From assembly GCA_023245155.1 (NCBI GenBank), contig JAHFKV010000001.1, forward strand, positions 597,395-661,394: a stretch of 64,000 bases of DNA, written 5' to 3'. The notes under the pieces are model-generated. The model was not told where the DNA came from, did no database searches, and worked only from the letters and a program-made list of their open reading frames with translations. Position numbers and translations under genes: made by a program. This document shows positions 1-64,000 of the stretch, piece by piece; positions within the stretch are counted from its first letter, which is position 1, and each line of letters opens with the position of its first letter. This DNA comes from Candidatus Staskawiczbacteria bacterium. GTDB taxonomy: Bacteria > Patescibacteriota > Minisyncoccia > Minisyncoccales > Staskawiczbacteraceae.

Positions 1-390
1 ATTCAAAAGCAGTTCTTGATAATTATATCCGGCTATTTCTTTGGGATACCCATTGGCCAGCTCTTCAATGGCTAAGGCTTCATTGTCCGCCAATGCTTTT
101 AATTGTTCGGGCGTCATGTGCTGCTTATGGCCCAGCTGAATATCACCGGTAATCATTTCGGCGTCATCGTGAACTAACGCCAAAGCCCGCGCTTTATTCC
201 AATCAAATCCGGGTAAGTCATTTTGAAAAGCTTTGAAAAATTCATCTATCAGAAAGAAAACCCTGAGGCTGTGGTGCCAAAGCGTAGAACGATAATAAAA
301 CACATCAAACATTGAATATCTTTTGATGCTTCTTAGCTTCTCTTCACGGCTCTTGGGGAAATCTTTAAGTAGTTCTTGATGGTTTAACAT
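1..390 (-). CDS. HD-domain phosphohydrolase, YfbR-like 5'-deoxynucleotidase type (partial; C-terminus beyond window start)
   Basis: Not in the ORF track because it runs off the edge. Manual reverse translation from ATG at 390 (alternative ATG at 312) gives MLNHQELLKDFPKSREEKLRSIKRYSMFDVFYYRSTLWHHSLRV...LALVHDDAEMITGDIQLGHKQ. This shows the H...HD..E..GD metal-site pattern. Confidence 0.55.
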   Translation of the reverse strand, partial: MLNHQELLKDFPKSREEKLRSIKRYSMFDVFYYRSTLWHHSLRVFFLIDEFFKAFQNDLPGFDWNKARALALVHDDAEMITGDIQLGHKQHMTPEQLKALADNEALAIEELANGYPKEIAGYNYQELLLN

Positions 391-1018
391 GTTTGATATT
401 AAAAACCAGAAAACAAATAATACCTCCAGCAAGGATTCCCACCAGATTCAGCAAAAAGATTGTAATGGCTCTGAGTGCCAAATCATCTGCCGGGTTAAAT
501 AATCCGATTCCAACCGCCACCAATGGCGGCATCAGTGAAACGGCAATACCAATGCCAGTCATAGCTGCGCCAACTTTAGAGCGCACCAATCCATATGCAC
601 CAATGAAGCCGGAAATAACCGCGATGAGTACATCAAAAAAGAGATTTGGAAAAAATGAAATGAGAACACCCTCGGCTGCGCCAAAATAACTTTTAACAAA
701 CAGCGAAAACAAACCACCAACCAATATGGCAAGTGCAATGGAAATAATGAGCATAAAAGAAGCGCGCATAAGTAATTTTATGTCACCGGTGACTATTCCC
801 AAACTCAACGACAAAATCGGATAAGCCAGCGGTGCCACAATCATGCTAGCAATCAAAACCGGAATGCTATCGGTCAAAATTCCACAGGCCGCAAGAATAA
901 TGGCTCCGATAACTAAAAGATAAAAATCCCGGTCTGGCCAGGTATTATGCAAAAGTTCGGCAATCGCTTTTTGCTTATCTTCTGTTGAGTACGGTTTTGA
1001 TGTGAAAAATAGTGACAT
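365..1018 (-). CDS. multi-pass membrane protein, DUF389-like
   Basis: 217-aa ORF with several hydrophobic helices. LLVIGAIILAACGILTDSIPVLIASMIVAPLAYPIL resembles the DUF389 core (recognised from memory). Confidence 0.45.
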   Translation of the reverse strand: MSLFFTSKPYSTEDKQKAIAELLHNTWPDRDFYLLVIGAIILAACGILTDSIPVLIASMIVAPLAYPILSLSLGIVTGDIKLLMRASFMLIISIALAILVGGLFSLFVKSYFGAAEGVLISFFPNLFFDVLIAVISGFIGAYGLVRSKVGAAMTGIGIAVSLMPPLVAVGIGLFNPADDLALRAITIFLLNLVGILAGGIICFLVFNIKHVKPSRTT

Positions 1019-1055
1019 GATTTTTATTTTTAATTATTTTTTATACTATACTGAT

Positions 1056-1955
1056 TTAGGTCTGGATTAAAGCAGCAATAAAAGAAGCTCCAACATCGAA
1101 CAAGACATACCGGTTTGAAGCCTTCTTTAATTCTTCTTCTAATTGCTCTGGAGTATATCGCAAGGATTCAAATAATAAAACCTTATCTCCGACGCAAACC
1201 CCCAGTTCTTTTAATTTTGGAGTGACGTGGAAAATTGATGACCATACTTCTATTTTGTCATTTGTTTCTCTCTTGGCGACATCTTTATCTGGGTCAAGTC
1301 CAAGTAGCCTTATTTTATCATCAGCGAGAATTAAAGCATCTTGAGCATATGCCTTTTGCAGTTCCGCCATATCCACTCTATTTCTCATTTGAGAATTTAC
1401 AAAAACATATCCACCGTTGCCTGCAATACGTTTTAGTAAATCCAGGGCAACCTGTGGGTAATAGTTTGAAAAAGTAAGACCCATGTTTACAAATCTAGGA
1501 ATAGTTGGTTCACCAAGAATTTCTGCGACTTCTTCAAATGCAGATTGGATGGGATGTACAGAAACGCCTTGGTCGCTGGCATGCTTACTAGCAAGCTCAA
1601 GATAATGTTGACTAATATCTACTGGAATGTACGTAAATATTTTTCCTTGTTTTTTTAGTTCATCAAAAAAGAATTGTTCTTTGTGCTCAGTTCCAGGACC
1701 GAGATCAACATACTCAAAATTCTCAGGCAGCAAGCTTGTCACTTTTTGGGCGATTGATTTTAGATATTCCCGCTCAGGCTTAGTGACAAGATTAAAATAT
1801 AGGGTACTCTCTGCTTGCAAAGATTCATACTCTTGCACACTGGATGATATGTAGAGAAGTAATGAGTCTGAATAATCCCACACATGTGGCTTAATAGGCT
1901 GGATAGAACTAAAAGCTCGCTTTTTAAACCACTCGGCATTATATTTGTTTTCCAT
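1056..1955 (-). CDS. SAM-dependent methyltransferase, EgtD-like (Methyltransf_33-type)
   Basis: 299 aa. YVDLGPGTEHKE...YIPVDISQHYLE and NMGLTFSNY resemble the layout of histidine N-alpha-methyltransferases. Confidence 0.45.
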   Translation of the reverse strand: MENKYNAEWFKKRAFSSIQPIKPHVWDYSDSLLLYISSSVQEYESLQAESTLYFNLVTKPEREYLKSIAQKVTSLLPENFEYVDLGPGTEHKEQFFFDELKKQGKIFTYIPVDISQHYLELASKHASDQGVSVHPIQSAFEEVAEILGEPTIPRFVNMGLTFSNYYPQVALDLLKRIAGNGGYVFVNSQMRNRVDMAELQKAYAQDALILADDKIRLLGLDPDKDVAKRETNDKIEVWSSIFHVTPKLKELGVCVGDKVLLFESLRYTPEQLEEELKKASNRYVLFDVGASFIAALIQT

Positions 1956-2031
1956 ATAGATTAAAATCTTATTTCAAAAATCCATTTTTTGGCGTATTCA
2001 GTGTTCATATATTCTCATTTAAAAATTATTT

Positions 2032-2511
2032 TCAAATTATCTTGAGCTCCTTAAACCATTCATACCACACCGGTTCGAGCCCCGGAGAGCTTTCCCATTC
2101 ACCTTCTTTAATTTCACCACGAAGATACCGCTCGGTTTTTACCGCAAGCGCCAATAAATCATCCTTTGTATAAAAGCCCACTTGCTTGGTTTCATCTTCA
2201 GCAGCCTTTATGGTTCCATCTGCTTGGGCTTGATATATTTTCCAGTAGTGCCAAGTGCCACCTTCACGCCGGCAAGGATTTTCTTTCCTCCCTTCAACCA
2301 ACAGCCGAAGATCTTGCGCCTTCAAACCAACTTCTTCTTGAAGTTCATCGGTTGCTGCTTGTTCAAATGAACCATGGTCATCTACATGGCCGGCAGGCAA
2401 GGCAAATCCAAGCGGAAATCTTTTCCTCTCAATAAGTAACAGATTGGCGCCTTTCCAAACCAGGATTCCAACACTTGTGTGGTCACACTTCTGAGACATG
2501 AAGATTACCAT
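2032..2511 (-). CDS. NUDIX hydrolase
   Basis: Nudix-box-like GHVDDHGSFEQAATDELQEEVGL with the core ELxEExGL intact. Overlaps the upstream gene end, so the true start may be the internal MSQKC. Confidence 0.75.
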   Translation of the reverse strand: MVIFMSQKCDHTSVGILVWKGANLLLIERKRFPLGFALPAGHVDDHGSFEQAATDELQEEVGLKAQDLRLLVEGRKENPCRREGGTWHYWKIYQAQADGTIKAAEDETKQVGFYTKDDLLALAVKTERYLRGEIKEGEWESSPGLEPVWYEWFKELKII

Positions 2512-2950
2512 TAAGAATTATTGGTTTCATTCCCATAATTTCCTGTTTATATGAAAGTTGTGAAGACACTTGATGTAATATGTAAATTTTCTTTTTCAGG
2601 TAAAAGGCCACTCCTATTTCTATTAAAGTATTGCCGCCAATATATCCTGCCACACCACGCTTATCATGATTAACCACTAAAATAGCATCACACCAGTCAA
2701 TCTTTTCATAATGATTTTTAATGGCTTCCCCTTTTAAGTCCCAAATTTTATGGCCTGCTTCAAAGGCATCAATTCCCCCATGTTCTTCAATGTATTGGCC
2801 AAAATAGGTTTTTTTACCTCCTCCGAATTCTTTAGGAGCTTCCAAGGCCAGCCTGGGTATTTTTACTTGGTGCCCATGCTTCTCTAGTTCAGCTCGGGTT
2901 AATTCTATCTCTGAATAAAAAGCAGTGCTGCCACAAATAGTTATTTTCAT
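2483..2950 (-). CDS. nucleoside 2-deoxyribosyltransferase / Rcl-like protein
   Basis: 155 aa. AILVVNHDKRGVAGYIGGNTLIEIGVAFYLKKKIYIL matches the conserved Glu-containing G..xE.G.A motif of the NDT fold. Confidence 0.5.
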   Translation of the reverse strand: MKITICGSTAFYSEIELTRAELEKHGHQVKIPRLALEAPKEFGGGKKTYFGQYIEEHGGIDAFEAGHKIWDLKGEAIKNHYEKIDWCDAILVVNHDKRGVAGYIGGNTLIEIGVAFYLKKKIYILHQVSSQLSYKQEIMGMKPIILNGNLHVSEV

Positions 2951-2954
2951 AGTT

Positions 2955-3368
2955 TTATATCAACCTCAAGAAATCTTCGGGAGTTTTATAATATTCATTG
3001 AAAATGTAATACAGTGTTTCTGGTTTTTCGGGCTCGCCAATCAGAATTAATTTCTTCTTAAGCCCGAAAGCAATACCAGCTTCCATATGCGAAGAATTAC
3101 CGCCCGGCAATAAAAAAACTATCGTTTTAGCACCTTGCAAGGCTTCTAGATCTTTTTTGAAATGATTTTCATGCACTGGATCATTCAAAAAATCAGGATG
3201 AGATTCAAGCCGTTTCATTTGTTCTTCTGGTGATAAATGCGGAACTTCGGGGTGGGCCGGTTTTTCCGAGAAATCATAACAGGTAAAACCTTTTGCCCGA
3301 ATAGCCCGGACTAATCTTTGCACATTTTCCCTATTCCGATATTTTCCAATAACCATATAGTCTGCCAT
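2955..3368 (-). CDS. nucleoside 2-deoxyribosyltransferase / Rcl-like protein (second paralog)
   Basis: 137 aa. TIVFLLPGGNSSHMEAGIAFGLKKKLILIG shows the same NDT-type motif. Gap of 4 nt to the next gene. Confidence 0.5.
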   Translation of the reverse strand: MADYMVIGKYRNRENVQRLVRAIRAKGFTCYDFSEKPAHPEVPHLSPEEQMKRLESHPDFLNDPVHENHFKKDLEALQGAKTIVFLLPGGNSSHMEAGIAFGLKKKLILIGEPEKPETLYYIFNEYYKTPEDFLRLI

Positions 3369-3381
3369 GCGAAGTTTATGT

Positions 3382-3924
3382 TTAAAATTTCATATTATAC
3401 CAATTCAAGCCATACTCCTTCTGGATTAAAATCCGTTCGCCCTCGTTTGAAGTCCGGTTATTTTCCAAACCCAGTAATTTCATTCCTTCTTTCAAGTGTT
3501 CTTCGCTTTTGCCCTCAATCTCTAAATACGCTGGCATGCCCGGATATTGGTCAATGTCAAAATGCCAATCCCCAAAACTGAATGATACCCTGTCTTTTTC
3601 TTGATGACCATATTTTTCCAATCCCAATTCTGTAAATAAGGCAGCTACCTCTTTGGGCTCCTCAACAAGAAAGCTAATTTCCCTCCGCACCTTACCGATT
3701 CCCATAGTTTTTGGATCTCCCTTCCATGTCACCTCATGCTTGCCTTCTTTGTCAGACCGTATTCTCAAAAACCAATTAGCACTTCCCTCTTTCTCTCCCT
3801 TGGTTTGATACCAGTCAACAAAAAGCCTCGTTTCCTGTATTTTTACAGCTCCTAAACCAATCAATTTTTCAATAATCTTATTTTTATCAATATCCAATAC
3901 CTTTGTCTCAATTTCGTAGGGCAT
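3382..3924 (-). CDS. CYTH-domain protein (triphosphate tunnel metalloenzyme / class IV adenylyl cyclase-like)
   Basis: 180 aa starting MPYEIETKV (ExExK signature), with YLEIEG near the C-terminus. Confidence 0.7.
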   Translation of the reverse strand: MPYEIETKVLDIDKNKIIEKLIGLGAVKIQETRLFVDWYQTKGEKEGSANWFLRIRSDKEGKHEVTWKGDPKTMGIGKVRREISFLVEEPKEVAALFTELGLEKYGHQEKDRVSFSFGDWHFDIDQYPGMPAYLEIEGKSEEHLKEGMKLLGLENNRTSNEGERILIQKEYGLNWYNMKF

Positions 3925-4568
3925 TAGATTTCAGTTTTCCTTAATTCTTCGATCAAGTTATTTACTTTCTCATTATTAACGTCTTCTGGTTTCAAATCGG
4001 TTTTACCGAAAATTACTTTTTCTATGTTTTCAAGAGATTGCACAAGTGAATCAAACTTTGCTCCAGCAATTGAGTGTTTCTTACCTGCATATCTTTTTTG
4101 ACCTTCTATAATCCGGTCATTCATAGAAAGTACACCATAAGGACCTACCCGCATATCAACATAGTTACAAACCTTATATTCCATCACATTGTCTTGGTCA
4201 TTTTCAGTAGCATGCGAAAATCCAATACGCTCAATACAGTGCAGAGCAGCTACCGGCAAACCAGCTTCTTTGGCAATAGTAATCGTTGCAGCATGTTCGT
4301 CTGGCCCATATTTTTCAAGAAATTCATTCTTTACTCCCTGCCAATATTCTAAACCTTCTGGCTGCAGAAATTCTGGGAAGATGGAAAGATCAGACTTGAT
4401 AATATTTCCCATATCGTGAAATAAGCAAGCTAACAGCACAGAATCTTTATCGATAGGATCTTTAAACTGATTCACAATCACTTTTGCTACCCCCGCTACC
4501 CGCAATTGGTGTAGCTGGAGTGTAGGCATAATTTTGTAGTGGTTATAAATTTCTTGGACGGTTTTCAT
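3924..4568 (-). CDS. HD-domain phosphohydrolase
   Basis: 214 aa with LHQLRVAG...LFHDMGNI (H...HD motif). Its stop overlaps the CYTH start by 1 nt. Confidence 0.7.
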   Translation of the reverse strand: MKTVQEIYNHYKIMPTLQLHQLRVAGVAKVIVNQFKDPIDKDSVLLACLFHDMGNIIKSDLSIFPEFLQPEGLEYWQGVKNEFLEKYGPDEHAATITIAKEAGLPVAALHCIERIGFSHATENDQDNVMEYKVCNYVDMRVGPYGVLSMNDRIIEGQKRYAGKKHSIAGAKFDSLVQSLENIEKVIFGKTDLKPEDVNNEKVNNLIEELRKTEI

Positions 4569-4652
4569 AATCCTAGAGCTTCATAAAATCATTGAGATTT
4601 ATAAAGTTAAAATTTTCCATCTTGTTATGCGTCTCAGTCGGGCTCAATAATA

Positions 4653-5627
4653 TTAATTTATCAAAACATCTTCCAATTTTTTACGATTTGATCCGTAAGG
4701 TTGTTTAGTAGCTTTACCTATTCTGTATAATGCTACAGGTACGGGTACTCCGGTAAGCTCTGCAACTTTTAGAGCAGTTGATTTCTCGTCAATAGCAATT
4801 GAAAATGGATGACAACTATAACCTGCACCAGCTATAGCGACCCAAGATCTAAGGAGTCTCCGACCGGCATCCAATAAAGATCCAGGACTCATGTCATTCG
4901 CTGCTAATACGGCAGCTTTTGGTGCCGCGATGAACATTGCGACATCGCGAGTCGAATAGAGTTTTTCTACAAACTTTGACTTCAGTTGTCCACGCCAAAA
5001 CGCAAAGCGCAGTGCCAATGTATCAAGTATATCGAATCTCATTTGAGGACCAGTAAATCCATCTGGGGCGGTAAGGTCTTTTCTATACCAAACATAAAGA
5101 TCGCGAACAAATCGTGGGTTATTCCATGACTTCATACTAGCTTCGGTTACAACTTCTTTCAACAACCTTGGTTCAATAAGAATGTTACCCAACTTTTTTA
5201 ATTCAGCCTCTAGTTCAAGACTTAAAGGTTCTTTAGAGTAGGGATTTCGATTCGTAACCCTTTTACTGATAAATTTTGAAAGAGGGTCAACTTCACTGCC
5301 AGGAGCAGCTTTTTCTATAAGAACTTCGGCGATATATAAATCATCTCCACTCCTTTCAAGCTTGAGATCAACGTCCACTTTGAGACCAAAATTTGATGCT
5401 TCAAGAGCCAATGTTTCAATAAATGCACCCATGGTAAGGTATGCGTCTCTGTCATCGGGGTCTTCAGGTAAATAATCATTGTGGTCATAGTGTATTTCAT
5501 AACTATGTCCACCTGGTAATGGCTTTATTTTCCAGGGCTGGGCATTGTGAGCCGAAGGAGATCTCAGAGCTGCCGTCAATAGCCCTATATGCTCTGGATT
5601 TACTTTGCGTATTAAATCTTTCAGCAT
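4653..5627 (-). CDS. nitroreductase-family FMN oxidoreductase (two-lobed, Acg-like size)
   Basis: 324 aa. The N-terminal LLTAALRSPSAHNAQPW is the nitroreductase signature. Confidence 0.65.
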   Translation of the reverse strand: MLKDLIRKVNPEHIGLLTAALRSPSAHNAQPWKIKPLPGGHSYEIHYDHNDYLPEDPDDRDAYLTMGAFIETLALEASNFGLKVDVDLKLERSGDDLYIAEVLIEKAAPGSEVDPLSKFISKRVTNRNPYSKEPLSLELEAELKKLGNILIEPRLLKEVVTEASMKSWNNPRFVRDLYVWYRKDLTAPDGFTGPQMRFDILDTLALRFAFWRGQLKSKFVEKLYSTRDVAMFIAAPKAAVLAANDMSPGSLLDAGRRLLRSWVAIAGAGYSCHPFSIAIDEKSTALKVAELTGVPVPVALYRIGKATKQPYGSNRKKLEDVLIN

Positions 5628-5638
5628 GTTATTTATTG

Positions 5639-7195
5639 TTACTTTGTTAAGATGTATCTGCGCTTTATACGATCATTCATGTCTTTAAATGGCCCGCTAT
5701 TTGTTTGATGAATTTTTACCTCAATATTTTTTGCTTTCGGATCTTCGGCGATAGATGTTTTAAAATCTCTGCTATTTTTTGCTAATCTTTCCACAATCCT
5801 TTCCGACAATTTTTTTTCGGAAAGCTCCCCCTTTTGATTATCATCTTGAAGTTCGATATGTACAACCGGATGAGGATGACCTTCAACATCTTCGACCAAT
5901 TCCATAGCAAAACCCTTTATAATATCTTTTTCAGATTCAGGAGCATCACCAAATACTGCCTGTTCAACATCTTCGGGATAAATGTTTGCGCCCAAATACG
6001 AGATAGTGCTATCGCTACGTCCACCAATAAAAAGAAATGGTAATTCAGGATGTTTTCCCGCATAAGGAAGTGGAGCTTGAGTTATTGGATCCAGATTAAA
6101 TTTTTTACAAGTATCAATTACATAATCAAAATCAAGTTTACCTCCTACGTCATGAACATTATAGCGAAGACGCGGCGAAAGAGCGCTCGATCTGTTCACT
6201 GTTACTACAAGTTCATCTCTTTCATTCTGCTCAACATAGTAATCCAATGGGTCGTATTGGAAAAGCATTGGCAACCGCCTAGCATCTTTAAATAGCGCTT
6301 GAGCAAGCTCAGGATTTTTAGCCGCCTGTTGACGTATCCAAACACTTAATGGAAATTCACTCGCAACGCCAATATCCAAATCACTGGCTCCATAAGCCGA
6401 ATTTACTGACTGAAAATATTCTAGTAATTTTGATCGTAAAATTTCACTCATGCCTTCTCCACCGACAATACCGATCATTTTGTATTCATGCCACGGAAAA
6501 TTACGTTTTTTTCCAAATTCCAGTAACTCTAATAAAAAAGGTGGGTATCCGGTAATAATATAGGTACGATCCTTGCCAATCATTTCAAAAACACTTAACA
6601 TCTTTTCGGCGTCTGGCCCGGTTGATTTAAGAAGTCCATTCTGCACCAGTGCCATACTAACGTTGGTGCCGGTTGCCCAAGCACCCATCGAAAAACCATT
6701 GATGGTAACAGTATCCGGACCATAAAGAAATGTTGCTAGCCTACTGAGTGTTTTACGCATCTGGATAAGTTCCCGGTGTCCTCTTAGCCAATTATAAGGC
6801 TTACCAGAAGATCCTGAGCTTTCATCAATTTCAGCATCGTGAAACGGTATTTGACCACCAACACAACGCTGGGCGGTTGAATACATATTAATGTAATTTT
6901 TCTTATTGGTTTCAGGTAGATTTTTTATCCGATCTTTCAAACTACCTTTTACGATGTTGATGCCTGCTTTATCAAGAAAGTCGCTATATGCCGGCACCTC
7001 ACGACAAGCTTTTTTAAATTGCAGAGCTGCGCCAATGGGACTCAGTTTTACGCCAATACGACTGCTCCTTCTTGAGACAAGAATTCTGTTAAACATTCTT
7101 TGTGATTTCAGCGAAGTTTCTCTGACAGCGAGAGCAAAGTAAAGAGAGATTCTATCTAGTAAGGATACGCTTAGTTTTATTTTTGATTTCATCAT
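5639..7195 (-). CDS. adenylate-forming enzyme (PaaK / F390-synthetase / CapK-like)
   Basis: ESSGSSGKPYNW is an AMP-binding-type motif. The ORF-track version (to 7306) runs through tRNA-Gln, so I trimmed it to the ATG-ATG at 7195/7192 (MMKSKIKL). Confidence 0.6.
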   Translation of the reverse strand: MMKSKIKLSVSLLDRISLYFALAVRETSLKSQRMFNRILVSRRSSRIGVKLSPIGAALQFKKACREVPAYSDFLDKAGINIVKGSLKDRIKNLPETNKKNYINMYSTAQRCVGGQIPFHDAEIDESSGSSGKPYNWLRGHRELIQMRKTLSRLATFLYGPDTVTINGFSMGAWATGTNVSMALVQNGLLKSTGPDAEKMLSVFEMIGKDRTYIITGYPPFLLELLEFGKKRNFPWHEYKMIGIVGGEGMSEILRSKLLEYFQSVNSAYGASDLDIGVASEFPLSVWIRQQAAKNPELAQALFKDARRLPMLFQYDPLDYYVEQNERDELVVTVNRSSALSPRLRYNVHDVGGKLDFDYVIDTCKKFNLDPITQAPLPYAGKHPELPFLFIGGRSDSTISYLGANIYPEDVEQAVFGDAPESEKDIIKGFAMELVEDVEGHPHPVVHIELQDDNQKGELSEKKLSERIVERLAKNSRDFKTSIAEDPKAKNIEVKIHQTNSGPFKDMNDRIKRRYILTK

Positions 7196-7234
7196 AAATT
7201 CCGCGAACAAGAAAACGGCAAATTTTGTCCACTG

Positions 7235-7305
7235 CTGCGGGACTTGGATTCGAACCAAGATAGTCAGATCCAGAATCTGAAGTCCTACCATTAGACGATC
7301 CCGCA
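7235..7305 (-). tRNA. tRNA-Gln (anticodon CTG)
   Basis: Hand-folded cloverleaf: acceptor TGCGGGA/TCCCGCA, anticodon stem TCAGA/TCTGA, loop TTCTGGA, T-arm CTTGG-TTCGAAT-CCAAG. 71 nt. Confidence 0.85.
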
Positions 7306-7351
7306 ATATTTAATATAATTTTCCCTCCTGTGTCCTATCCCGGAGTAAAAT

Positions 7352-8260
7352 TTACACTTTCAAGTATTTACGAACTACGATAAAACTCAATACGCTGGCC
7401 AAGCCCATACCCGCCACCAGTTGAATGGCAACGACGATTAACAGGTTGCGAATGAAATATCCTGAAAGGCTAAAACCCGGCATAATCACCCCTAAGCCGT
7501 TAGCTAGCGCATAAGCAACAACGGAAGTGATGGCAAAGCAAATCGCAAAGGAAATGGCTCCAAAAATCACCCCCTGGATAACAAACGGCGCCCGGATGAA
7601 CCAATTGGAAGCCCCCACCACCCGCATGGTGCTGATTTCTTGGCTAGAGCCCTCAATAATCAGCTTAATGGTGTTAAGGACCACCAAAATGGCAATAATC
7701 AGCAGTACCGCGCCCAGCCCCAGCCCGAATTTGGTAATGCCTGAAGTGATGGCAAAGACTTTTTCTATAGTATCCTTTTTTTCTAAAAAATCAACCTTAC
7801 TAACCAGGGCAGCGTATTTATCTTGCTGTAAGAATTCCGCAATACCCTGGTACTGTGAAGTGTCGCCATTGGTGACAATATTGAGCGATGGCGGGAACGG
7901 ATTCTGGCCCACTTCGGTTAAAGCTTTGGAAAAGGCGGGACCATCTTGGTGTTTGGCGGTAAAATCGGCTAGAGCCTGGTCTTTTGAAACATATTCCACG
8001 CTTTTAATAATTGGAAAACTTTGGGCCAAATCTTGTTTAACTTGCAACACATCTGATTCGGCCGAATCGGCGTTAAAGTAAGCGGTTATATCAATTTTAT
8101 CTTGCACCTCGGTAATTAAGTAACTACTGATTCCTTGCATGAAAAAGAGCCCGGTAATGAGCAAGGTGGTGATGGTTAAAATAAAAATGGCGGCCACGGA
8201 AGTGCCCTTGTTGCGGTAAAAATGCTGGAACGCAAATTGTAAAACACGTTTGAAGTCCAT
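7352..8260 (-). CDS. ftsX: cell division permease FtsX
   Basis: 302 aa with an N-terminal TM, a large extracytoplasmic loop and 3 C-terminal TMs. Immediately downstream of ftsE. Confidence 0.85.
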   Translation of the reverse strand: MDFKRVLQFAFQHFYRNKGTSVAAIFILTITTLLITGLFFMQGISSYLITEVQDKIDITAYFNADSAESDVLQVKQDLAQSFPIIKSVEYVSKDQALADFTAKHQDGPAFSKALTEVGQNPFPPSLNIVTNGDTSQYQGIAEFLQQDKYAALVSKVDFLEKKDTIEKVFAITSGITKFGLGLGAVLLIIAILVVLNTIKLIIEGSSQEISTMRVVGASNWFIRAPFVIQGVIFGAISFAICFAITSVVAYALANGLGVIMPGFSLSGYFIRNLLIVVAIQLVAGMGLASVLSFIVVRKYLKV

Positions 8261-8271
8261 GACGTTAAAAA

Positions 8272-8952
8272 TTAAATAATAAAGCGGCCCTTTTCTTCAT
8301 CGCGGATGACTTTACCGTTTTCAATAGTAATCACCCGCTTACCTAATTTGTTGATAACTTCCCGGTCATGAGTTGATAAAATAACGGTTTTACCCGCCCG
8401 ATTAATTTTTTCTAATAAGGAAATCACCTCGTAAGTATTATACGGATCCAGGTTTCCCGTGGGCTCGTCTGCCACAATCACATCGGGCTGGTTGACTAAA
8501 GCTCGGGCCACCGCCAAGCGCTGCTGTTCACCACCGGAAAGTTCGTCCGGAAAATTATCCGATTTTTCTTTTAAACCGATGAGTTCTAGTACCTGGGGTA
8601 CGCGCACGGCAATTTCTTCATTGGTTTTCCCTTCAATTTCCATCACATAGGCCACGTTTTCATGAACCGTTTTTTGGGGCAGTAATTTGTAATCTTGGTA
8701 AATGCCGCCAATTTGCCGCCGAATTTTTTGTAAGGCCTCGCCATGGATTTTGTGGATATTTTCGCCTTCAAAAAACACATCTCCATAGGTTGGAGCTTCC
8801 AAACCCAGAATCATTTTTATCACGGTGGTTTTTCCCGCGCCCGATTTTCCCACAATGGAAACAAACTCGCCTTTTTTCACCTCAAAAGACACTTCTTGGA
8901 GCACAATATCTCCGGATGGATATATTTTTGTAACTTTTTCGAACCTAATCAT
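8272..8952 (-). CDS. ftsE: cell division ATP-binding protein FtsE
   Basis: Walker [13 protein letters not shown] signature LSGGEQQR, Walker B VIVADEPT. Confidence 0.9.
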
Positions 8953-8958
8953 GCACTC

Positions 8959-8987
8959 ATCTTACTACATAAAAAACGGAGATTCAA
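8959..8987 (-). promoter_or_regulatory. ftsE promoter TTGAAT-N17-TAAGAT, only 6 nt from the ATG (leaderless-type)
   Basis: Minus strand reads TTGAATctccgttttttatgtagTAAGATgagtgcATG. Confidence 0.45.
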
Positions 8988-8996
8988 TGAAATGGA

Positions 8997-9033
8997 AAAG
9001 CCTCTATTGTAGATGTACTACGCTAGAGGCTTT
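8997..9033 (-). terminator. hairpin terminator of cassette A
   Basis: Minus strand reads AAGCCTCTA-(17 nt)-TAGAGGCTT followed by TTTTCC. Confidence 0.5.
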
Positions 9034-9055
9034 CGCTATTTCCGGCATAGCTGCC

Positions 9056-9424
9056 TTAATCCGAAAAAAGCTTTCTGGCAGTTTCCCGCCATTCGGGGTC
9101 GCTCTTGCGCACGACCCTTCTTATCTTTTTCCAGTTCTCACGCATGACGGGTGACGGCCCCCACGAAATACTCTTTCCGTTCTTGTCGAAAAGGAAGCAT
9201 CCGTAGTGGTTTGAAGTTTCTCTGACCAAAAAGATCCCGTCATCTTTTTCAATCAGGTCACCGACGGCCAGATACTGGAGCCTTCGGTCGAGCTCTCGGA
9301 CTTGTTCCTGCTCTTCGGACGACAGGTCATCCAATGGACCTGGTCCGTGCGCCACCCATGCCGTACCGCAAGCTGCAGCAACGAGCACCAAGACCAACGT
9401 CCAAAAGGCACTTTTGCGACTCAT
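9056..9424 (-). CDS. hypothetical secreted or lipoprotein-like protein (GC-rich cassette A)
   Basis: 122 aa. Signal-like MSRKSAFWTLVLVLVAAAC. SD AAGGAG lies 6 nt before the ATG. Codons are GC-rich compared with the neighbours. Confidence 0.55.
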   Translation of the reverse strand: MSRKSAFWTLVLVLVAAACGTAWVAHGPGPLDDLSSEEQEQVRELDRRLQYLAVGDLIEKDDGIFLVRETSNHYGCFLFDKNGKSISWGPSPVMRENWKKIRRVVRKSDPEWRETARKLFSD

Positions 9425-9473
9425 GGAAAACTCCTTGTGCTATTCGAAAATTTATGTTTGCCCACGTGATACA

Positions 9474-9502
9474 AATATACTACAGACAAGCTTCTTTGTC
9501 AA
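9474..9502 (-). promoter_or_regulatory. cassette A promoter TTGACA-N17-TATATT
   Basis: Minus strand reads TTGACAaagaagcttgtctgtagTATATT. Confidence 0.5.
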
Positions 9503-9508
9503 TACAAG

Positions 9509-9530
9509 CAAAAAAGCCTCTTCCGAGACT
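9509..9530 (-). terminator. prfB terminator
   Basis: Minus strand reads AGTCTCggaaGAGGCTTTTTT, starting 3 nt after the prfB stop. Confidence 0.55.
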
Positions 9531-9532
9531 TT

Positions 9533-10619
9533 TTATTCACCCAGTTTTAACTCCGCTTGTATAAATTCTTCCAAATCACCATCTAAAACTTTTTCGGCCT
9601 GCGAAGTTTCATACTGCGTCCGTAAGTCTTTCACCATTTTATAGGGATGGAGCACATAGCTGCGGATCTGGCTGCCAAAGGCTGTGGTCATTTGCTCACC
9701 CTTAATGTCTTTCAATTCTTTCGCCTGTTGTTGTTGTTTTAAAGCATGGAGTTTGGCATACAGAACACTCATAGCATGTTCGCGGTTCCGGCCCTGGCTG
9801 CGTTCTGACTGGCTGGCAACCACCAAACCCGTTGGAATATGGGTAATACGAATGGCGCTTTCGGTTTTGTTGACATATTGCCCGCCCGGTCCTGAAGCGC
9901 GGAAGGTATCTACTCGTAAATCCACTGGGTTAATCTGCATATCTTCGGCCACTTCTTTAATTTCTGGCAGCACTTGTACTTGGGCGAACGAAGTATGGCG
10001 GAGTTTTTGGGCGGAAAACGGCGATTGACGGACTAAGCGATGAACCCCTGACTCTTTTTTCAAAAATCCATAGGCGTGACTGCCGCGGATTTCGAACGTA
10101 ACCGATTTAGTACCAATCCGCCCCTCCGGCCCGCCGCCTTCCCCAAAACTTTGGTGCAAAATTTCCGTTTGCCATCCCCGGGCATCGCAATAGCGCTGAT
10201 ACATCCTTAAAAGCATAGTAGTCCAATCTTGCGCCTCTACCCCTCCCGCTCCGCTGAAAATTTCCATAATGGCATTATTCTTATCATAAGGCTCCGACAG
10301 AAAAATTCTAAACTCCTGCTGCTCAACGTGCTTTTTTAAATGCGTGATGGCCCTTTCATCAACATGGCCCAGTTCTGCCAATTCTTTCACATCAGCCAAT
10401 GCTTTTTTTAGATGTTCCGCTACGGCCAGTTCTTCTTTTAAAGATGAAATTTGTTGGCTAATTTTGGCAGCTTCTTGCGAATCCTCCCAAAAATGCGGAG
10501 TCTGGGTTTTTGCTTCTAGTTCCGCCAGCGCTTTTTCTTTTACATCAACATCAAAGCCGGTCCACCAAATACTGGACTTTTTGTTCCAATTCGCCAATTT
10601 GCGTTACTGAATCAGCCAT
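9533..10619 (-). CDS. prfB: peptide chain release factor 2 (programmed +1 frameshift)
   Basis: Frame 0 is ATG(10619) MADSVTQIGELEQKVQYLVDRL followed by TGA. A +1 shift at CTT-TGA joins the 354-aa ORF frame at DVDVKEK. SPF and GGQ motifs are present. Confidence 0.9.
10551..10556 (-). other. prfB +1 frameshift site CTT TGA
   Basis: Minus strand reads GGTGGACCGG CTT TGA T. The in-frame UGA follows a slippery CUU-U, as in the classical RF2 autoregulatory site. Confidence 0.85.
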
Positions 10620-10659
10620 GTTGGTGGGATTAATATATGCTTCATTCTAGCATATTTTT

Positions 10660-10699
10660 GAGAAAAAGAAAAAGCCGCAGGTGAGTCCTACCTGCGGCT
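10660..10699 (-). terminator. terminator of cassette B
   Basis: Minus strand reads AGCCGCAGGTaggactcACCTGCGGCTTTTTCTTTTTC. Confidence 0.75.
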
Positions 10700-10721
10700 G
10701 AGGCTGGGGTTGTACGAACGG

Positions 10722-11021
10722 TCACGCCGGGGTTGGCGCTTCAACCGAGGCCGGAGCTTCAATGGGAACGCCCTTTTTCGTACAGACGAAGCAGGCGATT
10801 GCCTGCACCGTCAGGGGTTTGTCCGAAGGCAGCTCGTCGTTCCCGATAGTGATTGTGAATTCCGTTTCCAAATCCATGATCAACTGGGTGACGTCAATGG
10901 AATCCATTCCCAAGTCCGAGATCAGGGTATCGGGCCTGATCTCCTCGCGTTTCATCTTGCTGTTACCAGCGGCGGTGGAGACCTTGTCGCCGACTTTCTC
11001 CAGGACATCTGAGTACTTCAT
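10722..11021 (-). CDS. acyl carrier protein-like (GC-rich cassette B)
   Basis: 99 aa. LISDLGMDSIDVTQLIMDLETEF carries the ACP phosphopantetheine DS(L/I)D motif. SD GAGGGA lies 8 nt upstream. Confidence 0.6.
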   Translation of the reverse strand: MKYSDVLEKVGDKVSTAAGNSKMKREEIRPDTLISDLGMDSIDVTQLIMDLETEFTITIGNDELPSDKPLTVQAIACFVCTKKGVPIEAPASVEAPTPA

Positions 11022-11120
11022 GGCTACTATCCCTCAAAACCACGCACCTTCCGCCACCGTGGCGAGAAATCAATGTGCTACAAAAACTTTATCATAAAAT
11101 AGTTATTCCGTCCAGTCTCA

Positions 11121-12236
11121 CTACCTCACCGACTGGTACCCCTCCTTCACCCCTTTTTTAGAAAGCACCACTTGCCACAATTGAATATTGCGCGCCCGGA
11201 ATCCACCAGCACAGTTCAGTAAATAATACTTCCACATTTTGTAAAAACGCTCTGAATATTTTTCTTCCAGTGAGGACCAATTTTTATCAAAATTATTAAA
11301 CCAAGCCATTAATGTTTTATCATAATCCGAGCCAAAATTGTGCCAATCCTCCATCACAAATACACTTTCAATACTTTTTCCGATTTGCGAGATGGAAGGC
11401 AGCATACCATTGGGGAAAATATATTTTTCAATCCAAGGATCAATTGAACCACCCTTACTATTCCAACCAATCGTGTGTAGTAAAAATAAGCCGTTGTCTT
11501 TTAACAGTTGGCGGGCTTTTGTAAAAAATACTTTGTAATTTTTAGCACCCACGTGTTCAAACATACCCACTGAAACAATATGGTCAAACTGGCCGGTTAA
11601 TTTCCGATAGTCTTCCAGGATAATTTCAACCGGTAAGCCTTGGCACACCTCTTCAGCCAATTTTTTCTGTTCTTTGGAAACGGTAATCCCCACTCCACTG
11701 ACACCATACTTTTCCGCTGCGAATTTTAATAAGCCTCCCCAACCGCAGCCAATGTCTAAAATCCGGCCACCCTTTTTTAAACCAATTTTCCGGCAAATAA
11801 GATCCAGTTTGGCTTCTTGGGCTTCTGCTAAATTACGTGCATGGGCCCAATAGCCGCAACTATACACCATGCGCGGATCTAGCATAGCCTTATACACATC
11901 ATTTCCAATATCATAATGGTGCTGGCCAACCTGAAAGGCGCGCGAGACACTTTGTAAATTAAAGAGCCATGAACGGGCCGCGCTGAACAGAACCGGAAAA
12001 GTAAAATTAAAATCATGTTGCAGTTCAACGGTAAGTAATTTATAAAAAAATTGGTCAAGACTTTTAACATCCCACCAACCTTCAACATAGGAATCTCCCA
12101 ACGCCAAAGAGCCGCCCATTAAAACGCGAGTATACAACTTTTCATTATGGACTTGCGGGTCCCAATCATTCGGGCCATTTGGGGTAATCCCCGCTTTGCT
12201 TAAGATGGCTTGGGCTTTTTGTTTAGCTGAAAACAT
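11121..12236 (-). CDS. cfa: cyclopropane-fatty-acyl-phospholipid synthase family methyltransferase
   Basis: 371 aa with the SAM motif ILDIGCGWGG and a CFA/mycolic-acid-synthase-like layout (YDIGNDVY, FEHVG). Confidence 0.8.
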   Translation of the reverse strand: MFSAKQKAQAILSKAGITPNGPNDWDPQVHNEKLYTRVLMGGSLALGDSYVEGWWDVKSLDQFFYKLLTVELQHDFNFTFPVLFSAARSWLFNLQSVSRAFQVGQHHYDIGNDVYKAMLDPRMVYSCGYWAHARNLAEAQEAKLDLICRKIGLKKGGRILDIGCGWGGLLKFAAEKYGVSGVGITVSKEQKKLAEEVCQGLPVEIILEDYRKLTGQFDHIVSVGMFEHVGAKNYKVFFTKARQLLKDNGLFLLHTIGWNSKGGSIDPWIEKYIFPNGMLPSISQIGKSIESVFVMEDWHNFGSDYDKTLMAWFNNFDKNWSSLEEKYSERFYKMWKYYLLNCAGGFRARNIQLWQVVLSKKGVKEGYQSVR

Positions 12237-12266
12237 GTTGCTTACATTAATAATTAATAAAACAAG

Positions 12267-12337
12267 AGCCGCTTACAAGAATCGAACTTGTGCTTGCGCT
12301 TTACGAAAGCGCTGTTCTGCCACTGAACTAAAGCGGC
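12267..12337 (-). tRNA. tRNA-Thr (anticodon CGT)
   Basis: Hand fold: acceptor GCCGCTT/AAGCGGC, anticodon stem GCGCT/AGCGC, loop TTCGTAA, T-arm ACAAG-TTCGATT-CTTGT. Confidence 0.85.
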
Positions 12338-12382
12338 TTAATTACATCAGGATATCACCCGAAACCTCAAAAATCAATTCGC

Positions 12383-12775
12383 TCACTTCTTAAACCATCC
12401 GCCTATCCACCCCAGCCATAATTGCAACACATTGGGCTTAGTGGCTGGTGTAACGGCCTTCTGGTTAGAAGCTTGCACAAATGAAATTACTTTTTCACCG
12501 GACAATTGTAAATCCAATTCCTCCCGTGCAACTTTTTCAATGTAAGCTGGATCGTCTTGCCGGGCCATTCCTTCTTTTAACTGGGCATTCTGCTGTTTCA
12601 AATTTTCTACTTTTTGCTTTAACCCCAATACTTGTGTATCCAATTCTTTGTGCTTTTGATACACCTTCACATCAGCCACCACAAGGGTTATCAGTATTCC
12701 TACAATCGCCAAAGCGCCCAGATTAATAAAAAAACGGCGGTAAGGATTCTTGGTTTTTTTTTGAAAATCTGGCAT
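12383..12775 (-). CDS. septum formation initiator FtsB/DivIC-like
   Basis: Single TM followed by a coiled coil (LGLKQKVENLKQQNAQLKEGM...DPAYIEKVAREEL). Start placed at MPDFQKK; the ORF track extends to 12808. Confidence 0.6.
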   Translation of the reverse strand: MPDFQKKTKNPYRRFFINLGALAIVGILITLVVADVKVYQKHKELDTQVLGLKQKVENLKQQNAQLKEGMARQDDPAYIEKVAREELDLQLSGEKVISFVQASNQKAVTPATKPNVLQLWLGWIGGWFKK

Positions 12776-12878
12776 ACTGTTTATATGAAAACAAAAAAAC
12801 TTCTTCAAATAATCTGGATCGTTGCCATTATCATTGTGGCCCTGACCATGGTGATAGGAACCCTTGGCTATGGCCTAT

Positions 12879-13436
12879 TTACGAGATAGAAATATTTTTT
12901 ACCGCGGCTTCATAATTAGCCAGTATTTTTTTGGCTTTTTCAATGTCTAACGAATAGCCGGGGTTATAAACAATAGAGCTCCGTACCACGTGGGCGTCTA
13001 AAATATCTTCATAATTAGGCAACAGCCGAGTGCCTGCATCTTTCACTAATTCTTCAAAGGTTTCGCCCTTGTAGCCGGCGTTCTCTAAAGTAAGATGCAA
13101 ATATTCATCGGCTTCAATGATGGCCAACTTGTAATCATTTTCGTTGCCCGTAGCCAGTTTTTTGGTAATTTTTTTCCAGCGTTTGTTGGCTTCTGCTAAG
13201 CCATAGGGCTGCCAGGAAATAAATTCGGCGGTGTCCTGCAAGAATTTGTAATGCAGATAGCTGCTGTTTAAATAAAAATAAATTACCGCGCAAAAAAAGA
13301 ATATGGTAAAGGCAATGAATGCCAATTTAATTCCCAGTAACTGGTCTTGGATGCTGGGGGAAGAAATAAAATAAATAAAATCTTTTATTCCCAACAAGTC
13401 ATATATTTGTTCCCAACTGGTCGGAGGAGGTAGCAT
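12879..13436 (-). CDS. hypothetical membrane protein
   Basis: ORF-track frame trimmed to the ATG at 13436 (MLPPPTSW), 4 nt after the gatA stop. One or two TM helices; no family recognised. Confidence 0.45.
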   Translation of the reverse strand: MLPPPTSWEQIYDLLGIKDFIYFISSPSIQDQLLGIKLAFIAFTIFFFCAVIYFYLNSSYLHYKFLQDTAEFISWQPYGLAEANKRWKKITKKLATGNENDYKLAIIEADEYLHLTLENAGYKGETFEELVKDAGTRLLPNYEDILDAHVVRSSIVYNPGYSLDIEKAKKILANYEAAVKNISIS

Positions 13437-13440
13437 GCCT

Positions 13441-14859
13441 TTATTGTAGCAACTTTTCCATATGCTCTGCAACGGCCAAAATCTTGTTATCTTCAAAATG
13501 ATTGCCGATTATCTGCAACCCTACGGGCAGTTTTCCAATCTTGCCTGCGGGCAATGATATCCCGGGGATTCCTGCCAAATTCAAAGAAATGGTGTAAATG
13601 TCAGCTAAGTACATGGCAAGGGGGTCATCAGTCTTTTCCCCTATTTTAAATGCCGGGAATGGCGACACTGGTGCAAAAATAACATCTACTTTTTCAAAAG
13701 CATTTTGGAAATCTTCCCGGACTAATTGGCGCACTTCTTGAGCCTTTTTATAGTAAGCGTCATAATACCCTGAAGACAAAGCATGTGTTCCAATAATAAT
13801 TCTGCGCTTAGCTTCGGCATTAAACCCCGCAGCGCGTGTTTTTAGATATACATCTAATAAGTTGTCACCTGGTTCTGACAAAGCATACTTGATGCCGTCA
13901 AACCTTGCCAAGTTGGTTGATGCCTCGCACGGAGCAATAATATAATAACAAGCCAAAGCATATTCGGTTGCCGGCAAGGTAATTTCCACAATAGTTGCCC
14001 CCGCCTCTTCCGCCTTTTTGATTGCCTGTTTTATGATGGTTTCTACTTCCGGATTAATGCCTTTGGCAAAATATTCTTTGGGCACTCCGATTTTCAAACC
14101 TTTCATAGCCACGTTTACTTCCTTAAATTCATAATCAACTGACGTGGCATCCATAGGATCTTTTCCTGAAATCGCTTTAAAAACGGTTACCACATCTTCA
14201 ACCGTCCTGCCCATTGGGCCAATTTGGTCTAAAGAAGAAGCATAGGCATACACTCCATACCGGGAAACGGTTCCATAGGTTGGCTTTAAACCAACCACGC
14301 CACAGAAGGATGCTGGCTGACGAATTGAACCCCCCGTATCTTCCGCTAGGGCCCAGCAAGATTCTTTCGCTGCCACCCCAGCAGCTGATCCGCCCGAACT
14401 CCCTCCGGCCACCCGGCTGGTATCATGAGGATTTTTTGTGACTTTAAAAGCTGAATTTTCCGTTGAGCTGCCAAATCCAAAACAATCCATGTTAGTTTTT
14501 CCCAAAATTACTCCTCCCAGTTCTTTGAGTTTTCTTATTACGGTTGCGTCATATGGAGCAACATAATTTTCTAACATTTTTGATCCGGCCGTTGCCTTCT
14601 CTCCTTCAACCAAAATCGCATCTTTAACGCAAAATGGCACTCCCGTCAACATTGGAAAATTCTTGCTAGATGAAATAATCTTATCAGCTTTTTCAGCCTG
14701 CTCTAACGCCAGTTTTTCAGTAATATTCAAATATGCGCCAATCTCCCCATCAGTCTTTTTAATCTCATCCAAATACGCCTTGGTTACTTCAGCTGAAGTA
14801 AACTGCTTTTTTTTAAAGCCTTCGTGAAGCTGGGCAATGGTCAGATCAATAAGGTTCAC
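13441..14859 (-). CDS. gatA: Glu/Asp-tRNA amidotransferase subunit A
   Basis: 472 aa with the amidase signature GGSSGGSAAGVA and GatA-like ends. GTG start. Confidence 0.9.
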   Translation of the reverse strand: MNLIDLTIAQLHEGFKKKQFTSAEVTKAYLDEIKKTDGEIGAYLNITEKLALEQAEKADKIISSSKNFPMLTGVPFCVKDAILVEGEKATAGSKMLENYVAPYDATVIRKLKELGGVILGKTNMDCFGFGSSTENSAFKVTKNPHDTSRVAGGSSGGSAAGVAAKESCWALAEDTGGSIRQPASFCGVVGLKPTYGTVSRYGVYAYASSLDQIGPMGRTVEDVVTVFKAISGKDPMDATSVDYEFKEVNVAMKGLKIGVPKEYFAKGINPEVETIIKQAIKKAEEAGATIVEITLPATEYALACYYIIAPCEASTNLARFDGIKYALSEPGDNLLDVYLKTRAAGFNAEAKRRIIIGTHALSSGYYDAYYKKAQEVRQLVREDFQNAFEKVDVIFAPVSPFPAFKIGEKTDDPLAMYLADIYTISLNLAGIPGISLPAGKIGKLPVGLQIIGNHFEDNKILAVAEHMEKLLQ

Positions 14860-15137
14860 AAAATTGCTTTTACTTTAATATAATTATCTTTTTTGTCAGG
14901 AGCTGCTTGTACTAAATTATTAGCCAAACTAGCCGGTTTTTGTATGGCCACATCTTTGCGCAGGACGTTTTTTCCGTCCCCATTCAATTTTTTAGCGCCT
15001 ACCTTCGGTGCCTTTTTTAAAATATCAAAATAATCCAAAACTGCCGTCAGATCTTTCTGCATTTTTTTCGTTTCAGCTTCAGTTAATTCCAGCCGCGCCA
15101 GCTTGGCAATATGCAGCACTTCTTCTTTGGAAATCAT
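14856..15137 (-). CDS. gatC: Glu/Asp-tRNA amidotransferase subunit C
   Basis: MISKEEVLHIAKLARLELTEAE is a typical GatC N-terminus. Overlaps the gatA start by 4 nt. Confidence 0.8.
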   Translation of the reverse strand: MISKEEVLHIAKLARLELTEAETKKMQKDLTAVLDYFDILKKAPKVGAKKLNGDGKNVLRKDVAIQKPASLANNLVQAAPDKKDNYIKVKAIL

Positions 15138-15168
15138 GAATTTTTTTAGCGAAGCGTAAAAACTCACC

Positions 15169-16239
15169 TTAAATCGGCGCACCCCACTCTTCGTCTTTCG
15201 CCACTAAATTCTCGAGCGTTTCAATATTTTCCAAGGCAATTCCGCAACCGCGCACCACGGAAGTTAACGGATCATCAATAATCTTGCAGGGCATTTTAGT
15301 TTCTTTGGCAATCAACTGGTCCAGGCCGCGCAGCAGGGATCCCCCACCCGCCAAGAAAATGCCGTTAGTCATCACATCGGCCAATAACTCAGGTGGAGTT
15401 TCTTCAATGGTGGTTTTAATGGCTGCTACAATTTGTTTTACAGAACGGTCCAAAGCCCGCTGGATATCATCGTTAAAAATTACCACTTCTTCGGGCAAAC
15501 CGGTTACCAGATTGCGCCCCCGCATGGGCATTTCTTTTTTCTCTTTCATGGGAATAGCGCTGCCAATATTGATTTTAATGAATTCGGCCGTCCGCTCGCC
15601 AATCAGCAATTTATATTCTTTCTGGGCAAACTGGATAATATCATCGTTCAACTTATCCCCCGCTACCCGCAAACTGCGGAAGGCCACAATCCCACCCAAA
15701 GAAATTACGGCCACTTCCGTAGTTCCTCCGCCAATATCAACAATAAAATTTCCTCCTGGATCTTGAATAGGTAGCTTGGCGCCAATGGCCGAAGCCAAGG
15801 GTTCCTCAATCAAAAAAACCGTCCTTGCACCCGCATTTTTGGCGGCGTCTCTCACCGCTTTCCGCTCCACTTCTGTTACACCGCACGGAATGCCGATGAT
15901 AACCCGCGGCGAATAGCCGAAGCCCCACCATGTTTTGCTGCCAGCCACCGCTTTTTCAATGAAATACTTTAACATTTGCTCGGTCACTTCAAAATCTGAA
16001 ATTACCCCGTTCACCAACGGGCGGGTGGCAGTAATGTAGCTGGGCGTACGACCCACCATCTTTTTGGCTTCTTCCCCAATGGCTAAAATTTGGCCGGTTT
16101 TATTGTTTACCGCTACCACCGAAGGTTCGTTAATAATGATACCCCGGTCTTTCACGTACACCAAAGAATTGGCCGTTCCCAGGTCAATGGCCATGTCCAG
16201 CGATAAAAAAGAAAAGAGTTTTTTAAACGGATTAAACAT
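15169..16239 (-). CDS. mreB: rod shape-determining actin homolog MreB (copy 1)
   Basis: AIDLGTANSLVY, VDIGGGTTEVAV and LAGGGSLLRGL are actin-fold motifs. Confidence 0.85.
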   Translation of the reverse strand: MFNPFKKLFSFLSLDMAIDLGTANSLVYVKDRGIIINEPSVVAVNNKTGQILAIGEEAKKMVGRTPSYITATRPLVNGVISDFEVTEQMLKYFIEKAVAGSKTWWGFGYSPRVIIGIPCGVTEVERKAVRDAAKNAGARTVFLIEEPLASAIGAKLPIQDPGGNFIVDIGGGTTEVAVISLGGIVAFRSLRVAGDKLNDDIIQFAQKEYKLLIGERTAEFIKINIGSAIPMKEKKEMPMRGRNLVTGLPEEVVIFNDDIQRALDRSVKQIVAAIKTTIEETPPELLADVMTNGIFLAGGGSLLRGLDQLIAKETKMPCKIIDDPLTSVVRGCGIALENIETLENLVAKDEEWGAPI

Positions 16240-17467
16240 GTTTGAGAATATCTTTAACTTTCACAAGTTTCATCAAATCTTTAGCGCGTTCTTTCAACTC
16301 CACCGAATTCTTTTCCAAGGTCTTTTCTGAAACCACTACCCGTAACGGAATCCCCAGTAAATCAGATTCGGCAAATTTTTCCCCGGGGTTTTTATTTTCT
16401 CTCTCGTCCCATAATACTTGAATGCCTGCTGATTGTAAACTCTTGTAAAGTTTTGCAGCTGCTGTTTTAACTTTCGCCCCGGGCAAACTCACCAGGTGGA
16501 CTTTGAAGGGTGCCACGCTTTCTGGCCAAATAATCCCCTTTTCATCGTGACTAGCTTCCACAATCGCCCCCATCAATCTGCTCAAACCAATGCCATAACA
16601 CCCCATTAAAACGGGTTTGTCATGCCCGTCGCGATCTGTGAACTTTAAATCAAAGGGAGTTGAAAACTTTGTTCCAAGTTTAAAGATATTCCCGACTTCC
16701 ACCGCTTTCTTTTCCTCAAATTCTGCATTATTACATGCTGTGCACTTGAGAGTTTCAGCCTTTATTTCTTTGTTAATAGCAAGGGAACATCTGGTGCACA
16801 CATAAATCAAGTCTTCACCGGCATCTGTTATAGTTTGGAATTCATCCGAATATTTTGAAAAGGTGCCGCCACTGGCCAGGGTCCGGTAGGTTATTTTCCC
16901 GATTCCGCATTCTTTGAATATTTTTTCATATGCTTTGGCGGCTTTTTCATAGTACACATCAAAATCTTCTTGGTTAGTGTAAAAAGAATACAAATCTTTC
17001 ATAATAAATTCCCTGGTGCGTAAAATGCCAGACTTTGCCCGCAACTCATTCCTGAATTTTGTTTGAATTTGAAACACATGGAGGGGCAAATCTTTATAGG
17101 AAAAAATTACTTTTTTTGCCAGTGGCGCAACCACTTCTTCATGAGTGGAGCCTAAAGCATATTCTTTATCTCCCGCCCCGGGCAATTTAAACAACACATC
17201 CAAACTATCCCAACGGCCGGTTCTAACCCAATTTTCTTTTGGATGCAACGAGGGCAACAGTAATTCCTGTCCGTCAATCATTTCCATGTTTTTGCGAATA
17301 ATCCCTTCAATGTTCTTTAAAACCTTAAAACCCAGGGGCAAAAAGCTGTACACCCCGGCCATCAGTTGATCCACGTACCCTGCCCGCACCAGTAAATCAT
17401 GGGAAACTGATTCGGCATTTCCCGTTTTATTTTTATTTGCTTTATAAAATAACTTTGACTGAAGCAT
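16232..17467 (-). CDS. proS: prolyl-tRNA synthetase (short form, no INS editing domain)
   Basis: Class II motifs FRNELRAKSGILRTREF and GCYGIGLSRL. Only 411 aa, with CTRC...CTAC between motifs 2 and 3. Confidence 0.85.
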   Translation of the reverse strand: MLQSKLFYKANKNKTGNAESVSHDLLVRAGYVDQLMAGVYSFLPLGFKVLKNIEGIIRKNMEMIDGQELLLPSLHPKENWVRTGRWDSLDVLFKLPGAGDKEYALGSTHEEVVAPLAKKVIFSYKDLPLHVFQIQTKFRNELRAKSGILRTREFIMKDLYSFYTNQEDFDVYYEKAAKAYEKIFKECGIGKITYRTLASGGTFSKYSDEFQTITDAGEDLIYVCTRCSLAINKEIKAETLKCTACNNAEFEEKKAVEVGNIFKLGTKFSTPFDLKFTDRDGHDKPVLMGCYGIGLSRLMGAIVEASHDEKGIIWPESVAPFKVHLVSLPGAKVKTAAAKLYKSLQSAGIQVLWDERENKNPGEKFAESDLLGIPLRVVVSEKTLEKNSVELKERAKDLMKLVKVKDILKHV

Positions 17468-17483
17468 AATTTTTGAAAATTAA

Positions 17484-18572
17484 TTATAACCCCGCTTTCC
17501 AAAATTCTACCACCCGCGGAAAATCAAATTTTACCGTAATAAATAATGACAAAGCAATTAGTGTTACGAAGCAAAAAATGGTCAATCCCTGTTCCCAGTT
17601 TACCGGCACGGGTTTTTTCATGGCTTTTTCTATAATTAAAAATAGTAATTTACCGCCATCAAGAGCCGGAATGGGTAACAAATTAAAAATAGCCAGCAAC
17701 ACTGAAAGCGACCCGATAAAATACAGGAAAAACCCGAGGCCGTAATCTGCTGCGCGGCTCAAAAACAGCGTAATACCAACCGGCCCGGCCAACTCTGCGC
17801 CCGCGGGAACCCCATGGCCGCCAATTAAGCTGGCAAAAAAACCGTAAATACTGGTTAATTCCCCAACCGTTACCTGACCGGTGTACACAATCCCTTGAAG
17901 AGGAGCTTGGTACCATGGATATTTTTTAATAATGTTGGCAAAACGTTCCAATGAAATGCCAGTTGGACCCTGGCCAGCCGGATACGTTGCGCGGGGAGTC
18001 ATGGTGGCAGTAATTTCTTTCCCCTTGCGGGTGACCGTCAACGTAATTTCTTTTCCTTTATTGGCCTGGACCAGATTCTGAAAATCTGCGATTTTATGGA
18101 AACCTAATAGCTCATCCCCCGCCCGCAAACCTGCGGCAGCAGCCGGTGAATTTGGTTGCACATCAATAATGGTCACCATGGTGCCATTTACTCCCGCCAC
18201 ATCTTGATCACCCACGGGAACATTAGCTCCAATCCCGAATACGACAGAAAAAATAATGCAGCTGGCAACCCAAAATGCCAGCACACCCCCCAAGACAATG
18301 AGAATCCGTTTCCAAATCGCCAGGGCGGCAAAGCTGCGGTAGTCATCCACTCCACCTTCTTCTCCATAAATCCGCACAAAAGCTCCCAGAGGAATCAAAT
18401 TGATTGAATACACAGTTTCACCGAATTTCACTCCCGCTATTTTAGGAGGATAGAAAATACCAAATTCTTCCACCTTCACCCCGAATTTTTTAGCAATCAC
18501 AAAATGCCCGAACTCATGGATAATCATCAGGGCAATCAGGCTCAAGAATGCGATTATTAACGTTAGAATCAT
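17484..18572 (-). CDS. rseP: RIP metalloprotease RseP (M50 site-2 protease with PDZ)
   Basis: HEFGHF near the N-terminus, a PDZ-like middle region (SPAAAAGLRAGDELL) and NLLPIPALDGG. Confidence 0.8.
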   Translation of the reverse strand: MILTLIIAFLSLIALMIIHEFGHFVIAKKFGVKVEEFGIFYPPKIAGVKFGETVYSINLIPLGAFVRIYGEEGGVDDYRSFAALAIWKRILIVLGGVLAFWVASCIIFSVVFGIGANVPVGDQDVAGVNGTMVTIIDVQPNSPAAAAGLRAGDELLGFHKIADFQNLVQANKGKEITLTVTRKGKEITATMTPRATYPAGQGPTGISLERFANIIKKYPWYQAPLQGIVYTGQVTVGELTSIYGFFASLIGGHGVPAGAELAGPVGITLFLSRAADYGLGFFLYFIGSLSVLLAIFNLLPIPALDGGKLLFLIIEKAMKKPVPVNWEQGLTIFCFVTLIALSLFITVKFDFPRVVEFWKAGL

Positions 18573-18574
18573 GG

Positions 18575-19129
18575 CTACGAAATTTCTTTTTCTTTCCGCT
18601 CAATTAACTCCTTAATTTTCTTTGCGAACTCATCAATCAGTTTTTGCAATTCATCTTTTCCCTTAAATTTATCATCTTCAGTCAGAGTTTTGGTTTTTTG
18701 CGCGGCCTGAATTTTATTCCAGGCGTCTTCGCGCCAATGACGCATGGTTTGGCGAGCTTGTTCTGCCTTTTCATTTAGCAGCTTCATTAGACTGTCACGA
18801 TATTCCTGGGTCAACAATGGCAAGCTCAGCCTGATCAGATTTTTATCAACAGAAGAAGACATGCCCAAGCCAGACTTTAAAATGGCTTGCTCAATAGGCT
18901 GAATATATGAGGGGTCCCAAGGCTGGATAACAATCTGGTTGGTTTGGGGCGTGGAAATAGCTGCCAACTGTTTTAGAGTGTATTTCTGGCCCAAATAATC
19001 AACCTCCACATCTTCTACTAACGCAGGCGAAGCATGGGAAGTCCTGATTTTCCCTAATTCCCCATTCAAAAAAGAAAGGGCTTTCTCAAATTCCGGACGC
19101 ACTTTGTCTATAAATTCTTTGTAACTCAT
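18575..19129 (-). CDS. frr: ribosome recycling factor
   Basis: 184 aa. RTSHASPALVEDVEVDYLG...IQPWD is typical RRF. Confidence 0.9.
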   Translation of the reverse strand: MSYKEFIDKVRPEFEKALSFLNGELGKIRTSHASPALVEDVEVDYLGQKYTLKQLAAISTPQTNQIVIQPWDPSYIQPIEQAILKSGLGMSSSVDKNLIRLSLPLLTQEYRDSLMKLLNEKAEQARQTMRHWREDAWNKIQAAQKTKTLTEDDKFKGKDELQKLIDEFAKKIKELIERKEKEIS

Positions 19130-19130
19130 A

Positions 19131-19877
19131 TTAGGCTTCTAATAATAATATTTCTAAGGCTAATTTTTTATTCAGGTTAGAAACTCGCATTTTCCGCTCT
19201 AAATCCAGTGCTAATTTCAAAACTTTCCGGTGCTTGGTAATATCTTTTCTCCAATAGTTTTGCAGCATTTGAAGAATATGTTCAAATGCTCCTCCTTCCA
19301 GATTAGCACTTTTAGCATACAAGAACCTTTCCGCCAAATCAGCACCCAAAACATTTTGTAACTGTTGCGGTAATGGTGCAACTTGCGGCACACCGGGAAA
19401 CTGTATTACCTGGCAGCGGGAAGCAATAGTGGGCAATAGCATTTCCGGTTTTGAACATAATAATATAATTAAGGCATGTCCCCTGGGCTCTTCTAGGTTT
19501 TTTAAAAAACAATCGGCGGCGTCCGTGTTCATACGTTCCGCATTTTCTATAATAACAGTTTTATAGGTTCCGCAATAAGGCTTATAGCTTAAAAAGTTCT
19601 GGGCTTCGCGAATCAAAGAAATATCAACTTCCTGTTTATCTTCACCGTCTTTCAATGAACTCTTGCTATTTTCAGATTTTAACACCAGTAAATCCGGGAA
19701 GCTTCCTTTTTCTATTAACTGGGCCGCGGGCGCGAAATCTTTGTTAAGTAGCTTAACTAATTCTTTACAAAACTTTTTCAAACTTTCCATATCTTTACCC
19801 GAAAACACATACGCATGCCCCAATTTCCCAGATTCGAATTTCCGTTTCAGAAAATCAAATTGTTTTTCGTAACTCAT
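19131..19877 (-). CDS. holB: DNA polymerase III delta-prime subunit-like clamp-loader protein
   Basis: 248 aa. GHAYVFSG, VIIENAERMN and ASRCQ show an AAA+ clamp-loader pattern. Confidence 0.65.
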   Translation of the reverse strand: MSYEKQFDFLKRKFESGKLGHAYVFSGKDMESLKKFCKELVKLLNKDFAPAAQLIEKGSFPDLLVLKSENSKSSLKDGEDKQEVDISLIREAQNFLSYKPYCGTYKTVIIENAERMNTDAADCFLKNLEEPRGHALIILLCSKPEMLLPTIASRCQVIQFPGVPQVAPLPQQLQNVLGADLAERFLYAKSANLEGGAFEHILQMLQNYWRKDITKHRKVLKLALDLERKMRVSNLNKKLALEILLLEA

Positions 19878-19915
19878 GCCCCAATCTTACCAAACCCGCC
19901 AGTCAGAGTAAAGAA

Positions 19916-19944
19916 TTGACACAGAACTTTGGCTATGCTATAAA
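19916..19944 (+). promoter_or_regulatory. cassette C promoter TTGACA-N17-TATAAA
   Basis: Plus strand reads TTGACAcagaactttggctatgcTATAAA. Confidence 0.5.
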
Positions 19945-19994
19945 AACGAAAGAGGCGTACTTCACCCATCAACCACTGTAAGAGGATATTCCCC

Positions 19995-20216
19995 ATGCTC
20001 CCTCATTCCACGCAAACGGTTCCGAAGGCACTGATCCGCAACGCAATCGCGCGTTGCGAAAAGGACGACTTCTCGTACTTTAGTGCGATTGAGCACTTTT
20101 ACCAAACCTACGGAGGTACCCGCCTCCTGGACATGTTTCAAGTGTCCGAGCAGAGCTATCAAGCATGGCTTCTTGCAAGCACGGCCGACAAGCCCGATCT
20201 TGTCGAATGTGGTTGA
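19995..20216 (+). CDS. hypothetical 73-aa protein (GC-rich cassette C), possibly helix-turn-helix
   Basis: Supported by its own promoter, SD AAGAGGA 8 nt upstream and its own terminator. LLDMFQVSEQSYQAWL weakly resembles a Cro/XRE-type HTH. Confidence 0.5.
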   Translation: MLPHSTQTVPKALIRNAIARCEKDDFSYFSAIEHFYQTYGGTRLLDMFQVSEQSYQAWLLASTADKPDLVECG

Positions 20217-20263
20217 GGAATTCAACCCCTCCCGACCTCGCCCAACCTCGCTTGAGCCAATCG

Positions 20264-20303
20264 AGTCGCCTCATCTCTTCTGGGGGATCGGCGACTTTTT
20301 TTT
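20264..20303 (+). terminator. cassette C terminator
   Basis: AGTCGCC-(19 nt)-GGCGACT followed by T8. Confidence 0.6.
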
Positions 20304-20305
20304 GC

Positions 20306-20331
20306 ATAAAAAATCCGCCTTTCAGCGGATT
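20306..20331 (-). terminator. mreB copy 2 terminator
   Basis: Minus strand reads AATCCGCtgaaaggCGGATTTTTTAT. Confidence 0.7.
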
Positions 20332-20336
20332 CCTTA

Positions 20337-21344
20337 CTACTTCTTAGTCATCACCACTTTCTTATATTCCTCCAAATGCTCTAACACCGTACCAGTTCCT
20401 TTAATAACGCAGAACAGAGGTTCTTCAGCGATAAAACATGGCACGCCGGTGCTTTGGGCCACCAATTCATTGATTTTTGGCAGCAGCGCTCCCCCACCCG
20501 CCATAATAATCCCTTTGTTCATAATGTCGGCTGATAATTCCGGCGGAGTTTCTGAAAGCACCTGCTTGACTGCCTGGATAATTTCTGAAAGCGTATCGGA
20601 AATAGCTTCGCAAACTTCATTGTTAGAAATTTTAATGTTGCGCGGCAGTCCTAAAATTAAGTCGCGACCCTGAATTTCCATGTAACGTAATTCTTTCTGG
20701 GGCAGAGCAGTACCCACTTTGATTTTAATTTCTTCGGCGCTCTGGGTTCCAATCGCCAAGTTGTATTTTTTCTTAATATATTCAGTGATGGCCATATCAA
20801 TTTTGTCGCCCGCCACCCGCACCGAATGAGCGGTGACAATCCCTCCCAAAGAAATCACAGCTACCTCCGAAGTACCTCCCCCAATATCAATAATCATGTG
20901 GCCCGAAGATGAATTAATGGGGATACCCGCTCCGATGGCTGCTAAAATAGGTTCTTTGGCCACAAAGGCGCTGCGGGCGCCAGCACTCAACGCCGCCTCA
21001 ATCACCGCCCGGCGTTCAGTGGAAGTAATGCCGGCGGGAACGGAAATAACTAATTCTGGTTTAAAAAATCTGAAGTTTGGGGTAGCCCTTGAGATGAAAT
21101 GCTTCATCATGGCCTGGGTGACTTTGTAGTCACCTATCACCCCGTCCTTGAGTGGCCGGTACACTTTAATATCTGCAGGCGTGCGCCCTATCATTTCTTT
21201 GGCTGCCTCACCCACAGCCAAAATCCGGTTATCAGATAAAGAAACGGCCACCACTGATGGCTCGCTTAATACTATTCCCTTCCCGCGGACATACACCAAC
21301 GAATTGCATGTGCCAAGATCAATGGCAATTTTATTATTGAACAT
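20337..21344 (-). CDS. mreB: rod shape-determining actin homolog MreB (copy 2)
   Basis: AIDLGTCNSLVY, IDIGGGTSEVAV and MAGGGALLPKI. Confidence 0.85.
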   Translation of the reverse strand: MFNNKIAIDLGTCNSLVYVRGKGIVLSEPSVVAVSLSDNRILAVGEAAKEMIGRTPADIKVYRPLKDGVIGDYKVTQAMMKHFISRATPNFRFFKPELVISVPAGITSTERRAVIEAALSAGARSAFVAKEPILAAIGAGIPINSSSGHMIIDIGGGTSEVAVISLGGIVTAHSVRVAGDKIDMAITEYIKKKYNLAIGTQSAEEIKIKVGTALPQKELRYMEIQGRDLILGLPRNIKISNNEVCEAISDTLSEIIQAVKQVLSETPPELSADIMNKGIIMAGGGALLPKINELVAQSTGVPCFIAEEPLFCVIKGTGTVLEHLEEYKKVVMTKK

Positions 21345-21382
21345 AAACGAAGTTAAAAGTTATCAAGTTGAAAGTTATAAAG

Positions 21383-22648
21383 TTACGAACTTACGCGCTT
21401 TATGTCCGCGCCGATAGCCTGAAGTCGCTCCTCTATTCTCTCATATCCCCGGTCAATATGGAAGATGTCATGAATTATGGTTTTTCCGTTAGCCATTAAG
21501 CCCGCTACAATCAAAACTGCTCCGGCTCGCACATCCAGTGATTTTACTTCCACGCCATCCAATACCCGCGGACCAAACACAAATGCCCGGTGCGGATCCA
21601 CAATTTCAATATCGCCACCCATTTTGCGCAACTCATGCGCATAGCCCAGCCGGTTTTCATACAGCGGATCATGAATTAAACTCTTACCCTGCGCCCGCAC
21701 TAACAACGGAATAATAACCGGCAATAAATCAGTGGGAAAACCCGGGTGCGGTAATGCCTGCACTTTCAGGGGCTTAATAAATGGCGAATAAAAAACCGTC
21801 AGCTGGTTGTCTCCCCTATCAAAATTTACCCCCATTTCTTCCAGCTTATGCAAAAACATGTCCAAGTATTCAAAATTCACATTTTTTACCGTGACCTTCC
21901 CGGGAGTCAGTGCGCCAATCACAATAAACGTGCCCGCTTCCAAATGATCCGGCTCAACCGAGTGCTGGCAACCATGCAGTTTTTCCACCCCTTCAATTTC
22001 AATAGTATGACTATCACGCCAGGTAATATTGGCTCCCATGGCTGAAAGAATTTTTGAAGTGTCTTGAACGGAAAGTTCTGCTGCCGCCCCCTTGATTACC
22101 GTTTTGCCTTTTGCCAGTACCGCCGCCAGCATCAAAGCCTCGGTTGCCGTTGGAGAAAATTCCCCCAGCATAATTTCTTTACCAATTAATTCATCCCGCC
22201 AAACGTGGTACACGTCGCCCTCTCTTTCAATGTGCGCACCAATTTTTTTGAGTGCTTCCAGTTGCACCGTAATCGGTCGCATGCCAATCACGTCTCCGCC
22301 CGGCGAAGAAATTTTAAAATCTTCTAATCTGCCCAGTAAACTGCCAAACAACACTACGCTCATGCGCGTTTTAGACACCTTTTCCAAATTAATATTCTCT
22401 GGGTTAACTGTCTCAGCTTTCAACTTTAAGGTTCTTTCGCCAAGCCATTCCGTTTTTACTCCCAAGCTTTCCAGCACGTTAATGGTACTTTTAATGTCGT
22501 CAATGAGCGGCAGGTTATCAATAATCACTTCGTCCTGGGTCAGCAAAACCGCAGCCAAACATGGCCCCGCGGCATTTTTACTTCCCCGCACCTCAATTTC
22601 TCCTTTCAATTCTTTATTGCCAGTAATGATGAATTTCTCTGTTGCCAT
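21383..22648 (-). CDS. murA: UDP-N-acetylglucosamine 1-carboxyvinyltransferase
   Basis: 421 aa with an EPSP-synthase/MurA fold pattern (GSKNAAGPCLAA, FPTDL, RGYERIEERL). Confidence 0.9.
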   Translation of the reverse strand: MATEKFIITGNKELKGEIEVRGSKNAAGPCLAAVLLTQDEVIIDNLPLIDDIKSTINVLESLGVKTEWLGERTLKLKAETVNPENINLEKVSKTRMSVVLFGSLLGRLEDFKISSPGGDVIGMRPITVQLEALKKIGAHIEREGDVYHVWRDELIGKEIMLGEFSPTATEALMLAAVLAKGKTVIKGAAAELSVQDTSKILSAMGANITWRDSHTIEIEGVEKLHGCQHSVEPDHLEAGTFIVIGALTPGKVTVKNVNFEYLDMFLHKLEEMGVNFDRGDNQLTVFYSPFIKPLKVQALPHPGFPTDLLPVIIPLLVRAQGKSLIHDPLYENRLGYAHELRKMGGDIEIVDPHRAFVFGPRVLDGVEVKSLDVRAGAVLIVAGLMANGKTIIHDIFHIDRGYERIEERLQAIGADIKRVSS

Positions 22649-22692
22649 TTTTTGTATGCTTTATCCTATGCGATTTTATATTTAGTGTCAAT

Positions 22693-22721
22693 TTGACATT
22701 CTACACTATAAGTGATATTAT
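22693..22721 (+). promoter_or_regulatory. cassette D promoter TTGACA-N17-TATTAT
   Basis: Plus strand reads TTGACAttctacactataagtgaTATTAT. The -35 lies inside the inverted repeat GTCAAtTTGAC. Confidence 0.5.
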
Positions 22722-22786
22722 AGCAAGTACGAAGTCGTGGAAGTCCATGACAGCTATTTGACAATTCGCCCATCAAGGAGATTTTC

Positions 22787-23503
22787 GTGAACCCCCCCCA
22801 GCATCATCTCGTGATTCAACTCGGATCACAGGTGCAGTTTGTCGATGGCCAATACGTTCTGGCACCCCACACCCGAATGCGCACAGAAGCTTCCGCGATC
22901 ATCCTGAAAAAGGACATCGCACCCGTTCTGATGATCTCAGGTGGTTCCAACTTCGGTGTCCGCTACGGCGACAAGGAGTTACTCAAGCCCGCAGTCTTCT
23001 CGTTCGCTGCGTTCGCCCATGCCGACTTCGTTCGGAAATCCGAAGCAGCCGCTATCAAAGATGTCCTCGTCAATGAGTACGGCCTCACTTCTCCGCGAAT
23101 TTTTGCGGAGACGCTTTCCGCGACTACGGAGGAAAACGCGGAGTTCTCATTCGCCCTCCTGCGTCGAACACCGGCATTCGAAGGCGTTCAGCAAGTCGGC
23201 ATCCTCACACTCTTGTATCACATGGAACGGGCGTTCCCCATCTTCTACGCCACCCTGAAACGCGAAACCATCAAACGAAAGGCTTTCGCAGAAGCCGGAC
23301 TCGAGGCCGACAAGCTCACTGTCCGTCCTGATCTGAACATCAGGCCAGTCTTCGCCGAGAACGTGCTGGCTGACGACAACCCCTCCAATATTAATATGAT
23401 CTGCCAATACTACAGCACGCCCAAGGGCGGCAAACAGTATCCGGTCGATCGCATCCGGCAGCTGCTCACCGAAGGCAAGAGTCTGTACGAACTCATGGCT
23501 TAG
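22787..23503 (+). CDS. DUF218 / YdcF(ElyC)-like protein (GC-rich cassette D)
   Basis: 238 aa with a GTG start 6 nt after AAGGAG. MISGGSN...SEAAAIKDVLV...ETLSATTEENAEF matches the SGG...SEA...S.nT.EN pattern of DUF218. Confidence 0.6.
   Translation: MNPPQHHLVIQLGSQVQFVDGQYVLAPHTRMRTEASAIILKKDIAPVLMISGGSNFGVRYGDKELLKPAVFSFAAFAHADFVRKSEAAAIKDVLVNEYGLTSPRIFAETLSATTEENAEFSFALLRRTPAFEGVQQVGILTLLYHMERAFPIFYATLKRETIKRKAFAEAGLEADKLTVRPDLNIRPVFAENVLADDNPSNINMICQYYSTPKGGKQYPVDRIRQLLTEGKSLYELMA
22792..22799 (+). repeat. C8 homopolymer in codons 2-5 of the DUF218 gene
   Basis: GTG AAC CCC CCC CAG, giving eight consecutive C. Confidence 0.9.
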
Positions 23504-23508
23504 TTACT

Positions 23509-23552
23509 AAACCCACGCGTATTCCACGGAATACGTTTGGGTTTCTTTTTTT
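23509..23552. terminator. bidirectional terminator (cassette D / MFS gene)
   Basis: AAACCCAcgCGTATTCCacGGAATACGttTGGGTTT followed by a T-run. It abuts the MFS stop. Confidence 0.75.
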
Positions 23553-24738
23553 ACATTTTTTCTTCAAATACTTTTTTACCCATCAGAGCTCCAGCTCCCA
23601 AAATTACCGCTCCGCTAAAAATAAAAATCAATGGGTATCCAAACAATACAATCACCAAGCCTCCAATCAATCCCCCAACTGCCGTAGAAAACGGCGAAAA
23701 AATAGAATCAACCGCCGCTGATTCTTGAGGATATTCTTTTAATTTAGTGGTCATCAAAGCGCTCCGCCCCGAGCCCACCATTAATCCGCCAATTGATTGC
23801 ACGGTCATCAGCAAAAACAAAGAATAAAAATTCAAGAACATGGAAAGTCCTCCCAAAATAACATAAAACAACGCGGTAATCACACTTCCAAAATACACAT
23901 TCCGTCTGGATTTCAACTTGCCGATTACACTAACAACCGCCATGGAAACCGGTAAAAATGCCAATGACAACAAAGCATTAAATAGTAAAATAGTTTCTCT
24001 TGACCACCCCAAATTTTTTAAAAATAGCACAAAAAAAGTATTAATCAATCCATTGCATACCAAAATCACAAATGCTAGTAAAATAAATGGGGTGATTTTT
24101 TTCTTTCGTATATTGTCCAGCACCCTGCCATAATTTTGCAGTGAAACTTTGGGACTGGTTTTCTTTGTCTCAAAACCAATACTATTGCTGAGGGTAAAAA
24201 AACAAAAAAGTGAAACCAAGAACTGAACGCAAAACCCAACCGCAAACACTCCATAAAAACCGAATTTCCAAATAATTAACGCACCCACTAAGGGGGCTAT
24301 AGCATCTGCATACGAGGGCGCCACATAGAACCAGGCAAACGCACGATTTGGATTTTCCAAATAGGAACCCATCAAGATAGTTCTGGCACTTACAAAAAAT
24401 AATGCGGCAGAAAGTCCCAGTAGAATTTGAAGCAAGTAAAATATCAAAAAATTAGGAAAAAACATCATGCCAAGGCAGTACAATCCATACCCCAAAATTC
24501 CCAATGCCGCCAGCACCCCGGAATTAATCTTGTGATTTAAAAACCCCACCAACGGCGCCAGCAAAACCATGGAGAAATACAGCACAAAAGCCGAATAGCC
24601 CACTTGCGGTAGTGAAAAATGCTTCTCAACTAAAAAAAGTGGAAAGAACAATGAAAACATCTTGTAACCAAACATCACGCAAAAGTGAATGAAGGCAATA
24701 TTTCTAGTGGTTTTTTCTATCTTGGTAAACTCAAACAT
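23551..24738 (-). CDS. MFS-type transporter
   Basis: 395 aa with about 12 hydrophobic helices in two 6-TM halves. Confidence 0.7.
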   Translation of the reverse strand: MFEFTKIEKTTRNIAFIHFCVMFGYKMFSLFFPLFLVEKHFSLPQVGYSAFVLYFSMVLLAPLVGFLNHKINSGVLAALGILGYGLYCLGMMFFPNFLIFYLLQILLGLSAALFFVSARTILMGSYLENPNRAFAWFYVAPSYADAIAPLVGALIIWKFGFYGVFAVGFCVQFLVSLFCFFTLSNSIGFETKKTSPKVSLQNYGRVLDNIRKKKITPFILLAFVILVCNGLINTFFVLFLKNLGWSRETILLFNALLSLAFLPVSMAVVSVIGKLKSRRNVYFGSVITALFYVILGGLSMFLNFYSLFLLMTVQSIGGLMVGSGRSALMTTKLKEYPQESAAVDSIFSPFSTAVGGLIGGLVIVLFGYPLIFIFSGAVILGAGALMGKKVFEEKM

Positions 24739-24798
24739 GCATGTATTGTATCATTGTTAATAATTGAAAAATAGGGTAATTTCTGCTAGTGTATACCC

Positions 24799-25734
24799 AT
24801 GACAATACGTACCCGCCTTATCATTCTTGGCTTCTGCGTGATGGCATTTTTTATAGTCACCCCCTACATCGTGCTTTACAGCCTAGGTTACCGGGTTAAT
24901 TTTGAAACTTGGAAATTGCAAGGCACCGGTGGCATTTACGTGTATGCCCAGCCGGACCCTTCGTTGGTAATGATTGATTCTGAGCCCGCCAGCGAAAACG
25001 GATTTTTTTCCAGTGCCGTGTTTGTGCAAAACTTACTGCCCGGGCCCCACAACGTAATGATCCGGAAAGACGGTTACCATGACTATCAAAAAACGCTAGC
25101 AGTAAAAGAAAAAGAAGTAACGAAACTGGAAAACGTGGTGCTATTTAAAAATAATATTACCCTTACCGCCTTGCCAGATGCCGCGCAATTTACTGGCGTA
25201 AGCCAAAAACCAGCCTCGGCCTTTGTGGTAAAAAATAAAAACCTGTACAACGCCGTAACTAATGCTTTGGTGCTTAAAAATGTGGTAGCCTGGCAGGCAA
25301 CGGAAAACAGCATTTACTGGACAGACAACAGCGGAACTCTTTACCGTTTTAACATTTCGGAAGAAACTTCTGTTCCCTTAATAGAAATAAGAGGTGCAAG
25401 CCATTTGCTGCTTTCTCCCGATAACCAGAAAATAGTTTACTGGAGCGCTACTCAACTCTGGTATTGGCAGATAGGGGCCACAGAAAACCAACAAGTTCTT
25501 TTGCAAAAAACCAGCGGCCCCATTACAGATGCATACTGGCTCAACAACAATTATTTAGTGTTTGTTACCGCCAACCAGATTATTATTTCAGAAACCGATG
25601 CCCGAGGCAATCTTAACACCGTTACACTGCCGGATGCATTTGTGACCCCTAAAATATACTTTAACCAGGCAAATAAAAAACTGTACATCCTCACCGGCGG
25701 AAAGTTGATGGTTTCCGAAAGATTATTGCCATAA
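24799..25734 (+). CDS. membrane-anchored PEGA-domain protein with beta-propeller-like C-terminal region
   Basis: N-terminal TM. VMIDSEP...LLPGPHNVMIRKDGYHDYQKTLAV is a PEGA-type motif. LSPDNQKIVYWS is a TolB/WD-like repeat. Confidence 0.55.
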   Translation: MTIRTRLIILGFCVMAFFIVTPYIVLYSLGYRVNFETWKLQGTGGIYVYAQPDPSLVMIDSEPASENGFFSSAVFVQNLLPGPHNVMIRKDGYHDYQKTLAVKEKEVTKLENVVLFKNNITLTALPDAAQFTGVSQKPASAFVVKNKNLYNAVTNALVLKNVVAWQATENSIYWTDNSGTLYRFNISEETSVPLIEIRGASHLLLSPDNQKIVYWSATQLWYWQIGATENQQVLLQKTSGPITDAYWLNNNYLVFVTANQIIISETDARGNLNTVTLPDAFVTPKIYFNQANKKLYILTGGKLMVSERLLP

Positions 25735-25766
25735 AAAAAATCCCCGCGAATGCGGGGATTTTTTTA
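25733..25766. terminator. bidirectional terminator between the PEGA gene and rpsI
   Basis: A8-TCCCCGCgaatGCGGGGA-T7. Confidence 0.8.
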
Positions 25767-26309
25767 CCTCTTCGCCCACTGTGGGCTCTTTCTAGCCCTT
25801 TTCCTGCCGAACTTTTTACGTTCTCTCATTCTTGGGTCCCGAGTAAGATGCCCAACTTTTCTTAAGTGCTTTCTAAAACGGTTATTGAAATCCACTAATA
25901 CCCGAGCGGCGCCATGGCGCACTGCCTCCGCTTGGGCGCTCCGACCGCCACCATGCACTAAAACGGTCACCTTAAATTTATCTAAAGCCTTCGTAGCTTT
26001 CATGCTGGCCAAGGCAGTTTGCTGGTCCGCAGCCAACGGGAAATACTCTTGCAATTTCTTGCCGTTTACCAAAAATTCTTTACCTCCACGAGTATAAAAA
26101 CGCACCCGTGCCACAGCAGTTTTCCGGCGTCCCGTGGCTTCAAAATATTTATCCGGCTGGGCAGCAATTTCTTTTTCAGTGATTTCGGGTAATACATCAC
26201 TGTCTTCATGTATGACAACTATAGGAGCTGCCAGTTCTGCCTGAACCGGTTCAACGGTTACGGCTTTCGGTTTTATTTTTTTTACTTTTTCTGCCATGCT
26301 ATTTTTCAA
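25764..26309 (-). CDS. rpsI: 30S ribosomal protein S9 (N-terminally extended)
   Basis: The C-terminal GGGRSAQAEAVRHG...RKKFGRKRARKSPQWAKR is the S9 hallmark. Confidence 0.9.
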   Translation of the reverse strand: MKNSMAEKVKKIKPKAVTVEPVQAELAAPIVVIHEDSDVLPEITEKEIAAQPDKYFEATGRRKTAVARVRFYTRGGKEFLVNGKKLQEYFPLAADQQTALASMKATKALDKFKVTVLVHGGGRSAQAEAVRHGAARVLVDFNNRFRKHLRKVGHLTRDPRMRERKKFGRKRARKSPQWAKR

Positions 26310-26679
26310 ATCTTAATCTTTTAATTTGGCGCGCGCGTAATTTATTCTTTGTCAGCATCCCCATCACCGCTTTGCGTAAAATTTCTGAGTGGCCTTTCTT
26401 AATAGATAATTCTTTCGGAGTAATTTTTTTCAATCCGCCCAAATACAACGAATGGTGGTAATAAATTTTATTATCAAACTTTTTGCCAGTAAACTTCATT
26501 TTGTCTGCATGTTTGATAATCACAAAGTCACCCATGTCCTTATAGGGAGCAAAGCCAACTTTATTTTTGCCGCGGAGTAAAACCGCGACCTGGGTGGCTA
26601 ACTTACCCACCACTTTGTCGGTTGCATCAATGATATGATTTTCCCGTTTTATTACTTCCATATAATTATACGAGTTCAA
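26299..26679 (-). CDS. rplM: 50S ribosomal protein L13
   Basis: VVGKLATQVAVLLRGKNK...YYHHSLYLGGLK. Confidence 0.9.
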   Translation of the reverse strand: MNSYNYMEVIKRENHIIDATDKVVGKLATQVAVLLRGKNKVGFAPYKDMGDFVIIKHADKMKFTGKKFDNKIYYHHSLYLGGLKKITPKELSIKKGHSEILRKAVMGMLTKNKLRARQIKRLRFEK

Positions 26680-27013
26680 TAATTACCATACTTGCTCCAT
26701 CAGACTTACGCGGCCCCATTTTAATAATCCGGGTATACCCGCCTTGCCGATCCATGTATTTTGGCGCAATTTCATCGGTTAACTTTTTCAGTACTACCGG
26801 GCTTAACGTTTGCCCTAACAACCTGCGGTTTACCATGGTTTTAGCACGGGCGCGGGTAATCATTTTTTCTGAAACCACTTGCAATTCTTTGGCTTTGGCT
26901 TGGGTAGTTTTAATTTTACCATTCAGAAAAAGGGCCGTTGCCAAAGCTTTCAGCAATGCTACTCGCTGGCTTTTTGGCCGTTTTAAAATGTTTCCCTTAT
27001 TTCTTTTTCGCAT
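26666..27013 (-). CDS. rplQ: 50S ribosomal protein L17
   Basis: LKRPKSQRVALLKALATALFLNGKIKTT...GGYTRI. Confidence 0.9.
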   Translation of the reverse strand: MRKRNKGNILKRPKSQRVALLKALATALFLNGKIKTTQAKAKELQVVSEKMITRARAKTMVNRRLLGQTLSPVVLKKLTDEIAPKYMDRQGGYTRIIKMGPRKSDGASMVIIELV

Positions 27014-27806
27014 TGGATTTTTTCGCCTTCACTGTTTTGGCTTTTTTAGCCTTGGGAGCCTTTGATTCTCCTGAACCTTTAGGGGAATCGGACATTTCTT
27101 GCTTTCCTGAAAAAATGATATTAAAATGCTGCATCAAAATCTCACACGCCTGATAAAAGGCTTTTTCGGGGGTCAAGGTTCCGTCAGTCTGAATTTCAAG
27201 GTTTAGCTTATCAAAGTCGGTCCGGTCACCCACGCGCATATTTTCCACCTGAAAATTGACGTTCTTGATTGGGGTGAAAATGGCATCCAAAGCAATGGCG
27301 CCAATTTCCGCTTTTTTAGTCTTGCGGTGCTCTTTAGGTTCGTACCCAATTCCTTTTTCAATGGTAATTTCCATTTCCAATTCTTTGTTTTTTTCAGTGG
27401 TGGTGGCAATATGCAATTCCGGATTGGCTAACTCAATTTGGGGAAATAATTTGAAATCTTTTCCAAGAATTTTCTTTTCACCCTTCACCTTCAATTCCAC
27501 TTTTTGCATTTGGCCTTCATGCATGGTAAAGCGTAAATTCTTTAAGTTCAACAGGATCATAATTACATCTTCAAGAACCCCGGGAATGGTGGAAAACTCG
27601 TGCGGAACCCCTTTAATTTTCACTTCGGTCACCGCAACGCCTTCCAATGAAGATAACAACACTCGCCGCAAGGCGTTCCCGATGGTAACTCCGTATCCCG
27701 GATACAGCCCGCTTACCTCAAACAAGGCCTTATTTTTTTCTTTTTGCGTCACTTTTGTCTGTGATGGCAATGAAATCATACGTTTACAACATGAAGCATG
27801 AAACAT
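26997..27806 (-). CDS. rpoA: DNA-directed RNA polymerase alpha subunit, N-terminal domain only with a Lys-rich tail
   Basis: GYGVTIGNALRRVLLSS and the alpha-NTD layout, ending ...ILMQHFNIIFSGKQEMSDSPKGSGESKAPKAKKAKTVKAKKSNAKKK. Start uncertain (M1 or MISLPSQ at 27779). Confidence 0.85.
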   Translation of the reverse strand: MFHASCCKRMISLPSQTKVTQKEKNKALFEVSGLYPGYGVTIGNALRRVLLSSLEGVAVTEVKIKGVPHEFSTIPGVLEDVIMILLNLKNLRFTMHEGQMQKVELKVKGEKKILGKDFKLFPQIELANPELHIATTTEKNKELEMEITIEKGIGYEPKEHRKTKKAEIGAIALDAIFTPIKNVNFQVENMRVGDRTDFDKLNLEIQTDGTLTPEKAFYQACEILMQHFNIIFSGKQEMSDSPKGSGESKAPKAKKAKTVKAKKSNAKKK

Positions 27807-27859
27807 GAAACATAACGATTGTTAATTGTTCCATGTCACGCGCTCCATGCAATTAATTA

Positions 27860-28450
27860 TTAACGTGAATAAAACTCGAATATTAATGATATTTCAACTG
27901 GCGGACTCACTTCTGCTAAATTTGGTAAACCAATAGCTTTGCCCTCAAAACTATTCTTATCAACGGTCAGCCAGGCATGCGGTTCCATTTTTTTCAGGGT
28001 TGCGGCTAATTCTTTAAATACGGCCTTGTTCTTTTTGCTTTCTTTAATAGTAATTACGTCTCCCTTTTTTACCTGGAATGAAGGAATATTCACCGGCTTT
28101 CCGTTTACCAAAAAATAGGCGTGGCTCACCAATTGCCTGGCGTGGGCGCGGGTGGCAGCAAAATTCAACCGGAAAATAACGTTATCAAGCCGGCGCTCAA
28201 GGCTTTTGACCAATTCATCAGAAACATTTTCTACTCTAGCCATCTTTTCCAACGCTTCCAAAACATAGCGCTTAAACTGCTTTTCTGAAAGGCCATACAA
28301 CTGTTTCATGGCCTGCTTTTCCTTCAACGATTTTTTATATTCAGAAACAGCGCCTTCACGCTTTTTCCGCTTTTCAGGCATGCCAGTATTTCCACTTCGT
28401 GAAAAAGCGTCAGCCGGCCCTTTATTAGTTTTTACTATTGCTTCTGCCAT
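27860..28450 (-). CDS. rpsD: 30S ribosomal protein S4
   Basis: RLDNVIFRLNFAATRAHARQLVSHAYFLVNGKPVNIPS (S4 domain). Confidence 0.9.
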   Translation of the reverse strand: MAEAIVKTNKGPADAFSRSGNTGMPEKRKKREGAVSEYKKSLKEKQAMKQLYGLSEKQFKRYVLEALEKMARVENVSDELVKSLERRLDNVIFRLNFAATRAHARQLVSHAYFLVNGKPVNIPSFQVKKGDVITIKESKKNKAVFKELAATLKKMEPHAWLTVDKNSFEGKAIGLPNLAEVSPPVEISLIFEFYSR

Positions 28451-28452
28451 GA

Positions 28453-28905
28453 TTATACGCGTCTTACTTTTTTAGGTTTTACTCCATTGTGGGGAATAGG
28501 GGTAATATCTTTAATTGCAACTACATTCAAGCCTTGGGTTACTAACGTGCGCACGGCTGATTCTCTGCCCGCACCAATACCCTTGATAAACACTTCCAAT
28601 CTTTCCACCCCGATTTTCTTGCACACATTCGCAATAGCTTCGGCCACCCGTGAGGCGGCAAACGAAGTTGATTTCTTGGTTCCCTTAAACCCAACGGCTC
28701 CCGCAGACTTGGAAACCAACACTTGCCCCTTATTATTGGTCAGAGTAATAATGGTGTTGTTATAGGAAGAAGAAACATACACGCGGGCTTCCAAAACCCG
28801 ATCAGCGGACTTGACCTTCACTTCCTTTTTTAAGCCAGCCTCGATTTTTTCCGAGTCTTTAATGGCCTGTTCTTGATTTTGTTCTGCAACTTGTTTTTTA
28901 CCCAT
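28453..28905 (-). CDS. rpsK: 30S ribosomal protein S11
   Basis: NNTIITLTN...GFKGTKKSTSFAA...IKGIGAGRESAVR...PHNGVKPKKVRRV. Confidence 0.9.
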   Translation of the reverse strand: MGKKQVAEQNQEQAIKDSEKIEAGLKKEVKVKSADRVLEARVYVSSSYNNTIITLTNNKGQVLVSKSAGAVGFKGTKKSTSFAASRVAEAIANVCKKIGVERLEVFIKGIGAGRESAVRTLVTQGLNVVAIKDITPIPHNGVKPKKVRRV

Positions 28906-28911
28906 AGTATT

Positions 28912-29301
28912 TTATGTTGGTGAAGCGGCTGGTTTTCTACCAGAGCCCATGGTCTTGCGTACATTCCCACGAACAGTCCGGGTATTGGTTTTCGTCCTTT
29001 GACCACGCACCGGCAGCTTTTTTGAGTGCCTCATGCCGCGCCAGGTTCCAATATCTTTCAAGCGTTTAATATTAATCATCACCTGCCTACGTAAATCCCC
29101 TTCAATTTTATGGTTCTTTTCAATGTAATCTTTCAGAGCCCCCACTTCAGCGGAGGTTAAATCCTGGGACTTTTTATTCGGATCAATCTTAGTTGCGGCC
29201 AACACTTTCAACGCCAAAGTATCCCCTATTCCGTAAATATAGGTGATGGCAATTTGAATACGCTTGTTTTCGGGAATGGTTACCCCTGCAATTCTTGGCA
29301 T
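28912..29301 (-). CDS. rpsM: 30S ribosomal protein S13
   Basis: MPRIAGVTIPENKRIQIAITYIYGIG. Confidence 0.9.
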   Translation of the reverse strand: MPRIAGVTIPENKRIQIAITYIYGIGDTLALKVLAATKIDPNKKSQDLTSAEVGALKDYIEKNHKIEGDLRRQVMINIKRLKDIGTWRGMRHSKKLPVRGQRTKTNTRTVRGNVRKTMGSGRKPAASPT

Positions 29302-29366
29302 ACTTTATCCTTGTCTTTGTTTATACTCTTTTATATATTTTTATGTGTCGGGTACTGGTCAACGCC

Positions 29367-29483
29367 TTATCCCTGGCGTTGCTTGTGTTTTGGATTTTTA
29401 CTACAAATCACATACAGCACACCCTGTCGTTTTACAATCTTGCAATCATTGCACATTTTTTTAACTGATGGTCTAACTTTCAC
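29367..29483 (-). CDS. rpmJ: 50S ribosomal protein L36 (Zn-ribbon C+ form)
   Basis: Absent from the ORF track (38 aa). Manual translation from GTG gives (M)[37 protein letters not shown]. Confidence 0.85.
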
Positions 29484-29618
29484 AAATTTGGAGTTAAGAC
29501 GCGAGAATTGCCGGCTTTGCCGGAATTCCCGTCTCCGAAGCGAGGAATTTGCCTCGGAAATGAGCCTTAAATTTTATTATACCGTATCCTTGCGGGCTCA
29601 TTTACGCTGGATACCTTA
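29484..29618 (-). promoter_or_regulatory. structured GC-rich infA-rpmJ spacer (candidate mRNA leader with pseudoknot topology)
   Basis: Interleaved helices GGTATCC(29615-09)/GGATAC(29589-84) and AAATGAGCC(29603-595)/GGCTCATTT(29566-58). Also hairpins CGAGGcaaattCCTCG (29541-56) and AGACG.GAATT.CCGGCaaaGCCGG.AATTC..CGTCT (29497-534). Confidence 0.45.
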
Positions 29619-29858
29619 TTACTTCAATCTATAAACGATTCTTCCTTTTTTTTCATCATACGGACTCATTTCTAAGGTTACCTTATCCCCGATTAAAATC
29701 TTAATCCGGTTCAACCTCATTTTACCTGACAAGAAGCCCATAATTTCCCTTCCGTCATCCAATACTACCTTAAAAAAGGCGTTTGGTAAAGCCTCTATGA
29801 CCCTGCCTTCCAGTTTAGTAATATTGTCTTTTTGGTTGTTTCCCGTCTCTTCCATCAC
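29619..29858 (-). CDS. infA: translation initiation factor IF-1
   Basis: GRVIEALPNAFFKVVLDDGREIMGFLSGKMRLNRIKILIGDKV. Confidence 0.9.
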   Translation of the reverse strand: MMEETGNNQKDNITKLEGRVIEALPNAFFKVVLDDGREIMGFLSGKMRLNRIKILIGDKVTLEMSPYDEKKGRIVYRLK

Positions 29859-29898
29859 ACGATTATATTAGCAGATACGCCTCTGATAGTCAACCCTT

Positions 29899-31170
29899 TT
29901 ATTCAAACTTCAGCTCAACCTTAATCTTGTTCTTGTCTTTTGGCGAAGTATGCACCCAAAATGGCCAAAAGTTGACTTTTACTTCCAAAACGCCTCCTTG
30001 GTATTGGCTGGTGATGGCATCTTGAATCTGGCTGGCTGATTTTTGGCTTAACGAATCTGTTACCGCTACCGTATCAATAAAATAATACGAAGCGGCTGAA
30101 ACGTTCAACGTGATTTTTGCAGTTCCAACCTTAGCGTCAACGGAATCTGCGGCATACTTAATATCTAAACTTTTTTCCAGTAAATTTTTATTGTCAGGCA
30201 GCTTGGAAGCGGCGTCTAGTTTTGCAAACTTCTGTAAATCGTCTTTTTTAAACACTAAAGCTGTGACGGTTACCTTTACGGTTTCATTAAACGTATCCGC
30301 CACCGCACCCTCTTTAACATCTGCATTAGCGTCGGTAACGTTTTTTACCAAGGCGCCGTCTAACAACACTTCATCCTTTGAGATTTTGGCACGCAGCGAA
30401 GTTTCAGCGTCATCTAACAACTTTTTGGTTACCACATCTTTAGCGCTAACAATATCGTCTTTGGTAACCTTTTTTACGTTTCCGGTATAACCACCGGTCA
30501 TGGCAGTTTTTGATTCACCCCAAATACCGTAATAATATGAAGTGCCCGAAAGCCCTGGCACCGAAAACTTGGAAGTCCCAATGTTATATTGCGTGCCCGA
30601 TTCCTCGGCCTGCACCGCCACATTTACTGACCCCGCAACTCCGCCTTTACTGGCAGGGATTACTACTTTCGCAAGAGACACAAAATACTTGCCGCCATCA
30701 GATAAAAAGTGGGTGCCTGCTTTCAGGCTCAGTGGGGTTGAAGGGTTAATTTTATTGTAAACAATAATAGTTCCGGTTGCCTTACCGTCATTTGAGGCGC
30801 TACCAGTTGCAGGAAATTGCTGCGAGACCTGCTTATCTTCTTGCAGTACGCGGGCAGGAATAATCTTTTTCAACAAATTAACATTATCATACGATTTGTC
30901 AGCAGTAATTGATTCTTGAAAATTCAATACATCGGTTTTGGGAGAAATTTCAATCGTGGCGTATGCAAAACTGTTATACACATATATGCCAAGCAACAGC
31001 ACAATTACCGCGAACCCAATAGCCAGCTCCGCCAAAGGGAATCTTTTAGTTTTTGGAACGGGCTGAGTAGCGGCTGGCTCAAACTTTTTTACCACCCGCC
31101 GTTTTTTTACGGGAGCCTTAACCATTTTAACTACTTTCGGTGGTTTAATATCGTAAATCTTTTTTGGCAC
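29899..31170 (-). CDS. hypothetical membrane-anchored extracytoplasmic protein
   Basis: 423 aa. Basic N-terminus MPKKIYDIKPPK..., one TM (LAIGFAVIVLLLGIYVY) and a Ser/Thr/Val-rich beta-type ectodomain. No family recognised. Confidence 0.45.
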   Translation of the reverse strand: MPKKIYDIKPPKVVKMVKAPVKKRRVVKKFEPAATQPVPKTKRFPLAELAIGFAVIVLLLGIYVYNSFAYATIEISPKTDVLNFQESITADKSYDNVNLLKKIIPARVLQEDKQVSQQFPATGSASNDGKATGTIIVYNKINPSTPLSLKAGTHFLSDGGKYFVSLAKVVIPASKGGVAGSVNVAVQAEESGTQYNIGTSKFSVPGLSGTSYYYGIWGESKTAMTGGYTGNVKKVTKDDIVSAKDVVTKKLLDDAETSLRAKISKDEVLLDGALVKNVTDANADVKEGAVADTFNETVKVTVTALVFKKDDLQKFAKLDAASKLPDNKNLLEKSLDIKYAADSVDAKVGTAKITLNVSAASYYFIDTVAVTDSLSQKSASQIQDAITSQYQGGVLEVKVNFWPFWVHTSPKDKNKIKVELKFE

Positions 31171-31183
31171 ACGCGTTATAAAA

Positions 31184-32905
31184 TTATTGTAATATTGCTT
31201 TGATTCTCCGGACTCCCTGACTAGAAGCCTCTTCTTTTACAATTTTAAATTTACCCAATTCTTTGGTATTCGCTACGTGCGGACCGCCGCAGAATTCCTT
31301 ACTCACCGTGTTGCCCTTTTTATCTTCAATAAAGTAGACAGACACCGTATTACCGTATTTTACACCAAATTCCATTTCTGCGCCAATTTTCTGCGCCTCG
31401 CCAATTGGCATTTCCCGCCTTACCACATCCAGCCCTTGCCCGATTTTATCGTTTACGATATCCTCTAACTTTTTAATTTCTTCTGGAGTAATCTTTCTAT
31501 CAAATGAAAAATCTATCCTCAACCGCTCTTGATTGATATTACTCCCCCGCTGTTTTACTTGCTTACCAAATAGTTCCTGCAATGCCGCCAAAAGCAAATG
31601 GTGCGCCGTATGTAATTTTACTGTAGCTGGCTCATGGTCAGCCAATCCCCCCTTAAACATTCCTGCGCTGGCCGTTCGCGAAAGTTCCTGATGCTCTTTC
31701 ATTTTTTGCTCAAACAAAACCCAATCTCTTTCTTTCCCGTTTTCTTTATCGAGTTCTTTTATGAGTTCTGGGGGGAAACCATAGGTGGTAAAAAGAATGA
31801 ATGCGTCTTCGCCCTCTTCATATTTCTTTTTGCCAGTGGCTAGTGTTTTACTAAACAACGAAACTTCCTTCTTAACACTTTGGCACACCTTGTTGCCATC
31901 TAACGGATAAACACCCTCATAGATCTTAATAACAATTTCGACTAAGTCGGCTAAACCTATCTTTTCCAGATTCATAGAATTACAATAGTAGGCAGCTTTT
32001 CTTAAAATGCGTCTCATCACATATCCCCTGTCAGTATTCGAAAATTCTATACCATCGCTAATCATAAAGGTTGTTGCGCGAATATGGTCAGCAACAATTC
32101 TTTTTCCCCTAAAATCTTCCGAATTCGTATATTCACTAATTTTAGATATGAGTGGCTGTAATACGTCCGTTTCATATATATTTTCATAGCCATTTAAGAC
32201 TGCCAAAGTTCTTTCAAATCCCATTCCCGTATCTACGTTTTTTTGTTCAGCCGTCATATATTCTCCATCGGCAGTTTTTACGTATTGCATGAATACGTTG
32301 TTCCAAATTTCCACCCAATTTTTATCAGTTGGATCAAATTTTTGCGGAACTGGCACATTATTATTTTTCCAATAAAAAATTTCGGTATCGGGGCCGCATG
32401 GGCCACTTTCCCCAACCGGTCCCCACCAATTATCTTCTTTCGGTAAAAAAATAATTCTCTCTTTTGAAATTCCTATATTTTCCCAGATTTTAGCTGACTC
32501 TTCATCTTTGGGGGCATTTTCATCACCACCAAAACAAGAAACCGCTAGTCTTTGAATGGGAATATTGAGTTCGTTTTTATCTGTTAAGAATTCGAAACTC
32601 CACCTAATAGAATCTTCTTTCCAGTAGTCCCCCAGAGACCAATTCCCAAGCATTTCAAAAAAAGTGTTATGAGTGTCGTCGCCCACTTCGTCAATGTCTA
32701 CGGTTCTGAAACATTTTTGAATGTCAACAATTCTTTTCCCAGCCGGATGTTTTTCTCCCAATAAATACGGCACTAACGGCTGCATCCCCGCACTGTTAAA
32801 TAAAGTGGTTGTATCTTGTGGAATTAAAGAGGCGCTGGGCACTATCTTATGCCCCCTTTTCTCAAAGAATTCCAGGAATTTTTGGCGAAGCTCGGCGGAT
32901 TTCAT
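31184..32905 (-). CDS. alaS: alanyl-tRNA synthetase (short, lacks the C-terminal C-Ala region)
   Basis: FNSAGMQP, FFEMLGNWSLGDY, editing-site HTAHHLL and CGGPHV. Ends right after GVRRIKA at 573 aa. Confidence 0.9.
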   Translation of the reverse strand: MKSAELRQKFLEFFEKRGHKIVPSASLIPQDTTTLFNSAGMQPLVPYLLGEKHPAGKRIVDIQKCFRTVDIDEVGDDTHNTFFEMLGNWSLGDYWKEDSIRWSFEFLTDKNELNIPIQRLAVSCFGGDENAPKDEESAKIWENIGISKERIIFLPKEDNWWGPVGESGPCGPDTEIFYWKNNNVPVPQKFDPTDKNWVEIWNNVFMQYVKTADGEYMTAEQKNVDTGMGFERTLAVLNGYENIYETDVLQPLISKISEYTNSEDFRGKRIVADHIRATTFMISDGIEFSNTDRGYVMRRILRKAAYYCNSMNLEKIGLADLVEIVIKIYEGVYPLDGNKVCQSVKKEVSLFSKTLATGKKKYEEGEDAFILFTTYGFPPELIKELDKENGKERDWVLFEQKMKEHQELSRTASAGMFKGGLADHEPATVKLHTAHHLLLAALQELFGKQVKQRGSNINQERLRIDFSFDRKITPEEIKKLEDIVNDKIGQGLDVVRREMPIGEAQKIGAEMEFGVKYGNTVSVYFIEDKKGNTVSKEFCGGPHVANTKELGKFKIVKEEASSQGVRRIKAILQ

Positions 32906-32930
32906 TAAAATAACTTTATCATAATTTTTT

Positions 32931-32971
32931 AAAAGAAAAAAGTCGGCAAATCGCGACCGCGATTTGCCGAC
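32931..32971 (-). terminator. terminator of cassette E
   Basis: Minus strand reads GTCGGCAAATCGCGgtCGCGATTTGCCGAC followed by TTTTTTCTTTT. Confidence 0.8.
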
Positions 32972-32983
32972 ACTAAGCCCATA

Positions 32984-33262
32984 TCACCGAGGCAACTTCG
33001 CCTCTCTTTTTTGCAAGTCATCTCTCCAGTCCCGCAACCTCATTTCTTCCAACATGGCCGCATCGGCGCGTTTTTTCACTTTCATACTGTCTTCGAGCAT
33101 TTCTTTGCGTAGCCCCGCATTCTCTTCTTTGAGCTCCTGGTACTTTGCTTCAAGAACTACATTATCTACATTCTTATTCTCAAGTATGGCGACCCAGACA
33201 CACTGAGAACCCAGCACCATGCCCAAGAACAACATAAGACCAATCCACCTTCGTTTTGACAT
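32984..33262 (-). CDS. hypothetical 92-aa TM + coiled-coil protein (cassette E, ORF3)
   Basis: MSKRRWIGLMLFLGMVLGSQCVWVAIL followed by a charged coiled coil. SD GGGGGAG lies 6 nt before the ATG at 33262; the ORF track extends to 33307. Confidence 0.45.
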   Translation of the reverse strand: MSKRRWIGLMLFLGMVLGSQCVWVAILENKNVDNVVLEAKYQELKEENAGLRKEMLEDSMKVKKRADAAMLEEMRLRDWRDDLQKREAKLPR

Positions 33263-33270
33263 GCGAAACT

Positions 33271-33277
33271 CCCCCCC
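33271..33277 (-). repeat. G7 homopolymer forming the SD of cassette E ORF3
   Basis: Minus strand reads tgtGGGGGGGagtttcgcATG. Confidence 0.85.
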
Positions 33278-33333
33278 ACAAAAGAAAGAACAGAAAAAAT
33301 AAAACACTTTTTATCACTATAGCGCATTCAGCA

Positions 33334-33372
33334 CAAAAAAACACCCCCACAAACTCCAGTTTGTTAGGGTGT
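33334..33372 (-). terminator. internal hairpin + T-run between cassette E ORF2 and ORF3
   Basis: Minus strand reads ACACCCTAACAAACtggagtTTGTGGGGGTGT followed by TTTTTTT. Confidence 0.6.
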
Positions 33373-33396
33373 CCTGAGGCGTACCGTACCCCTTTT

Positions 33397-33606
33397 TCAT
33401 TCTTTGGGACTCCCGTTGGGATGGGCAATCTCAAGAACGATTACAGAAACCAATAAGATTGGCCCTAGGGCGGATGAAATTGTCACCGACCTCCAACTCC
33501 GAAACCCAATTTGGGGATCGTCTGGATAGATTCGGTTATATCGACGCGCACCCAGTATGCCACCGACTAAACCGCAAACTACCCAGAGCAATGACATAAC
33601 AATCAC
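33397..33606 (-). CDS. hypothetical 69-aa two-TM protein (cassette E, ORF2)
   Basis: SD AAGGAG lies 5 nt before the GTG at 33606 (ATG alternative at 33597). (M)IVMSLLWVVCGLVGGILG...ALGPILLVSVIVLEIA. The long ORF-track N-terminal extension has no support. Confidence 0.4.
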   Translation of the reverse strand: MIVMSLLWVVCGLVGGILGARRYNRIYPDDPQIGFRSWRSVTISSALGPILLVSVIVLEIAHPNGSPKE

Positions 33607-33776
33607 AATATCTCCTTGGCGAAAGGAATGGTATCCATTTTTTACGAACGCTCGCAGGGGTGGATTTTCCCTTCTCTCAAACCACAAACTTTTTGTGGGC
33701 TGGGAGAAGAGAGGGAAGAGTGGCGCCGAAACGCTCACCCTTCCTCTTGGCGTATTCGCACAATACGCCTTCTGAA

Positions 33777-34031
33777 TTACACCCGAAGTGCCCGAAGAGC
33801 ACATTCCACCTCATGCTCATTCTCATCGTGGTCGGTTCGAACCCAGAAAGGAGTATAGTCGAGCTCTCCTGCCCGAATGACATACGCCTTTTCGTACTCC
33901 ACGCCCTTCATGTGAGCGTGGCGGACGATGTTCCACGACGTACCGTAAACGCCAGTACCAGGTGACGCGAGTTGAATAATGAGAATTCCCGCGGTCACGA
34001 GACGGCTATTCACGAACAGTACGGTCAACAT
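33777..34031 (-). CDS. hypothetical 84-aa protein (cassette E, ORF1)
   Basis: SD TAAGGAGGA lies 4-5 nt before the ATG at 34031. MLTVLFVNSRLVTAGILIIQLASPG.... No family recognised. Confidence 0.45.
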   Translation of the reverse strand: MLTVLFVNSRLVTAGILIIQLASPGTGVYGTSWNIVRHAHMKGVEYEKAYVIRAGELDYTPFWVRTDHDENEHEVECALRALRV

Positions 34032-34271
34032 GGCATCCTCCTTAAGAGGTCTCACCCAGCCAACGGGGTGCCCATTTTGGGATGAAGTGAAATACCTAAC
34101 CTAGCGAAAGCTAGATTTAAGATACATTCCCTTCTTTCAAATCACTATAGAAATCTTTGTGTAGATAATCTGCCATAAAAGCGATATCAGTTATTCAACT
34201 AATGATCTGAAAGAAGAGTAGAGGATTTTCAACGTTCTAGCCTTATTTGCCCATTTACCCTCTATATCTTA

Positions 34272-34300
34272 ATCATACACCTATCAAGATATCTTGTCAA
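34272..34300 (-). promoter_or_regulatory. cassette E promoter TTGACA-N17-TATGAT
   Basis: Minus strand reads TTGACAagatatcttgataggtgTATGAT, about 235 nt upstream of the first cassette ORF. Confidence 0.5.
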
Positions 34301-34320
34301 TACCCCCTCGCCAACCCACC

Positions 34321-34344
34321 AAAAACACCCTTTTTAGAGGGTGT
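34321..34344 (-). terminator. terminator of the YkuK-like gene
   Basis: Minus strand reads ACACCCTctaaaaAGGGTGTTTTT. Confidence 0.65.
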
Positions 34345-34372
34345 AGCGAGGCAGTTTTGAGAGTGAAGCCAT

Positions 34373-34894
34373 TTACGTATACCTATCCGCCACCACCGAA
34401 GCCGCAAACGAGTATGGCTTTATCATCGGCTCAAAACCGTGGCCCTTGATAAGCCCCGTCACCTCTTTGACCATTTCCCGCGTTTTTCCGTGCTCCCCCA
34501 CATCGGCATGAATGTAGGCAAACTGATAATTAGCACCAGGTAATTGTTTCTCCAACGCTTCACGCAGTATCAGCGCCATCTCGCACGACAGATACACTTC
34601 TTGCAAAATACGCTGCTTCCAGTTGGTTGGCACATTGGTAAATCTTTTCAAATATGAATCCGGGTAATGCATTTTTTTCAAGAAAAATCTTCCGCCCGCG
34701 CCTTTTCGCAAAACCACAATAGCAATCGGGAAAAACGGCTTGTCGCTGGAGGGCGAATCACACCCCACCACAATTTCATAAAAAAAGCCGGGCCGTTCTG
34801 ACAGATATTCCCGGATTTCCTTAATAACTTGGGTAAATTCCAAATTCCCCTTGCTAGGGCTGTGAAACTGTCCCTGGGTAACTTCGCTTTGCAT
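34373..34894 (-). CDS. DUF458 / YkuK-like RNase H-fold protein
   Basis: 173 aa. YEIVVGCDSPSS...IAIVVLRKGAGGRFF...IHADVGEHGKT...SFAASVVADRYT resembles the YkuK family (from memory). Confidence 0.45.
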   Translation of the reverse strand: MQSEVTQGQFHSPSKGNLEFTQVIKEIREYLSERPGFFYEIVVGCDSPSSDKPFFPIAIVVLRKGAGGRFFLKKMHYPDSYLKRFTNVPTNWKQRILQEVYLSCEMALILREALEKQLPGANYQFAYIHADVGEHGKTREMVKEVTGLIKGHGFEPMIKPYSFAASVVADRYT

Positions 34895-34896
34895 AC

Positions 34897-35583
34897 TTAC
34901 ACACTAGCAGATTCCACGATTTTTACAAACTCATCCGCCTTCAGCGATGCGCCGCCAGGCAGCAAACCATCAACCACTTCCAAATACTCTTTGGCATTAG
35001 CGGCATTAGTACTACCTCCGTAAATAACCCTTACATTCTCATCACCAAGTATCTTTTTAATTAAATCAGCAGATTCCTTCACAATCTGGGGCGTAGGTAA
35101 TGCTTTTGTTTTATACGGGTCTCCAGTACTAATCGCCCATACCGGCTCGTAAGCTACAATCACACCGGAAACTCCGGCGAGTTGCTGACGCAACACTTCT
35201 TCTTTATTTTCGCCTTCATTTTCACCAACACACAAAATAACTTTTAACCCGGCCGTAAGAGCAGCTTGCATTTTTTTAGCAACTAATTCACTGGTTTCGC
35301 CTAACTTACGCCGCTCGGAATGTCCCACCAATACATATTCTACCCCTAAATCTTTTAACTGGGTTGGGGAAATTTCGCCGGTAAACGTGCCCCTTTCTTC
35401 ATAGAAAACATCCTGTGCTCCCAATGGCAGTCCTTTCAATTGAGACAAGTAAATAAATGGTGGGCAAATCACCACTTCAGCCTTGGCACCTTTGATACCA
35501 TCCTTGATGGCATCAAAAAGTTCCTGCGCCTCTTTCAAGCTTGCCGGATTCATTTTCCAGTTACCTACAACTAACTTTTTCAT
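34897..35583 (-). CDS. tpiA: triosephosphate isomerase
   Basis: MKKLVVGNWKMN, VLVGHSERR, VAYEPVWAIGTG-like VAYEPVWAISTG and YGGS. Confidence 0.9.
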   Translation of the reverse strand: MKKLVVGNWKMNPASLKEAQELFDAIKDGIKGAKAEVVICPPFIYLSQLKGLPLGAQDVFYEERGTFTGEISPTQLKDLGVEYVLVGHSERRKLGETSELVAKKMQAALTAGLKVILCVGENEGENKEEVLRQQLAGVSGVIVAYEPVWAISTGDPYKTKALPTPQIVKESADLIKKILGDENVRVIYGGSTNAANAKEYLEVVDGLLPGGASLKADEFVKIVESASV

Positions 35584-35608
35584 ACTCCAATAGTAATACA
35601 TTTTTTAT

Positions 35609-35641
35609 AAAAAAAGAAGCCCGGGTAGTGCTCTACCCGGG
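35609..35641 (-). terminator. terminator of cassette F
   Basis: Minus strand reads CCCGGGTAGagcaCTACCCGGG followed by CTTCTTTTTTT. Confidence 0.75.
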
Positions 35642-35659
35642 TCCGAGACTCATCTCTTC

Positions 35660-35944
35660 TTATGCTGAGATAAGCTCCCCGCCCACCACCCTTACGGTGG
35701 CGCCAACGTTGAACTTGCCTGCCTTCTTCACCGACACTAGAATCGGGGCGGGGAGCTTCTCCCCATTCGACCGGACGAGATGAAACTTGAAGTAGCCAGC
35801 CGTGGGTGGCTCCTCGATGTGTTGAACCTTCAACACTTCGCCATCTTCGGCGACGCGGGCCCTCCGACCCTTTCGGAAAGCCATGATACCGGCGATCACG
35901 GCAATTGCGAGCCCCACGCCAAGGCCACTGAAAAAATTCAACAT
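35660..35944 (-). CDS. hypothetical 94-aa N-terminally anchored protein (GC-rich cassette F)
   Basis: MLNFFSGLGVGLAIAVIAGIMAFRKGRR followed by a soluble domain. SD GAGGA lies 7 nt upstream. Confidence 0.5.
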   Translation of the reverse strand: MLNFFSGLGVGLAIAVIAGIMAFRKGRRARVAEDGEVLKVQHIEEPPTAGYFKFHLVRSNGEKLPAPILVSVKKAGKFNVGATVRVVGGELISA

Positions 35945-36009
35945 CTTTCTATCCTCATGGGCGAAACCGAGGGGAACCCCCTCAAATTGTCAAAAAACAC
36001 CATGGTCTC

Positions 36010-36038
36010 ATTGTACACCCATCCTATACTTCTGTCAA
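36010..36038 (-). promoter_or_regulatory. cassette F promoter TTGACA-N17-TACAAT
   Basis: Minus strand reads TTGACAgaagtataggatgggtgTACAAT. The -35 lies inside the last codons of map (KVLTEV). Confidence 0.5.
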
Positions 36039-36770
36039 TACCTTGCAACCATCCTTGGTGATTACCAGCGTATGTTCAAAATGAGCACTCAATGAGCCAT
36101 CGCGGGTGGCAAATCCATAACCATCTTTGGCTTTCTTAATAGTAATACCCCCCATGGTTAACATGGGTTCAATGCAAATCACCATACCTGCTTCCAGCTT
36201 GGTGCCTTTATGGCGTTGGCCATAATTGGGAACCCCGGGATCTTCATGCACAAGTTTCCCAATGCCATGGCCCTGAAGATCGCGCACCACACCGAATCCC
36301 TGGTCCTCCACATAACGCTGAATAGTGCTGCCAATATCGCCCGTAGTCACCCCGGCCCGGGCTTTTTTAATACCAAGCCGCAAGGCGGTTTTAGTAACGG
36401 TCATCAAGCGCCTTGTTTCAAAGGGAATTTCACCAACGGCCACGCTCACCGCCATGTCGGTGTTATAGCCTTTCCACAAAACACCTAAATCCAGGCCCAC
36501 CATGTCGCCATTTTTTAACACATAGTTTGAAGGAAACCCGTGTACAATCACATCATTCACCGAAGTGCACAGCGAATACGGAAAACCCTCATAGCCCTTA
36601 AACGCCGGCTTAGCCCCCGCAGCCAAAATCAAGGCCTCTGCAGCCTTGTCTAATTCTAGGGTGGTAATTCCCTCCACCGCCATTTTCTGAACTTCCTTCA
36701 AAACGGTGGCTAGGATTCTCCCGCCTTCTTTCATGACTTGAATTTCTTCAGGCGTTTTTATTAAATTCAT
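36024..36770 (-). CDS. map: methionine aminopeptidase type I
   Basis: 248 aa with metal ligands in VNDVIVHG, DLGV, GHGIG, ICIEP and HFEHT. Confidence 0.9.
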   Translation of the reverse strand: MNLIKTPEEIQVMKEGGRILATVLKEVQKMAVEGITTLELDKAAEALILAAGAKPAFKGYEGFPYSLCTSVNDVIVHGFPSNYVLKNGDMVGLDLGVLWKGYNTDMAVSVAVGEIPFETRRLMTVTKTALRLGIKKARAGVTTGDIGSTIQRYVEDQGFGVVRDLQGHGIGKLVHEDPGVPNYGQRHKGTKLEAGMVICIEPMLTMGGITIKKAKDGYGFATRDGSLSAHFEHTLVITKDGCKVLTEV

Positions 36771-37339
36771 TTTTTAATTTGACTTAGAAATTCATTGAGC
36801 TGTTTTTTTGCCTCTTTGACGGTTCCGATATTAATAATCGTAACGTCAGCCATGGCAATCGGACCGCCTTTTTCTATATTTTCTATTTCAGCATAATCTC
36901 GTGCCTGTGACTTATCTCTGGGAATAGATCTAAAGCGAGAATCCGTATCCCCCTCAGCTGATCTTTTTTCCAATCTTTCATATCGCAGGACTGGTGGCGC
37001 ATAAATAGCTACCACGCGCATGGCGCCCTCATACCTTTCTTTCAGCAACTTATACTCTGTCCAGCTATATAAACCATCACCCACCACGTTTGACTTTTGT
37101 AAAAGCGCATCAAATGTTGGGATATTCAGCAGAGCCATTGCCCCCATGCCATGTTGCTGCCTTAGTTCTTCGCGAACATTTTTTTCATTATCTGCGTTGA
37201 CTCCAAGTCCTCGCTTCTTTACTTCATCAATAACAATCTGATCAAATCGTACATAGGAAAAACCTTGTTTTACCAATTCATCAGCAAGGATGCTCTTACC
37301 GGATCCAGCCATGCCAACAATGAAAACAATCTTATTCAT
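36767..37339 (-). CDS. P-loop nucleotide/nucleoside kinase-like protein
   Basis: 190 aa with Walker A GMAGSGKS at the N-terminus. Sits between adk and map with 1- and 4-nt overlaps. Confidence 0.5.
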   Translation of the reverse strand: MNKIVFIVGMAGSGKSILADELVKQGFSYVRFDQIVIDEVKKRGLGVNADNEKNVREELRQQHGMGAMALLNIPTFDALLQKSNVVGDGLYSWTEYKLLKERYEGAMRVVAIYAPPVLRYERLEKRSAEGDTDSRFRSIPRDKSQARDYAEIENIEKGGPIAMADVTIINIGTVKEAKKQLNEFLSQIKK

Positions 37340-38037
37340 TATTCTTGTCCCAGCACCTTTAAAATTTCTTCGTGAACCTCGGCCACTGAATTCTCTGCAT
37401 TTATTTTGTGTATGGTAATTCCCGCCTTTTCAATAACCTTAATAGCCGGATATGTTTGTTCTTTGTAAATAATTAACCTATTTTCAATAATTTTAGGGTC
37501 ATCAAGGCCTTTCCTATTCACTAATTTTGAGCCGTCTAACGGACACAATGTCAGCTTTTCAGTTTCGGGCGAAAATAAGATAGAATGGCGGATTAATTCA
37601 CAAATGCGCCGGTGGGAATTACGAAATTTAGTGGTGTCAGATGAAATTTCCAGTAAGATAAAGGTTATGTTTTCCAAACCAAATAACTCTTTCAAAATCG
37701 GAATTTCTTTTTCCGCTTCATAGGCGCTGCGGGGATTTCCAGAAAAAATAATGCTTTTATCATCGGCCACCAAATCTTTGATTTTTTGAAGCATTAACTG
37801 CACCACAAACGGCGGACTGGTTAAATTGCCCGCATCCCAGTTTTTTATCTCATCGGCCACTTTATAATCCTTGCCGTCAATGGTAAAAACTTTATCGGGG
37901 CTTTCATGCTTTAAGCAATGCTCTATAACCTTAGATGACTCAAGGTGATAGCATCCCAATTTTTCAGACAACAATTCAGCCTGGATTCCTTTTCCCGCTC
38001 CAGGCTGACCAAATAAAATGATGACTTGTTTACTCAT
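37339..38037 (-). CDS. adk: adenylate kinase
   Basis: MSKQVIILFGQPGAGKG P-loop. Lies in the canonical secY-adk-map position. The ORF track extends to 38082. Confidence 0.8.
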   Translation of the reverse strand: MSKQVIILFGQPGAGKGIQAELLSEKLGCYHLESSKVIEHCLKHESPDKVFTIDGKDYKVADEIKNWDAGNLTSPPFVVQLMLQKIKDLVADDKSIIFSGNPRSAYEAEKEIPILKELFGLENITFILLEISSDTTKFRNSHRRICELIRHSILFSPETEKLTLCPLDGSKLVNRKGLDDPKIIENRLIIYKEQTYPAIKVIEKAGITIHKINAENSVAEVHEEILKVLGQE

Positions 38038-38097
38038 AGATTTATCATAACAAAAATAAAAAAATCCGCCATAGGCGGACAAGCTGGCTGCCGGTTT

Positions 38098-39405
38098 TTA
38101 AAACGTATCGTATTCCCGCATTTGCAGCTGGGCGTTGATTTGGCGCATGGTGTCCAACACCACGCTCACAATAATCAACAGTGAAGTTCCCCCGATTAAA
38201 AAGGTAAAACCAGTAACACCCGTAAGTCCGGCCACAACCGTTGGCAGCACGGCAATCAATCCCAAGAAAATGGCGCCGGTAAATAATACGCGGTTTAAAA
38301 TGTGGGCCAAAAAGTCTTTGGTGGAAGTGCCCGGCCGCACGCCCGGAATAAACCCACCCATTTTTTGCAAATTTTCCGAAATGGCTTTTGGGTCAAAGGT
38401 AACAGCGGTGTAAAAATAGGTAAAGACAATTACCAAAATAAAATACATAACACCGTGCGCCCATTGGTTATTGAAAAAAGCGGCTACAGCGTTGGCAGCA
38501 TTCCCCACCCCACCTGAAATGCCACCTAAAAACCCTGCAATCATCCCTGGAAACAGCAAAATAGAAAGGGCAAAAATAATTGGCATTACCCCGGCCGGAT
38601 TCACGTTCAGCGGTAAATAGGTTGAGCCGCCCCCATACATTTTAGAGCCCCTTACCCGCTTGGCATAGGAAACGGGAATATTCCGACGGGCTTCGGTAAT
38701 TAACACGACGCCCGCGATAATAATAATGGAAGAAACGAAGAACAACAGGTAGGAAGGAATTTTACTGGGGTCATAACTGACAAAGGTTTGAAAAATGTTA
38801 ATGGGCAGCCTGGCCACAATACCCGCAAAAATCAATAATGAAATACCGTTACCCATACCCTGTTCAGTGATAATTTCTCCAAGCCACATTAAAAACATGG
38901 AACCGGCAACAATAGTAATAATAGAACTAGCCATGACCATGGGGCTTAACGCTCCGATCACGCCCTGGCGTTGGAACAAGGTTAACATGCCAAAGCCTTC
39001 AAAGGCAGCCAAGGGAATCGTGGCCAGCCGGCCGTATTGGTTAAATTTCTGCCGGCCTGCCTCGCCCTCTTCTTTGTACATTTTTTCCAAAGCCGGAAAA
39101 ATCATGGTGAGTAATTGCAAAATAATCGTAGCGGTAATGTACGGACCCAAACCGAGCAAAACAATAGAAAAGTTTGAGAGCGCGCCTCCGGAAAAAATGT
39201 TCAACAAGCCAAACACCTGGTTTTGGTCAAAAAACCGGCGTAAATTTTCCGCCCCAATCCCGGGAATGGGAATATTGGCAGCAATTCTGAAAACAACAAA
39301 AAGCCCGATAATAATTAAAAATTTATTCCGTAAATCTTTGCTTTTAAAAAGTGACGTGATTTTTTCGTACCACATGAATTTATGTAGCGAAGCGAGTAAA
39401 TTCAC
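38098..39405 (-). CDS. secY: preprotein translocase subunit SecY
   Basis: 435 aa with 10 TMs. FRIAANIPIPGI, GGALSNFSI and a SecY-typical plug and C-terminus. GTG start, or the downstream ATG (MWYEK). Confidence 0.9.
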   Translation of the reverse strand: MNLLASLHKFMWYEKITSLFKSKDLRNKFLIIIGLFVVFRIAANIPIPGIGAENLRRFFDQNQVFGLLNIFSGGALSNFSIVLLGLGPYITATIILQLLTMIFPALEKMYKEEGEAGRQKFNQYGRLATIPLAAFEGFGMLTLFQRQGVIGALSPMVMASSIITIVAGSMFLMWLGEIITEQGMGNGISLLIFAGIVARLPINIFQTFVSYDPSKIPSYLLFFVSSIIIIAGVVLITEARRNIPVSYAKRVRGSKMYGGGSTYLPLNVNPAGVMPIIFALSILLFPGMIAGFLGGISGGVGNAANAVAAFFNNQWAHGVMYFILVIVFTYFYTAVTFDPKAISENLQKMGGFIPGVRPGTSTKDFLAHILNRVLFTGAIFLGLIAVLPTVVAGLTGVTGFTFLIGGTSLLIIVSVVLDTMRQINAQLQMREYDTF

Positions 39406-39478
39406 TTCAGAAATTCAGGCCTAATTTTTATCAAAGATATTCCTTGTGGCCTGATTTCTGTTGCGACACCTTATTCGC

Positions 39479-39865
39479 CTATTTAATAGTACCGCCGGCT
39501 TTTTCAATGGCAGCCTTGGCGGCGGCTGAAACTTTTACATTTTGTATGGTGAGTTTTTTAGTGAGTTTGCCATTAGCTAAAATTTTAGCTTCATGTTTTA
39601 AGTCAACGGTATCGCCATCCTTATAGTTTTTTTCCAGCCAATCTAAACTCACCACCTTAGTAAGTTTCGGCATTTGTTGGCGGCGATATCCCCTTAATTT
39701 AGGATAACGCTTAATCAGCTCGCGGATTACCGGTGCCAATTTCCTTCCAGACCTGGCAGTCTGTCCCTTGCCTCCCCGGCCAGAATATGTCCCCTTCTTG
39801 CCTCCCCGGCCCACAATCATTCGGTACTTGGACTTATGTTTTGGTTTTAGTTCGTGAGTTTGCAT
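39479..39865 (-). CDS. rplO: 50S ribosomal protein L15
   Basis: GRGGKKGTYSGRGGKGQTARSG. Confidence 0.9.
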   Translation of the reverse strand: MQTHELKPKHKSKYRMIVGRGGKKGTYSGRGGKGQTARSGRKLAPVIRELIKRYPKLRGYRRQQMPKLTKVVSLDWLEKNYKDGDTVDLKHEAKILANGKLTKKLTIQNVKVSAAAKAAIEKAGGTIK

Positions 39866-39866
39866 A

Positions 39867-40412
39867 TTATCTGGCCCTTAACTTTTTTAATGCTTCCATG
39901 GTTGCCCGTGCGTTGTTTAATTTGTTTTTAGTTCCTGAAAGTATCTTGCTGGAAACGTTTTTAATACCGGCTAGGTCACAAATAGTCCGTACCGCTCCCC
40001 CGGCCACCAAGCCCCGGCCTTTCCGTTGGGGTTTTAATAAAATAACTGCGGGGCCGTATTTTGCTTCCACTTGATGGGGAATGGTTCCATCCACAACTAC
40101 CACGTTAATAGCTGATTTTTTTGCCCGGGTAGTGGCTTTTTCAATGGCTTGGGAAACATCTTTTCCCTTATCAATACCAATGCCAATTTTACCTTTTCTG
40201 TCTCCTGCAACTACGATAGCTCTGAAACTCATCCGTTTTCCTCCGCCAGTTACACGGGTAACACGAGCCAAGTCCAACATTTTTGTGTCAAACCCATCAT
40301 TAACAGCCCCCGGTCTGCCGGAACCGAATTTCCGCACAGGACGAAAACCATCCGTATTTCTTGCGGCTTCAACTGGTTTATCGGTAATTGTTTTTTTTAT
40401 TTCTTCTGCCAT
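39867..40412 (-). CDS. rpsE: 30S ribosomal protein S5
   Basis: RVTRVTGGGKRMSFRAIVVAGD...GRGLVAGGAVR. Its stop is 1 nt from the rplO start, so there is no rpmD. Confidence 0.9.
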   Translation of the reverse strand: MAEEIKKTITDKPVEAARNTDGFRPVRKFGSGRPGAVNDGFDTKMLDLARVTRVTGGGKRMSFRAIVVAGDRKGKIGIGIDKGKDVSQAIEKATTRAKKSAINVVVVDGTIPHQVEAKYGPAVILLKPQRKGRGLVAGGAVRTICDLAGIKNVSSKILSGTKNKLNNARATMEALKKLRAR

Positions 40413-40415
40413 GTC

Positions 40416-40760
40416 TTAAAATTTTAACCCGCCTTCTCTGGCACCTTCGGCCACAGCCTTTACTCTGCCGTGATACACGAATCCCCCTCGATCAAACACT
40501 ACACTTTCAATTTTTTTGGCCAAAGCTTCCTTGGCAATCATTTTTCCCACCTCGGTAGAATGATCCACTTTCTTACCCTTGCCCTTCATTTTCACGTCAG
40601 AAACAGAAACCAACACCTTGCCGGCTTCGTCATCAATAAGCTGGGCATACACATGCTTTGCCGATTTAAAAACCGAAAGCCGTGGACGCAGCTTGGTACC
40701 GCTCATCTTAGACCGAATCTTAGCGTGTATTCTGGTTCTTTTTTGTATCTTTACTGACAT
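40416..40760 (-). CDS. rplR: 50S ribosomal protein L18
   Basis: RPRLSVFKSAKHVYAQLIDD...FDRGGFVYHGRVKAVAEGAREGGL. Confidence 0.9.
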   Translation of the reverse strand: MSVKIQKRTRIHAKIRSKMSGTKLRPRLSVFKSAKHVYAQLIDDEAGKVLVSVSDVKMKGKGKKVDHSTEVGKMIAKEALAKKIESVVFDRGGFVYHGRVKAVAEGAREGGLKF

Positions 40761-40765
40761 GGTAT

Positions 40766-41314
40766 TTATTTTTTAGCAGCAACTACTTTCTTGCCTTCCT
40801 TTCTCCTAATCTTTTCGCCTTCATACTTAATTCCTTTTCCCTTATACGGTTCAGCTTTCTTAGTAGCCCGGATTTCTGCGGCAATCTGCCCAACTGCCTG
40901 ATTATCAATTCCAGAAACGGTAATGACGTTTTTTTCAACGGCAAAATGAATGCCTTCCGGTTTCTTGATTTTCACCGGGTTAACAAAGCCTAAATTCAGC
41001 ACCAGTTCATCGCCTTGTAGGGCGGCTTTAAAGCCCACCCCCTCAATTTCTAATTTTTTCTGGAAACCGTTTTGAACGCCTTGCACCATATTAGAAATTA
41101 ATGCCCGGTATAAACCCCACAATCCACGGTCTTTGGTGGGCAATTCCCGCTTTGGGGTAACAAAAAGCTTGCCATCTTTGATTTCAGCTTTAATAGCCTG
41201 ATGGATAATTATTTTCAATTCCCCCTTAGGTCCTTTTACCAAAACATCCTGGCCATTAATGGCAACCGTAACCGTTGAAGGAATTTCAATAAATTTTTTA
41301 CCGATTCTTGACAT
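40766..41314 (-). CDS. rplF: 50S ribosomal protein L6
   Basis: MSRIGKKFIEIPSTVTV...EPYKGKGIKY. Confidence 0.9.
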   Translation of the reverse strand: MSRIGKKFIEIPSTVTVAINGQDVLVKGPKGELKIIIHQAIKAEIKDGKLFVTPKRELPTKDRGLWGLYRALISNMVQGVQNGFQKKLEIEGVGFKAALQGDELVLNLGFVNPVKIKKPEGIHFAVEKNVITVSGIDNQAVGQIAAEIRATKKAEPYKGKGIKYEGEKIRRKEGKKVVAAKK

Positions 41315-41345
41315 AATTGCTAGTTATACCTTATTTTTAACCATT

Positions 41346-41735
41346 TTACCAGACTTCCAGTAACACTTCCCCTCCTAATTTTGCTTTCTTGGCATCTAGG
41401 CCGGTCATCAATCCTTTGGGGGTTGAAATAAGGGAAACGCCGAATCCTCCGCGCACTTTCTTGATTTCAGCGGCTTTGGTGTAAATCCGTTGGCCAGGTT
41501 TTGAAACGCGCTTGGCGCCCTGGATAGCGGGTATTCCGTTATCATATTTTAGCTGCATCTTAATAGCCTTGGTTTTTCCTTTGGCGCCTTTCTTAACTTC
41601 ACCTAAAAATCCCGCCTGGGCCAAGAGCATAGCAACTTCATTTTTTAATTTTGAAAAAGGAACCAAAACCTCGGGCTTTTGGACTGCCTGAGCGTTCCTG
41701 ATTTGATTTAACATGTCTGTAATTGGATCTGTCAT
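41346..41735 (-). CDS. rpsH: 30S ribosomal protein S8
   Basis: DPITDMLNQIRNA...GGEVLLEVW. Confidence 0.9.
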   Translation of the reverse strand: MTDPITDMLNQIRNAQAVQKPEVLVPFSKLKNEVAMLLAQAGFLGEVKKGAKGKTKAIKMQLKYDNGIPAIQGAKRVSKPGQRIYTKAAEIKKVRGGFGVSLISTPKGLMTGLDAKKAKLGGEVLLEVW

Positions 41736-41742
41736 AAGTTTT

Positions 41743-41928
41743 TTACCATGATGATTTTTTAACTCCCGGGATTTCGCCCCTCAATGCCAATTCGCGGAAA
41801 CAAATCCTGCACAGGCCGAACGCCCTCATAAAACCGTGCCGGCGACCGCACTTAAAACACCGATTCACTTTCCGGCTGGAAAATTTCGGCTTGCGTTGTA
41901 CGGCTGCTTTTTGGGATGTTTTTGCCAT
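41743..41928 (-). CDS. rpsN: 30S ribosomal protein S14 type Z (zinc form)
   Basis: 61 aa. [23 protein letters not shown]. Confidence 0.9.
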
Positions 41929-41930
41929 AA

Positions 41931-42494
41931 TTACTTTGTTTCTTTAATTGGGAAACCCATTAATTTGAATAATTCCATTCCTTTTTCATGATCTTTTGCA
42001 TCTGTCGAAACAGTTACCTGTAATCCGAAAATACCCTTTTCCTTATCCGTTGAAATTTCCGGGAAGTTAATGTGTTCTTTAAATCCAATATTCAAATTCC
42101 CCCCCTTGTCTACCGAACTTGGTTTTAATCCCTGGAAGTCCCTAGACTTTGGCAGCGACAAATAAATCAGTCTTTCTATAAAGTCCCACATCCGCTGCTT
42201 GCGCAAAGTTACCATGGCAGCAATTTCCAAGCCTTCGCGCAGTTTAAAGCCGGCAATGGACTTTTTTGATTTTACCAATGCTGGCGCCTGCCCGACAATA
42301 AGAGCAATATCTTGTGAAATAAGTTTTGCAAATTTATCCCGTTCTCCGGAAGTTTTAGTGGCCACCTCTTTCCCAAATGAACTATTAACGGTGACTTTGG
42401 TAATGCGCGGAACAGCCATCGGATTTTTATACCCGAATTTTTCCATCATTTTCTTAACCACCTCTTTTTTATATTTTTCTTGCAGGTTTTCCAT
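41931..42494 (-). CDS. rplE: 50S ribosomal protein L5
   Basis: [14 protein letters not shown]...GFKLREG...RDFQG. Confidence 0.9.
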
Positions 42495-42500
42495 AATAGT

Positions 42501-42806
42501 TTACACCTCAGACTTACATTTTTTACAAATCCTGAATTTTTTATCGCCATCAATCTTATACCCAAGCCGTGAAGCTTTTCCGCATTTTGGGCACAAAAAC
42601 TTGGTATTCGAAGCTTGCATGGGCAAAGGCACCTTTACCACCTGGCCTTGTTCACCCTGTTGTTTGGGCCGCACATGCTTTGATTTCAAATTCATGCCTT
42701 CAACTAAAATTTTCCCTTCTTTTGGAATTGATTTTAAAATCTTAGCGGTTCTGCCTTTGTCTTTTCCGGAAATAATCAATACATTGTCTCCTTTTTTAAC
42801 TTTCAT
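42501..42806 (-). CDS. rplX: 50S ribosomal protein L24 (with CxxC...CxxC C-terminus)
   Basis: KOW motif VKKGDNVLIISGKDKG. C-terminal CPKCGK...CKKC. Confidence 0.9.
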   Translation of the reverse strand: MKVKKGDNVLIISGKDKGRTAKILKSIPKEGKILVEGMNLKSKHVRPKQQGEQGQVVKVPLPMQASNTKFLCPKCGKASRLGYKIDGDKKFRICKKCKSEV

Positions 42807-42811
42807 AGTAG

Positions 42812-43180
42812 TTACAATAATTCTGCTGCCATTTGGGCAATTTCATTAAAGCCTTTGTCTTTTATTTCTTTAGCAACGGGACCTTGCAAGCGGCTTCCTT
42901 TTGGCAATTTACCATCACCCAGCACCACCACGGCATTATCATCAAACCGGATATATGAACCGTCCTTACGTTTAAATTCTTTGCGTTGGCGGATAATCAC
43001 CGCTTTTACCACCTCGTGCTTTTTCACTAACTTACGCGGCTCGGCTTTTTTCACGGTTCCAACAATAATGTCGCCAATCTGCCCATATCTTCGGCCCGAT
43101 CCGCCAGGCACGTTAACACACTGGATGATTTTAGCTCCGCTGTTATCTGCCACGTTAACCATGGTTCTTAATTGAATCAT
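42812..43180 (-). CDS. rplN: 50S ribosomal protein L14
   Basis: MIQLRTMVNVADNSGAK... Confidence 0.9.
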   Translation of the reverse strand: MIQLRTMVNVADNSGAKIIQCVNVPGGSGRRYGQIGDIIVGTVKKAEPRKLVKKHEVVKAVIIRQRKEFKRKDGSYIRFDDNAVVVLGDGKLPKGSRLQGPVAKEIKDKGFNEIAQMAAELL

Positions 43181-43410
43181 ACCTTTTTAACAATCTTAAA
43201 TTTCTTATCTTTTGACATGGGAGCACATTCTTCAATCTCAACCGTATCGCCTTCTTTATAAGTATTTTGTTCGTTGTGGGCTTTATATCTTGTATGCACT
43301 TTATACCGGCGCTTGTATTTTGGGTGTTCTTTCACGCGTTCCACTTCAACCACAGCAGTTTGCTGCATTTTATCTGACACAATAATTCCTTGGAGCTTTT
43401 TTTTTGGCAT
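43177..43410 (-). CDS. rpsQ: 30S ribosomal protein S17
   Basis: GIIVSDKMQQTAVVEVERVKEHPKYKR. Confidence 0.9.
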   Translation of the reverse strand: MPKKKLQGIIVSDKMQQTAVVEVERVKEHPKYKRRYKVHTRYKAHNEQNTYKEGDTVEIEECAPMSKDKKFKIVKKV

Positions 43411-43411
43411 A

Positions 43412-43597
43412 TTATTTCTTTTCGTTTAACATAGTTAACATTCGGGCAACTTCTTTGCGGATGTTACCAGCTTCTTTCACATTTTTTACCTGGTTTCCAG
43501 CAATTTTAAAACGCATATCGCTAAGCTTTTTCTTAAGCTCGCTAACTTTTTTATTCAAATCCTGGGAACTCATTTTCCGTAATTCTTCTGGTTTCAT
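43412..43597 (-). CDS. rpmC: 50S ribosomal protein L29
   Basis: 61 aa. ELRKMSSQDLNKKVSELKKKL...IRKEVARMLT. Confidence 0.85.
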   Translation of the reverse strand: MKPEELRKMSSQDLNKKVSELKKKLSDMRFKIAGNQVKNVKEAGNIRKEVARMLTMLNEKK

Positions 43598-43599
43598 GG

Positions 43600-44019
43600 T
43601 TAGAGTACATCTCTTTTAACAAATTTTGTCCTGATTGGCAACTTCATGGCCGCTCCTCTTAAGGCCTGCCTGGCAACCTCTTCTTTTAACCCGTCAATTT
43701 CAAAAATAATCCTGCCTGGCTTAATAGCAAACACATAGTGGTGCACCCCTCCTTTCCCTCCTCCCAACGGAACTTCTTCTCCTTTTGAGGTTACGGGTTT
43801 GTCAGTGAAAATCCTGACCCAAACCTTCCCCCCTTTTTTCATGTAACGGATAATGTATCTCCGGGCGCTTTCAATCTGGCGGGCAGTAATCCATTTAGTA
43901 CCCATGGACTTTAATCCAAAACTGCCGAAGTTCAATTCAGTTGCTCGGGTTTCCACTCCTTTAGACTTACCCTTATGCCATTTCCGGTGTTTAACTTTTT
44001 TGGGCATCATTAAGCTCAT
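43600..44019 (-). CDS. rplP: 50S ribosomal protein L16
   Basis: MMPKKVKHRKWHKG...ITARQIESARR. Confidence 0.9.
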   Translation of the reverse strand: MSLMMPKKVKHRKWHKGKSKGVETRATELNFGSFGLKSMGTKWITARQIESARRYIIRYMKKGGKVWVRIFTDKPVTSKGEEVPLGGGKGGVHHYVFAIKPGRIIFEIDGLKEEVARQALRGAAMKLPIRTKFVKRDVL

Positions 44020-44028
44020 GTTCGTGTT

Positions 44029-44706
44029 TTACTTATCAAATTTATCTCCTTTATATATCCAAACCTTAATTCCAATGGCTCCGTAGGTGCAATTAGCTTC
44101 ATCTTGGGCGTAATCAATATCGGCCCGAATAGTTCCTAAAGGCATACGGCCCTGCTTTAACCATTCAGCCCGGGCAATTTCCGTTCCATTCAATCTTCCT
44201 GAAACCCGCATTTTAATGCCTTTCACCTCTTTATTTTGCATAGTTCGCTCCATGTTACGTTTTAATACCTGCCGGAAAGGAATCCTTTTTTCAAGTTGCT
44301 GGGCGGCCATTTGGGCAACCAAGGCCGCTGAAGTCCATGGATTCTTGATTTCTTTAATGTCTATTTTAATCTGGCGTTCTTTGGCTTTTTTATCAGCATT
44401 CTTTTTTGTCAAAAATGCGCCCTGTAATTCCTTTTCTATTTCTTTCTTTAATATTTCCACCCCTTCTCCACCCCGGCCGATAATCAAACCGGGCCTGGCT
44501 GACTCAATAATAATATTGATTTTGCTGGCGGAATGCTCTATTTCAATATTGGCAACGGAAGCTTCAGCCAGTTTTTCGCGTAAAAAGTCTTTAATCAAAA
44601 AATCCTCCTGCAGATAATTCGGCATATTGCTACCGTAAAAACCGCGGATATTGAAATCCTCCATGCCCTTAATTCTAAATGCTTTTGGGTGAACTTTATG
44701 TGTCAT
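44029..44706 (-). CDS. rpsC: 30S ribosomal protein S3
   Basis: KVHPKAFRI...LIIGRGGEGVE (KH domain)...RVSGRLNGTEIAR. Confidence 0.9.
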   Translation of the reverse strand: MTHKVHPKAFRIKGMEDFNIRGFYGSNMPNYLQEDFLIKDFLREKLAEASVANIEIEHSASKINIIIESARPGLIIGRGGEGVEILKKEIEKELQGAFLTKKNADKKAKERQIKIDIKEIKNPWTSAALVAQMAAQQLEKRIPFRQVLKRNMERTMQNKEVKGIKMRVSGRLNGTEIARAEWLKQGRMPLGTIRADIDYAQDEANCTYGAIGIKVWIYKGDKFDK

Positions 44707-44707
44707 G

Positions 44708-45088
44708 TTATTTGTTCTTGGATTTTCTTATTTTCGGTTGAGAGGTTTGGGTTTTGGGTTTCTCTGACAATGTCAGGGCGATATGACTGGTTCTTTTCAT
44801 AATGGGGTAAGCCCGGCCGCGGCTCATAGGAAAACTGCGTTTCATTTTTGGGCCTTCGTCAACGGTAATTTTTGAAATATATAAATGCGATTCTTGTAAT
44901 TTTAAATCATTGACGGCACTTGCTATCGCGCTATCTAAAAGCTTTGATACGGAACCGGCAGTTTTATTAATGGTAAACTGCAGTACATTTTTAGCATCCT
45001 GGATATTTTTATTTCTTACCAAATCAACCACTAACCGGGCTTTTCTTGGTGCAACTCGTAAATTATTTAATTGAACAGTAATATCCAT
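44708..45088 (-). CDS. rplV: 50S ribosomal protein L22
   Basis: LRVAPRKARLVVDLVRNKN...DEGPKMKR..PMSRGRAYPIMKRTSHI. Confidence 0.9.
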   Translation of the reverse strand: MDITVQLNNLRVAPRKARLVVDLVRNKNIQDAKNVLQFTINKTAGSVSKLLDSAIASAVNDLKLQESHLYISKITVDEGPKMKRSFPMSRGRAYPIMKRTSHIALTLSEKPKTQTSQPKIRKSKNK

Positions 45089-45097
45089 GGTTGTGGG

Positions 45098-45436
45098 CTA
45101 CTTATTAGCAGCAGGCTTTGTTGCCGTTTCTATTTTAGTGGTTTCTTTTTGGGCGGCTCCCGCTTCTAAGTCTCTCTGCATTTTTCCTCCATGGCGGTGG
45201 AATTTAGTGGTTGCGGAAAACTCTCCTAATTTGTGTCCCACCATATCTTCGGCAACCAACACGGGAATAAATTCTTTTCCATTATGAACACCAAAAGTAA
45301 AGCCCACCATTTCCGGTGAAATGGATGAATGTCGTGCCCAGGTTTTAATAACTACCTTTTCGTCTTTACGGAGTTTTAAAACCTTTCCCAGTAATCTTTG
45401 GTCCACGAATGGGCCTTTTCTTAAACTTCTGCTCAT
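45098..45436 (-). CDS. rpsS: 30S ribosomal protein S19
   Basis: [12 protein letters not shown]...[17 protein letters not shown]. Confidence 0.9.
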
Positions 45437-45438
45437 AA

Positions 45439-46272
45439 TTATTTGTTTTTCTTTCTGCGGCTAATAATGAATTTGCTGGTCCATTTTTTCCGGTTTCTAG
45501 TTTTTACCCCCAGTGCGGGTAAACCCCAAGGCGTTTTTGGGTGTTTTAATCCAATGGGCTGGCGACCTTCTCCTCCTCCATGCGGATGGTCAACCGGGTT
45601 CATAGCACTTCCCCGTACATGTGGCCTTCTGCCTTTCAAGCGTGATTTTCCTGCCTTCCCAATCCGGTAATAGCGGTTTTCCTGGTTGGAAACCATGCCA
45701 ATCGTAGCAAAGCATTCTCCTGGAACCCTCCTCACTTCTGTTGATGGCATTTTTAAGTTGGTGTATCCATGTTCTTGGGCTAACACTTGGGCCGAGGAAC
45801 CTGCTGAACGCACCATTTTCCCTCCGCGGCCGGGATCTAATTCCACATTATACACATTCGTTCCCACCGGTACATGCTTTAATCTAATCCGATTGCCCGG
45901 GGTTAAGGGGGCCGCTTCTGCAAACACTACACTGTCACCCACTTTCAAATCTTGCGGGGCAATAATATATTGGCGGCTCATATCAGAATATTCAATCAAG
46001 GCAATAAATCCAGTCCGGTTTGGATCATATTCCAATGCAATCACGTTAGCAGGAGCATTCATTTTAGTTTGAGCGAATTCAATCACCCGATACAGCTTCT
46101 TTACTCCCCCTCCCTTATGGCGGGTGGTAATTCTACCGGAAGCTTTTGACCGGCCATTACTCCTGCGCCAAGCCACCAACAGGCTTTTCTGGGCCCGTTT
46201 TTTCGTAAGCAAAGAGAAATCAATTCCCGTCATACCTCTTCGCCCCGCAGTTGTGGGTTTGTACGTTTTCAT
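45439..46272 (-). CDS. rplB: 50S ribosomal protein L2
   Basis: [23 protein letters not shown]. Confidence 0.9.
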
Positions 46273-46275
46273 GGT

Positions 46276-46689
46276 TTAAAATACTTCAATTTTCTGGCCT
46301 TCTTTAATCGTAACCAGGGCTTTTTTATATCCTTTTTTAAAACCTTCCGTTTTTCCTAATCTCCTTTTTTTGGCGGGAATGGTAATGATATTAACCGCCA
46401 AAACATCTACTCCGTAAATTCCTTCAATAGATTTTTTAATTTCCAGTTTGTTGGAGCGGTCATACACTTTAAACGCATATTTATTTTTTTCGCCCAAAAT
46501 GTTTCCTTTTTCAGAAATGTGGGGGCCTTTTACGATTTCATAGGAAAAGCCTTCGCTCCGTAGTAAATTTTTGTCTGTTGGCGAAGTTTCTTTTTTTTCA
46601 ACTTTTTTTACAGGCAAAAACTTCTCGGCTTTCTTTTCCTTTGCCTTTTCTTTTTCCTTTTTATTTTTTAGAAAGTCTAGTAATGCCAT
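46276..46689 (-). CDS. rplW: 50S ribosomal protein L23 (about 40-aa Lys-rich N-terminal extension)
   Basis: YEIVKGPHISEKG...YAFKVYDRSNKLEIKKSIEGIYGV. Confidence 0.85.
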   Translation of the reverse strand: MALLDFLKNKKEKEKAKEKKAEKFLPVKKVEKKETSPTDKNLLRSEGFSYEIVKGPHISEKGNILGEKNKYAFKVYDRSNKLEIKKSIEGIYGVDVLAVNIITIPAKKRRLGKTEGFKKGYKKALVTIKEGQKIEVF

Positions 46690-46690
46690 A

Positions 46691-47320
46691 TTACTTTGTA
46701 AATGTTTTTTCTATTTCTTCAATGCCATCCTTGGAAATCACTACATATTTGTAATTCAACAAATTCACTACATTCAAGTTCCTGGTTTCAGAAGCTCCGG
46801 TTTTAACAATATTTCTGGCCGCTAAAAATACATTTTTATCACCATTATTATAGGCCACTAATCGGCTGGCCCTTCCGGCTGGCAATTTATTAATCATGGC
46901 CGCCATAGCTTTAGTTTTCGCTTTTTCCATATTAAGGCTATCAAGTACTACCAACAAATTATGTTTGGCTTTTTCTGAAAGTACCATAAGCAAGGCTTTC
47001 CGGCGCATTTTTTGGGGGATAATCCTTTCATAATTTTTATCATTGCGCGGGCCACCAGAAACTCCCCCGCCCTTCCAAATGGGACTACGGGTAGATCCGT
47101 GCCTGGCGCGGCCGGTTCCCTTTTGCCGCCATGGCTTTCTTCCCCCTCCGCGCACTTCACCTCGGTTTTTAGTGTGGGCGGAAACTTGTCTGGCATTGGC
47201 GGTCTGAGAAATCATCACTTGGTGGACCAAGTCAGCGTTAAAGGGAACTTCAAAAACAGCTTTGGGTAAGCTTACTTCTCCCACCTCTTTCCCTTCCTGA
47301 TTGTAAACAGTCGTTTTCAT
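46691..47320 (-). CDS. rplD: 50S ribosomal protein L4
   Basis: EVRGGGRKPWRQKGTGRARHGSTRSPIWKGGG. Confidence 0.9.
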   Translation of the reverse strand: MKTTVYNQEGKEVGEVSLPKAVFEVPFNADLVHQVMISQTANARQVSAHTKNRGEVRGGGRKPWRQKGTGRARHGSTRSPIWKGGGVSGGPRNDKNYERIIPQKMRRKALLMVLSEKAKHNLLVVLDSLNMEKAKTKAMAAMINKLPAGRASRLVAYNNGDKNVFLAARNIVKTGASETRNLNVVNLLNYKYVVISKDGIEEIEKTFTK

Positions 47321-47330
47321 ATTCTACGTT

Positions 47331-47921
47331 CTAGCTTCTAATTTCTAGTAAGGTTCCCCGATGCCCCGGCACTGCGCCCTGCAAAGCAATCATATTATTG
47401 GCCGCGTCAATTTTAGCAATTTTCAAATTCTTTACGGTAACCCGCTCAAAGCCCATGCGTCCAGGCATTTTTCTTCCCTTAATGGTGTGTTGAGGGAAAC
47501 GCTGTCCGATAGATCCAATCGTCCTGGCTTCGTGCTTCATGCCGTGGCTGGCGTTCCGGCCATGAAACCCATGCCGTTTTACACCACCCTGGAACCCCTT
47601 CCCCTTTGAAGTGGCAATCACGTTCACCTTGTCGCCTTCGGTAAAAGCAGCAACGGTAATTTCATCTCCTACATTTGACTCAGTCATATCTCTTGCTTCT
47701 TTAATGTGGCGATATTCCTTGCCCTTCATGGATTTTTTAATCTTATTCTTTTTTTCAATTTTCACAAAACCTATTTGAAAAGCATCATATCCTTCTTTTG
47801 CTTTAGTTTTTTTCTGTAGTACCACGCAAGGCCCGGCGGCAATCAAAGTCACCGGAATGATATTCCCCTTTTGGTCAAACATTTGACTCATCTCGATTTT
47901 TTTTCCTAAAATAAACTTCAT
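47331..47921 (-). CDS. rplC: 50S ribosomal protein L3
   Basis: KGKGFQGGVKRHGF...PGRMGFERVTVKNLKI. Confidence 0.9.
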   Translation of the reverse strand: MKFILGKKIEMSQMFDQKGNIIPVTLIAAGPCVVLQKKTKAKEGYDAFQIGFVKIEKKNKIKKSMKGKEYRHIKEARDMTESNVGDEITVAAFTEGDKVNVIATSKGKGFQGGVKRHGFHGRNASHGMKHEARTIGSIGQRFPQHTIKGRKMPGRMGFERVTVKNLKIAKIDAANNMIALQGAVPGHRGTLLEIRS

Positions 47922-47936
47922 ATCATCACATTACTA

Positions 47937-47962
47937 AATAAAAATACGGGCCAGTTGCCCGT
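47937..47962 (-). terminator. terminator-like hairpin between rpsJ and rplC (possible attenuator)
   Basis: Minus strand reads ACGGGCaactgGCCCGT followed by ATTTTTATTT, inside a 111-nt gap in an otherwise tightly packed operon. Confidence 0.4.
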
Positions 47963-48032
47963 AGTATCGGCAACGTTGTTATTCCCTAAACAGTTAGAGA
48001 TAAGTTAACAATTGCATGTTGTTACTATACTA

Positions 48033-48410
48033 TTAAATTTTAATGGTAATGTCAACCCCGGAAGGCAAGTTCAGATCACGCAGCGCTTCAATAATGTCTT
48101 GGTTCGGGCTTAAAATATCCAGCATCCGCTTATGCACGCGCATCTCAAACTGTTCCCGGGCGTTCTTATGCACAAAGGTGGAACGGTTGACGGTGTATTT
48201 TAGAATCTCAGTTGGCAGCGGAACCGGACCTACTACTTCAACCCCGCCACGATTGGCAATGTCAATAATCTGGCGAACCGAACTGTCAATGATTTTGTGG
48301 TCATAGGCCTTCAGCTTAATCCGTAATTTTTGCAAAGAAACAGGCGCCTCCTCCTTTGAGGCGTCTGGTTTCTTCACCTTAGGTTTTGTAGTTGCTTTCT
48401 TAACGGACAT
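48033..48410 (-). CDS. rpsJ: 30S ribosomal protein S10 (N-terminally extended)
   Basis: [16 protein letters not shown]...GPVPLPT...FEMRVHKR. Confidence 0.9.
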
Positions 48411-48412
48411 TG

Positions 48413-49606
48413 TTACTTGATAATCTTGGTTACCACTCCGGCTCCCACGGTTTTCCCTCCTTCCCGAATGGCAAACTTTCCCTTTTCTTCTAAAGCCACC
48501 GGTACAATCAATTTCACGGTCAAGTTAGCAGTGTCGCCTGGCATAACCATTTCTGTTCCTGCGGGTAAAGTTACGTCTCCGGTAATATCTGAAGTTCGGA
48601 TATACAATTGTGGCTTATACCCGGTAAAGAATGGGGTATGCCTTCCGCCTTCATCTTTTGAAAGCACATACACCTCCGCTTCAAATTCAGTGTGGGGCTT
48701 GATACTTCCTGGTTTGCACAATACCTGGCCGCGTTCAATGTCTTCTTTCTTCAAACCGCGGAGCAAAATACCAACATTATCTCCGGCTTGGCCTCTGTCC
48801 AAACTCTTTTGGAACATTTCCACGGAAACCACCACTGATTTCTGGGTGTCGCGAAGCCCAACAATCTCAACTTCATCATTAGCATTAATCACTCCGCGTT
48901 CAATACGCCCCGTAGCTACCGTTCCCCGGCCTTCAATGCTGAATACATCTTCAATGGCCATGGCGAAGGGCTTGTCCAACTCACGCACAGGTTCAGGAAT
49001 GTAATTATCACAAGCATCTAATAGTTCAATTACCGGCTTGGCAGCTGGATCATCTAAGGAAGTAGCTGCTAAAGCTTTAGTGGCAGATCCCCGGATAATA
49101 GGAGTTTCGTCTCCTGGGAAACCATACTTTTTCAAAAGTTCCCGTACTTCAGATTCCACCAAATCCAAAATTTCAGGGTCATCTACCATATCGCATTTGT
49201 TCATCCAAACTAACAACGAAGGCAAACCCACCTGCCGTGCCAAAAGAATGTGTTCTTTGGTTTGAGGCATAGGTCCGTCCGGAGCTGAAACCACTAAAAT
49301 TCCGCCGTCCATTTGGGCAGCTCCTGTAATCATGTTCTTAATGTAGTCAGCGTGTCCTGGACAGTCAATCAAGGCATAGTGCCTTTTTGGCGTTTCGCAT
49401 TCCAAGTGAGTAATAGAAATGGTTACTCCACGGGCTTTTTCTTCCGGAGACTTGTCAATATCATCAACGCCAGCGGCTGAGTGTTTCAAGCCGCGCAATC
49501 CAGTGATGTGCATGATTGCTGCTGAAGTGGTGGTTTTTCCATGGTCAACGTGGCCAATGGTACCAATGTTTACGTGTGGTTTTGTCCGTTCGAATTTGTC
49601 TGCCAT
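48413..49606 (-). CDS. tuf: elongation factor Tu
   Basis: [17 protein letters not shown] and NKCD G-motifs. 397 aa. Confidence 0.95.
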
Positions 49607-49703
49607 AGCTTTTAAAAATGAGATTAATTAATTTTATTTATATTTTTATATTACAGATATTATATTATTACACCTTTAAAAATAAGTCAATTGGTATAGC
49701 AGC

Positions 49704-51782
49704 CTACTTCCCCCGGCTTTCGATAATCTGTGTTGCCACGTTATTAGGCACCACTTCATAATTGTTAAATTCCATAGTGAAACTTGCTCGACCTTCGGTG
49801 AGAGATCTTAAGGCTGTGGCATATCCAAACATTTCTGAAAGCGGAACCATCGCATCTAATACTTTCATGCCATTGCGCTCTTTAGTTTCTTCAATTTTAC
49901 CGCGCCTTGAAGACAAGTCAGAAATAACCGTTCCAAAAAAGTCTTCCGGGGTAATAACTTCGGTTTTCATAATCGGCTCTAAAATAACGGGCTTGGCGGC
50001 TTTAGCACCTTGCTGAACCGCCATAGAACCTGCGATTTTGAAAGCAAATTCTGAAGAGTCAACTTCGTGGAAGCTTCCGTCATACAACGTTACCTGCACG
50101 TCAACCATTGGGTAACCGGCAATAATTCCCTTATCCAAAGCTTCAATAATACCTTTTTCGGTAGGCTTGATAAATTCTTTGGGAATGGCTCCTCCTTTAA
50201 TTTCGTCAACGAATTCAAAACCCGCTCCCCGTTCACGCGGCGCCAAACGGATTTTCACATGGCCATACTGTCCCTTACCACCAGATTGCCTTGCATACTT
50301 TTCTTCGGCCTGCGATTCGGCGGTGATAGTTTCACGGTAGGCCACCTGCGGTTTTCCGAAGTTAGCATCCACATTAAATTCGCGGCGCAACCTGTCCTGA
50401 ATAATATCCAAATGCAACTCGCCCATGCCAGAAATAATCGTTTCGCCCGTTTCAATATCTTCTTTAATCCTGAACGTTGGATCTTCTTGGGTCAGCTTTC
50501 TGATAGAAGCGATCAGTTTTTCCTGGTCAGCTTTGGTTTTTGGCTCAACCCGCATGGAAATAACCGGTTCAGGGAAAGAAATCTTTTCCAATACAATCGG
50601 TTTTTGCATGTCACACAAGGTGTGACCGGTAACCGTGTTTTTCAAACCAACCGTGGCACCAATTTCCCCGGCATAAATGACATCCAGCTCTTCGCGGCTA
50701 TTTGACTTCATGCGCAAAATACGTGCGATCCGTTCTTGGTCACCCGTTACCGAATTCAACAAATACGTTCCCTTATTCAAAACTCCAGAATATACCCGAA
50801 AAAAAGTAAGCTGGCCAACGAATGGATCTGTGGCCACCTTAAAAACTAACGCGGAAAAGGGTTCGTCATCTGAGAATTTCCGTTCAATTTCGGCACCGGT
50901 TTTTGGATCGGTTCCTTTTACCAAACCAATATCCAATGGACTTGGAAGATAATCAATCACTGCATCCAAAATTAATTGGGTTCCCTTGTTTTTCAAAGCA
51001 GTTCCGCAAAATACCGGTACGAGCTTAAAGGCAAGGGTTGCTTTTCGCAAAGCTGCCATTAATTCTTCGCGGGAAATTACTTCCCCACCCAGCAATTTAT
51101 CGGTTAATTTTTCATCGCTGCCGGCAATCATGTCTACCATTTTTTCATGCCACTGTTTAGCTTTTTCTAAGACTTCATCTGGAATTTCTTTTTCCACCAC
51201 GTTTTGACCCATATCACCTTCATAGGAAAGCATTTTCATTTTCAGCAAATCAACCACGCCGGCAAAATCAGCTTCGGTGCCCACGGGAATGGTTATCGCC
51301 ACCGCGTTTTTGGTCAATTTATCATGGATGCTTTGGAAAGATTTTTCAAAGCTGGCACCCATTCTGTCTAATTTGTTAATAAAACAAATCCGAGGTGTGC
51401 CATATTTATCAGCTTGTCTCCAGACCGTTTCAGATTGGGGTTCTACGCCGGCTACGCCGTCAAACACCACGCAAGCGCCGTCCAACACGCGTAACGAACG
51501 CTGCACTTCAGCGGTAAAATCAATGTGGCCGGGAGTGTCAATCAAGTTCATTTGAATCCCCTTCCACTGCATGGTAATAGCGGCAGCAGTAATGGTAATA
51601 CCGCGTTCTCGTTCTTGGGGCATCCAGTCCATTACCGTGTCCCCTTCGTGCACTTCGCCGATTTTGTGGGAAACACCAGTATAAAACAAAAGCCGTTCAG
51701 ACACAGTCGTCTTACCGGCGTCAATGTGAGCAATAATTCCAAAGTTTCTAAGTTTTTCTAAAGGATGAGAACGATTAGCCAT
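49704..51782 (-). CDS. fusA: elongation factor G
   Basis: AHIDAGKTT, DTPGHIDF and NKLD. 692 aa. Confidence 0.95.
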   Translation of the reverse strand: MANRSHPLEKLRNFGIIAHIDAGKTTVSERLLFYTGVSHKIGEVHEGDTVMDWMPQERERGITITAAAITMQWKGIQMNLIDTPGHIDFTAEVQRSLRVLDGACVVFDGVAGVEPQSETVWRQADKYGTPRICFINKLDRMGASFEKSFQSIHDKLTKNAVAITIPVGTEADFAGVVDLLKMKMLSYEGDMGQNVVEKEIPDEVLEKAKQWHEKMVDMIAGSDEKLTDKLLGGEVISREELMAALRKATLAFKLVPVFCGTALKNKGTQLILDAVIDYLPSPLDIGLVKGTDPKTGAEIERKFSDDEPFSALVFKVATDPFVGQLTFFRVYSGVLNKGTYLLNSVTGDQERIARILRMKSNSREELDVIYAGEIGATVGLKNTVTGHTLCDMQKPIVLEKISFPEPVISMRVEPKTKADQEKLIASIRKLTQEDPTFRIKEDIETGETIISGMGELHLDIIQDRLRREFNVDANFGKPQVAYRETITAESQAEEKYARQSGGKGQYGHVKIRLAPRERGAGFEFVDEIKGGAIPKEFIKPTEKGIIEALDKGIIAGYPMVDVQVTLYDGSFHEVDSSEFAFKIAGSMAVQQGAKAAKPVILEPIMKTEVITPEDFFGTVISDLSSRRGKIEETKERNGMKVLDAMVPLSEMFGYATALRSLTEGRASFTMEFNNYEVVPNNVATQIIESRGK

Positions 51783-51793
51783 AATATCAGTAA

Positions 51794-52264
51794 TTATCTT
51801 GAACGAGCAAAATGGGCAAATGCTTTGTTGGCTTCTGCCATTCTATGCATGTCGTTCTTTTTCTTCATCGCGGCGCCTTCGTTGTTAGCTACATTCATAA
51901 TTTCTTGGGCCAATTTTTCTTGCATGGCTTTTCCTTTTCCTGAACGGGCGCCATCAATAATCCACTTTAAGGCTAAAAATATTTTTCGTTCCTGTCTTAC
52001 TTCCATGGGTACTTGATAGGTTGCTCCTCCAATTCTTTTTGGTTTCACTTCAAGCAAGGGCGAAGCATTTTCCACGGCCTGCTTAAAAACTTCCAAAGGC
52101 TCTTTCTTGGTTTTTTCTTTAATGGCATCAAAAGCACCATACACAATGTGCTGGGCTACGGTTTTCTTGCCACCCTGCATCACCTTATTAATCAGTTGCG
52201 CAACAGCAACTTCATTATAAACTGAATCCGGGGCAATATGATGTTTTTTAAAAGCTCGTCTCAT
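51794..52264 (-). CDS. rpsG: 30S ribosomal protein S7
   Basis: 156 aa. [15 protein letters not shown]...[16 protein letters not shown]. Confidence 0.9.
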
Positions 52265-52266
52265 AT

Positions 52267-52686
52267 TTACTTATCTTTTTTGGGCATTTTCGCTCCGTAT
52301 CTGCTTCTGCCCTGTTTTCTATTTTCCACTCCAGTGGTATCTAACACACCACGAACAATATGGTATCGTACTCCCGGCAAGTCCTTCACCCTGCCTCCGC
52401 GGATTAGCACCACGCTGTGTTCTTGCAAATTATGACCTTCTCCGGGAATGTAAGCAGTCACCTCCATGCCATTGGATAATTTAACCCTGGCTACTTTTCT
52501 TAAAGCAGAGTTCGGTTTTCTGGGAGTTTGGGTAAACACTTTCAAACAAACCCCCCGCTTAAATGGCGAGGGATAGGTTGATGGCCGGTTTTGCAACACA
52601 TTAAAACCGTAATGCAAAGCCACGCCTTTTTTCTTGGCCTTCACACCCTTGCGGGGGTTTTTAATTAATTGATGAATCGTTGGCAT
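52267..52686 (-). CDS. rpsL: 30S ribosomal protein S12
   Basis: MPTIHQLIK...[15 protein letters not shown]...[14 protein letters not shown]. Confidence 0.95.
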
Positions 52687-52724
52687 TCTTTTTTAAAACA
52701 ATAAGCGCAAAGCGCTTGATAATA

Positions 52725-52753
52725 ACTTTAACAAAATATTAATCCTGTGTCAA
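52725..52753 (-). promoter_or_regulatory. rpsL (str operon) promoter TTGACA-N17-TAAAGT
   Basis: Minus strand reads TTGACAcaggattaatattttgtTAAAGT. This shows the native promoter type matches the cassette promoters. Confidence 0.5.
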
Positions 52754-52756
52754 CTA

Positions 52757-53377
52757 CTACATGCCCGTAATGATGTGGAAAATCAATCCCACTATGGGCT
52801 GAATGTATTGGATGCCGAAAAAAATGAAGAAGATCAGGATAAATAACCCATATTGGTGCATGAAAACTTTAAACTGGTTGAATTGGCTGGGCAGCAGGTC
52901 TAAAAAAATGTGTGACCCGTCCAGCGGGGGTATGGGCACTAAGTTAAAAACCGCCAGTAAAATATTAATCTGGACAACCAGTAGTAAAAATATTCCCAAC
53001 GGAGCAAAAAAGATGTTTTCAGGAAGAAAACGTAACACTAATCCGAATACCACTGCCAACCCCATGTTAGAAACCGGACCAGCCAATGCCACTTTCATAC
53101 TTCCCCACTTTTGGTCTCTTAAATTATAAGAATTAACGGGCACGGGTTTGGCCCAACCAAACACTGGTCCTTGTCCTGCCGTGGCCAACAATAATACCAG
53201 GGGCAGTATAATTGACCCGAACATGTCTAAGTGTTTTAGGGGGTTTAACGTAAGCCGGCCCTGATATTTTGCTGTTGGATCACCCAATGAATAAGCTACC
53301 GAACCATGGGAAACTTCATGGATAACTACCGAAAACAGCAAGATGATTAATGAAAAAATAGTTATAGCTATATCCAT
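52757..53377 (-). CDS. site-2 protease family (M50B) membrane metalloprotease, no PDZ
   Basis: HEVSHG...RLTLNPLKHLD...NLVPIPPLDGS. Confidence 0.75.
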   Translation of the reverse strand: MDIAITIFSLIILLFSVVIHEVSHGSVAYSLGDPTAKYQGRLTLNPLKHLDMFGSIILPLVLLLATAGQGPVFGWAKPVPVNSYNLRDQKWGSMKVALAGPVSNMGLAVVFGLVLRFLPENIFFAPLGIFLLLVVQINILLAVFNLVPIPPLDGSHIFLDLLPSQFNQFKVFMHQYGLFILIFFIFFGIQYIQPIVGLIFHIITGM

Positions 53378-53396
53378 AGATGTATAGTATCAGATG

Positions 53397-53425
53397 TTGC
53401 AAAATATAGGAAGATAGGGTAGGAT
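53397..53425 (+). promoter_or_regulatory. rpmB promoter TTGCAA-N17-TAGGAT
   Basis: Plus strand reads TTGCAAaatataggaagatagggTAGGAT. Confidence 0.4.
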
Positions 53426-53501
53426 ACATTCATTACAGAAAAGGTATCCAGCGTCCCGCTCAGCGGGACGAGTTTAATTTATTAACTTCGCTCATCGATT
53501 C

Positions 53502-53687
53502 ATGGCTTCAAAAATTTGTACAATCTGCGGTAAGAAATCTCAAATGGGTGGTTTTTACGTAAAATTACGCGGCAAGTTCAATCCCACTAAAAAAGTACGC
53601 AGGTACCCGAATTTGCAATGGACTCGCGTTGACGGCAAGCGGACGTTGGCTTGCGCCAAATGTATCAAAGCCCAAGCACGAGTATAG
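53502..53687 (+). CDS. rpmB: 50S ribosomal protein L28 (Zn-ribbon C+ form)
   Basis: MASKICTICGKK...RRYPNLQ...ACAKCIK. Confidence 0.85.
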   Translation: MASKICTICGKKSQMGGFYVKLRGKFNPTKKVRRYPNLQWTRVDGKRTLACAKCIKAQARV

Positions 53688-53692
53688 TGTTT

Positions 53693-53763
53693 CGGGGCAT
53701 CGTATAGAGGTAGTACGCATGGCTGGGGGTCATGTAGCCTGAGTTCGATTCTCAGTGCCCCGA
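53693..53763 (+). tRNA. tRNA-Pro (anticodon GGG)
   Basis: Hand fold: acceptor CGGGGCA/TGCCCCG, anticodon stem CATGG/TCATG, loop CTGGGGG, T-arm CTGAG-TTCGATT-CTCAG. Confidence 0.8.
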
Positions 53764-53780
53764 CAAAAACCAATCTTATC

Positions 53781-53808
53781 AAAAAAAGCGCTGCTCGGCG
53801 CTTTTTTT
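53781..53808. terminator. bidirectional hairpin after tRNA-Pro
   Basis: A7-GCGCtgctcgGCGC-T7. Confidence 0.65.
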
Positions 53809-53811
53809 GTA

Positions 53812-53840
53812 TTGAATTTCAAAAATAATACTGATAGGAT
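53812..53840 (+). promoter_or_regulatory. cassette G promoter TTGAAT-N17-TAGGAT
   Basis: Plus strand reads TTGAATttcaaaaataatactgaTAGGAT. Confidence 0.4.
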
Positions 53841-53909
53841 ACACTAACAATCGAGATCATCCATTGTTACCGCACCTACACAATCAAAACTTTTTGGGAA
53901 GGGGCACTC

Positions 53910-54497
53910 ATGACCGAAAAAGAAGTTATTGCAATGTTCAGGGAAGTCGGCGCAATCAAGAAGGGCCACTTTGTCCTCGCATCCGGTAGACACGCCAAAA
54001 CCCGCATTGAAAAAGTCCTGCTCTATCCGTACACCAAAAAAGTGGATCAACTGTGCTGGGAAATCGCCGAGTATTTTTCCAGGGATTACCCATGCATTGT
54101 CATCGCTCCGGCAACCGGTGGGATTATCCTTTCCCACTGCGTCGCTGACCACATGTCTCGCATGGCAAGCCGAACAGTGCTTAGTCTCTATGCGGAAAAG
54201 ACCAAGGGTGAAAATGGTTTTACGATCAACCCTGGTTATCGCGAGTTCATTAAGGGCAAGGACGTGCTTGTCTTAGAAGATATATTAACCACCGGCGGGT
54301 CTGTCAAAAAAGTTATCCGGCAGGTCCGACGATGGGGTGGCAAAGTCATTGGCGTAGGGGCCCTCTGGAACCGCGGAGGTATTACCGCCAAGGACTTGGG
54401 TGATGTGCCCAAACTCTTCAGCCTGGTGAACGTAACGTTAGAGACTTTCACCAGAGGGAAGTGCCAAAAGTGCAAAGCAAACCGCTCTAAAGTCTGA
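53910..54497 (+). CDS. type I phosphoribosyltransferase, orotate PRTase-like (GC-rich cassette G)
   Basis: KGHFVLASGRH...APATGGI...VLVLEDILTTGGS (PRPP-binding loop). 195 aa. SD-like GGAAGGGG lies 5 nt upstream. Confidence 0.65.
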   Translation: MTEKEVIAMFREVGAIKKGHFVLASGRHAKTRIEKVLLYPYTKKVDQLCWEIAEYFSRDYPCIVIAPATGGIILSHCVADHMSRMASRTVLSLYAEKTKGENGFTINPGYREFIKGKDVLVLEDILTTGGSVKKVIRQVRRWGGKVIGVGALWNRGGITAKDLGDVPKLFSLVNVTLETFTRGKCQKCKANRSKV

Positions 54498-54525
54498 AAA
54501 GCCACAGCTATTTATACAAAGTTCT

Positions 54526-54560
54526 AAAAGGTTTTCGTTTTTCGGACGAAAACCTTTTTT
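54526..54560 (+). terminator. cassette G terminator
   Basis: AAAAGGTTTTCGtttttcggaCGAAAACCTTTTTT. Confidence 0.8.
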
Positions 54561-54565
54561 CATAC

Positions 54566-54589
54566 AAAAAGCGCCAGAAGGCGCTTTTT
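54566..54589 (-). terminator. terminator of the surface operon (after the receiver gene)
   Basis: AAAAAGCGCCagaaGGCGCTTTTT (symmetric). Confidence 0.7.
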
Positions 54590-54590
54590 G

Positions 54591-54968
54591 TTATTTTCCC
54601 AATGCCTTTTTCACTTTTTCCACAATCATTTCGGGAGTGTACTGGGATTTAATCAAATAATCTGCCGCACCCATTTTTAACGCCCGGTTAATATCTTCTT
54701 TTTCATCTAAGTTAGAGGCAATAATCACGGGCGTCGCGGCCAGGGCGCGGTCTTCTTTTATCTTCGCCAATATTTCAAAACCGTCTAATGAGGGCAAAAG
54801 CATATCAAGCAGTACCAAGCTGGGCTTCTGTTCTTTCATTTTCGAAATACCTTCCTCCCCATTGGAAGCCATATAGACATCAAAGTCCTCAAATAATAAT
54901 TTTTTGGCAATCAAACCCCTGAAAAAATCGTCGTCTTCTATGATCAGAATTTTTTTTTGCATAACCAT
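54591..54968 (-). CDS. stand-alone response-regulator receiver (CheY-like)
   Basis: 125 aa. ILIIEDDD...LVLLDMLLP (phospho-Asp)...ASN...KMGAADYLIK. No output domain and no kinase in the window. Confidence 0.85.
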   Translation of the reverse strand: MVMQKKILIIEDDDFFRGLIAKKLLFEDFDVYMASNGEEGISKMKEQKPSLVLLDMLLPSLDGFEILAKIKEDRALAATPVIIASNLDEKEDINRALKMGAADYLIKSQYTPEMIVEKVKKALGK

Positions 54969-54984
54969 AATAATAAATAATATA

Positions 54985-56682
54985 TTAAATAATAAACTTC
55001 TGCTTGAGAATCCCCTTCTTTGAAATATTCAACACGGGCGAAGTATGCACCAACGCATATGAACCATTTTCCTGTTTTGCCTCTATTTTCACATAATACT
55101 TCCCGCTTGGCAAGAGGCAATAATACCTGCCGTATTTATCTGTAATCTTATAAGTAACTTCGCGGCCAGAATCAGCATCCATAATCCGTAGAATGGCGAA
55201 TGACAAGGGTACCCCAATTGATTTTTCAATAATAAACCCGTACGGTTTTGGCTTGAGTCCCAATACGCGGAGCAGTAGCAATATCAAGTAAAATGCCATG
55301 ATGATGCTGTTGTATGGATACGGAGCTGCCAAAAATGCGACGATGGCAACGAAGAATCCCACCACAAAAAACATATCGGTCATTTTAACGAACAGCCAAT
55401 TCCACTTTGAATAAAATTTCATCAAGTTTTTATTTTTCTTGGCAAATTCATTCCAGTCAAACCTTACCGGGTCTAATGGGATATTCTTAATGATAGCCTC
55501 TCCTGTAGTTTTTACCTCTATCGTTTCCCCAAAATATAAATTTTGGTAAATTTCGTCTTGGGTTTTTCCCGCCAGTTTCTGTGAAGGAAACACGTAATTG
55601 GTTTTATTGGCAACAAGCGTGTAGATACCTGAGGGCGCCAAGAATCCAAACCGGCCATCTAAATCAGTGATAGCAGAAGCCACATCCTTTCCTTGCAAGT
55701 CTCTTAATATCACATACGCAGGATCTAGGGGCTGTTTTGTTTGCGAGTCATATACCACGCCCCATGAAACTCGTTTCTTTTTCAAACCCAAACCGGCCAA
55801 CAAGACTACTAATAATCTTAACGGAATTAAAAATAATTCAAATAACGAAGATGGGGCGAAAACAATAACCGATACAGCTACCGCTGTTCCCGTAGCCGCT
55901 CCAACGGTGGATATTACTTTAGTCGTCTTGGATACAACCGGTATATTAACGATCTTTTTTACTTGGGTGGCTGTTGCCTGAACTTCATTACTTACGTTAT
56001 TGATAATCTGAGCGGGTATTAAAGGTGTTGGAGAACCACCTCCAGATGAACCACCGGGGTTTCCTCCGGGCCCAGGGCTTGGACTAGGACTTGGTCCAGG
56101 ACCCGGAGATGGCGTTGGAGTAGGTGTCGGAGGTGTTGGTGGCGGTACTGGTGGTGGTACCGGCGGCGGCACGGGAGGTGGAACAGGCGGTGGTGGCGGA
56201 GGAGGTGGAGGACCAGGAGGGGGGGGTGGAGGTGGCGGAGTTCCCCCGCCACCATGGCCACAGCCGATTGTAGGCCTCCAACCAGTAACAACACTACAAT
56301 TATTACAGACAAAGCTGATATTCCCCACTACGTCTCCTGTGGCAGTGCCATTAAATACTCCCGCACAGCTGATGGTCACCCCGCTAAAATTAATCCAACC
56401 AGCATTTTCTCCCCAGGCGTATCCCGAAAGAACTCCCGAAGTAGTATTGTGGACTCCGCCGGTGGTAGGGTTTAAATTGATCCAGCCATAAGCATCATTC
56501 CAAACATAACCGGTAAGAGCTGAATCCGTTACGGCAAAATTGCCAGTATTGGTGCCAAAATTAATCCAGCCAATGTGGTCTGACCAGGCATATTGGGAGG
56601 TAGCCATGACAACACCTACCCCAAAAACAGCGGAGGCAAAAACCACCATTAAAGTTATTAAAAATAAAGAGTACTTGTTCAT
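54985..56682 (-). CDS. signal-anchored GW-repeat / polyproline / multi-TM protein with two CarboxypepD_reg-like domains
   Basis: Three repeats (SDHIGWINF, DAYGWINL, ENAGWINF). A 58-aa Pro-rich linker, TM segments, and DLDGRFGFLAPSGIYTL and TDKYGRYYCLLPSGKYYV beta-sandwich motifs. Confidence 0.55.
   Translation of the reverse strand: MNKYSLFLITLMVVFASAVFGVGVVMATSQYAWSDHIGWINFGTNTGNFAVTDSALTGYVWNDAYGWINLNPTTGGVHNTTSGVLSGYAWGENAGWINFSGVTISCAGVFNGTATGDVVGNISFVCNNCSVVTGWRPTIGCGHGGGGTPPPPPPPPGPPPPPPPPPVPPPVPPPVPPPVPPPTPPTPTPTPSPGPGPSPSPSPGPGGNPGGSSGGGSPTPLIPAQIINNVSNEVQATATQVKKIVNIPVVSKTTKVISTVGAATGTAVAVSVIVFAPSSLFELFLIPLRLLVVLLAGLGLKKKRVSWGVVYDSQTKQPLDPAYVILRDLQGKDVASAITDLDGRFGFLAPSGIYTLVANKTNYVFPSQKLAGKTQDEIYQNLYFGETIEVKTTGEAIIKNIPLDPVRFDWNEFAKKNKNLMKFYSKWNWLFVKMTDMFFVVGFFVAIVAFLAAPYPYNSIIMAFYLILLLLRVLGLKPKPYGFIIEKSIGVPLSFAILRIMDADSGREVTYKITDKYGRYYCLLPSGKYYVKIEAKQENGSYALVHTSPVLNISKKGILKQKFII
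56219..56226 (-). repeat. C8 (coding strand) homopolymer within the polyproline tract
   Basis: The plus strand shows eight consecutive G at 56219-56226. Confidence 0.9.
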
Positions 56683-58625
56683 TTTGGAGATGCCTTCCCA
56701 GCTTTTATATTGTCTATGATTTTTGGGATTTGTTGCTGTTTGGCATACTCAGGGGCTATATCCAGCATCCGCTGGAAATATTCTAAAGCTTTATCGGGAT
56801 TTTTACTTTGGTAATATGCTATTCCCAATTGAAACAGCAAATAAGGGTTTTTCGGGTTCAGTTCAATAGCTTTTTGGTATGCTTGTAGAACGCAATCGGG
56901 TGCGGAAGGAAAAAGCCCCACCAAATTCTGGCAAAGGTAACCACGGGTTGACCAATTCTCGTAATTTTTAGGGTTAAAAGCGACAGCGGAATTTGAGGCT
57001 CCCACGGCATCATTGATTAAATTCTGAATCGCTTGTTTTGCATTTGGATCTGTGACATGTGCGGAAGCTGCTTTACCCTGCAGGGCCACCAATGAGAAAA
57101 GCGAAAGTTGGTTAAAATACATATCTGAAGTATTGCTACTGGCCGCTTTTTTTATATAGGCCAGCGACTCATCCTGCTTGCCTTGGCTAAAAAGCGTAAT
57201 GCCTTTTTGATAATTCACGTTGGCAACATATCGCTGGCTTTCTAGAAATACGATCGATGCGTTACATAGGCCGGCCAGTACAAAAACGAATATGATAGCA
57301 ATGGTCGCCAACGAAGAAGGCTTAAGCGTATACGTTTTACCAGTTTTAAATACTAATACTACCAGCAAGGCTACGGTAAAAAAGTATAAAAAATCTAGTG
57401 ATATATTTGAACTGTGAAAAAAATAACCGAAGCCCTGTGAGACCAATACTGCCGCCAAACCCAGGATAAGATGCATTTTATCCGTTCCTTTTTCGTAAAA
57501 AAGATATTTAACCGCATAGAAAATAGGGAGCAACAGAACTGCCAAAAGCGCCAATAAACCGGCAACACCAACTTCGGCAATGGCGGTTAGTATTTTTGAG
57601 GAGCCTGCGTTAAAATTTAAATCCCAGAGTGAAGTCTGGTTAAAATCTGCATTCTTGTATTTTGAAAAGTCATAAGAGAAAGTTGCAGGGCCAGATCCAA
57701 CAACCCCCGAAGATTTCAATGTTTGAAGACCGATTTCCATGGTTGATTTGTTTGATAACGAAACTTCCAGGGAACTTTTGGGCAACCATGCAATTTGCGG
57801 ATTAAAAAGAATAAAAAATAATGATACTACGGCAAAAAAGATCGGCACCCCCATCCAGCGGACATCAAACAAGTCTCTGCGCAAAGCTCCCAATAGCATA
57901 ACCGCAATGCATCCTGCCAAACATATCAGCCAGACAAAATAATAATTTATCAACAATAACGTAATCAGCACCAAGACAAGATCCAATAAAAACAATGCCC
58001 TCCACCATTTTTTAGATAATACAGAAAGCATCAAAAATAGCGGCAACAACGATGCGGCGAAAAACCCGAAATCTCCCAAAGAACCAATCGTGTTCACACC
58101 ATGCCAGCCTGTGATCTGCGCGAGGCCAAGTAAAAATACCAACGTAGCTGATATGGCTACTACCCGCAACGATATCTTAATTTCTTTTTCCCCAAACGTA
58201 GTACTGGTTAAAAAATAGAAAATGGCAAATGCCAACAAGGAGACAAAAGCAGGAGAGACAAATTGCCCGGCCCCCCAAAAGCTGGTAGTGGGCCAAACTG
58301 AAAAAAGAGTTGAAAGTAAAAATACCAGTAGTAAAACCAAAATCACAACATGAATTTTATTCAATCTGACACTGAATTTTCCCGACACTAAGGTTTTTAA
58401 TATCCAGGCAACCAGGCCTATGAATGAACAAGCTATTAATAATGCTTGCTTGTTAAAGTCACCCACGTCATAGGTCCATGGCGCAAAAAAAAGAGGGATA
58501 GAAAAGACTAAAAGATAGATACTAAACTTTAATACCCATTCGCAATAGGTGACTATGATTGAATTTTCTTTTGATAAAGTTTTTTCCCTCATGGACAAAA
58601 AAATAATTAATACCTCATTATACAC
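56679..58625 (-). CDS. O-antigen ligase / Wzy_C-like polytopic membrane protein with C-terminal TPR repeats
   Basis: 648 aa with at least 10 TMs. An extracytoplasmic loop with VVGSGPATF, and C-terminal AYQKAIELNPKNPYLLFQLGIAYYQSKNPDKALEYFQRML TPR motifs. ATGA overlap with the downstream gene. Confidence 0.6.
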   Translation of the reverse strand: MYNEVLIIFLSMREKTLSKENSIIVTYCEWVLKFSIYLLVFSIPLFFAPWTYDVGDFNKQALLIACSFIGLVAWILKTLVSGKFSVRLNKIHVVILVLLLVFLLSTLFSVWPTTSFWGAGQFVSPAFVSLLAFAIFYFLTSTTFGEKEIKISLRVVAISATLVFLLGLAQITGWHGVNTIGSLGDFGFFAASLLPLFLMLSVLSKKWWRALFLLDLVLVLITLLLINYYFVWLICLAGCIAVMLLGALRRDLFDVRWMGVPIFFAVVSLFFILFNPQIAWLPKSSLEVSLSNKSTMEIGLQTLKSSGVVGSGPATFSYDFSKYKNADFNQTSLWDLNFNAGSSKILTAIAEVGVAGLLALLAVLLLPIFYAVKYLFYEKGTDKMHLILGLAAVLVSQGFGYFFHSSNISLDFLYFFTVALLVVLVFKTGKTYTLKPSSLATIAIIFVFVLAGLCNASIVFLESQRYVANVNYQKGITLFSQGKQDESLAYIKKAASSNTSDMYFNQLSLFSLVALQGKAASAHVTDPNAKQAIQNLINDAVGASNSAVAFNPKNYENWSTRGYLCQNLVGLFPSAPDCVLQAYQKAIELNPKNPYLLFQLGIAYYQSKNPDKALEYFQRMLDIAPEYAKQQQIPKIIDNIKAGKASPK

Positions 58626-58626
58626 C

Positions 58627-61600
58627 CTACTTCGCCACCCCGCTACCCTTCACCTTCCCCAACCCTTTGATGGTGAGCGTGGGATTGGTGGTGCCACTGC
58701 TTAGGTTCAGGGTGTACGTGACACTGTGGGTGGTGCCACTGGTATCTTGATTGCCCCACACATCTTGGCAGGCAAAGTAAATGGTTTTGGAACCGTTGCT
58801 TCCCAGGCTGGGCATGGTACAACTGCCGGCAGTGGAACCATCCCCCGTGCAATCAGCTCCGGACATGGCAGCGTAACTGGCATTGGTGGTTGAGGCTTTG
58901 CAGTCTCCGGCTTCGTCCAAGTTAAAGGTAATATTGGGGGTGGCGGTTTTAATGGTACTGGTGGTGGCTGGATTAAATCCTGATGGGACCGGAGGAGTGG
59001 CGTCGGGGGTGTTGATGGCCGGGGTGACTGAATAGGTATCCAGGGCAGTTCCGGAGTTAGTGATTCTGAATGAGTAGGAGTGGCCGGAGGCAGTTGATTG
59101 GAGGATTAATGAGTACTCGTCTTCGGTATAATTTCCGTTGGTGAGTGAAAGGCTAGAAGTGTCAGAACTGGTGTCTTTACCTTGGCCAGCTTGGAAGGTT
59201 CCCACGGCGGTTAGGCGCGTAGTGGTGGCGGCGCCATCAGTAAAATTAGAGGAGTCAGACAGACGGACATTGTTACTGTTGGTGGTAATTTGGGTCCAAC
59301 TGCCCGAATCTTCTTTAAACTCCAGACGGCGGGTGATGCTGCCAGCTCCCGTGCCGGTGTTAGCGGTTTCAATTCTTAAGCGGAAGGTGGTACTGACACC
59401 CACGTTGTAGTTAGTATCTTGGGCGGCCAGAGGGTTGGCAGTGTTGAGACCGGCGGGAACGGTGTTGTCACTGTAGAAGCGGAAGTGCTCTTGGTTGTAG
59501 GTGGGGGTGCCAAAAATCCAACCTGAATTATCGGAAACATTGGTTGAGTTGACCCCGGCGTTCCAGGTGGCGCCTCCGGTAGCGTTGGAATCTTGGATTG
59601 ACATGTAATCGCAGTCAACAGTGCCACTGGCTTTAGAAAGGGTATGCTGGGTTCCGCCCGAAGATGAATTTAAGGTAATGACGTTTCCCGAAGATCCAGA
59701 GCAAGTAAAGGTTCCACTAAAGGTAGTGGTGGTGGAGGCGGGGAAGGTAATAGTTTTGGGAGCGTTGACGGTAAAGTTGCCAAAGGTATTGGCTCCGGTG
59801 AAAATGACGGCTCCCGTACCTGAACCGGTAATAGTCAAAATGTTGTAGGTTTTACCCCCTCCGGCAAAAGTCTTGCTGGTTGAAGATGTGTCAGAGATGG
59901 TGATAGTGGAAGTGTTTTGGTTTAGCGTTAAACCGGTGGTAGTGGCCGTGGTCCAAACAGTTCCCGTACCATTTAACGTCCATGTGCCCGAACCCATGGT
60001 GATGGTGCGGGTGTTAGAGTTGGAGGAGGAAAAATTTGCCACGGTCACGTTTTTATTATTAGCGTTGAGGGTGCCTTGAGTGAGGGTTAACGTGTTGGTT
60101 GCAGTGAGGTTATCTGAAAGAGCATATCCTACCCCAGAACCATTTTCAGTAAGATTGTAAAAAGAAGAACCGCCTGAAGTAAGATCCCCAGTACCTGAAG
60201 CAGAAGTTCTAGTAATGGTAACAGTTCCCGATCTGGCCGTAAAAGTACCACCAGCGTTCGTCCAGTCATTCCCTACTGATATGGCATAATTAGAACCAGA
60301 TTTTACATCCAACGTTCCACTAGATATTAAAAGATTATTGGATATCGTTAGCGCGTCTTGAAGGGTATATGTACCAGCGCCAGCATTGAGATTAATGTTA
60401 TAAAAACTTGAGCTACCACTGGTGATAGTTTGACTGCCAGATCCCAAGAATATAACAGTGCCACTACGAGCGGTGAATGTGCCGGAATTGAAGTAGTTAC
60501 CGGTTACATCAACATTATAGTTTGAACCAGATTTTACATCTAATGTTCCTGCAGTGATAGTGAGGTTATTGTCTGTGTAGAGAGTATTTTGGAGAGTGTA
60601 AGTCCCACCCGAAGCATTGATAGTAAGATTGTAGAAGTGATCTGGAGATAAAGTAATAGTTTGAGAACCAGTGCCAGTTAAAGTAACTGTACCTAATCGG
60701 GCACTAAAGTTTCCAGCGCTAGACCAGTTGCCGCCGACGCTGATGGCATAGTTACTTCCGCTTTTAGTATCTAGTGTGCCAGCGGTGATGGTTAAAGTAT
60801 TGGTTGTGGTTAAGGCATCTTGCAAGGTGTAGGTACCACCACTGCCGTTGATGGTGAGGGCGTAAAGCGAACTGCTGTTGGTGGTAACGGTCTGAGTGCT
60901 CGTGCCAGTAAGGGTTAGAGTTTCCGTGCCTTTGGTATATGTACCAGCGTTGGTGAAGTTACCACCCACACTGACGTTGCCGCCGGGGGCGTAAGTGTTT
61001 GAGGTGGGAATGTATAACGATTTGCCGGCTGCAACGGTGAGGGCGCCTCCCGAAACCGAGTAAATGGCGGAGATATCTGAGTCGGCGTTGTTGTCGGCAG
61101 TATCTAAGTTGGTATTAGTGAGTGAGCCGGAGTTGTCTTGGCGGGTGATGAGGTCGTTTTGGTAGAGGTTGATACTGGTCATATTGGAGCCCGCGGTGAC
61201 GGTGACGGTTACCGCTTTTTCGGTGGCACCATCCAAGTAAAGGGTAAGCACATCACCAGCGGTGACCGTAATACTGCTAATGGTGTACGTACCATTGCTG
61301 GCGGTAGTGGTATTGCCAGCGGCTGCCGCTCCATTAACGGAAACAGATACCGTTCTTCCTGACCCCATGGTAGTGGTTCCTTCATCTGTGTAGACGGTGC
61401 CAGCAATAGAAATAACTGCTGGCGCAGCGGTAAATGTCCAACCGCTACCGGCGGTTGAAGTGGCTTGATTATTGGTGCTGTGGGTACCGGCGTACCAAGT
61501 GGAACTTGGAGTTGCTACCGAGTGTTGAATACTTAAATAATCACGGTCAATGGTTCCACCGCCGGCTTTGACAAGGGCGTGGGTGGAGGTGGAGGCGGAG

Positions 61601-64000
61601 CCAGAACCATCAGAACTGTTAATGGTGATAAGATTCCCAGCTGTTCCCGATACCGTAAAGGTGGTTACGGTTTGCGTGGTGCCGGCAGCAAATAACAGTG
61701 AATGGGCGGCAGAACCGTCGTCCTTAAAATCAGCGAAGGTGTTGGAACCAAGGATTTCATCATTAGCCGTGCTGGCTCCGCGCGAAAACCAGATATTATT
61801 AAACGTCTTCCCACCACCAGAAAAAGTGTTGGCGGTGTTTGAGGTGTTGGTGATTTTAATCGTGGATGTATTTTGATTTAGAGTTAAGCTAGTGGTAGTG
61901 GAGGTATCCCATACAGTGCCTGTACTACTTAACGTCCACGTGCCTGAACCCATGGTAACAGTGCGGACACTGCTATGACTAGAATTAAAGTAAGGGAAAG
62001 AGATATCTTTTCCATTAGCATCAAAAGTGCCGTACTCCACATCTAAACTATTAGAAGATCCACCGATAGTGAGATTATCTTGCAACGTCAAGGTACCTCC
62101 TATCATATCAATAATAATATTGGGAAATGATTTTCCAACTGAGGTAAGAGTAAATGAACTTCTGCCTTCAAAAACCATTGTTCCGCTTGCGCTAAAACTC
62201 ATTCCTGATATAAGCGTAGTAGACCCGAATATATACCTTACAGAACTAATAGTGAAGGTTGGAGTATTGGTCGCTCCTGTCCAATTGATATTTTTTGCAA
62301 GGCGAGGCATATCGGCGGTAATATTGCGAGAAGCGGCATCAATGGAGTTGGCATCAAATGCCGCATCATCTTGGGGAAGTGGTACGCGTCCACCAATGCC
62401 ACCACTAGTAGAACCCCAGTGAGTTGAATCAGACCAGTTACCCGTGCTAGTTCCTGCTAGGGACGCCACCCAATAATTAGTTACGGCGGTGGTAAAAGTG
62501 ATACCCGAATTCCCTCCACAGTCACCGGAATTCCCGGTGGCGGCACTGATATTCCAGCCGTAGCTTCCGGCTCCGGTGATGTCTATGAAATCAGCATTTT
62601 GAATTAAATTAGTTATGCCATTGGCAGTGATGGTACGAGCCGTTCCCAGAGTATCAGTTTTAACTAACAAGCGATTAGTAGTACTATTGCCGGAAAGGGT
62701 TAAACTTGAAGAAACTGTTTGATTGGCGCTAAGCGAAAGTGCATCAGTTTTTACTGCGGTTCCCGTTCTATTAAAGTTAGTAAATGTGTTAGCGCCCGTA
62801 ACCGTGGCAGTACCAGAGCCCGTTAAATCAACTTCATTATATGTGAGTCCGCCGCCAATAAAAGTAGTGGTGGCTCCGCTAAGGGTAATTATTGATGAAT
62901 TAGCATTAAAAGTAAGGTTTGTTGTTGTGCCGGTATTCCAAGCGTTACCGGAGCCGACCGATAAGGTTATAGAAGACGAACCAAGAGTAAGGGTCCTAGT
63001 ATTGGTATTAGTTGAATCCATAGACCCAAGGTTCAGTGTTTGTCCATTGGTATCAAGAGAGCCCTTAGTTAAACTAACTGTGTTATTAGCTAATGTTCCC
63101 GTTAATTTCCATGAACCACCAGTACCATTAAAGTTGACGTTACCGGCCGTTTTGCCATTGTAATTTACGTTTTGCTGGGTGGCAGATGTGGAAATAAAAG
63201 CAATCTGAGACGTCACTGAGCTTACCAACGTATAAGTCAAACTACCAAAAATCAAGGCATTATTACTTGCCCCAGCCGTACCATCTCCGATGCTTAATGT
63301 TAAAACATTGTGAGTTAAGGTATTGGTATAGCCTGTCATATTCAAGCTTCTGATGGTAATGGCAGCCGAAAGAGTTGAATCACTGGCGCCCGTACCCACA
63401 CCATCAAAAAAAACGTCGTCAGAACTCGTAGGCACCGATGCATTATCTTGAGTATTCGATGCTGAACCCCAATTAGTGTTACTGGTAGCATTCCAATTGA
63501 CCGATGAACCGCCACCCACCCAATACCTGGAAGCATTGTGTAACTGCAATCCATCTTGGATGTACGAGTGATTGCCAGAGATAATAAACTCGTACCACTG
63601 GTTTGGGTCTTTGATTTTTTGAATGGAAGCAACGGTAATGGGCTGAACGCTATCAGTGTAAATCGTGTCACCAACGTTTACCTCAAACGCGTGGCGGACG
63701 TTATGATTATCCCAAACCGATTGGTTTTTCCATAATTTATACGTGCCGTTGATTAAGTAAAAATTGTATGGGTCTTGATAGTGGTAGGTGGCGTCGCTGA
63801 CGAGATCTATTCTTTCCACGCTATTGACCACATCTTTACCCGAATCAAAATCATGGGCGCTAATTTGGTCGCCAACTTTTAAGTCAGAAATATTTTTGTA
63901 GCCGGTGGGAGTGAGAATTTGAGATACAGAATCAGCGCTAGCGAAGGATGGCAAGGCAAAAAAGGTTGCCAAAATACATATGGAAAAAATTAAAAAGAAT
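58627..64000 (-). CDS. giant secreted Thr/Ser/Gly/Asn-rich beta-helix-type surface protein with an N-terminal Hint (intein-like) domain; N-terminus beyond window end
   Basis: The frame stays open to 63999 (FFLIFSICILATFFALPSFASA is a signal-peptide core). At least 1790 aa, with three ~190-aa modules and 77-aa tandem repeats. Confidence 0.8.
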   Translation of the reverse strand, partial: FFLIFSICILATFFALPSFASADSVSQILTPTGYKNISDLKVGDQISAHDFDSGKDVVNSVERIDLVSDATYHYQDPYNFYLINGTYKLWKNQSVWDNHNVRHAFEVNVGDTIYTDSVQPITVASIQKIKDPNQWYEFIISGNHSYIQDGLQLHNASRYWVGGGSSVNWNATSNTNWGSASNTQDNASVPTSSDDVFFDGVGTGASDSTLSAAITIRSLNMTGYTNTLTHNVLTLSIGDGTAGASNNALIFGSLTYTLVSSVTSQIAFISTSATQQNVNYNGKTAGNVNFNGTGGSWKLTGTLANNTVSLTKGSLDTNGQTLNLGSMDSTNTNTRTLTLGSSSITLSVGSGNAWNTGTTTNLTFNANSSIITLSGATTTFIGGGLTYNEVDLTGSGTATVTGANTFTNFNRTGTAVKTDALSLSANQTVSSSLTLSGNSTTNRLLVKTDTLGTARTITANGITNLIQNADFIDITGAGSYGWNISAATGNSGDCGGNSGITFTTAVTNYWVASLAGTSTGNWSDSTHWGSTSGGIGGRVPLPQDDAAFDANSIDAASRNITADMPRLAKNINWTGATNTPTFTISSVRYIFGSTTLISGMSFSASGTMVFEGRSSFTLTSVGKSFPNIIIDMIGGTLTLQDNLTIGGSSNSLDVEYGTFDANGKDISFPYFNSSHSSVRTVTMGSGTWTLSSTGTVWDTSTTTSLTLNQNTSTIKITNTSNTANTFSGGGKTFNNIWFSRGASTANDEILGSNTFADFKDDGSAAHSLLFAAGTTQTVTTFTVSGTAGNLITINSSDGSGSASTSTHALVKAGGGTIDRDYLSIQHSVATPSSTWYAGTHSTNNQATSTAGSGWTFTAAPAVISIAGTVYTDEGTTTMGSGRTVSVSVNGAAAAGNTTTASNGTYTISSITVTAGDVLTLYLDGATEKAVTVTVTAGSNMTSINLYQNDLITRQDNSGSLTNTNLDTADNNADSDISAIYSVSGGALTVAAGKSLYIPTSNTYAPGGNVSVGGNFTNAGTYTKGTETLTLTGTSTQTVTTNSSSLYALTINGSGGTYTLQDALTTTNTLTITAGTLDTKSGSNYAISVGGNWSSAGNFSARLGTVTLTGTGSQTITLSPDHFYNLTINASGGTYTLQNTLYTDNNLTITAGTLDVKSGSNYNVDVTGNYFNSGTFTARSGTVIFLGSGSQTITSGSSSFYNINLNAGAGTYTLQDALTISNNLLISSGTLDVKSGSNYAISVGNDWTNAGGTFTARSGTVTITRTSASGTGDLTSGGSSFYNLTENGSGVGYALSDNLTATNTLTLTQGTLNANNKNVTVANFSSSNSNTRTITMGSGTWTLNGTGTVWTTATTTGLTLNQNTSTITISDTSSTSKTFAGGGKTYNILTITGSGTGAVIFTGANTFGNFTVNAPKTITFPASTTTTFSGTFTCSGSSGNVITLNSSSGGTQHTLSKASGTVDCDYMSIQDSNATGGATWNAGVNSTNVSDNSGWIFGTPTYNQEHFRFYSDNTVPAGLNTANPLAAQDTNYNVGVSTTFRLRIETANTGTGAGSITRRLEFKEDSGSWTQITTNSNNVRLSDSSNFTDGAATTTRLTAVGTFQAGQGKDTSSDTSSLSLTNGNYTEDEYSLILQSTASGHSYSFRITNSGTALDTYSVTPAINTPDATPPVPSGFNPATTSTIKTATPNITFNLDEAGDCKASTTNASYAAMSGADCTGDGSTAGSCTMPSLGSNGSKTIYFACQDVWGNQDTSGTTHSVTYTLNLSSGTTNPTLTIKGLGKVKGSGVAK
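60070..60864 (-). repeat. in-frame tandem repeat, about 231 nt (77 aa) x about 3.4
   Basis: Units starting Y(A/N)LTIN.SGGTYTLQ...LTITAGTLD(T/V)KSGSNY...FTARSGTV at aa 1037, 1114, 1191 and 1272 of the listed ORF. Confidence 0.75.
63535..63924 (-). other. Hint / bacterial intein-like (BIL) domain
   Basis: Starts SQILTPTGYKNISDLKVGDQI (intein block A with a Ser nucleophile). Ends QWYEFIISGNHSYIQDGLQLHN-AS (blocks F/G, terminal His-Asn). Confidence 0.6.

Follow-up and report, generated by a model that had tools for sequence, protein, structure and literature searches.

Organization of the locus

Near the start of the window (the whole 64,000-nucleotide stretch of DNA that was analysed) lie five consecutive genes, which code for an HD protein (HD214), a CYTH protein (CYTH180), two nucleoside 2-deoxyribosyltransferase-like (NDT-like) proteins (NDTa and NDTb) and a Nudix protein (Nudix159). 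All five open reading frames (ORFs) of the initial annotation were found on the minus strand at the coordinates it gave (Table 1). Its junctions stand for HD and CYTH, which overlap by 1 nt (TAATG), for CYTH and NDTa, which are 13 nt apart, and for NDTa and NDTb, with 4 nt between them. The overlap between NDTb and Nudix is probably 17 nt and not 29 nt, with the Nudix start moved to 2499 (MSQKCDH...) on the basis of orthologue alignment and public gene calls, which gives a protein of 155 aa. The 214-aa start of HD is backed by invariant Y8 and Y11 and is also found on Logan contig L002; a 201-aa start is used in public gene calls on NCBI/ENA contigs (L001 and a 93-kb ENA contig).

Table 1. Features at the locus, with positions counted from the first letter of the window.
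Feature	Position	Strand	Details
YfbR-like HD 5'-deoxynucleotidase	1..390	minus	N-terminal 130 residues of 262 aa; window edge cuts gene
DUF389 membrane protein	365..1018	minus	Pfam PF04087, 96.6 bits; between methyltransferase and YfbR-like gene
SAM methyltransferase (Methyltransf_33, EgtD/EasF-like)	1056..1955	minus	Pfam PF10017, 58.4 bits
Nudix (Nudix159)	2032-2511	minus	ORF, 159 aa; probable start 2499
NDTb (NDT-like)	2483-2950	minus	ORF, 155 aa
NDTa (NDT-like)	2955-3368	minus	ORF, 137 aa
CYTH (CYTH180)	3382-3924	minus	ORF, 180 aa
HD (HD214)	3924-4568	minus	ORF, 214 aa
Intergenic region 5' of HD214	4569..4676	minus	sigma-70-like match TTGGAA, 18 nt, TATTAT, 4676 to 4647

These genes had been described as a translationally coupled operon. 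The tight packing is ordinary for this window and not distinctive: same-strand gaps have a median of 11 nt, 57% of them are 15 nt or less and 20% are overlaps. With this spacing and no Shine-Dalgarno motifs visible, translational coupling was not borne out. The sigma-70-like match upstream of HD214 is a possible promoter candidate from which the run might be co-transcribed, and the evidence for it is weak because a consensus scan of the region returned only the number of such matches expected from shuffles.

On the other side, the Nudix gene is followed after 76 nt by the methyltransferase gene. The latter is doubtful as a part of the gene unit, and no homologue of it was found in the 160 related loci considered below. 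The DUF389 gene is a neighbour rather than a demonstrated part of the cluster. Both stand between the five genes and a further HD gene, for which the proposed YfbR-like identity proved correct: the fragment in the window, the N-terminal half of the protein, matches the NCBIfam 5'-deoxynucleotidase model (3.4e-4), and the full 262-aa protein, taken from L001, scores 55.2 bits against PF12917. Just past the edge of the window, this genome has three more Nudix genes, a His_Phos_1 gene, a second CYTH gene (CYTH2) and the YfbR-like HD gene. From HD214 through CYTH2 on L001, 10 of 15 genes are of nucleotide-hydrolase type (two HD, two CYTH, two NDT-like and four Nudix), or 11 of 15 with the His_Phos_1 phosphatase counted. 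The locus is core chromosome beside RF1-FtsE-FtsX, with synteny common to relatives (the site of HD214 3' of these genes is kept in L175 and L176), in a Patescibacteria (CPR) genome that is apparently very small (one NCBI contig with these genes has 661,750 bp).

Family assignment of the proteins

The domain assignments made earlier hold for all five proteins. HD214, CYTH180 and Nudix159 pass Pfam, and NDTa and NDTb were assigned only by PHROG, fold and motif because both fall below the Pfam threshold. HD214 reaches 26.3 bits against Pfam HD, above the gathering score, and E 0.005 against the YfbR-like family in Pfam. Its family has more than 1000 matches, mostly from Patescibacteria, in which the HD metal ligands are invariant; the invariant residues are H20, H51-D52 and D138, as well as H92 and E101. 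HD214 is therefore predicted from sequence to be a distantly YfbR-like HD phosphohydrolase, acting as a (d)NMP 5'-nucleotidase or on other nucleotides. Its orthologues occur in many unrelated gene contexts. One orthologue has Nudix genes on either side and a Ham1/ITPase gene close by (L172), and another adjoins a CYTH180 orthologue (L090).

CYTH180 (39.5 bits against Pfam CYTH, above the gathering score) has the triphosphate tunnel protein SaTTM (7ns8) as its best PDB match. It carries ExExK at residues 4-8, F-L-R-I-R with both arginines (RxR) and L-E-I-E (ExE), and HF is absent before ExExK. In class IV adenylate cyclases, the Arg and the second Glu, both kept in CYTH180, are replaced (PMC8233210). 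The subfamily check called for by the initial annotation thus found phosphohydrolase motifs and no cyclase motifs, and by the published rules that separate these classes (PMC8233210) the motifs indicate a triphosphate tunnel metalloenzyme of the phosphohydrolase (TTM/ThTPase) type. An adenylate cyclase was considered and rejected, since CYTH180 fails the class IV signature and keeps the phosphohydrolase one.

This result bears on one of the two readings first offered, a module for generating and degrading a signal in an anti-phage system, in which a nucleotide, cyclic or of another kind, would come from CYTH and be detected or broken down by the Nudix, HD and NDT/SLOG-like proteins. Described nucleotide-centric conflict systems do include members of these superfamilies, CYTH180 lies just under the cut-off of the cyaB model (TIGR00318; 55.2 against 57.95), and six Nudix neighbours match the PADLOC candidate PDC-S07 weakly. 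However, the missing HF motif and the retained Arg and Glu argue against a cyclase, and PADLOC gave only marginal matches for the five proteins and their neighbours (dGTPase, Cas3b, BrxH and PDC-S07; E 0.003-0.07, 11-15 bits) and none for NDTa or NDTb. Neither the locus nor the related loci contain genes for a sensor-effector, a nuclease, a pore or a Sir2/TIR effector, the context is housekeeping and syntenic, and NDTb keeps an identity of about 70-80% across many genomes. Because no sensor, effector or convincing PADLOC match is present, this reading is unsupported; we regard it as largely refuted and scarcely credible.

NDTa scores 22.4 against PF15891 (gathering score 30) and matches phrog_12607, 'nucleoside deoxyribosyltransferase', over its full length (8e-16). 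With its AF2 model (pLDDT 91.5), the Foldseek list of PDB matches is led by NDT, BcmB, MilB and DNPH1, and the family profile finds MilB (E 0.0056) and BcmB (0.045) in the PDB. D73 and E96 are invariant; the catalytic-Glu motif is kept, and so is the catalytic Asp. In addition, the loop PxxxxxHxExGxA of the NDTa family resembles that of MilB. NDTa is predicted to be an (d)NMP N-glycosidase of the NDT/DNPH1/MilB superfamily.

NDTb scores 17.5 against PF05014 (gathering score 28.8) and is related to NDTc, which passes PF05014. There are 582 homologues, the best 120 of which share 69-81% identity with it (the query's own 100% cluster excepted), and the family comprises 682 clusters at 50% identity (E <=1e-10). 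Across more than 100 clusters, this level of identity has the look of housekeeping conservation. Foldseek matches of the AF2 model (pLDDT 85.7) in the PDB are led by BcmB (E 4.6e-5) and the T. brucei NDT and also include DNPH1 and MilB, with flavodoxin-like folds scattered between the lead matches and TM values that are low (0.43-0.48). The catalytic-Glu motif is kept (GGNTLIEIGVAF), with E111 near-invariant. NDTb belongs to a second, very conserved clade of the superfamily and is predicted to be an (d)NMP N-glycosidase partnering Nudix159. The Asp and Tyr of the DNPH1 triad have no obvious equivalents in NDTb, which may therefore use a different chemistry. By sequence profile, the closest solved relatives of both NDT-like proteins are MilB and BcmB.

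Nudix159 is a MutT-like Nudix pyrophosphatase by family: it scores 56.5 bits against Pfam NUDIX, above the gathering score, its best PDB match is an '8-oxo-dGTPase domain' (2yyh), and it keeps the catalytic E-x-x-E-E. Its orthologues (1e-58 to 1e-75) directly adjoin NDTb in 19 of 80 loci.

Conservation of the gene neighbourhood

The initial annotation had asked whether the cluster is conserved among related genomes. In 160 related loci (80 anchored on NDTb and 80 on NDTa), the five-gene arrangement is absent, and the contigs that do carry it all belong to the source organism. None of HD214, CYTH180 and NDTa accompanies NDTb in the NDTb-anchored loci, and HD214 does not accompany NDTa in the NDTa-anchored ones. 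Near either NDT-like gene, CYTH was found in only 11/160 loci and the HD family in 0/160. Since HD is never and CYTH rarely near the NDTs and the genome is very compact, these two may be unrelated neighbours.

What is conserved is the NDT-like and Nudix core. NDTb has a Nudix or dUTPase gene within 700 bp in 35/69 loci, and NDTa has one in 17/78. The density of such genes is 4.18 per 10 kb near NDTb and 1.58 near NDTa against 0.13 in distal flanks, an excess of 12- to 31-fold in statistics that count the loci as independent, many of them being phylogenetically related. Both surroundings also show a modest enrichment of Maf and CYTH. The association persists while gene order varies (Nudix-NDTb, NDTb-Nudix, NDTc-Nudix-NDTb and NDTc-Nudix-NDTb-NDTa), and in bacteria outside the CPR the gene after NDTa codes for dUTPase (L006, L007) or Nudix (L052, L054). 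The same pairing is found within single proteins. Among the best 150 NDTb-family representatives, 20 long members were examined, 16 of which are fused to an NTP pyrophosphatase: NUDIX (7), NTPase_I-T, a YjjX-type ITPase/XTPase (6), MazG (2) or Maf (1), four unrelated folds. Two others of the 20 have tandem NDT domains. P0365 and P0393 combine a Nudix159-like with an NDTb-like domain, and both domain orders occur. As the 16 come from separate 50%-identity clusters, gene-calling artefacts are unlikely.

It could be argued that the five genes have no functional link and are neighbours simply through the compact, co-directional layout of the genome. The spacing typical of the whole window, the restriction of the set to the source organism and the many unrelated contexts of HD214 and NDTb orthologues agree with coincidence, which would nonetheless leave unexplained the enrichment of the NDT-like/Nudix pair, confirmed by fusions, and the 10 of 15 nucleotide-hydrolase-type genes, which by our estimate, made with no genome-wide computation, is far above random placement. 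We therefore hold coincidence to be rather improbable.

A proposed two-step route for nucleotide clean-up

A core that recurs widely and is fused in single proteins points to the two-step destruction of unwanted nucleotides. We favour, with a probability of roughly 0.55, a cluster particular to this lineage and made up of enzymes for nucleotide house-cleaning and salvage, with the NDTa-NDTb-Nudix block as its functional core. Nudix would first produce the monophosphate by hydrolysing an NTP, probably non-canonical or surplus, or an NDP-X compound. The NDT-superfamily enzymes would then form a covalent Glu-sugar intermediate and so cut the N-glycosidic bond of this (d)NMP, yielding base and (deoxy)ribose 5-phosphate; the substrates, this order and hydrolysis rather than transfer are what we infer. 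Cleavage of the bond would make removal irreversible, and both pieces could re-enter metabolism. NDTa and NDTb probably prefer different bases or sugars, and HD (YfbR-like) and CYTH (tunnel phosphohydrolase) are plausible further members of the guild, with a coupling to the core that is not demonstrable. The proposed logic is that of the phage DutZ–DmtZ pair, a dNTP pyrophosphatase that has an NDT-family dAMP N-hydrolase as its neighbour or fusion partner (PMC12884076), and is shared with human DNPH1, which sanitises the nucleotide pool and has a Y/D/E triad (PMC10603095).

The other original reading, deoxynucleoside salvage and base exchange, was right in kind, since all five are nucleotide-metabolising hydrolase families, though the five-gene 'operon' is not conserved as a unit. 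In its base-exchange form, NDTa and NDTb would be true nucleoside 2-deoxyribosyltransferases, supplied by Nudix (dNTP to dNMP) and HD/YfbR (dNMP to deoxynucleoside). CPR bacteria depend on salvage in general, two HD 5'-nucleotidase-like genes are nearby, bona fide NDTs are the top Foldseek matches of NDTa (8pqr, 6evs), and 'nucleoside deoxyribosyltransferase' is the family label in PHROG and in some JGI annotations. However, transferases and hydrolases cannot be told apart by their fold only (PMC12884076), and both sequence profiles are nearest to the NMP N-glycosidases MilB and BcmB; NDTa also has the loop of MilB, PxxxxxHxExG. Moreover, the partners that are conserved produce NMPs, being NTP pyrophosphatases and not nucleotidases, with HD-family genes never adjoining the NDTs in the related loci. 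Given these closest relatives and these partners (Nudix, dUTPase, MazG, Maf and YjjX-type ITPase), the evidence favours NMP/dNMP N-glycosidases acting after NTP pyrophosphatases, and base exchange is unlikely.

MilB and BcmB themselves belong to modified-base and antimetabolite pathways (mildiomycin and bacimethrin), and by analogy an NMP N-glycosidase could free a base that the neighbouring Methyltransf_33 enzyme would methylate. Genes for a PaaK-like adenylating enzyme and an FMN oxidoreductase also flank the cluster. None of these three flanking genes accompanies NDTa or NDTb in the 160 loci, neither a hydroxymethylase nor a kinase is present, the genome is apparently very small, and the conserved partners are house-cleaning pyrophosphatases. 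Such biosynthesis is thus very improbable.

Finally, Nudix159 might be an ADP-ribose/NADH pyrophosphatase that works with NDT-like proteins serving as TIR-like NAD(P) glycohydrolases or AMP nucleosidases, so that NAD or ADP-ribose would end up as base and ribose 5-phosphate. Nudix159 and its orthologues share an invariant NPCRR with a Pro 16 residues past the Nudix box, the position of the X-loop proline of ADP-ribose diphosphatases, NudC and NudE are weak NCBIfam matches, and TIR domains (SARM1, TRR-2) are among the Foldseek matches of NDTa. A lone proline is, however, a weak marker of specificity, and the best solved relatives of Nudix159 are MutT/8-oxo-dGTPase-like. The fusion partners MazG, Maf and YjjX-type ITPase act on NTPs and not on NAD or ADP-ribose, and the neighbour of NDTa in Desulfobacterales is a dUTPase. 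NAD or ADP-ribose breakdown is accordingly quite unlikely. Separately, the copy of Nudix159 in the window has D at the usual Arg position of the Nudix box, an observation that we counted against the two-step route.

Arrangement and Chromosomal Setting of the Gene Run

The initial annotation treated five consecutive minus-strand ORFs between 2032 and 4568 as an operon, and ORF translation recovered them exactly where it had placed them (see the table). Following gene order, there is first a 1-nt overlap (TAATG), then gaps of 13 and 4 nt, and last a second overlap between NDTb, one of two small proteins resembling nucleoside 2-deoxyribosyltransferases (NDTs), and the Nudix protein, Nudix159. This second overlap is real but is more likely 17 nt than the 29 nt first proposed, because translation of the Nudix gene most likely starts at 2499 rather than 2511: the Met there aligns with the first residue of orthologues and is the start used in public gene calls. 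The 214-aa start of the HD protein (HD214) is favored by invariant residues near the N-terminus. Tight spacing was rejected as a sign of coupling, as it is uninformative here: same-strand gaps across the window are equally short, with a median of 11 nt, a length of ≤15 nt in 57% and an overlap in 20%. No Shine-Dalgarno motifs were found upstream of the five genes, and promoter and terminator scans performed no better than shuffles. Co-transcription of the five genes is plausible.

Features of the window and of the adjoining part of L001, a public contig of the same organism
Feature	Position	Strand	Remarks
YfbR-like HD protein	1-390		first half of a 262-aa protein
DUF389 membrane protein	between 1-390 and the five genes		
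SAM methyltransferase, EgtD/EasF-like (Methyltransf_33)	1056-1955	-	between 1-390 and the five genes
Nudix159	2032-2499	-	
NDTb	2483-2950	-	155 aa
NDTa	2955-3368	-	137 aa
CYTH180	3382-3924	-	180 aa
HD214	3924-4568	-	214 aa
Acg/Rv3131-family FMN-binding oxidoreductase	4653-5627	-	NF047509, 136.6 bits (cut-off 199)
555-aa ORF	5639-7306	-	no Pfam match; weak PaaK/acyl-CoA-ligase-like NCBIfam matches
tRNA-Gln	7234-7305	-	
Phosphoribosyltransferase-domain protein (PF00156)	53910-54497	+	among few plus-strand genes
Switch in GC skew	~56000-58000		
1781-aa ORF	58627-63972	-	no Pfam match at E ≤1e-5
Continuation past window position 1	L001:6984-12245		full YfbR-like HD (262 aa), TIG/DUF5666, three consecutive Nudix, His_Phos_1, stand-alone B3_4, second CYTH
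Second CYTH	L001:11697-12245		

The window belongs to the core chromosome in a bacterium of the Patescibacteria (CPR) and contains tRNAs and RF1-FtsE-FtsX as well as putative ribosomal-protein operons, these last judged by ORF size and order. Homologues of the window proteins occur in Paceibacterota, Minisyncoccia, Kaiserbacteria and Moranbacteria, and a 661,750-bp NCBI contig encodes identical proteins.

As a conserved operon the five-gene set did not survive comparison. Exact copies exist on only three contigs, all from the same organism, and the set was found in none of 160 related loci, made up of 80 genome loci anchored on NDTa and 80 metagenome loci in which the anchor is a close homologue of NDTb, 66-79% identical to it. 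HD214 was never present in the NDTa-anchored genome loci, where an NDTb-family gene occurs in 8, a CYTH gene in 5 and a Nudix159 orthologue in 4; HD214, CYTH180 and NDTa were never present in the NDTb-anchored metagenome loci. Orthologues of HD214 lie in 8 different contexts, with a CYTH180 orthologue adjoining in a single one (L090). Only the NDT-like and Nudix genes, with an occasional CYTH, recur across the related loci. In two relatives (L175/L176) the order is RF1-FtsE-FtsX-GNAT-HD214 followed by unrelated genes, while in another (L062) RF1-FtsE-FtsX is followed by NDTc-Nudix159-NDTb-NDTa, NDTc being an NDTb-related paralogue of 129 aa from other genomes. The window appears to combine the ancestral HD position with the NDT/Nudix block, and the "operon" is a lineage-specific assembly. 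Compact gene runs in CPR genomes should not, on this example, be taken for operons or defense systems.

The surrounding genes are of a similar kind. The HD gene proposed at the very start of the window was confirmed as YfbR-like, the full protein matching PF12917, and the cluster of nucleotide enzymes goes on past window position 1. From HD214 through the second CYTH, about 10 of 15 genes are of nucleotide-hydrolase types, or 11 of 15 if His_Phos_1 is counted, a composition of the wider locus in keeping with a house-cleaning guild. House-cleaning neighbors are also seen in another genome, where Nudix-HD214-Nudix lies beside a Ham1/ITPase gene. A homologue of the Methyltransf_33 protein was absent from all 160 related loci. 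Directly upstream of the HD gene lies the FMN-binding oxidoreductase, which is unusual to find in so small a CPR genome. The first 7000 nt have a GC content of 0.36-0.42, one to two SD under the window mean of 0.432 ± 0.033, and gene content downstream of FtsX varies between relatives (L062, L175); this looks like a variable chromosomal region.

NDTa and NDTb as Members of the NDT Superfamily

Neither NDTa nor NDTb reaches a Pfam gathering score (NDTa scores 22.4 bits against PF15891, with a gathering score of 30), while NDTc passes PF05014 with 35 bits. Single-sequence searches of the PDB with NDTa, NDTb and HD214 returned nothing meaningful, so that profiles and folds were required. NDTa matches phrog_12607, annotated as nucleoside deoxyribosyltransferase, over its full length (8e-16). 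The best solved relatives by profile are MilB and BcmB (CMP and hydroxymethyl-CMP N-glycosidases), at E-values that are marginal: the NDTa-family profile matched MilB (4jem) at 0.0056 and BcmB at 0.045, and a second profile matched 4jen at 0.33. The AlphaFold2 model of NDTa (pLDDT 91.5) has a predicted flavodoxin-like alpha/beta fold of the NDT type, and its Foldseek matches in the PDB include NDT 8pqr (E 1e-4), BcmB, 6evs (TM 0.65), DNPH1 and MilB. The putative nucleophile Glu (E96, in E-x-G-x-A) and acid/base Asp (D73) are invariant in 22 homologues; their region aligns with DHDEIK...THVEIGWA of MilB, whose loop P-x5-H-x-E-x-G-x-A is found in NDTa as well.

NDTb has the NDT-superfamily fold in its model (pLDDT 85.7), with BcmB as the top Foldseek match (4.6e-5), T. 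brucei NDT and DNPH1 among the others, and viral NDTs leading in BFVD. The catalytic Glu is kept in the motif GGNTLIEIGVAF, with E111 near-invariant in GGNT(L/F)xExG. The remainder of the catalytic triad of DNPH1 (Y24/D80/E104) is less clear. By sequence alignment, no counterpart of the acid/base Asp D80 is conserved across the wider NDTb family, the aligned position being occupied by H80 in close homologues and by W/H in more distant members, whereas the conserved D73 of NDTa does align with D80. On strand 1, which carries the triad Tyr in DNPH1, NDTa has a near-invariant Y4 and NDTb has T4. NDTb lacks a clear Asp or Tyr of the triad; its N-terminal xCGS strand-loop is shared with DNPH1. When the NDTa and NDTb profiles were compared with hhalign, they matched only weakly, in the region of the catalytic motif, with a probability of 14.7% and an E-value of 0.0018, which makes them distant paralogues at best.

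MAGs of Desulfobacterales, Spirochaetales and Thermodesulfobacteriota contain NDTa homologues with 62-66% identity to the CPR protein (P0024, P0030, P0031, P0040; L006-L012), which suggests either cross-phylum transfer or CPR contigs contaminating bins. In genomes of the Moranbacteria type, an ORF of ~780-1190 aa lies directly downstream of NDTa (L024, L028, L031, L034-L036, L040, L042, L045, L048, L049, L058, L060 and L063; in L035 the ORF is upstream). This recurrent neighbor of about 1000 aa was rejected as a functional partner, as it is an isoleucyl-tRNA synthetase in 10 of the adjacent neighbors scanned with Pfam and appears to reflect synteny of the Moranbacteria lineage.

Genetic Coupling of NDT-like Proteins to NTP Pyrophosphatases

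The main signal is a widespread, uncharacterized NDT-like family that is genetically tied to house-cleaning NTP pyrophosphatases, through adjacency in varied order and through domain fusions. Nudix159 orthologues (1e-58 to 1e-75) directly adjoin NDTb in 19 of 80 loci, or in 16 of the 60 with enough flank, usually upstream and sometimes downstream, with NDTc in front in eight loci. An iterated Nudix profile was used to count Nudix or dUTPase genes within 700 bp and in flanks more than 2.5 kb away. Such genes were found near NDTb in 35 of 69 loci (4.18 genes per 10 kb, against 0.13 in the distal flanks) and near NDTa in 17 of 78 (1.58 against 0.13). Because the loci are related to one another, the Poisson P values of 5e-47 and 2e-13, respectively, overstate the significance, although the effect itself remains large. 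For the NDT/Nudix core a purely chance grouping is excluded, a conclusion that does not extend to HD and CYTH. The gene after NDTa is a dUTPase in Desulfobacterales and a Nudix gene in gammaproteobacterial MAGs. Near NDT genes there is also a modest excess of Maf, of CYTH and of second NDT-like genes, and none of HD.

Fusions tell the same story. A library-wide search with the NDTb profile returned 682 clusters at E ≤1e-10, and 20 long members among the best 150 matches were checked, 16 of which are fused to NUDIX (7), NTPase_I-T, the YjjX-type ITPase/XTPase (6), MazG (2) or Maf (1); two others have tandem NDT domains, and in two no second domain was recognized. Two proteins (P0365 and P0393) fuse Nudix159-like and NDTb-like domains in opposite orders. 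That four unrelated pyrophosphatase folds share an NDT-like partner is the strongest argument for the monophosphate product being the substrate of that partner. The MazG, Maf and ITPase fusions disfavor another route, through NAD or ADP-ribose, for which the only hints are a Nudix X-loop proline and fold matches of the TIR type.

The Nudix, HD and CYTH Proteins

Nudix159 scores above the gathering score of PF00293 (NUDIX) with 56.5 bits. Compared with the Nudix box consensus Gx5Ex7REUxEExGU, the window copy reads G-x5-G-x7-D-E-L-x-E-E-V-G-L, with the catalytic glutamates kept. Its Asp stands at the Arg position of REUxEE, where nearly all orthologues have Arg. The family also conserves the motifs CDH...SVG, NPCRR and SPGLEPVWYEW, including two Cys.

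HD214 passes PF01966 (26.3 against 22), and the H...HD...D metal site (H20, H51, D52 and D138) is invariant in 25 homologues. YfbR, the 5'-deoxynucleotidase of E. coli, has the same metal site and HD214 gives weak YfbR-like/HD_3 matches, but it stays under the cut-offs for a YfbR-type enzyme (PF12917, 17.0 against 25.9; NF003009, 13.6 against 122). By profile, HD214 is a member of a large, distinct, CPR-rich family of ~215 aa that is weakly YfbR-like.

CYTH180 passes PF01928 (39.5 against 23.2) and has the N-terminal ExExK of a TTM protein as E4-I-E6-T-K8. Its score against TIGR00318 (cyaB) is just under the cut-off (55.2 against 57.95). Class IV adenylate cyclases carry the signature HFxxxxExExK, have a small residue in place of the first xRxR arginine, and show ExA in strand 8 (PMC8233210). 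CYTH180 has only three residues before ExExK and hence no HF, retains both arginines of xRxR in F-L-R-I-R, and retains the second Glu of ExE in L-E-I-E. By these published motif rules (PMC8233210) a cyclase role was rejected, and CYTH180 is predicted to be a triphosphate-tunnel phosphohydrolase. It shares ExExK, RxR and ExE with SaTTM and other bacterial TTMs, the best PDB match being 7ns8. Unlike ThTPases, which have a substrate-stacking Trp/Tyr, and SaTTM, which has Ala, both CYTH paralogues have Phe at that position, a hint that the substrate may carry an aromatic moiety.

The combination of these domains had led to the suggestion of a nucleotide-derived signaling module of the kind found in conflict systems, and this reading failed every test applied (PADLOC, CYTH motifs, neighbors). 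PADLOC gave only marginal matches for the HD, CYTH and Nudix proteins (E 0.003-0.07, 11-15 bits) and none for NDTa and NDTb, and among the neighbors of 84 homologues it found only a Nudix-like candidate and HNH. No effector genes for a conflict system were seen at this locus or at related loci, where the synteny is one of housekeeping genes. A defense or conflict system was rejected after these scans.

A Possible Second Step in Nucleotide House-Cleaning

The analysis shows family membership, catalytic residues and genetic coupling; the substrates, the hydrolase or transferase outcome, co-transcription, and the roles of HD214 and CYTH180 are inferred. First, Nudix159 would turn a (d)NTP, probably non-canonical or surplus, into the (d)NMP. 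The Glu of the NDT-like protein would then attack C1', expelling the base and releasing (deoxy)ribose 5-phosphate, which matches the Glu-based N-glycosidic cleavage chemistry of DNPH1 (PMC10603095). The released base might be recaptured, perhaps by a phosphoribosyltransferase. Among the few plus-strand genes of the window, one encodes a phosphoribosyltransferase-domain protein that could re-salvage bases released by an N-glycosidase. Profile proximity to MilB/BcmB and the coupling to pyrophosphatases point indirectly to a hydrolase acting on a 5'-phosphorylated substrate.

More generally, NDTb, and probably NDTa and NDTc, may form a large clade within the NDT superfamily, comprising ~680 clusters at 50% identity and dedicated to a second step of house-cleaning. 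In this step, the (d)NMP made by a partner pyrophosphatase (Nudix, MazG, Maf, YjjX-type ITPase or dUTPase) would be destroyed by N-glycosidic cleavage or, as with the phage enzyme DmtZ, would keep its sugar phosphate and have the aberrant base swapped for a normal base. This reading is tentative, and we put its probability at roughly 0.3. Nucleoside base-exchange salvage by true NDTs seems improbable. The fold does not discriminate, since the Lactobacillus NDT/PDT and Chroococcidiopsis NDT share it and the covalent-Glu motif with NDTa and supply its top Foldseek matches (8pqr, 6evs); however, these enzymes exchange bases on nucleosides, whereas the genomic partners of the window proteins point to nucleotide substrates.

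By analogy, the pairing of NDT and pyrophosphatase would be a variant of a DNPH1/DmtZ-type system. DNPH1/Rcl, the human pool sanitizer (2'-deoxynucleoside 5'-phosphate N-hydrolase), resembles NDTa and NDTb in fold (Foldseek 8rpt, 9i6e), in the catalytic-Glu motif, and in the proposed role of destroying an NMP derived from an unwanted nucleotide. The identity is only ~12-18%, the phosphate-binding Ser98/Ser128' are not demonstrably conserved, and the NDT-like proteins, unlike DNPH1, are bacterial and genetically coupled to Nudix, MazG, Maf or ITPase. MilB and BcmB belong to clusters for antibiotic or antimetabolite biosynthesis, whereas NDTa and NDTb lie in core genomes with house-cleaning pyrophosphatases. 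The closest architecture is that of Z-genome phages, where the NDT-family dAMP hydrolase DmtZ is adjacent or fused to the dNTP pyrophosphatase DutZ (PMC12884076), as NDTb is to Nudix/MazG/Maf/ITPase and NDTa is to dUTPase/Nudix. DmtZ serves dZTP synthesis and dATP exclusion, and acts as a transferase as well, moving deoxyribose 5-phosphate onto the Z base (PMC12884076). In contrast to the phage pair, the present genes are chromosomal and widespread in CPR, and the partner is a Nudix protein and not a Dut-like enzyme.

CPR bacteria are thought to live on scavenged nucleotides, so modified or damaged bases would keep entering their pools. If correct, the proposed second step would make NTP pyrophosphatase and NDT-like N-glycosidase a widespread unannotated pair, the bacterial counterpart of pool sanitizing by DNPH1 and of phage DutZ-DmtZ, and would give two families of "hypothetical proteins" a concrete, testable function. 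With the base swap, if true, salvage-dependent CPR bacteria would in effect carry out "nucleotide repair". No paper on NDT-like genes in CPR, or on fusions of NDT to house-cleaning NTPases, turned up in the literature searched; this does not prove novelty.

Other Features of the Window

The 5' end of the 555-aa ORF overlaps a tRNA-Gln on the same strand, so that its real start must lie further downstream, perhaps at MMKSK.... The 1781-aa ORF is probably a giant CPR surface protein and is followed by a TPR-containing (648 aa) and a CarboxypepD_reg-containing protein (565 aa). GC skew is negative over 1-56 kb and positive from ~56-58 kb, with a cumulative minimum near 56 kb; this switch could correspond to an origin or terminus of replication, or could simply reflect the composition of the giant ORF.

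Follow-up and report, generated by a model that had tools for sequence, protein, structure and literature searches.

What are the short GC-rich genes that interrupt the conserved operons of a reduced bacterial genome, and where do they come from? The stretch of 64,000 nucleotides analysed here (the window) carries a tightly packed array of conserved core genes and comes from a Staskawiczbacteria-like Parcubacteria genome (<1 Mb, uncultured CPR); the best match of its ProS protein, at 75%, is in Ca. Staskawiczbacteria. Its overall GC content is 43.2%. Among its ribosomal-protein and cell-division operon arrays lie seven cassettes, A to G, which are single-gene islets of 0.4-1.5 kb. A preliminary description took them for self-contained, foreign-looking units between conserved core genes, a view that composition, signals and conserved synteny support, and all their coordinates and ORFs are confirmed. 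We consider, with moderate confidence, that they represent an accessory layer acquired by lateral transfer from a higher-GC gene pool within the Parcubacteria, and not from a host.

Architecture and composition of the cassettes

Each cassette unit is an insulated expression module, consisting of a terminator, a sigma-70-type promoter, a 5' leader, a strong Shine-Dalgarno (SD) site, an ORF and a further terminator, and the seven cassettes make up at least eight transcription units. Cassette A (8996..9534, minus strand) starts with a terminator downstream of prfB (9510-9534), followed by its promoter (9474-9502), an SD (9431-9436, energy -8.0), an ORF of 122 aa with a lipoprotein-like N-terminus and a GC of 0.528 (9056-9424, minus strand), and its own terminator (8996-9033), after which comes the ftsE promoter (8959-8987). 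Only 6 relatives of this protein were found among 1.8e9 representative proteins. Cassette B (10669..11120, minus strand) has a weak promoter (-10 at 11091-11096), an SD (11030-11035), an ORF of 99 aa with a GC of 0.55 and a GC3 of 0.72 (10722-11021, minus strand) and a terminator (10669-10699); its product, a divergent acyl-carrier-protein-like protein, scores 33.4 bits against PF00550 (cutoff 20.8) and below every cutoff of the NCBIfam ACP models. Cassette C (19916..20303, plus strand) comprises a promoter (19916-19944), the leader motif TTCACCCAT (19961-19969), an SD (19980-19986), an ORF of 73 aa whose product matches no family (19995-20216, plus strand) and a terminator (20263-20303).

Cassette D (22693..23552, plus strand) carries a promoter (22693-22721), a 5' hairpin (22734-22751), the leader motif TTCGCCCAT (22765-22773), an SD (22775-22780), a DUF218/YdcF ORF with a GC of 0.555 and a GC3 of 0.674 (22787-23503, plus strand; 44.9 bits against PF02698, cutoff 27.6) and a terminator (23509-23552). 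Its start is ambiguous, being either the GTG at 22787, which has the SD, or the ATG at 22877 called in public data. Cassette E, given its internal terminator at 33335-33372, consists of at least two stacked units, both on the minus strand. The first one, E3-E2 (33335..34344), has an upstream terminator (34321-34344), a promoter (34272-34300) followed by a leader of ~230 nt, and two ORFs with their own SDs, E3 (33777-34031, minus strand, 84 aa; SD 34036-34044) and E2 (33397-33606, minus strand, 69 aa with two hydrophobic segments; SD 33612-33617), which the terminator at 33335-33372 closes; an Rfam search with this unit gave no family match. The second one, E1 (32936..33277), has an SD (33269-33277), an ORF of 92 aa with a signal/transmembrane segment and a charged helix (32984-33262, minus strand) and a terminator (32936-32971), and with a GC of 0.466 it is the least deviant unit.

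Cassette F (35609..36038, minus strand) has a promoter (36010-36038) whose -35 element lies within the final codons of map, a leader hairpin (35969-35983), the leader motif TTCGCCCAT (35957-35965), an SD (35952-35956), an ORF of 94 aa with a GC of 0.575 (35660-35944, minus strand) and a terminator (35609-35641). The predicted structure of its product combines a hydrophobic segment at the N-terminus with a small beta-barrel (pLDDT ~65) and has no significant match in the PDB. Cassette G (53781..54589, plus strand) follows tRNA-Pro (53693-53764) and is formed by a left terminator (53781-53808), a weak promoter (53812-53840), an SD (53897-53904), an ORF for a PyrE-like phosphoribosyltransferase (53910-54497, plus strand), its own terminator (54527-54560) and a right terminator (54566-54589); the protein reaches 46.3 bits against PF00156 (cutoff 26.3) and 117.5 against TIGR01367 pyrE_Therm, under the cutoff of 150.25. 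On inspection of the hydrophobic N-termini or segments that they carry, the small products of A, E1-E3 and F resemble membrane proteins, lipoproteins or secreted proteins. Homologues of C, E1-E3 and F were not detectable in the fetched loci or the family libraries, nor those of F in a viral scan.

The strong SD attributed to every cassette ORF is borne out by anti-SD duplex energies of -5.8 to -12.1 kcal/mol for all nine, whereas the core genes of the window are translated without SD sites, their mean energy of -1.45 being weaker than the random-position mean of -2.4 (cassettes versus core, p=4e-6). No further SD-led intergenic ORF was found in the window. Own promoters had been credited to six of the seven cassettes, which stands for A, C, D, E and F: those of A, D, E and F match TTGACA-N17-TATAAT at 11 of 12 positions and rank top in promoter scans, and that of C is TTGACA-N17-TATAAA. 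The promoters of B and G are weak and unflagged by the scan, so the original count was generous. Every unit finishes, as had been claimed, in a hairpin plus a T-run, and the leaders of C, D and F have in common the motif TTCRCCCAT.

The boundaries hold more than was first seen. Flanking repeats and hairpin sites had been reported as missing, but paired terminator hairpins bracket A, E3-E2 and G, as well as the D homologue of the related contig L086; such pairing, a pattern defined post hoc after its first sighting, occurs in 4 of 37 same-region pairs against a background of 0.46%. The hairpins around E3-E2 have common ACACCC/GGGTGT stems present nowhere else in the window, and G, with a hairpin pattern that is unique in the window, lies between imperfect direct repeats of ~45 nt that include its left and right terminators (z=5.7). 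No recombinase linked to any cassette was found.

The composition of the cassettes is equally distinct. When the nine cassette ORFs are set against 70 core genes of the window, GC (0.466-0.575 vs 0.423 +/- 0.036, core maximum 0.495; Mann-Whitney p=1e-6), GC3 (0.46-0.72 vs 0.420 +/- 0.059; Mann-Whitney p=2e-6) and CAI (0.49-0.58 vs 0.71 +/- 0.04) all separate the two sets, the last one completely, as the lowest core gene exceeds every cassette ORF (Mann-Whitney U=0, p=6e-7). The codons CTC (0.31 vs 0.05) and GTC (0.41 vs 0.09) mark the cassettes as well. The difference in composition and codon use first noticed by hand, from counts of G+C that are exact on recounting (64/120 in cassette D, 26/60 in murA), is thus significant in both GC3 and codon adaptation.

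Turnover at the core-gene junctions

Across ~45 related contigs, core gene order is kept and variation falls exactly at the cassette junctions. In L091, whose ftsE is 92% identical, the A site is empty, with prfB and ftsE overlapping and no terminator between them, and the B site holds an unrelated SD-led gene for a metallo-beta-lactamase-fold protein of 417 aa. The C site, between holB and mreB, is empty in L090 and L022 and occupied by unrelated ORFs in L002, L004, L086 and L088. Neither L092 nor L099 has anything at the F site, the map/tpiA junction measuring 2-30 nt in most relatives and <200 nt in 14/20; vacancy at the A/B and F sites is read from one to few close relatives. Where sites are filled, as F is in 6/20 relatives and E in 19/28, they are filled each time by non-homologous ORFs. 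Since these gaps are empty or differently filled, the cassettes form a swappable accessory layer.

Cassette D departs from this pattern. All seven had been regarded as private acquisitions, yet homologues of D, just as raised in GC and likewise SD-led, adjoin murA in L002 and L086, so that recurrence of the same cassette with the same composition at the same site in relatives is found in part for D, and not for the A, B, C, E and F sites. This is a counterpoint to transfer, and it lends some weight to a reading that we regard as rather unlikely, namely that the cassettes are old lineage-specific genes, a distinct expression class whose GC3, codons and SD are held by selection or local mutational bias, and whose absence in relatives reflects loss during genome streamlining. 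The murA-linked D proteins of the three genomes are only 55-60% identical and still keep a high GC3, the GC3 of D exceeds that of its own genome in 7/7 genomes examined, and D and NUDIX genes keep both SD and leader hairpin. D could therefore be a long resident whose composition is held by selection.

The gap genes of the relatives add to this reading. Their longest gap ORFs have a median SD energy of -8.15, with 65% at or below -7 versus 0% of control ORFs, and the SD-led ones, which include a conserved family of ~120 aa at core GC, show a mean GC excess of +0.056, positive in 26/29. Being SD-led and GC-raised is a property of gap genes throughout the family, and this systematic excess could have a mutational or a selective cause. 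Since SD-led initiation extends to gap genes of core GC, it does not serve as the mark of a foreign donor that it was originally proposed to be.

Vertical descent is nevertheless hard to reconcile with the D phylogeny. The window D groups with those of L082 (60% GC) and L138 (57% GC) in 99/100 bootstraps of a tree built by neighbour-joining only, and in none with the syntenic D of L002, in discordance with the core genes; D homologues elsewhere sit in unrelated contexts, that of L082 next to an IS30-like transposase. Moreover, the packed state at the A and F sites looks ancestral because core genes abut or overlap there in most relatives, the filled sites hold non-homologous genes, and each of the six cassette proteins found in public records (A, B, C, D, E3 and F) forms a cluster of its own at 90% identity.

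The source of the cassettes

The genome L082, which belongs to the Parcubacteria by its MetRS, has the same CTC and GTC preference that marks the cassettes (0.54 and 0.42) and, together with the D tree, this makes a pool within the Parcubacteria likely. The codon model of L082 suits B, C, D, E3 and F better than that of the window itself (D: -1.11 vs -1.39); E1 and E2 do not fit the L082 model, and E1 fits none of the donor codon models tested. For none of the cassettes did a donor sequence closer than 70% in amino-acid identity come to light, the searches of large protein databases covering cassettes other than C, E and F.

The original proposal, in which the cassettes were gained repeatedly, in the manner of morons, from a donor outside CPR with SD use and a higher GC, for instance the host on which an episymbiont lives, is improbable in the light of these data. 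Composition and SDs sharply unlike the core would agree with it, a host origin is possible for A, C, E and F, which have no traceable relatives, and G, alone in having named relatives outside CPR, has some in Chthoniobacterales and other Verrucomicrobia at 48-51% identity. However, no relative of G exceeds 55%, and its best match (53%) belongs to a pyrimidine operon whose genome has 42% GC and lacks SDs. SD-led initiation is the family-wide rule for gap genes, those of core GC included, the leader motif recurs in C, D and F, and the D leader is conserved family-wide. Wherever a member of the D family carries a taxon name, that name is Staskawiczbacteria, the nearest branch falls within the high-GC Parcubacteria, and the codons that five ORFs fit are those of a Parcubacteria genome.

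An artefact, whether a chimera of the assembly, contamination of the reads or ORFs arisen by chance in GC-rich spacers, is barely credible. In its favour are the origin of the sequence in a metagenome-assembled genome, the lack of homologues for C, E1-E3 and F, and the departure of E2 from the usual codon-position GC pattern. Against it, GC1>GC2<GC3 holds in 8/9 cassette ORFs, the signals are coherent and on the correct strand, the F promoter uses map codons, B, D and G exceed Pfam cutoffs, A has relatives, and independent assemblies place B, C and D identically, which argues against chimerism. An ENA contig of 93 kb has all three at the same positions; of two Logan contigs, one of 16 kb has C and D there and one of 3 kb has C. 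Public records contain A, B, C, D, E3 and F as identical proteins from several sources; apart from F, all of them also appear on a record of 661,750 bp that lists NCBI among its sources. No record was found of E1, E2 and G in exactly the sequence read here.

The junctions behave as gene-turnover hotspots across the family, where contents are gained, replaced and lost, and the modules sit at operon junctions tolerant of insertion. For lateral transfer within the Parcubacteria, we infer the direction and the mechanism as follows. The cassettes of the window were most likely acquired from a pool shared among higher-GC Parcubacteria, and the proposed route is recombination at flanking core genes or at repeated terminator or promoter-leader modules. 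In this reading each unit is transcribed alone and SD-translated, the normal mode of this lineage for stand-alone accessory genes.

Comparison with known systems

Chromosomal hotspots of horizontal transfer gather accessory genes into a small number of intervals bounded by syntenic core genes (Oliveira, Touchon, Cury & Rocha 2017, PMC5635113) and, like the cassette junctions, they show rapid turnover, with content differing between relatives (PMC5635113). Unlike them, the cassettes are single-gene islets within the core operon arrays of a CPR genome, every islet carries a full signal set, and both composition and the mode of translation initiation set the islets apart from the core. Integron cassettes are likewise small, mostly single-ORF and bounded by hairpin-forming sites, in arrays that vary among relatives; the units described here, however, bring promoters of their own, the hairpins that bound them are T-run intrinsic terminators, and they are scattered instead of gathered at one attI site. 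No integrase gene was noticed among those of the window proteins that were scanned.

The morons of Hendrix and colleagues are reportedly autonomous promoter-ORF-terminator units of atypical GC between conserved phage genes. Morons and cassettes are alike as self-contained transcription units of atypical composition between genes adjacent in relatives, but the backbone of the cassettes is a cellular housekeeping array without flanking phage genes, and viral-contig and PHROG searches gave nothing specific for them. In the PeSL cassettes of T4-type phages, novel ORFs are flanked by repeated promoter and stem-loop terminator modules, which supply their own transcription signals and have been put forward as the agents of excision and insertion (Arbiol et al. 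2010, PMC2839356). Contrary to these, the cassettes are chromosomal and are not known to form mini-circles, and their repeats are short, with stems alone in common, each pair different and no family-wide consensus of ~100 bp. The likeness lies in the paired hairpins at A, E3-E2 and G, and in L086, where near-identical promoter-leader modules precede the NUDIX and DUF218 genes and, with the terminator modules, are duplicated around them.

Core genes and cassettes of the window

The seven cassettes A to G are real, unusually clean accessory islets at gene-transfer hotspots of a CPR genome. They comprise nine ORFs, three of them (E1, E2 and E3) in E, and differ from the 70 housekeeping genes of the window (the core) both in composition and in their Shine-Dalgarno (SD) sites, a contrast previously described from the sequence alone and now confirmed by computation, the hand counts of G+C being exact. 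The GC content of the cassette ORFs is 0.466-0.575 vs. 0.423 +/- 0.036 in the core, and by both CAI and synonymous-codon likelihood each cassette ORF falls below each core gene (U=0, p=6e-7), with preferences such as CTC (0.31 vs. 0.05) and GTC (0.41 vs. 0.09). All nine are preceded by an SD of -5.8 to -12.1 kcal/mol (p=4e-6), and no further SD-led intergenic ORFs were found in the window. The private promoters, which the preliminary description assigned to six of the seven units, score 11/12 in A, D, E and F (the best in the scanned regions), read TTGACA-N17-TATAAA in C, and are weak in B and G, while the hairpin-plus-T terminator does close every unit. E, formerly taken as a single cassette, is a stack of at least two units. 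A chimeric assembly is unlikely to account for the cassettes, since B, C and D appear at the same places in separate ENA and Logan assemblies and those exact cassette proteins that are on record derive from several sources.

Whether by gathering or by E-value threshold, Rfam matched no family in any of the cassettes, the long E leader included, and an apparently conserved element of this leader, matching L115 and L090 (L numbers denote contigs from other genomes), turned out to be a near-consensus extended -10 promoter and not an RNA gene. The -35 box of the F promoter, TTGACA at 36033-36038 (-), lies within the last codons of map, and L092, which lacks F, has TTAACT at the same position; the promoter is thus partly built from host coding sequence.

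The window has a GC content of 43.2%, and its ProS shares 75% identity with its counterpart in a Candidatus Staskawiczbacteria MAG (L002), the other ProS matches being Parcubacteria and Patescibacteria. Its core genes run in the same direction and are tightly packed, and the names originally given to those flanking the cassettes are correct according to Pfam matches on record for the same contigs. The core is devoid of SDs: its duplexes with the anti-SD, the 16S rRNA partner, average -1.45 kcal/mol, whereas random positions give a stronger value (-2.4). The genes ftsE, murA and alaS, which are first in their operons, have -10 boxes ~7-15 nt before the start codon (8959-8987, 22663-22691 and 32906-32935, all on the minus strand) and no SD, as exemplified by ftsE, whose -10 box lies a few bases from the ATG. 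Judging from these sequences, their mRNAs look leaderless or equipped with a very short leader. In turn, prfB, with its ATG at 10619, carries a classical programmed +1 frameshift site (10549-10619, minus strand), where the in-frame CTT TGA at 10549-10558 is preceded by GGTGG; L091 shares this site. Such an SD-like element inside prfB hints at a functional anti-SD; none of the fetched loci included a 16S rRNA gene.

Other features of the array are worth recording. Two MreB paralogues (15169-16239 and 20337-21344, minus strand), ~47% identical to each other as deduced from cross-matches in relatives, keep their positions in L002, L086, L088 and L090. At 25737-25762, between rpsI and a convergent 311-aa ORF, lies a bidirectional terminator with a perfect 11-bp stem (AAAATCCCCGC/GCGGGGATTTT), where Rfam matches to Leu_leader were sub-threshold and very probably spurious. 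Three large ORFs occupy 54985-63972, the first and the last with a signal-peptide-like start: two at 54985-58625, followed by one of 1781 aa (58627-63972, minus strand) with a GC2 of 0.55 and a GC skew that is locally +0.2 to +0.3. At this last ORF, at ~58.6 kb, the cumulative skew of the window is reversed, which looks like an effect of the ORF's own composition.

Cassette junctions in related genomes

Gene order is kept in ~45 related contigs, with variable cassette junctions. At the A site (ftsE/prfB), the two genes overlap in L091, whose FtsE is 92% identical, and the terminator is absent; at the B site (prfB/cfa), the same contig holds an SD-led gene of the metallo-beta-lactamase fold. 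The C site (holB/mreB) is empty in L090 and L022, and has four different, unrelated occupants in L002, L004, L086 and L088. The F site (tpiA/map) measures less than 200 nt in 14 of 20 relatives, the nearest ones (L092 and L099) included, and is occupied in the other six, while the E site (alaS/ykuK) is occupied in 19 of 28, none of them with E homologues. The mreB2/gatC junction, empty in the window, is filled in L002, L088 and L090. Differing content at one core interval among relatives, the mark of a hotspot of horizontal gene transfer (HGT), is therefore found at the B, C, E and F sites. The repeated lateral insertion of autonomous cassettes put forward in the preliminary description stands for A, B, C and F, and for D has to be modified to an in-place replacement.

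Synteny diverges past the M50 peptidase gene in L094, a relative by its RpsL. The 400-4400 region of L136 matches ykuK, tpiA and map on both strands, in fragments, duplicates and inversions, and may thus be a copy of this core segment that has been rearranged or pseudogenised.

The gap genes of the relatives are SD-led as well. Their longest gap ORFs have a median SD energy of -8.15, with 65% at or below -7, a value reached by none of the control ORFs (p=3e-4), and gap genes exceed their own core by a mean GC of 0.056, the difference being positive in 26 of 29. In the ykuK/alaS gap, an SD-led ORF family of ~116-129 aa occurs in L101, L103, L105, L107, L120 and L121. This conserved E-site family of ~120 aa, without homologue in the window, has core GC and retains the SD. 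Since gap genes are SD-led across the family, including those at core GC, SD use is the native mode of stand-alone accessory genes in this family and not the mark of a donor, so that the SD loses its value as evidence of foreign origin.

Cassette D and the origin of the cassettes

Cassette D, located between murA and an MFS gene, is the case that decides between the possible origins. In L002 and L086, a D homologue lies next to murA on the opposite strand; both homologues have strong SDs and a GC above that of their genomes (0.556 vs. 0.413 and 0.50 vs. 0.427, respectively). Even though these share the site, the D of the window is 55% identical to them and 70% identical to that of L082, a contig of 60% GC with a Parcubacteria-like MetRS. 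In a 30-taxon neighbour-joining analysis, the D of the window falls together with the L082/L138 type (57-60% GC) in 99 of 100 bootstraps, and never with L002; this support, together with the four-point condition on pairwise identities, reveals a phylogenetic discordance, for D only; A, C, E and F have few homologues or none. L082 itself uses CTC at 0.54 and GTC at 0.42, and its codon model beats that of the window core for B, C, D, E3 and F, fitting the core genes poorly. We read these sequences as pointing to a lateral exchange of D within Parcubacteria, which would include the in-place replacement of a resident D allele. In L082 (5954-7788), an IS30-like transposase gene (HTH_38 + rve) is the neighbour of the D homologue, at a distance of ~200 nt.

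The explanation that D is instead a long-term resident, with its composition held by selection, keeps weight, as the GC3 of D exceeds that of its host genome in all seven genomes examined; the discordant grouping of D speaks against it. An origin from the host of the episymbiont, as initially suggested, finds no support in the same grouping or in the named members of the D family, all of which are Staskawiczbacteria. The accessory layer suggests that genes pass between Parcubacteria whose GC contents differ widely, instead of coming from hosts.

The products of the cassettes are diverse. D belongs to DUF218/YdcF (PF02698, 44.9 bits vs. a gathering cutoff of 27.6), a domain also carried by 96 D homologues. 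B is ACP-like (PF00550, 33.4 bits vs. a cutoff of 20.8), with a visible DS motif (LGMDSIDV), and stays below all NCBIfam ACP cutoffs (best 40.8 vs. 71). G has a type I phosphoribosyltransferase (PRTase) fold (PF00156), nearest to the Thermus-type PyrE; its identification as the orotate phosphoribosyltransferase PyrE was discarded (TIGR01367, 117.5 vs. a cutoff of 150.25), G standing alone, while its 53% homologue in L097 is a true pyrE located between pyrD and pyrC in a pyrimidine operon. The N-terminus of A is lipoprotein-like; 1.8 billion representative proteins include only six relatives of A, and its AlphaFold model is unusable (pLDDT 45). The AlphaFold model of F predicts an N-terminal hydrophobic segment and a small beta-barrel, with no significant match in the PDB. 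The small E1-E3 proteins have hydrophobic N-termini or segments, and C matched no family. No specific matches of the cassettes to defence or phage families were obtained: scans of viral contigs with A, D and F gave no matches, PHROGs returned only generic ACP and PRTase matches, and the sole PADLOC match was a weak ShosT-like PRTase for G.

Cassette boundaries and relation to known systems

Paired terminator hairpins with common stems and different loops enclose A, E3-E2 and G, each pair being unique in the window: 9510-9534 and 8996-9033 for A, 34321-34344 and 33335-33372 for E3-E2, and 53781-53808 and 54566-54589 for G. The two G hairpins belong to an imperfect direct repeat of ~45 nt, which begins next to tRNA-Pro and constitutes a bidirectional terminator, G itself starting 17 nt past the tRNA gene. 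D is bracketed in the same way in L086. Across 41 gap regions, a stem core is common to 4 of 37 same-region hairpin pairs, against a background of 0.46%; when left boundaries were aligned to right ones by Smith-Waterman, G alone was significant, A being marginal (p~0.04) and E3-E2 not significant (p~0.08).

The leaders show a second pattern. TTCRCCCAT has four copies in the window, three of them directly 5' of the SDs of C (19961-19969, plus strand), D (22765-22773, plus strand) and F (35957-35965, minus strand); a leader motif common to all SD-led gap genes was sought across the family and not found. In single-sequence folds, a 5' hairpin whose stem sequence varies between genomes is retained in the leaders of D and NUDIX; RNAalifold gave no consensus for nine of these leaders, as their hairpins do not line up in the alignment. 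Between D and F, ~45 nt of leader can be aligned, F carrying an inserted hairpin of 20 nt. In L086, adjacent NUDIX (9247-10003) and DUF218 (9854-10932) cassettes have near-identical promoter-plus-5'-hairpin leaders of ~75 nt and terminators with common outer stems (GCCCATC...GATGGGC). Since the hairpin-pair and leader patterns were defined post hoc, after being seen, a mechanism based on these modules remains inferential.

CPR genomes are thought to be small, streamlined and rather static, and to our knowledge the acquisition of surface and metabolic genes for their host-dependent life is poorly understood. The accessory layer described here stands out in three independent ways, by its GC3 and codon usage, by its SDs and by private promoters and terminators, and occupies defined junctions, variable throughout the whole family, which offers a simple way to recognize flexible genes in such genomes. 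As their products are mostly small and look membrane-bound or secreted, these genes are candidates for host interaction. Moreover, conserved SDs on accessory genes beside an SD-less core raise a testable question about the ribosome, about half of Parcubacteria 16S genes having been reported without a detectable anti-SD motif (PMC9297842).

Among known classes, integron cassettes were discarded, given the own promoters of these units and hairpins that are T-run terminators; no integrase was noticed in the window or matched by the cassette proteins, the repeat-flanked G included. For a tRNA-linked integrative island, G gives a mixed picture: it lies beside tRNA-Pro within an imperfect direct repeat, yet that repeat is a terminator and no integrase accompanies it. 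The cassettes resemble phage morons in their own promoter and terminator, their atypical composition, and junctions lacking the cassette in relatives, with the exception of D, present in L002 and L086. However, their location is not that of morons, as they are flanked by ftsE, prfB, cfa, holB, mreB, murA, the MFS gene, alaS, tpiA, map and tRNA-Pro, and A, D and F have no viral matches.

What the cassettes add to known hotspots is an SD-led accessory class facing an SD-less core, and module-flanked units. A broader possibility, which we consider rather improbable, is that Staskawiczbacteria-type Parcubacteria have two translation regimes, namely an SD-independent core and exchangeable SD-led cassettes mobile via their own modules. 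The cassettes would then pass between genomes and sites by recombination at terminator hairpins and promoter-leaders, including TTCRCCCAT, and anti-SD availability could control their expression as a block. Their hairpin pairs and promoter-leader repeats are similar to the PeSL modules of T4-type phages and, were these two regimes to exist, cassette exchange would represent the chromosomal, integrase-free counterpart of PeSL mini-circle shuffling.
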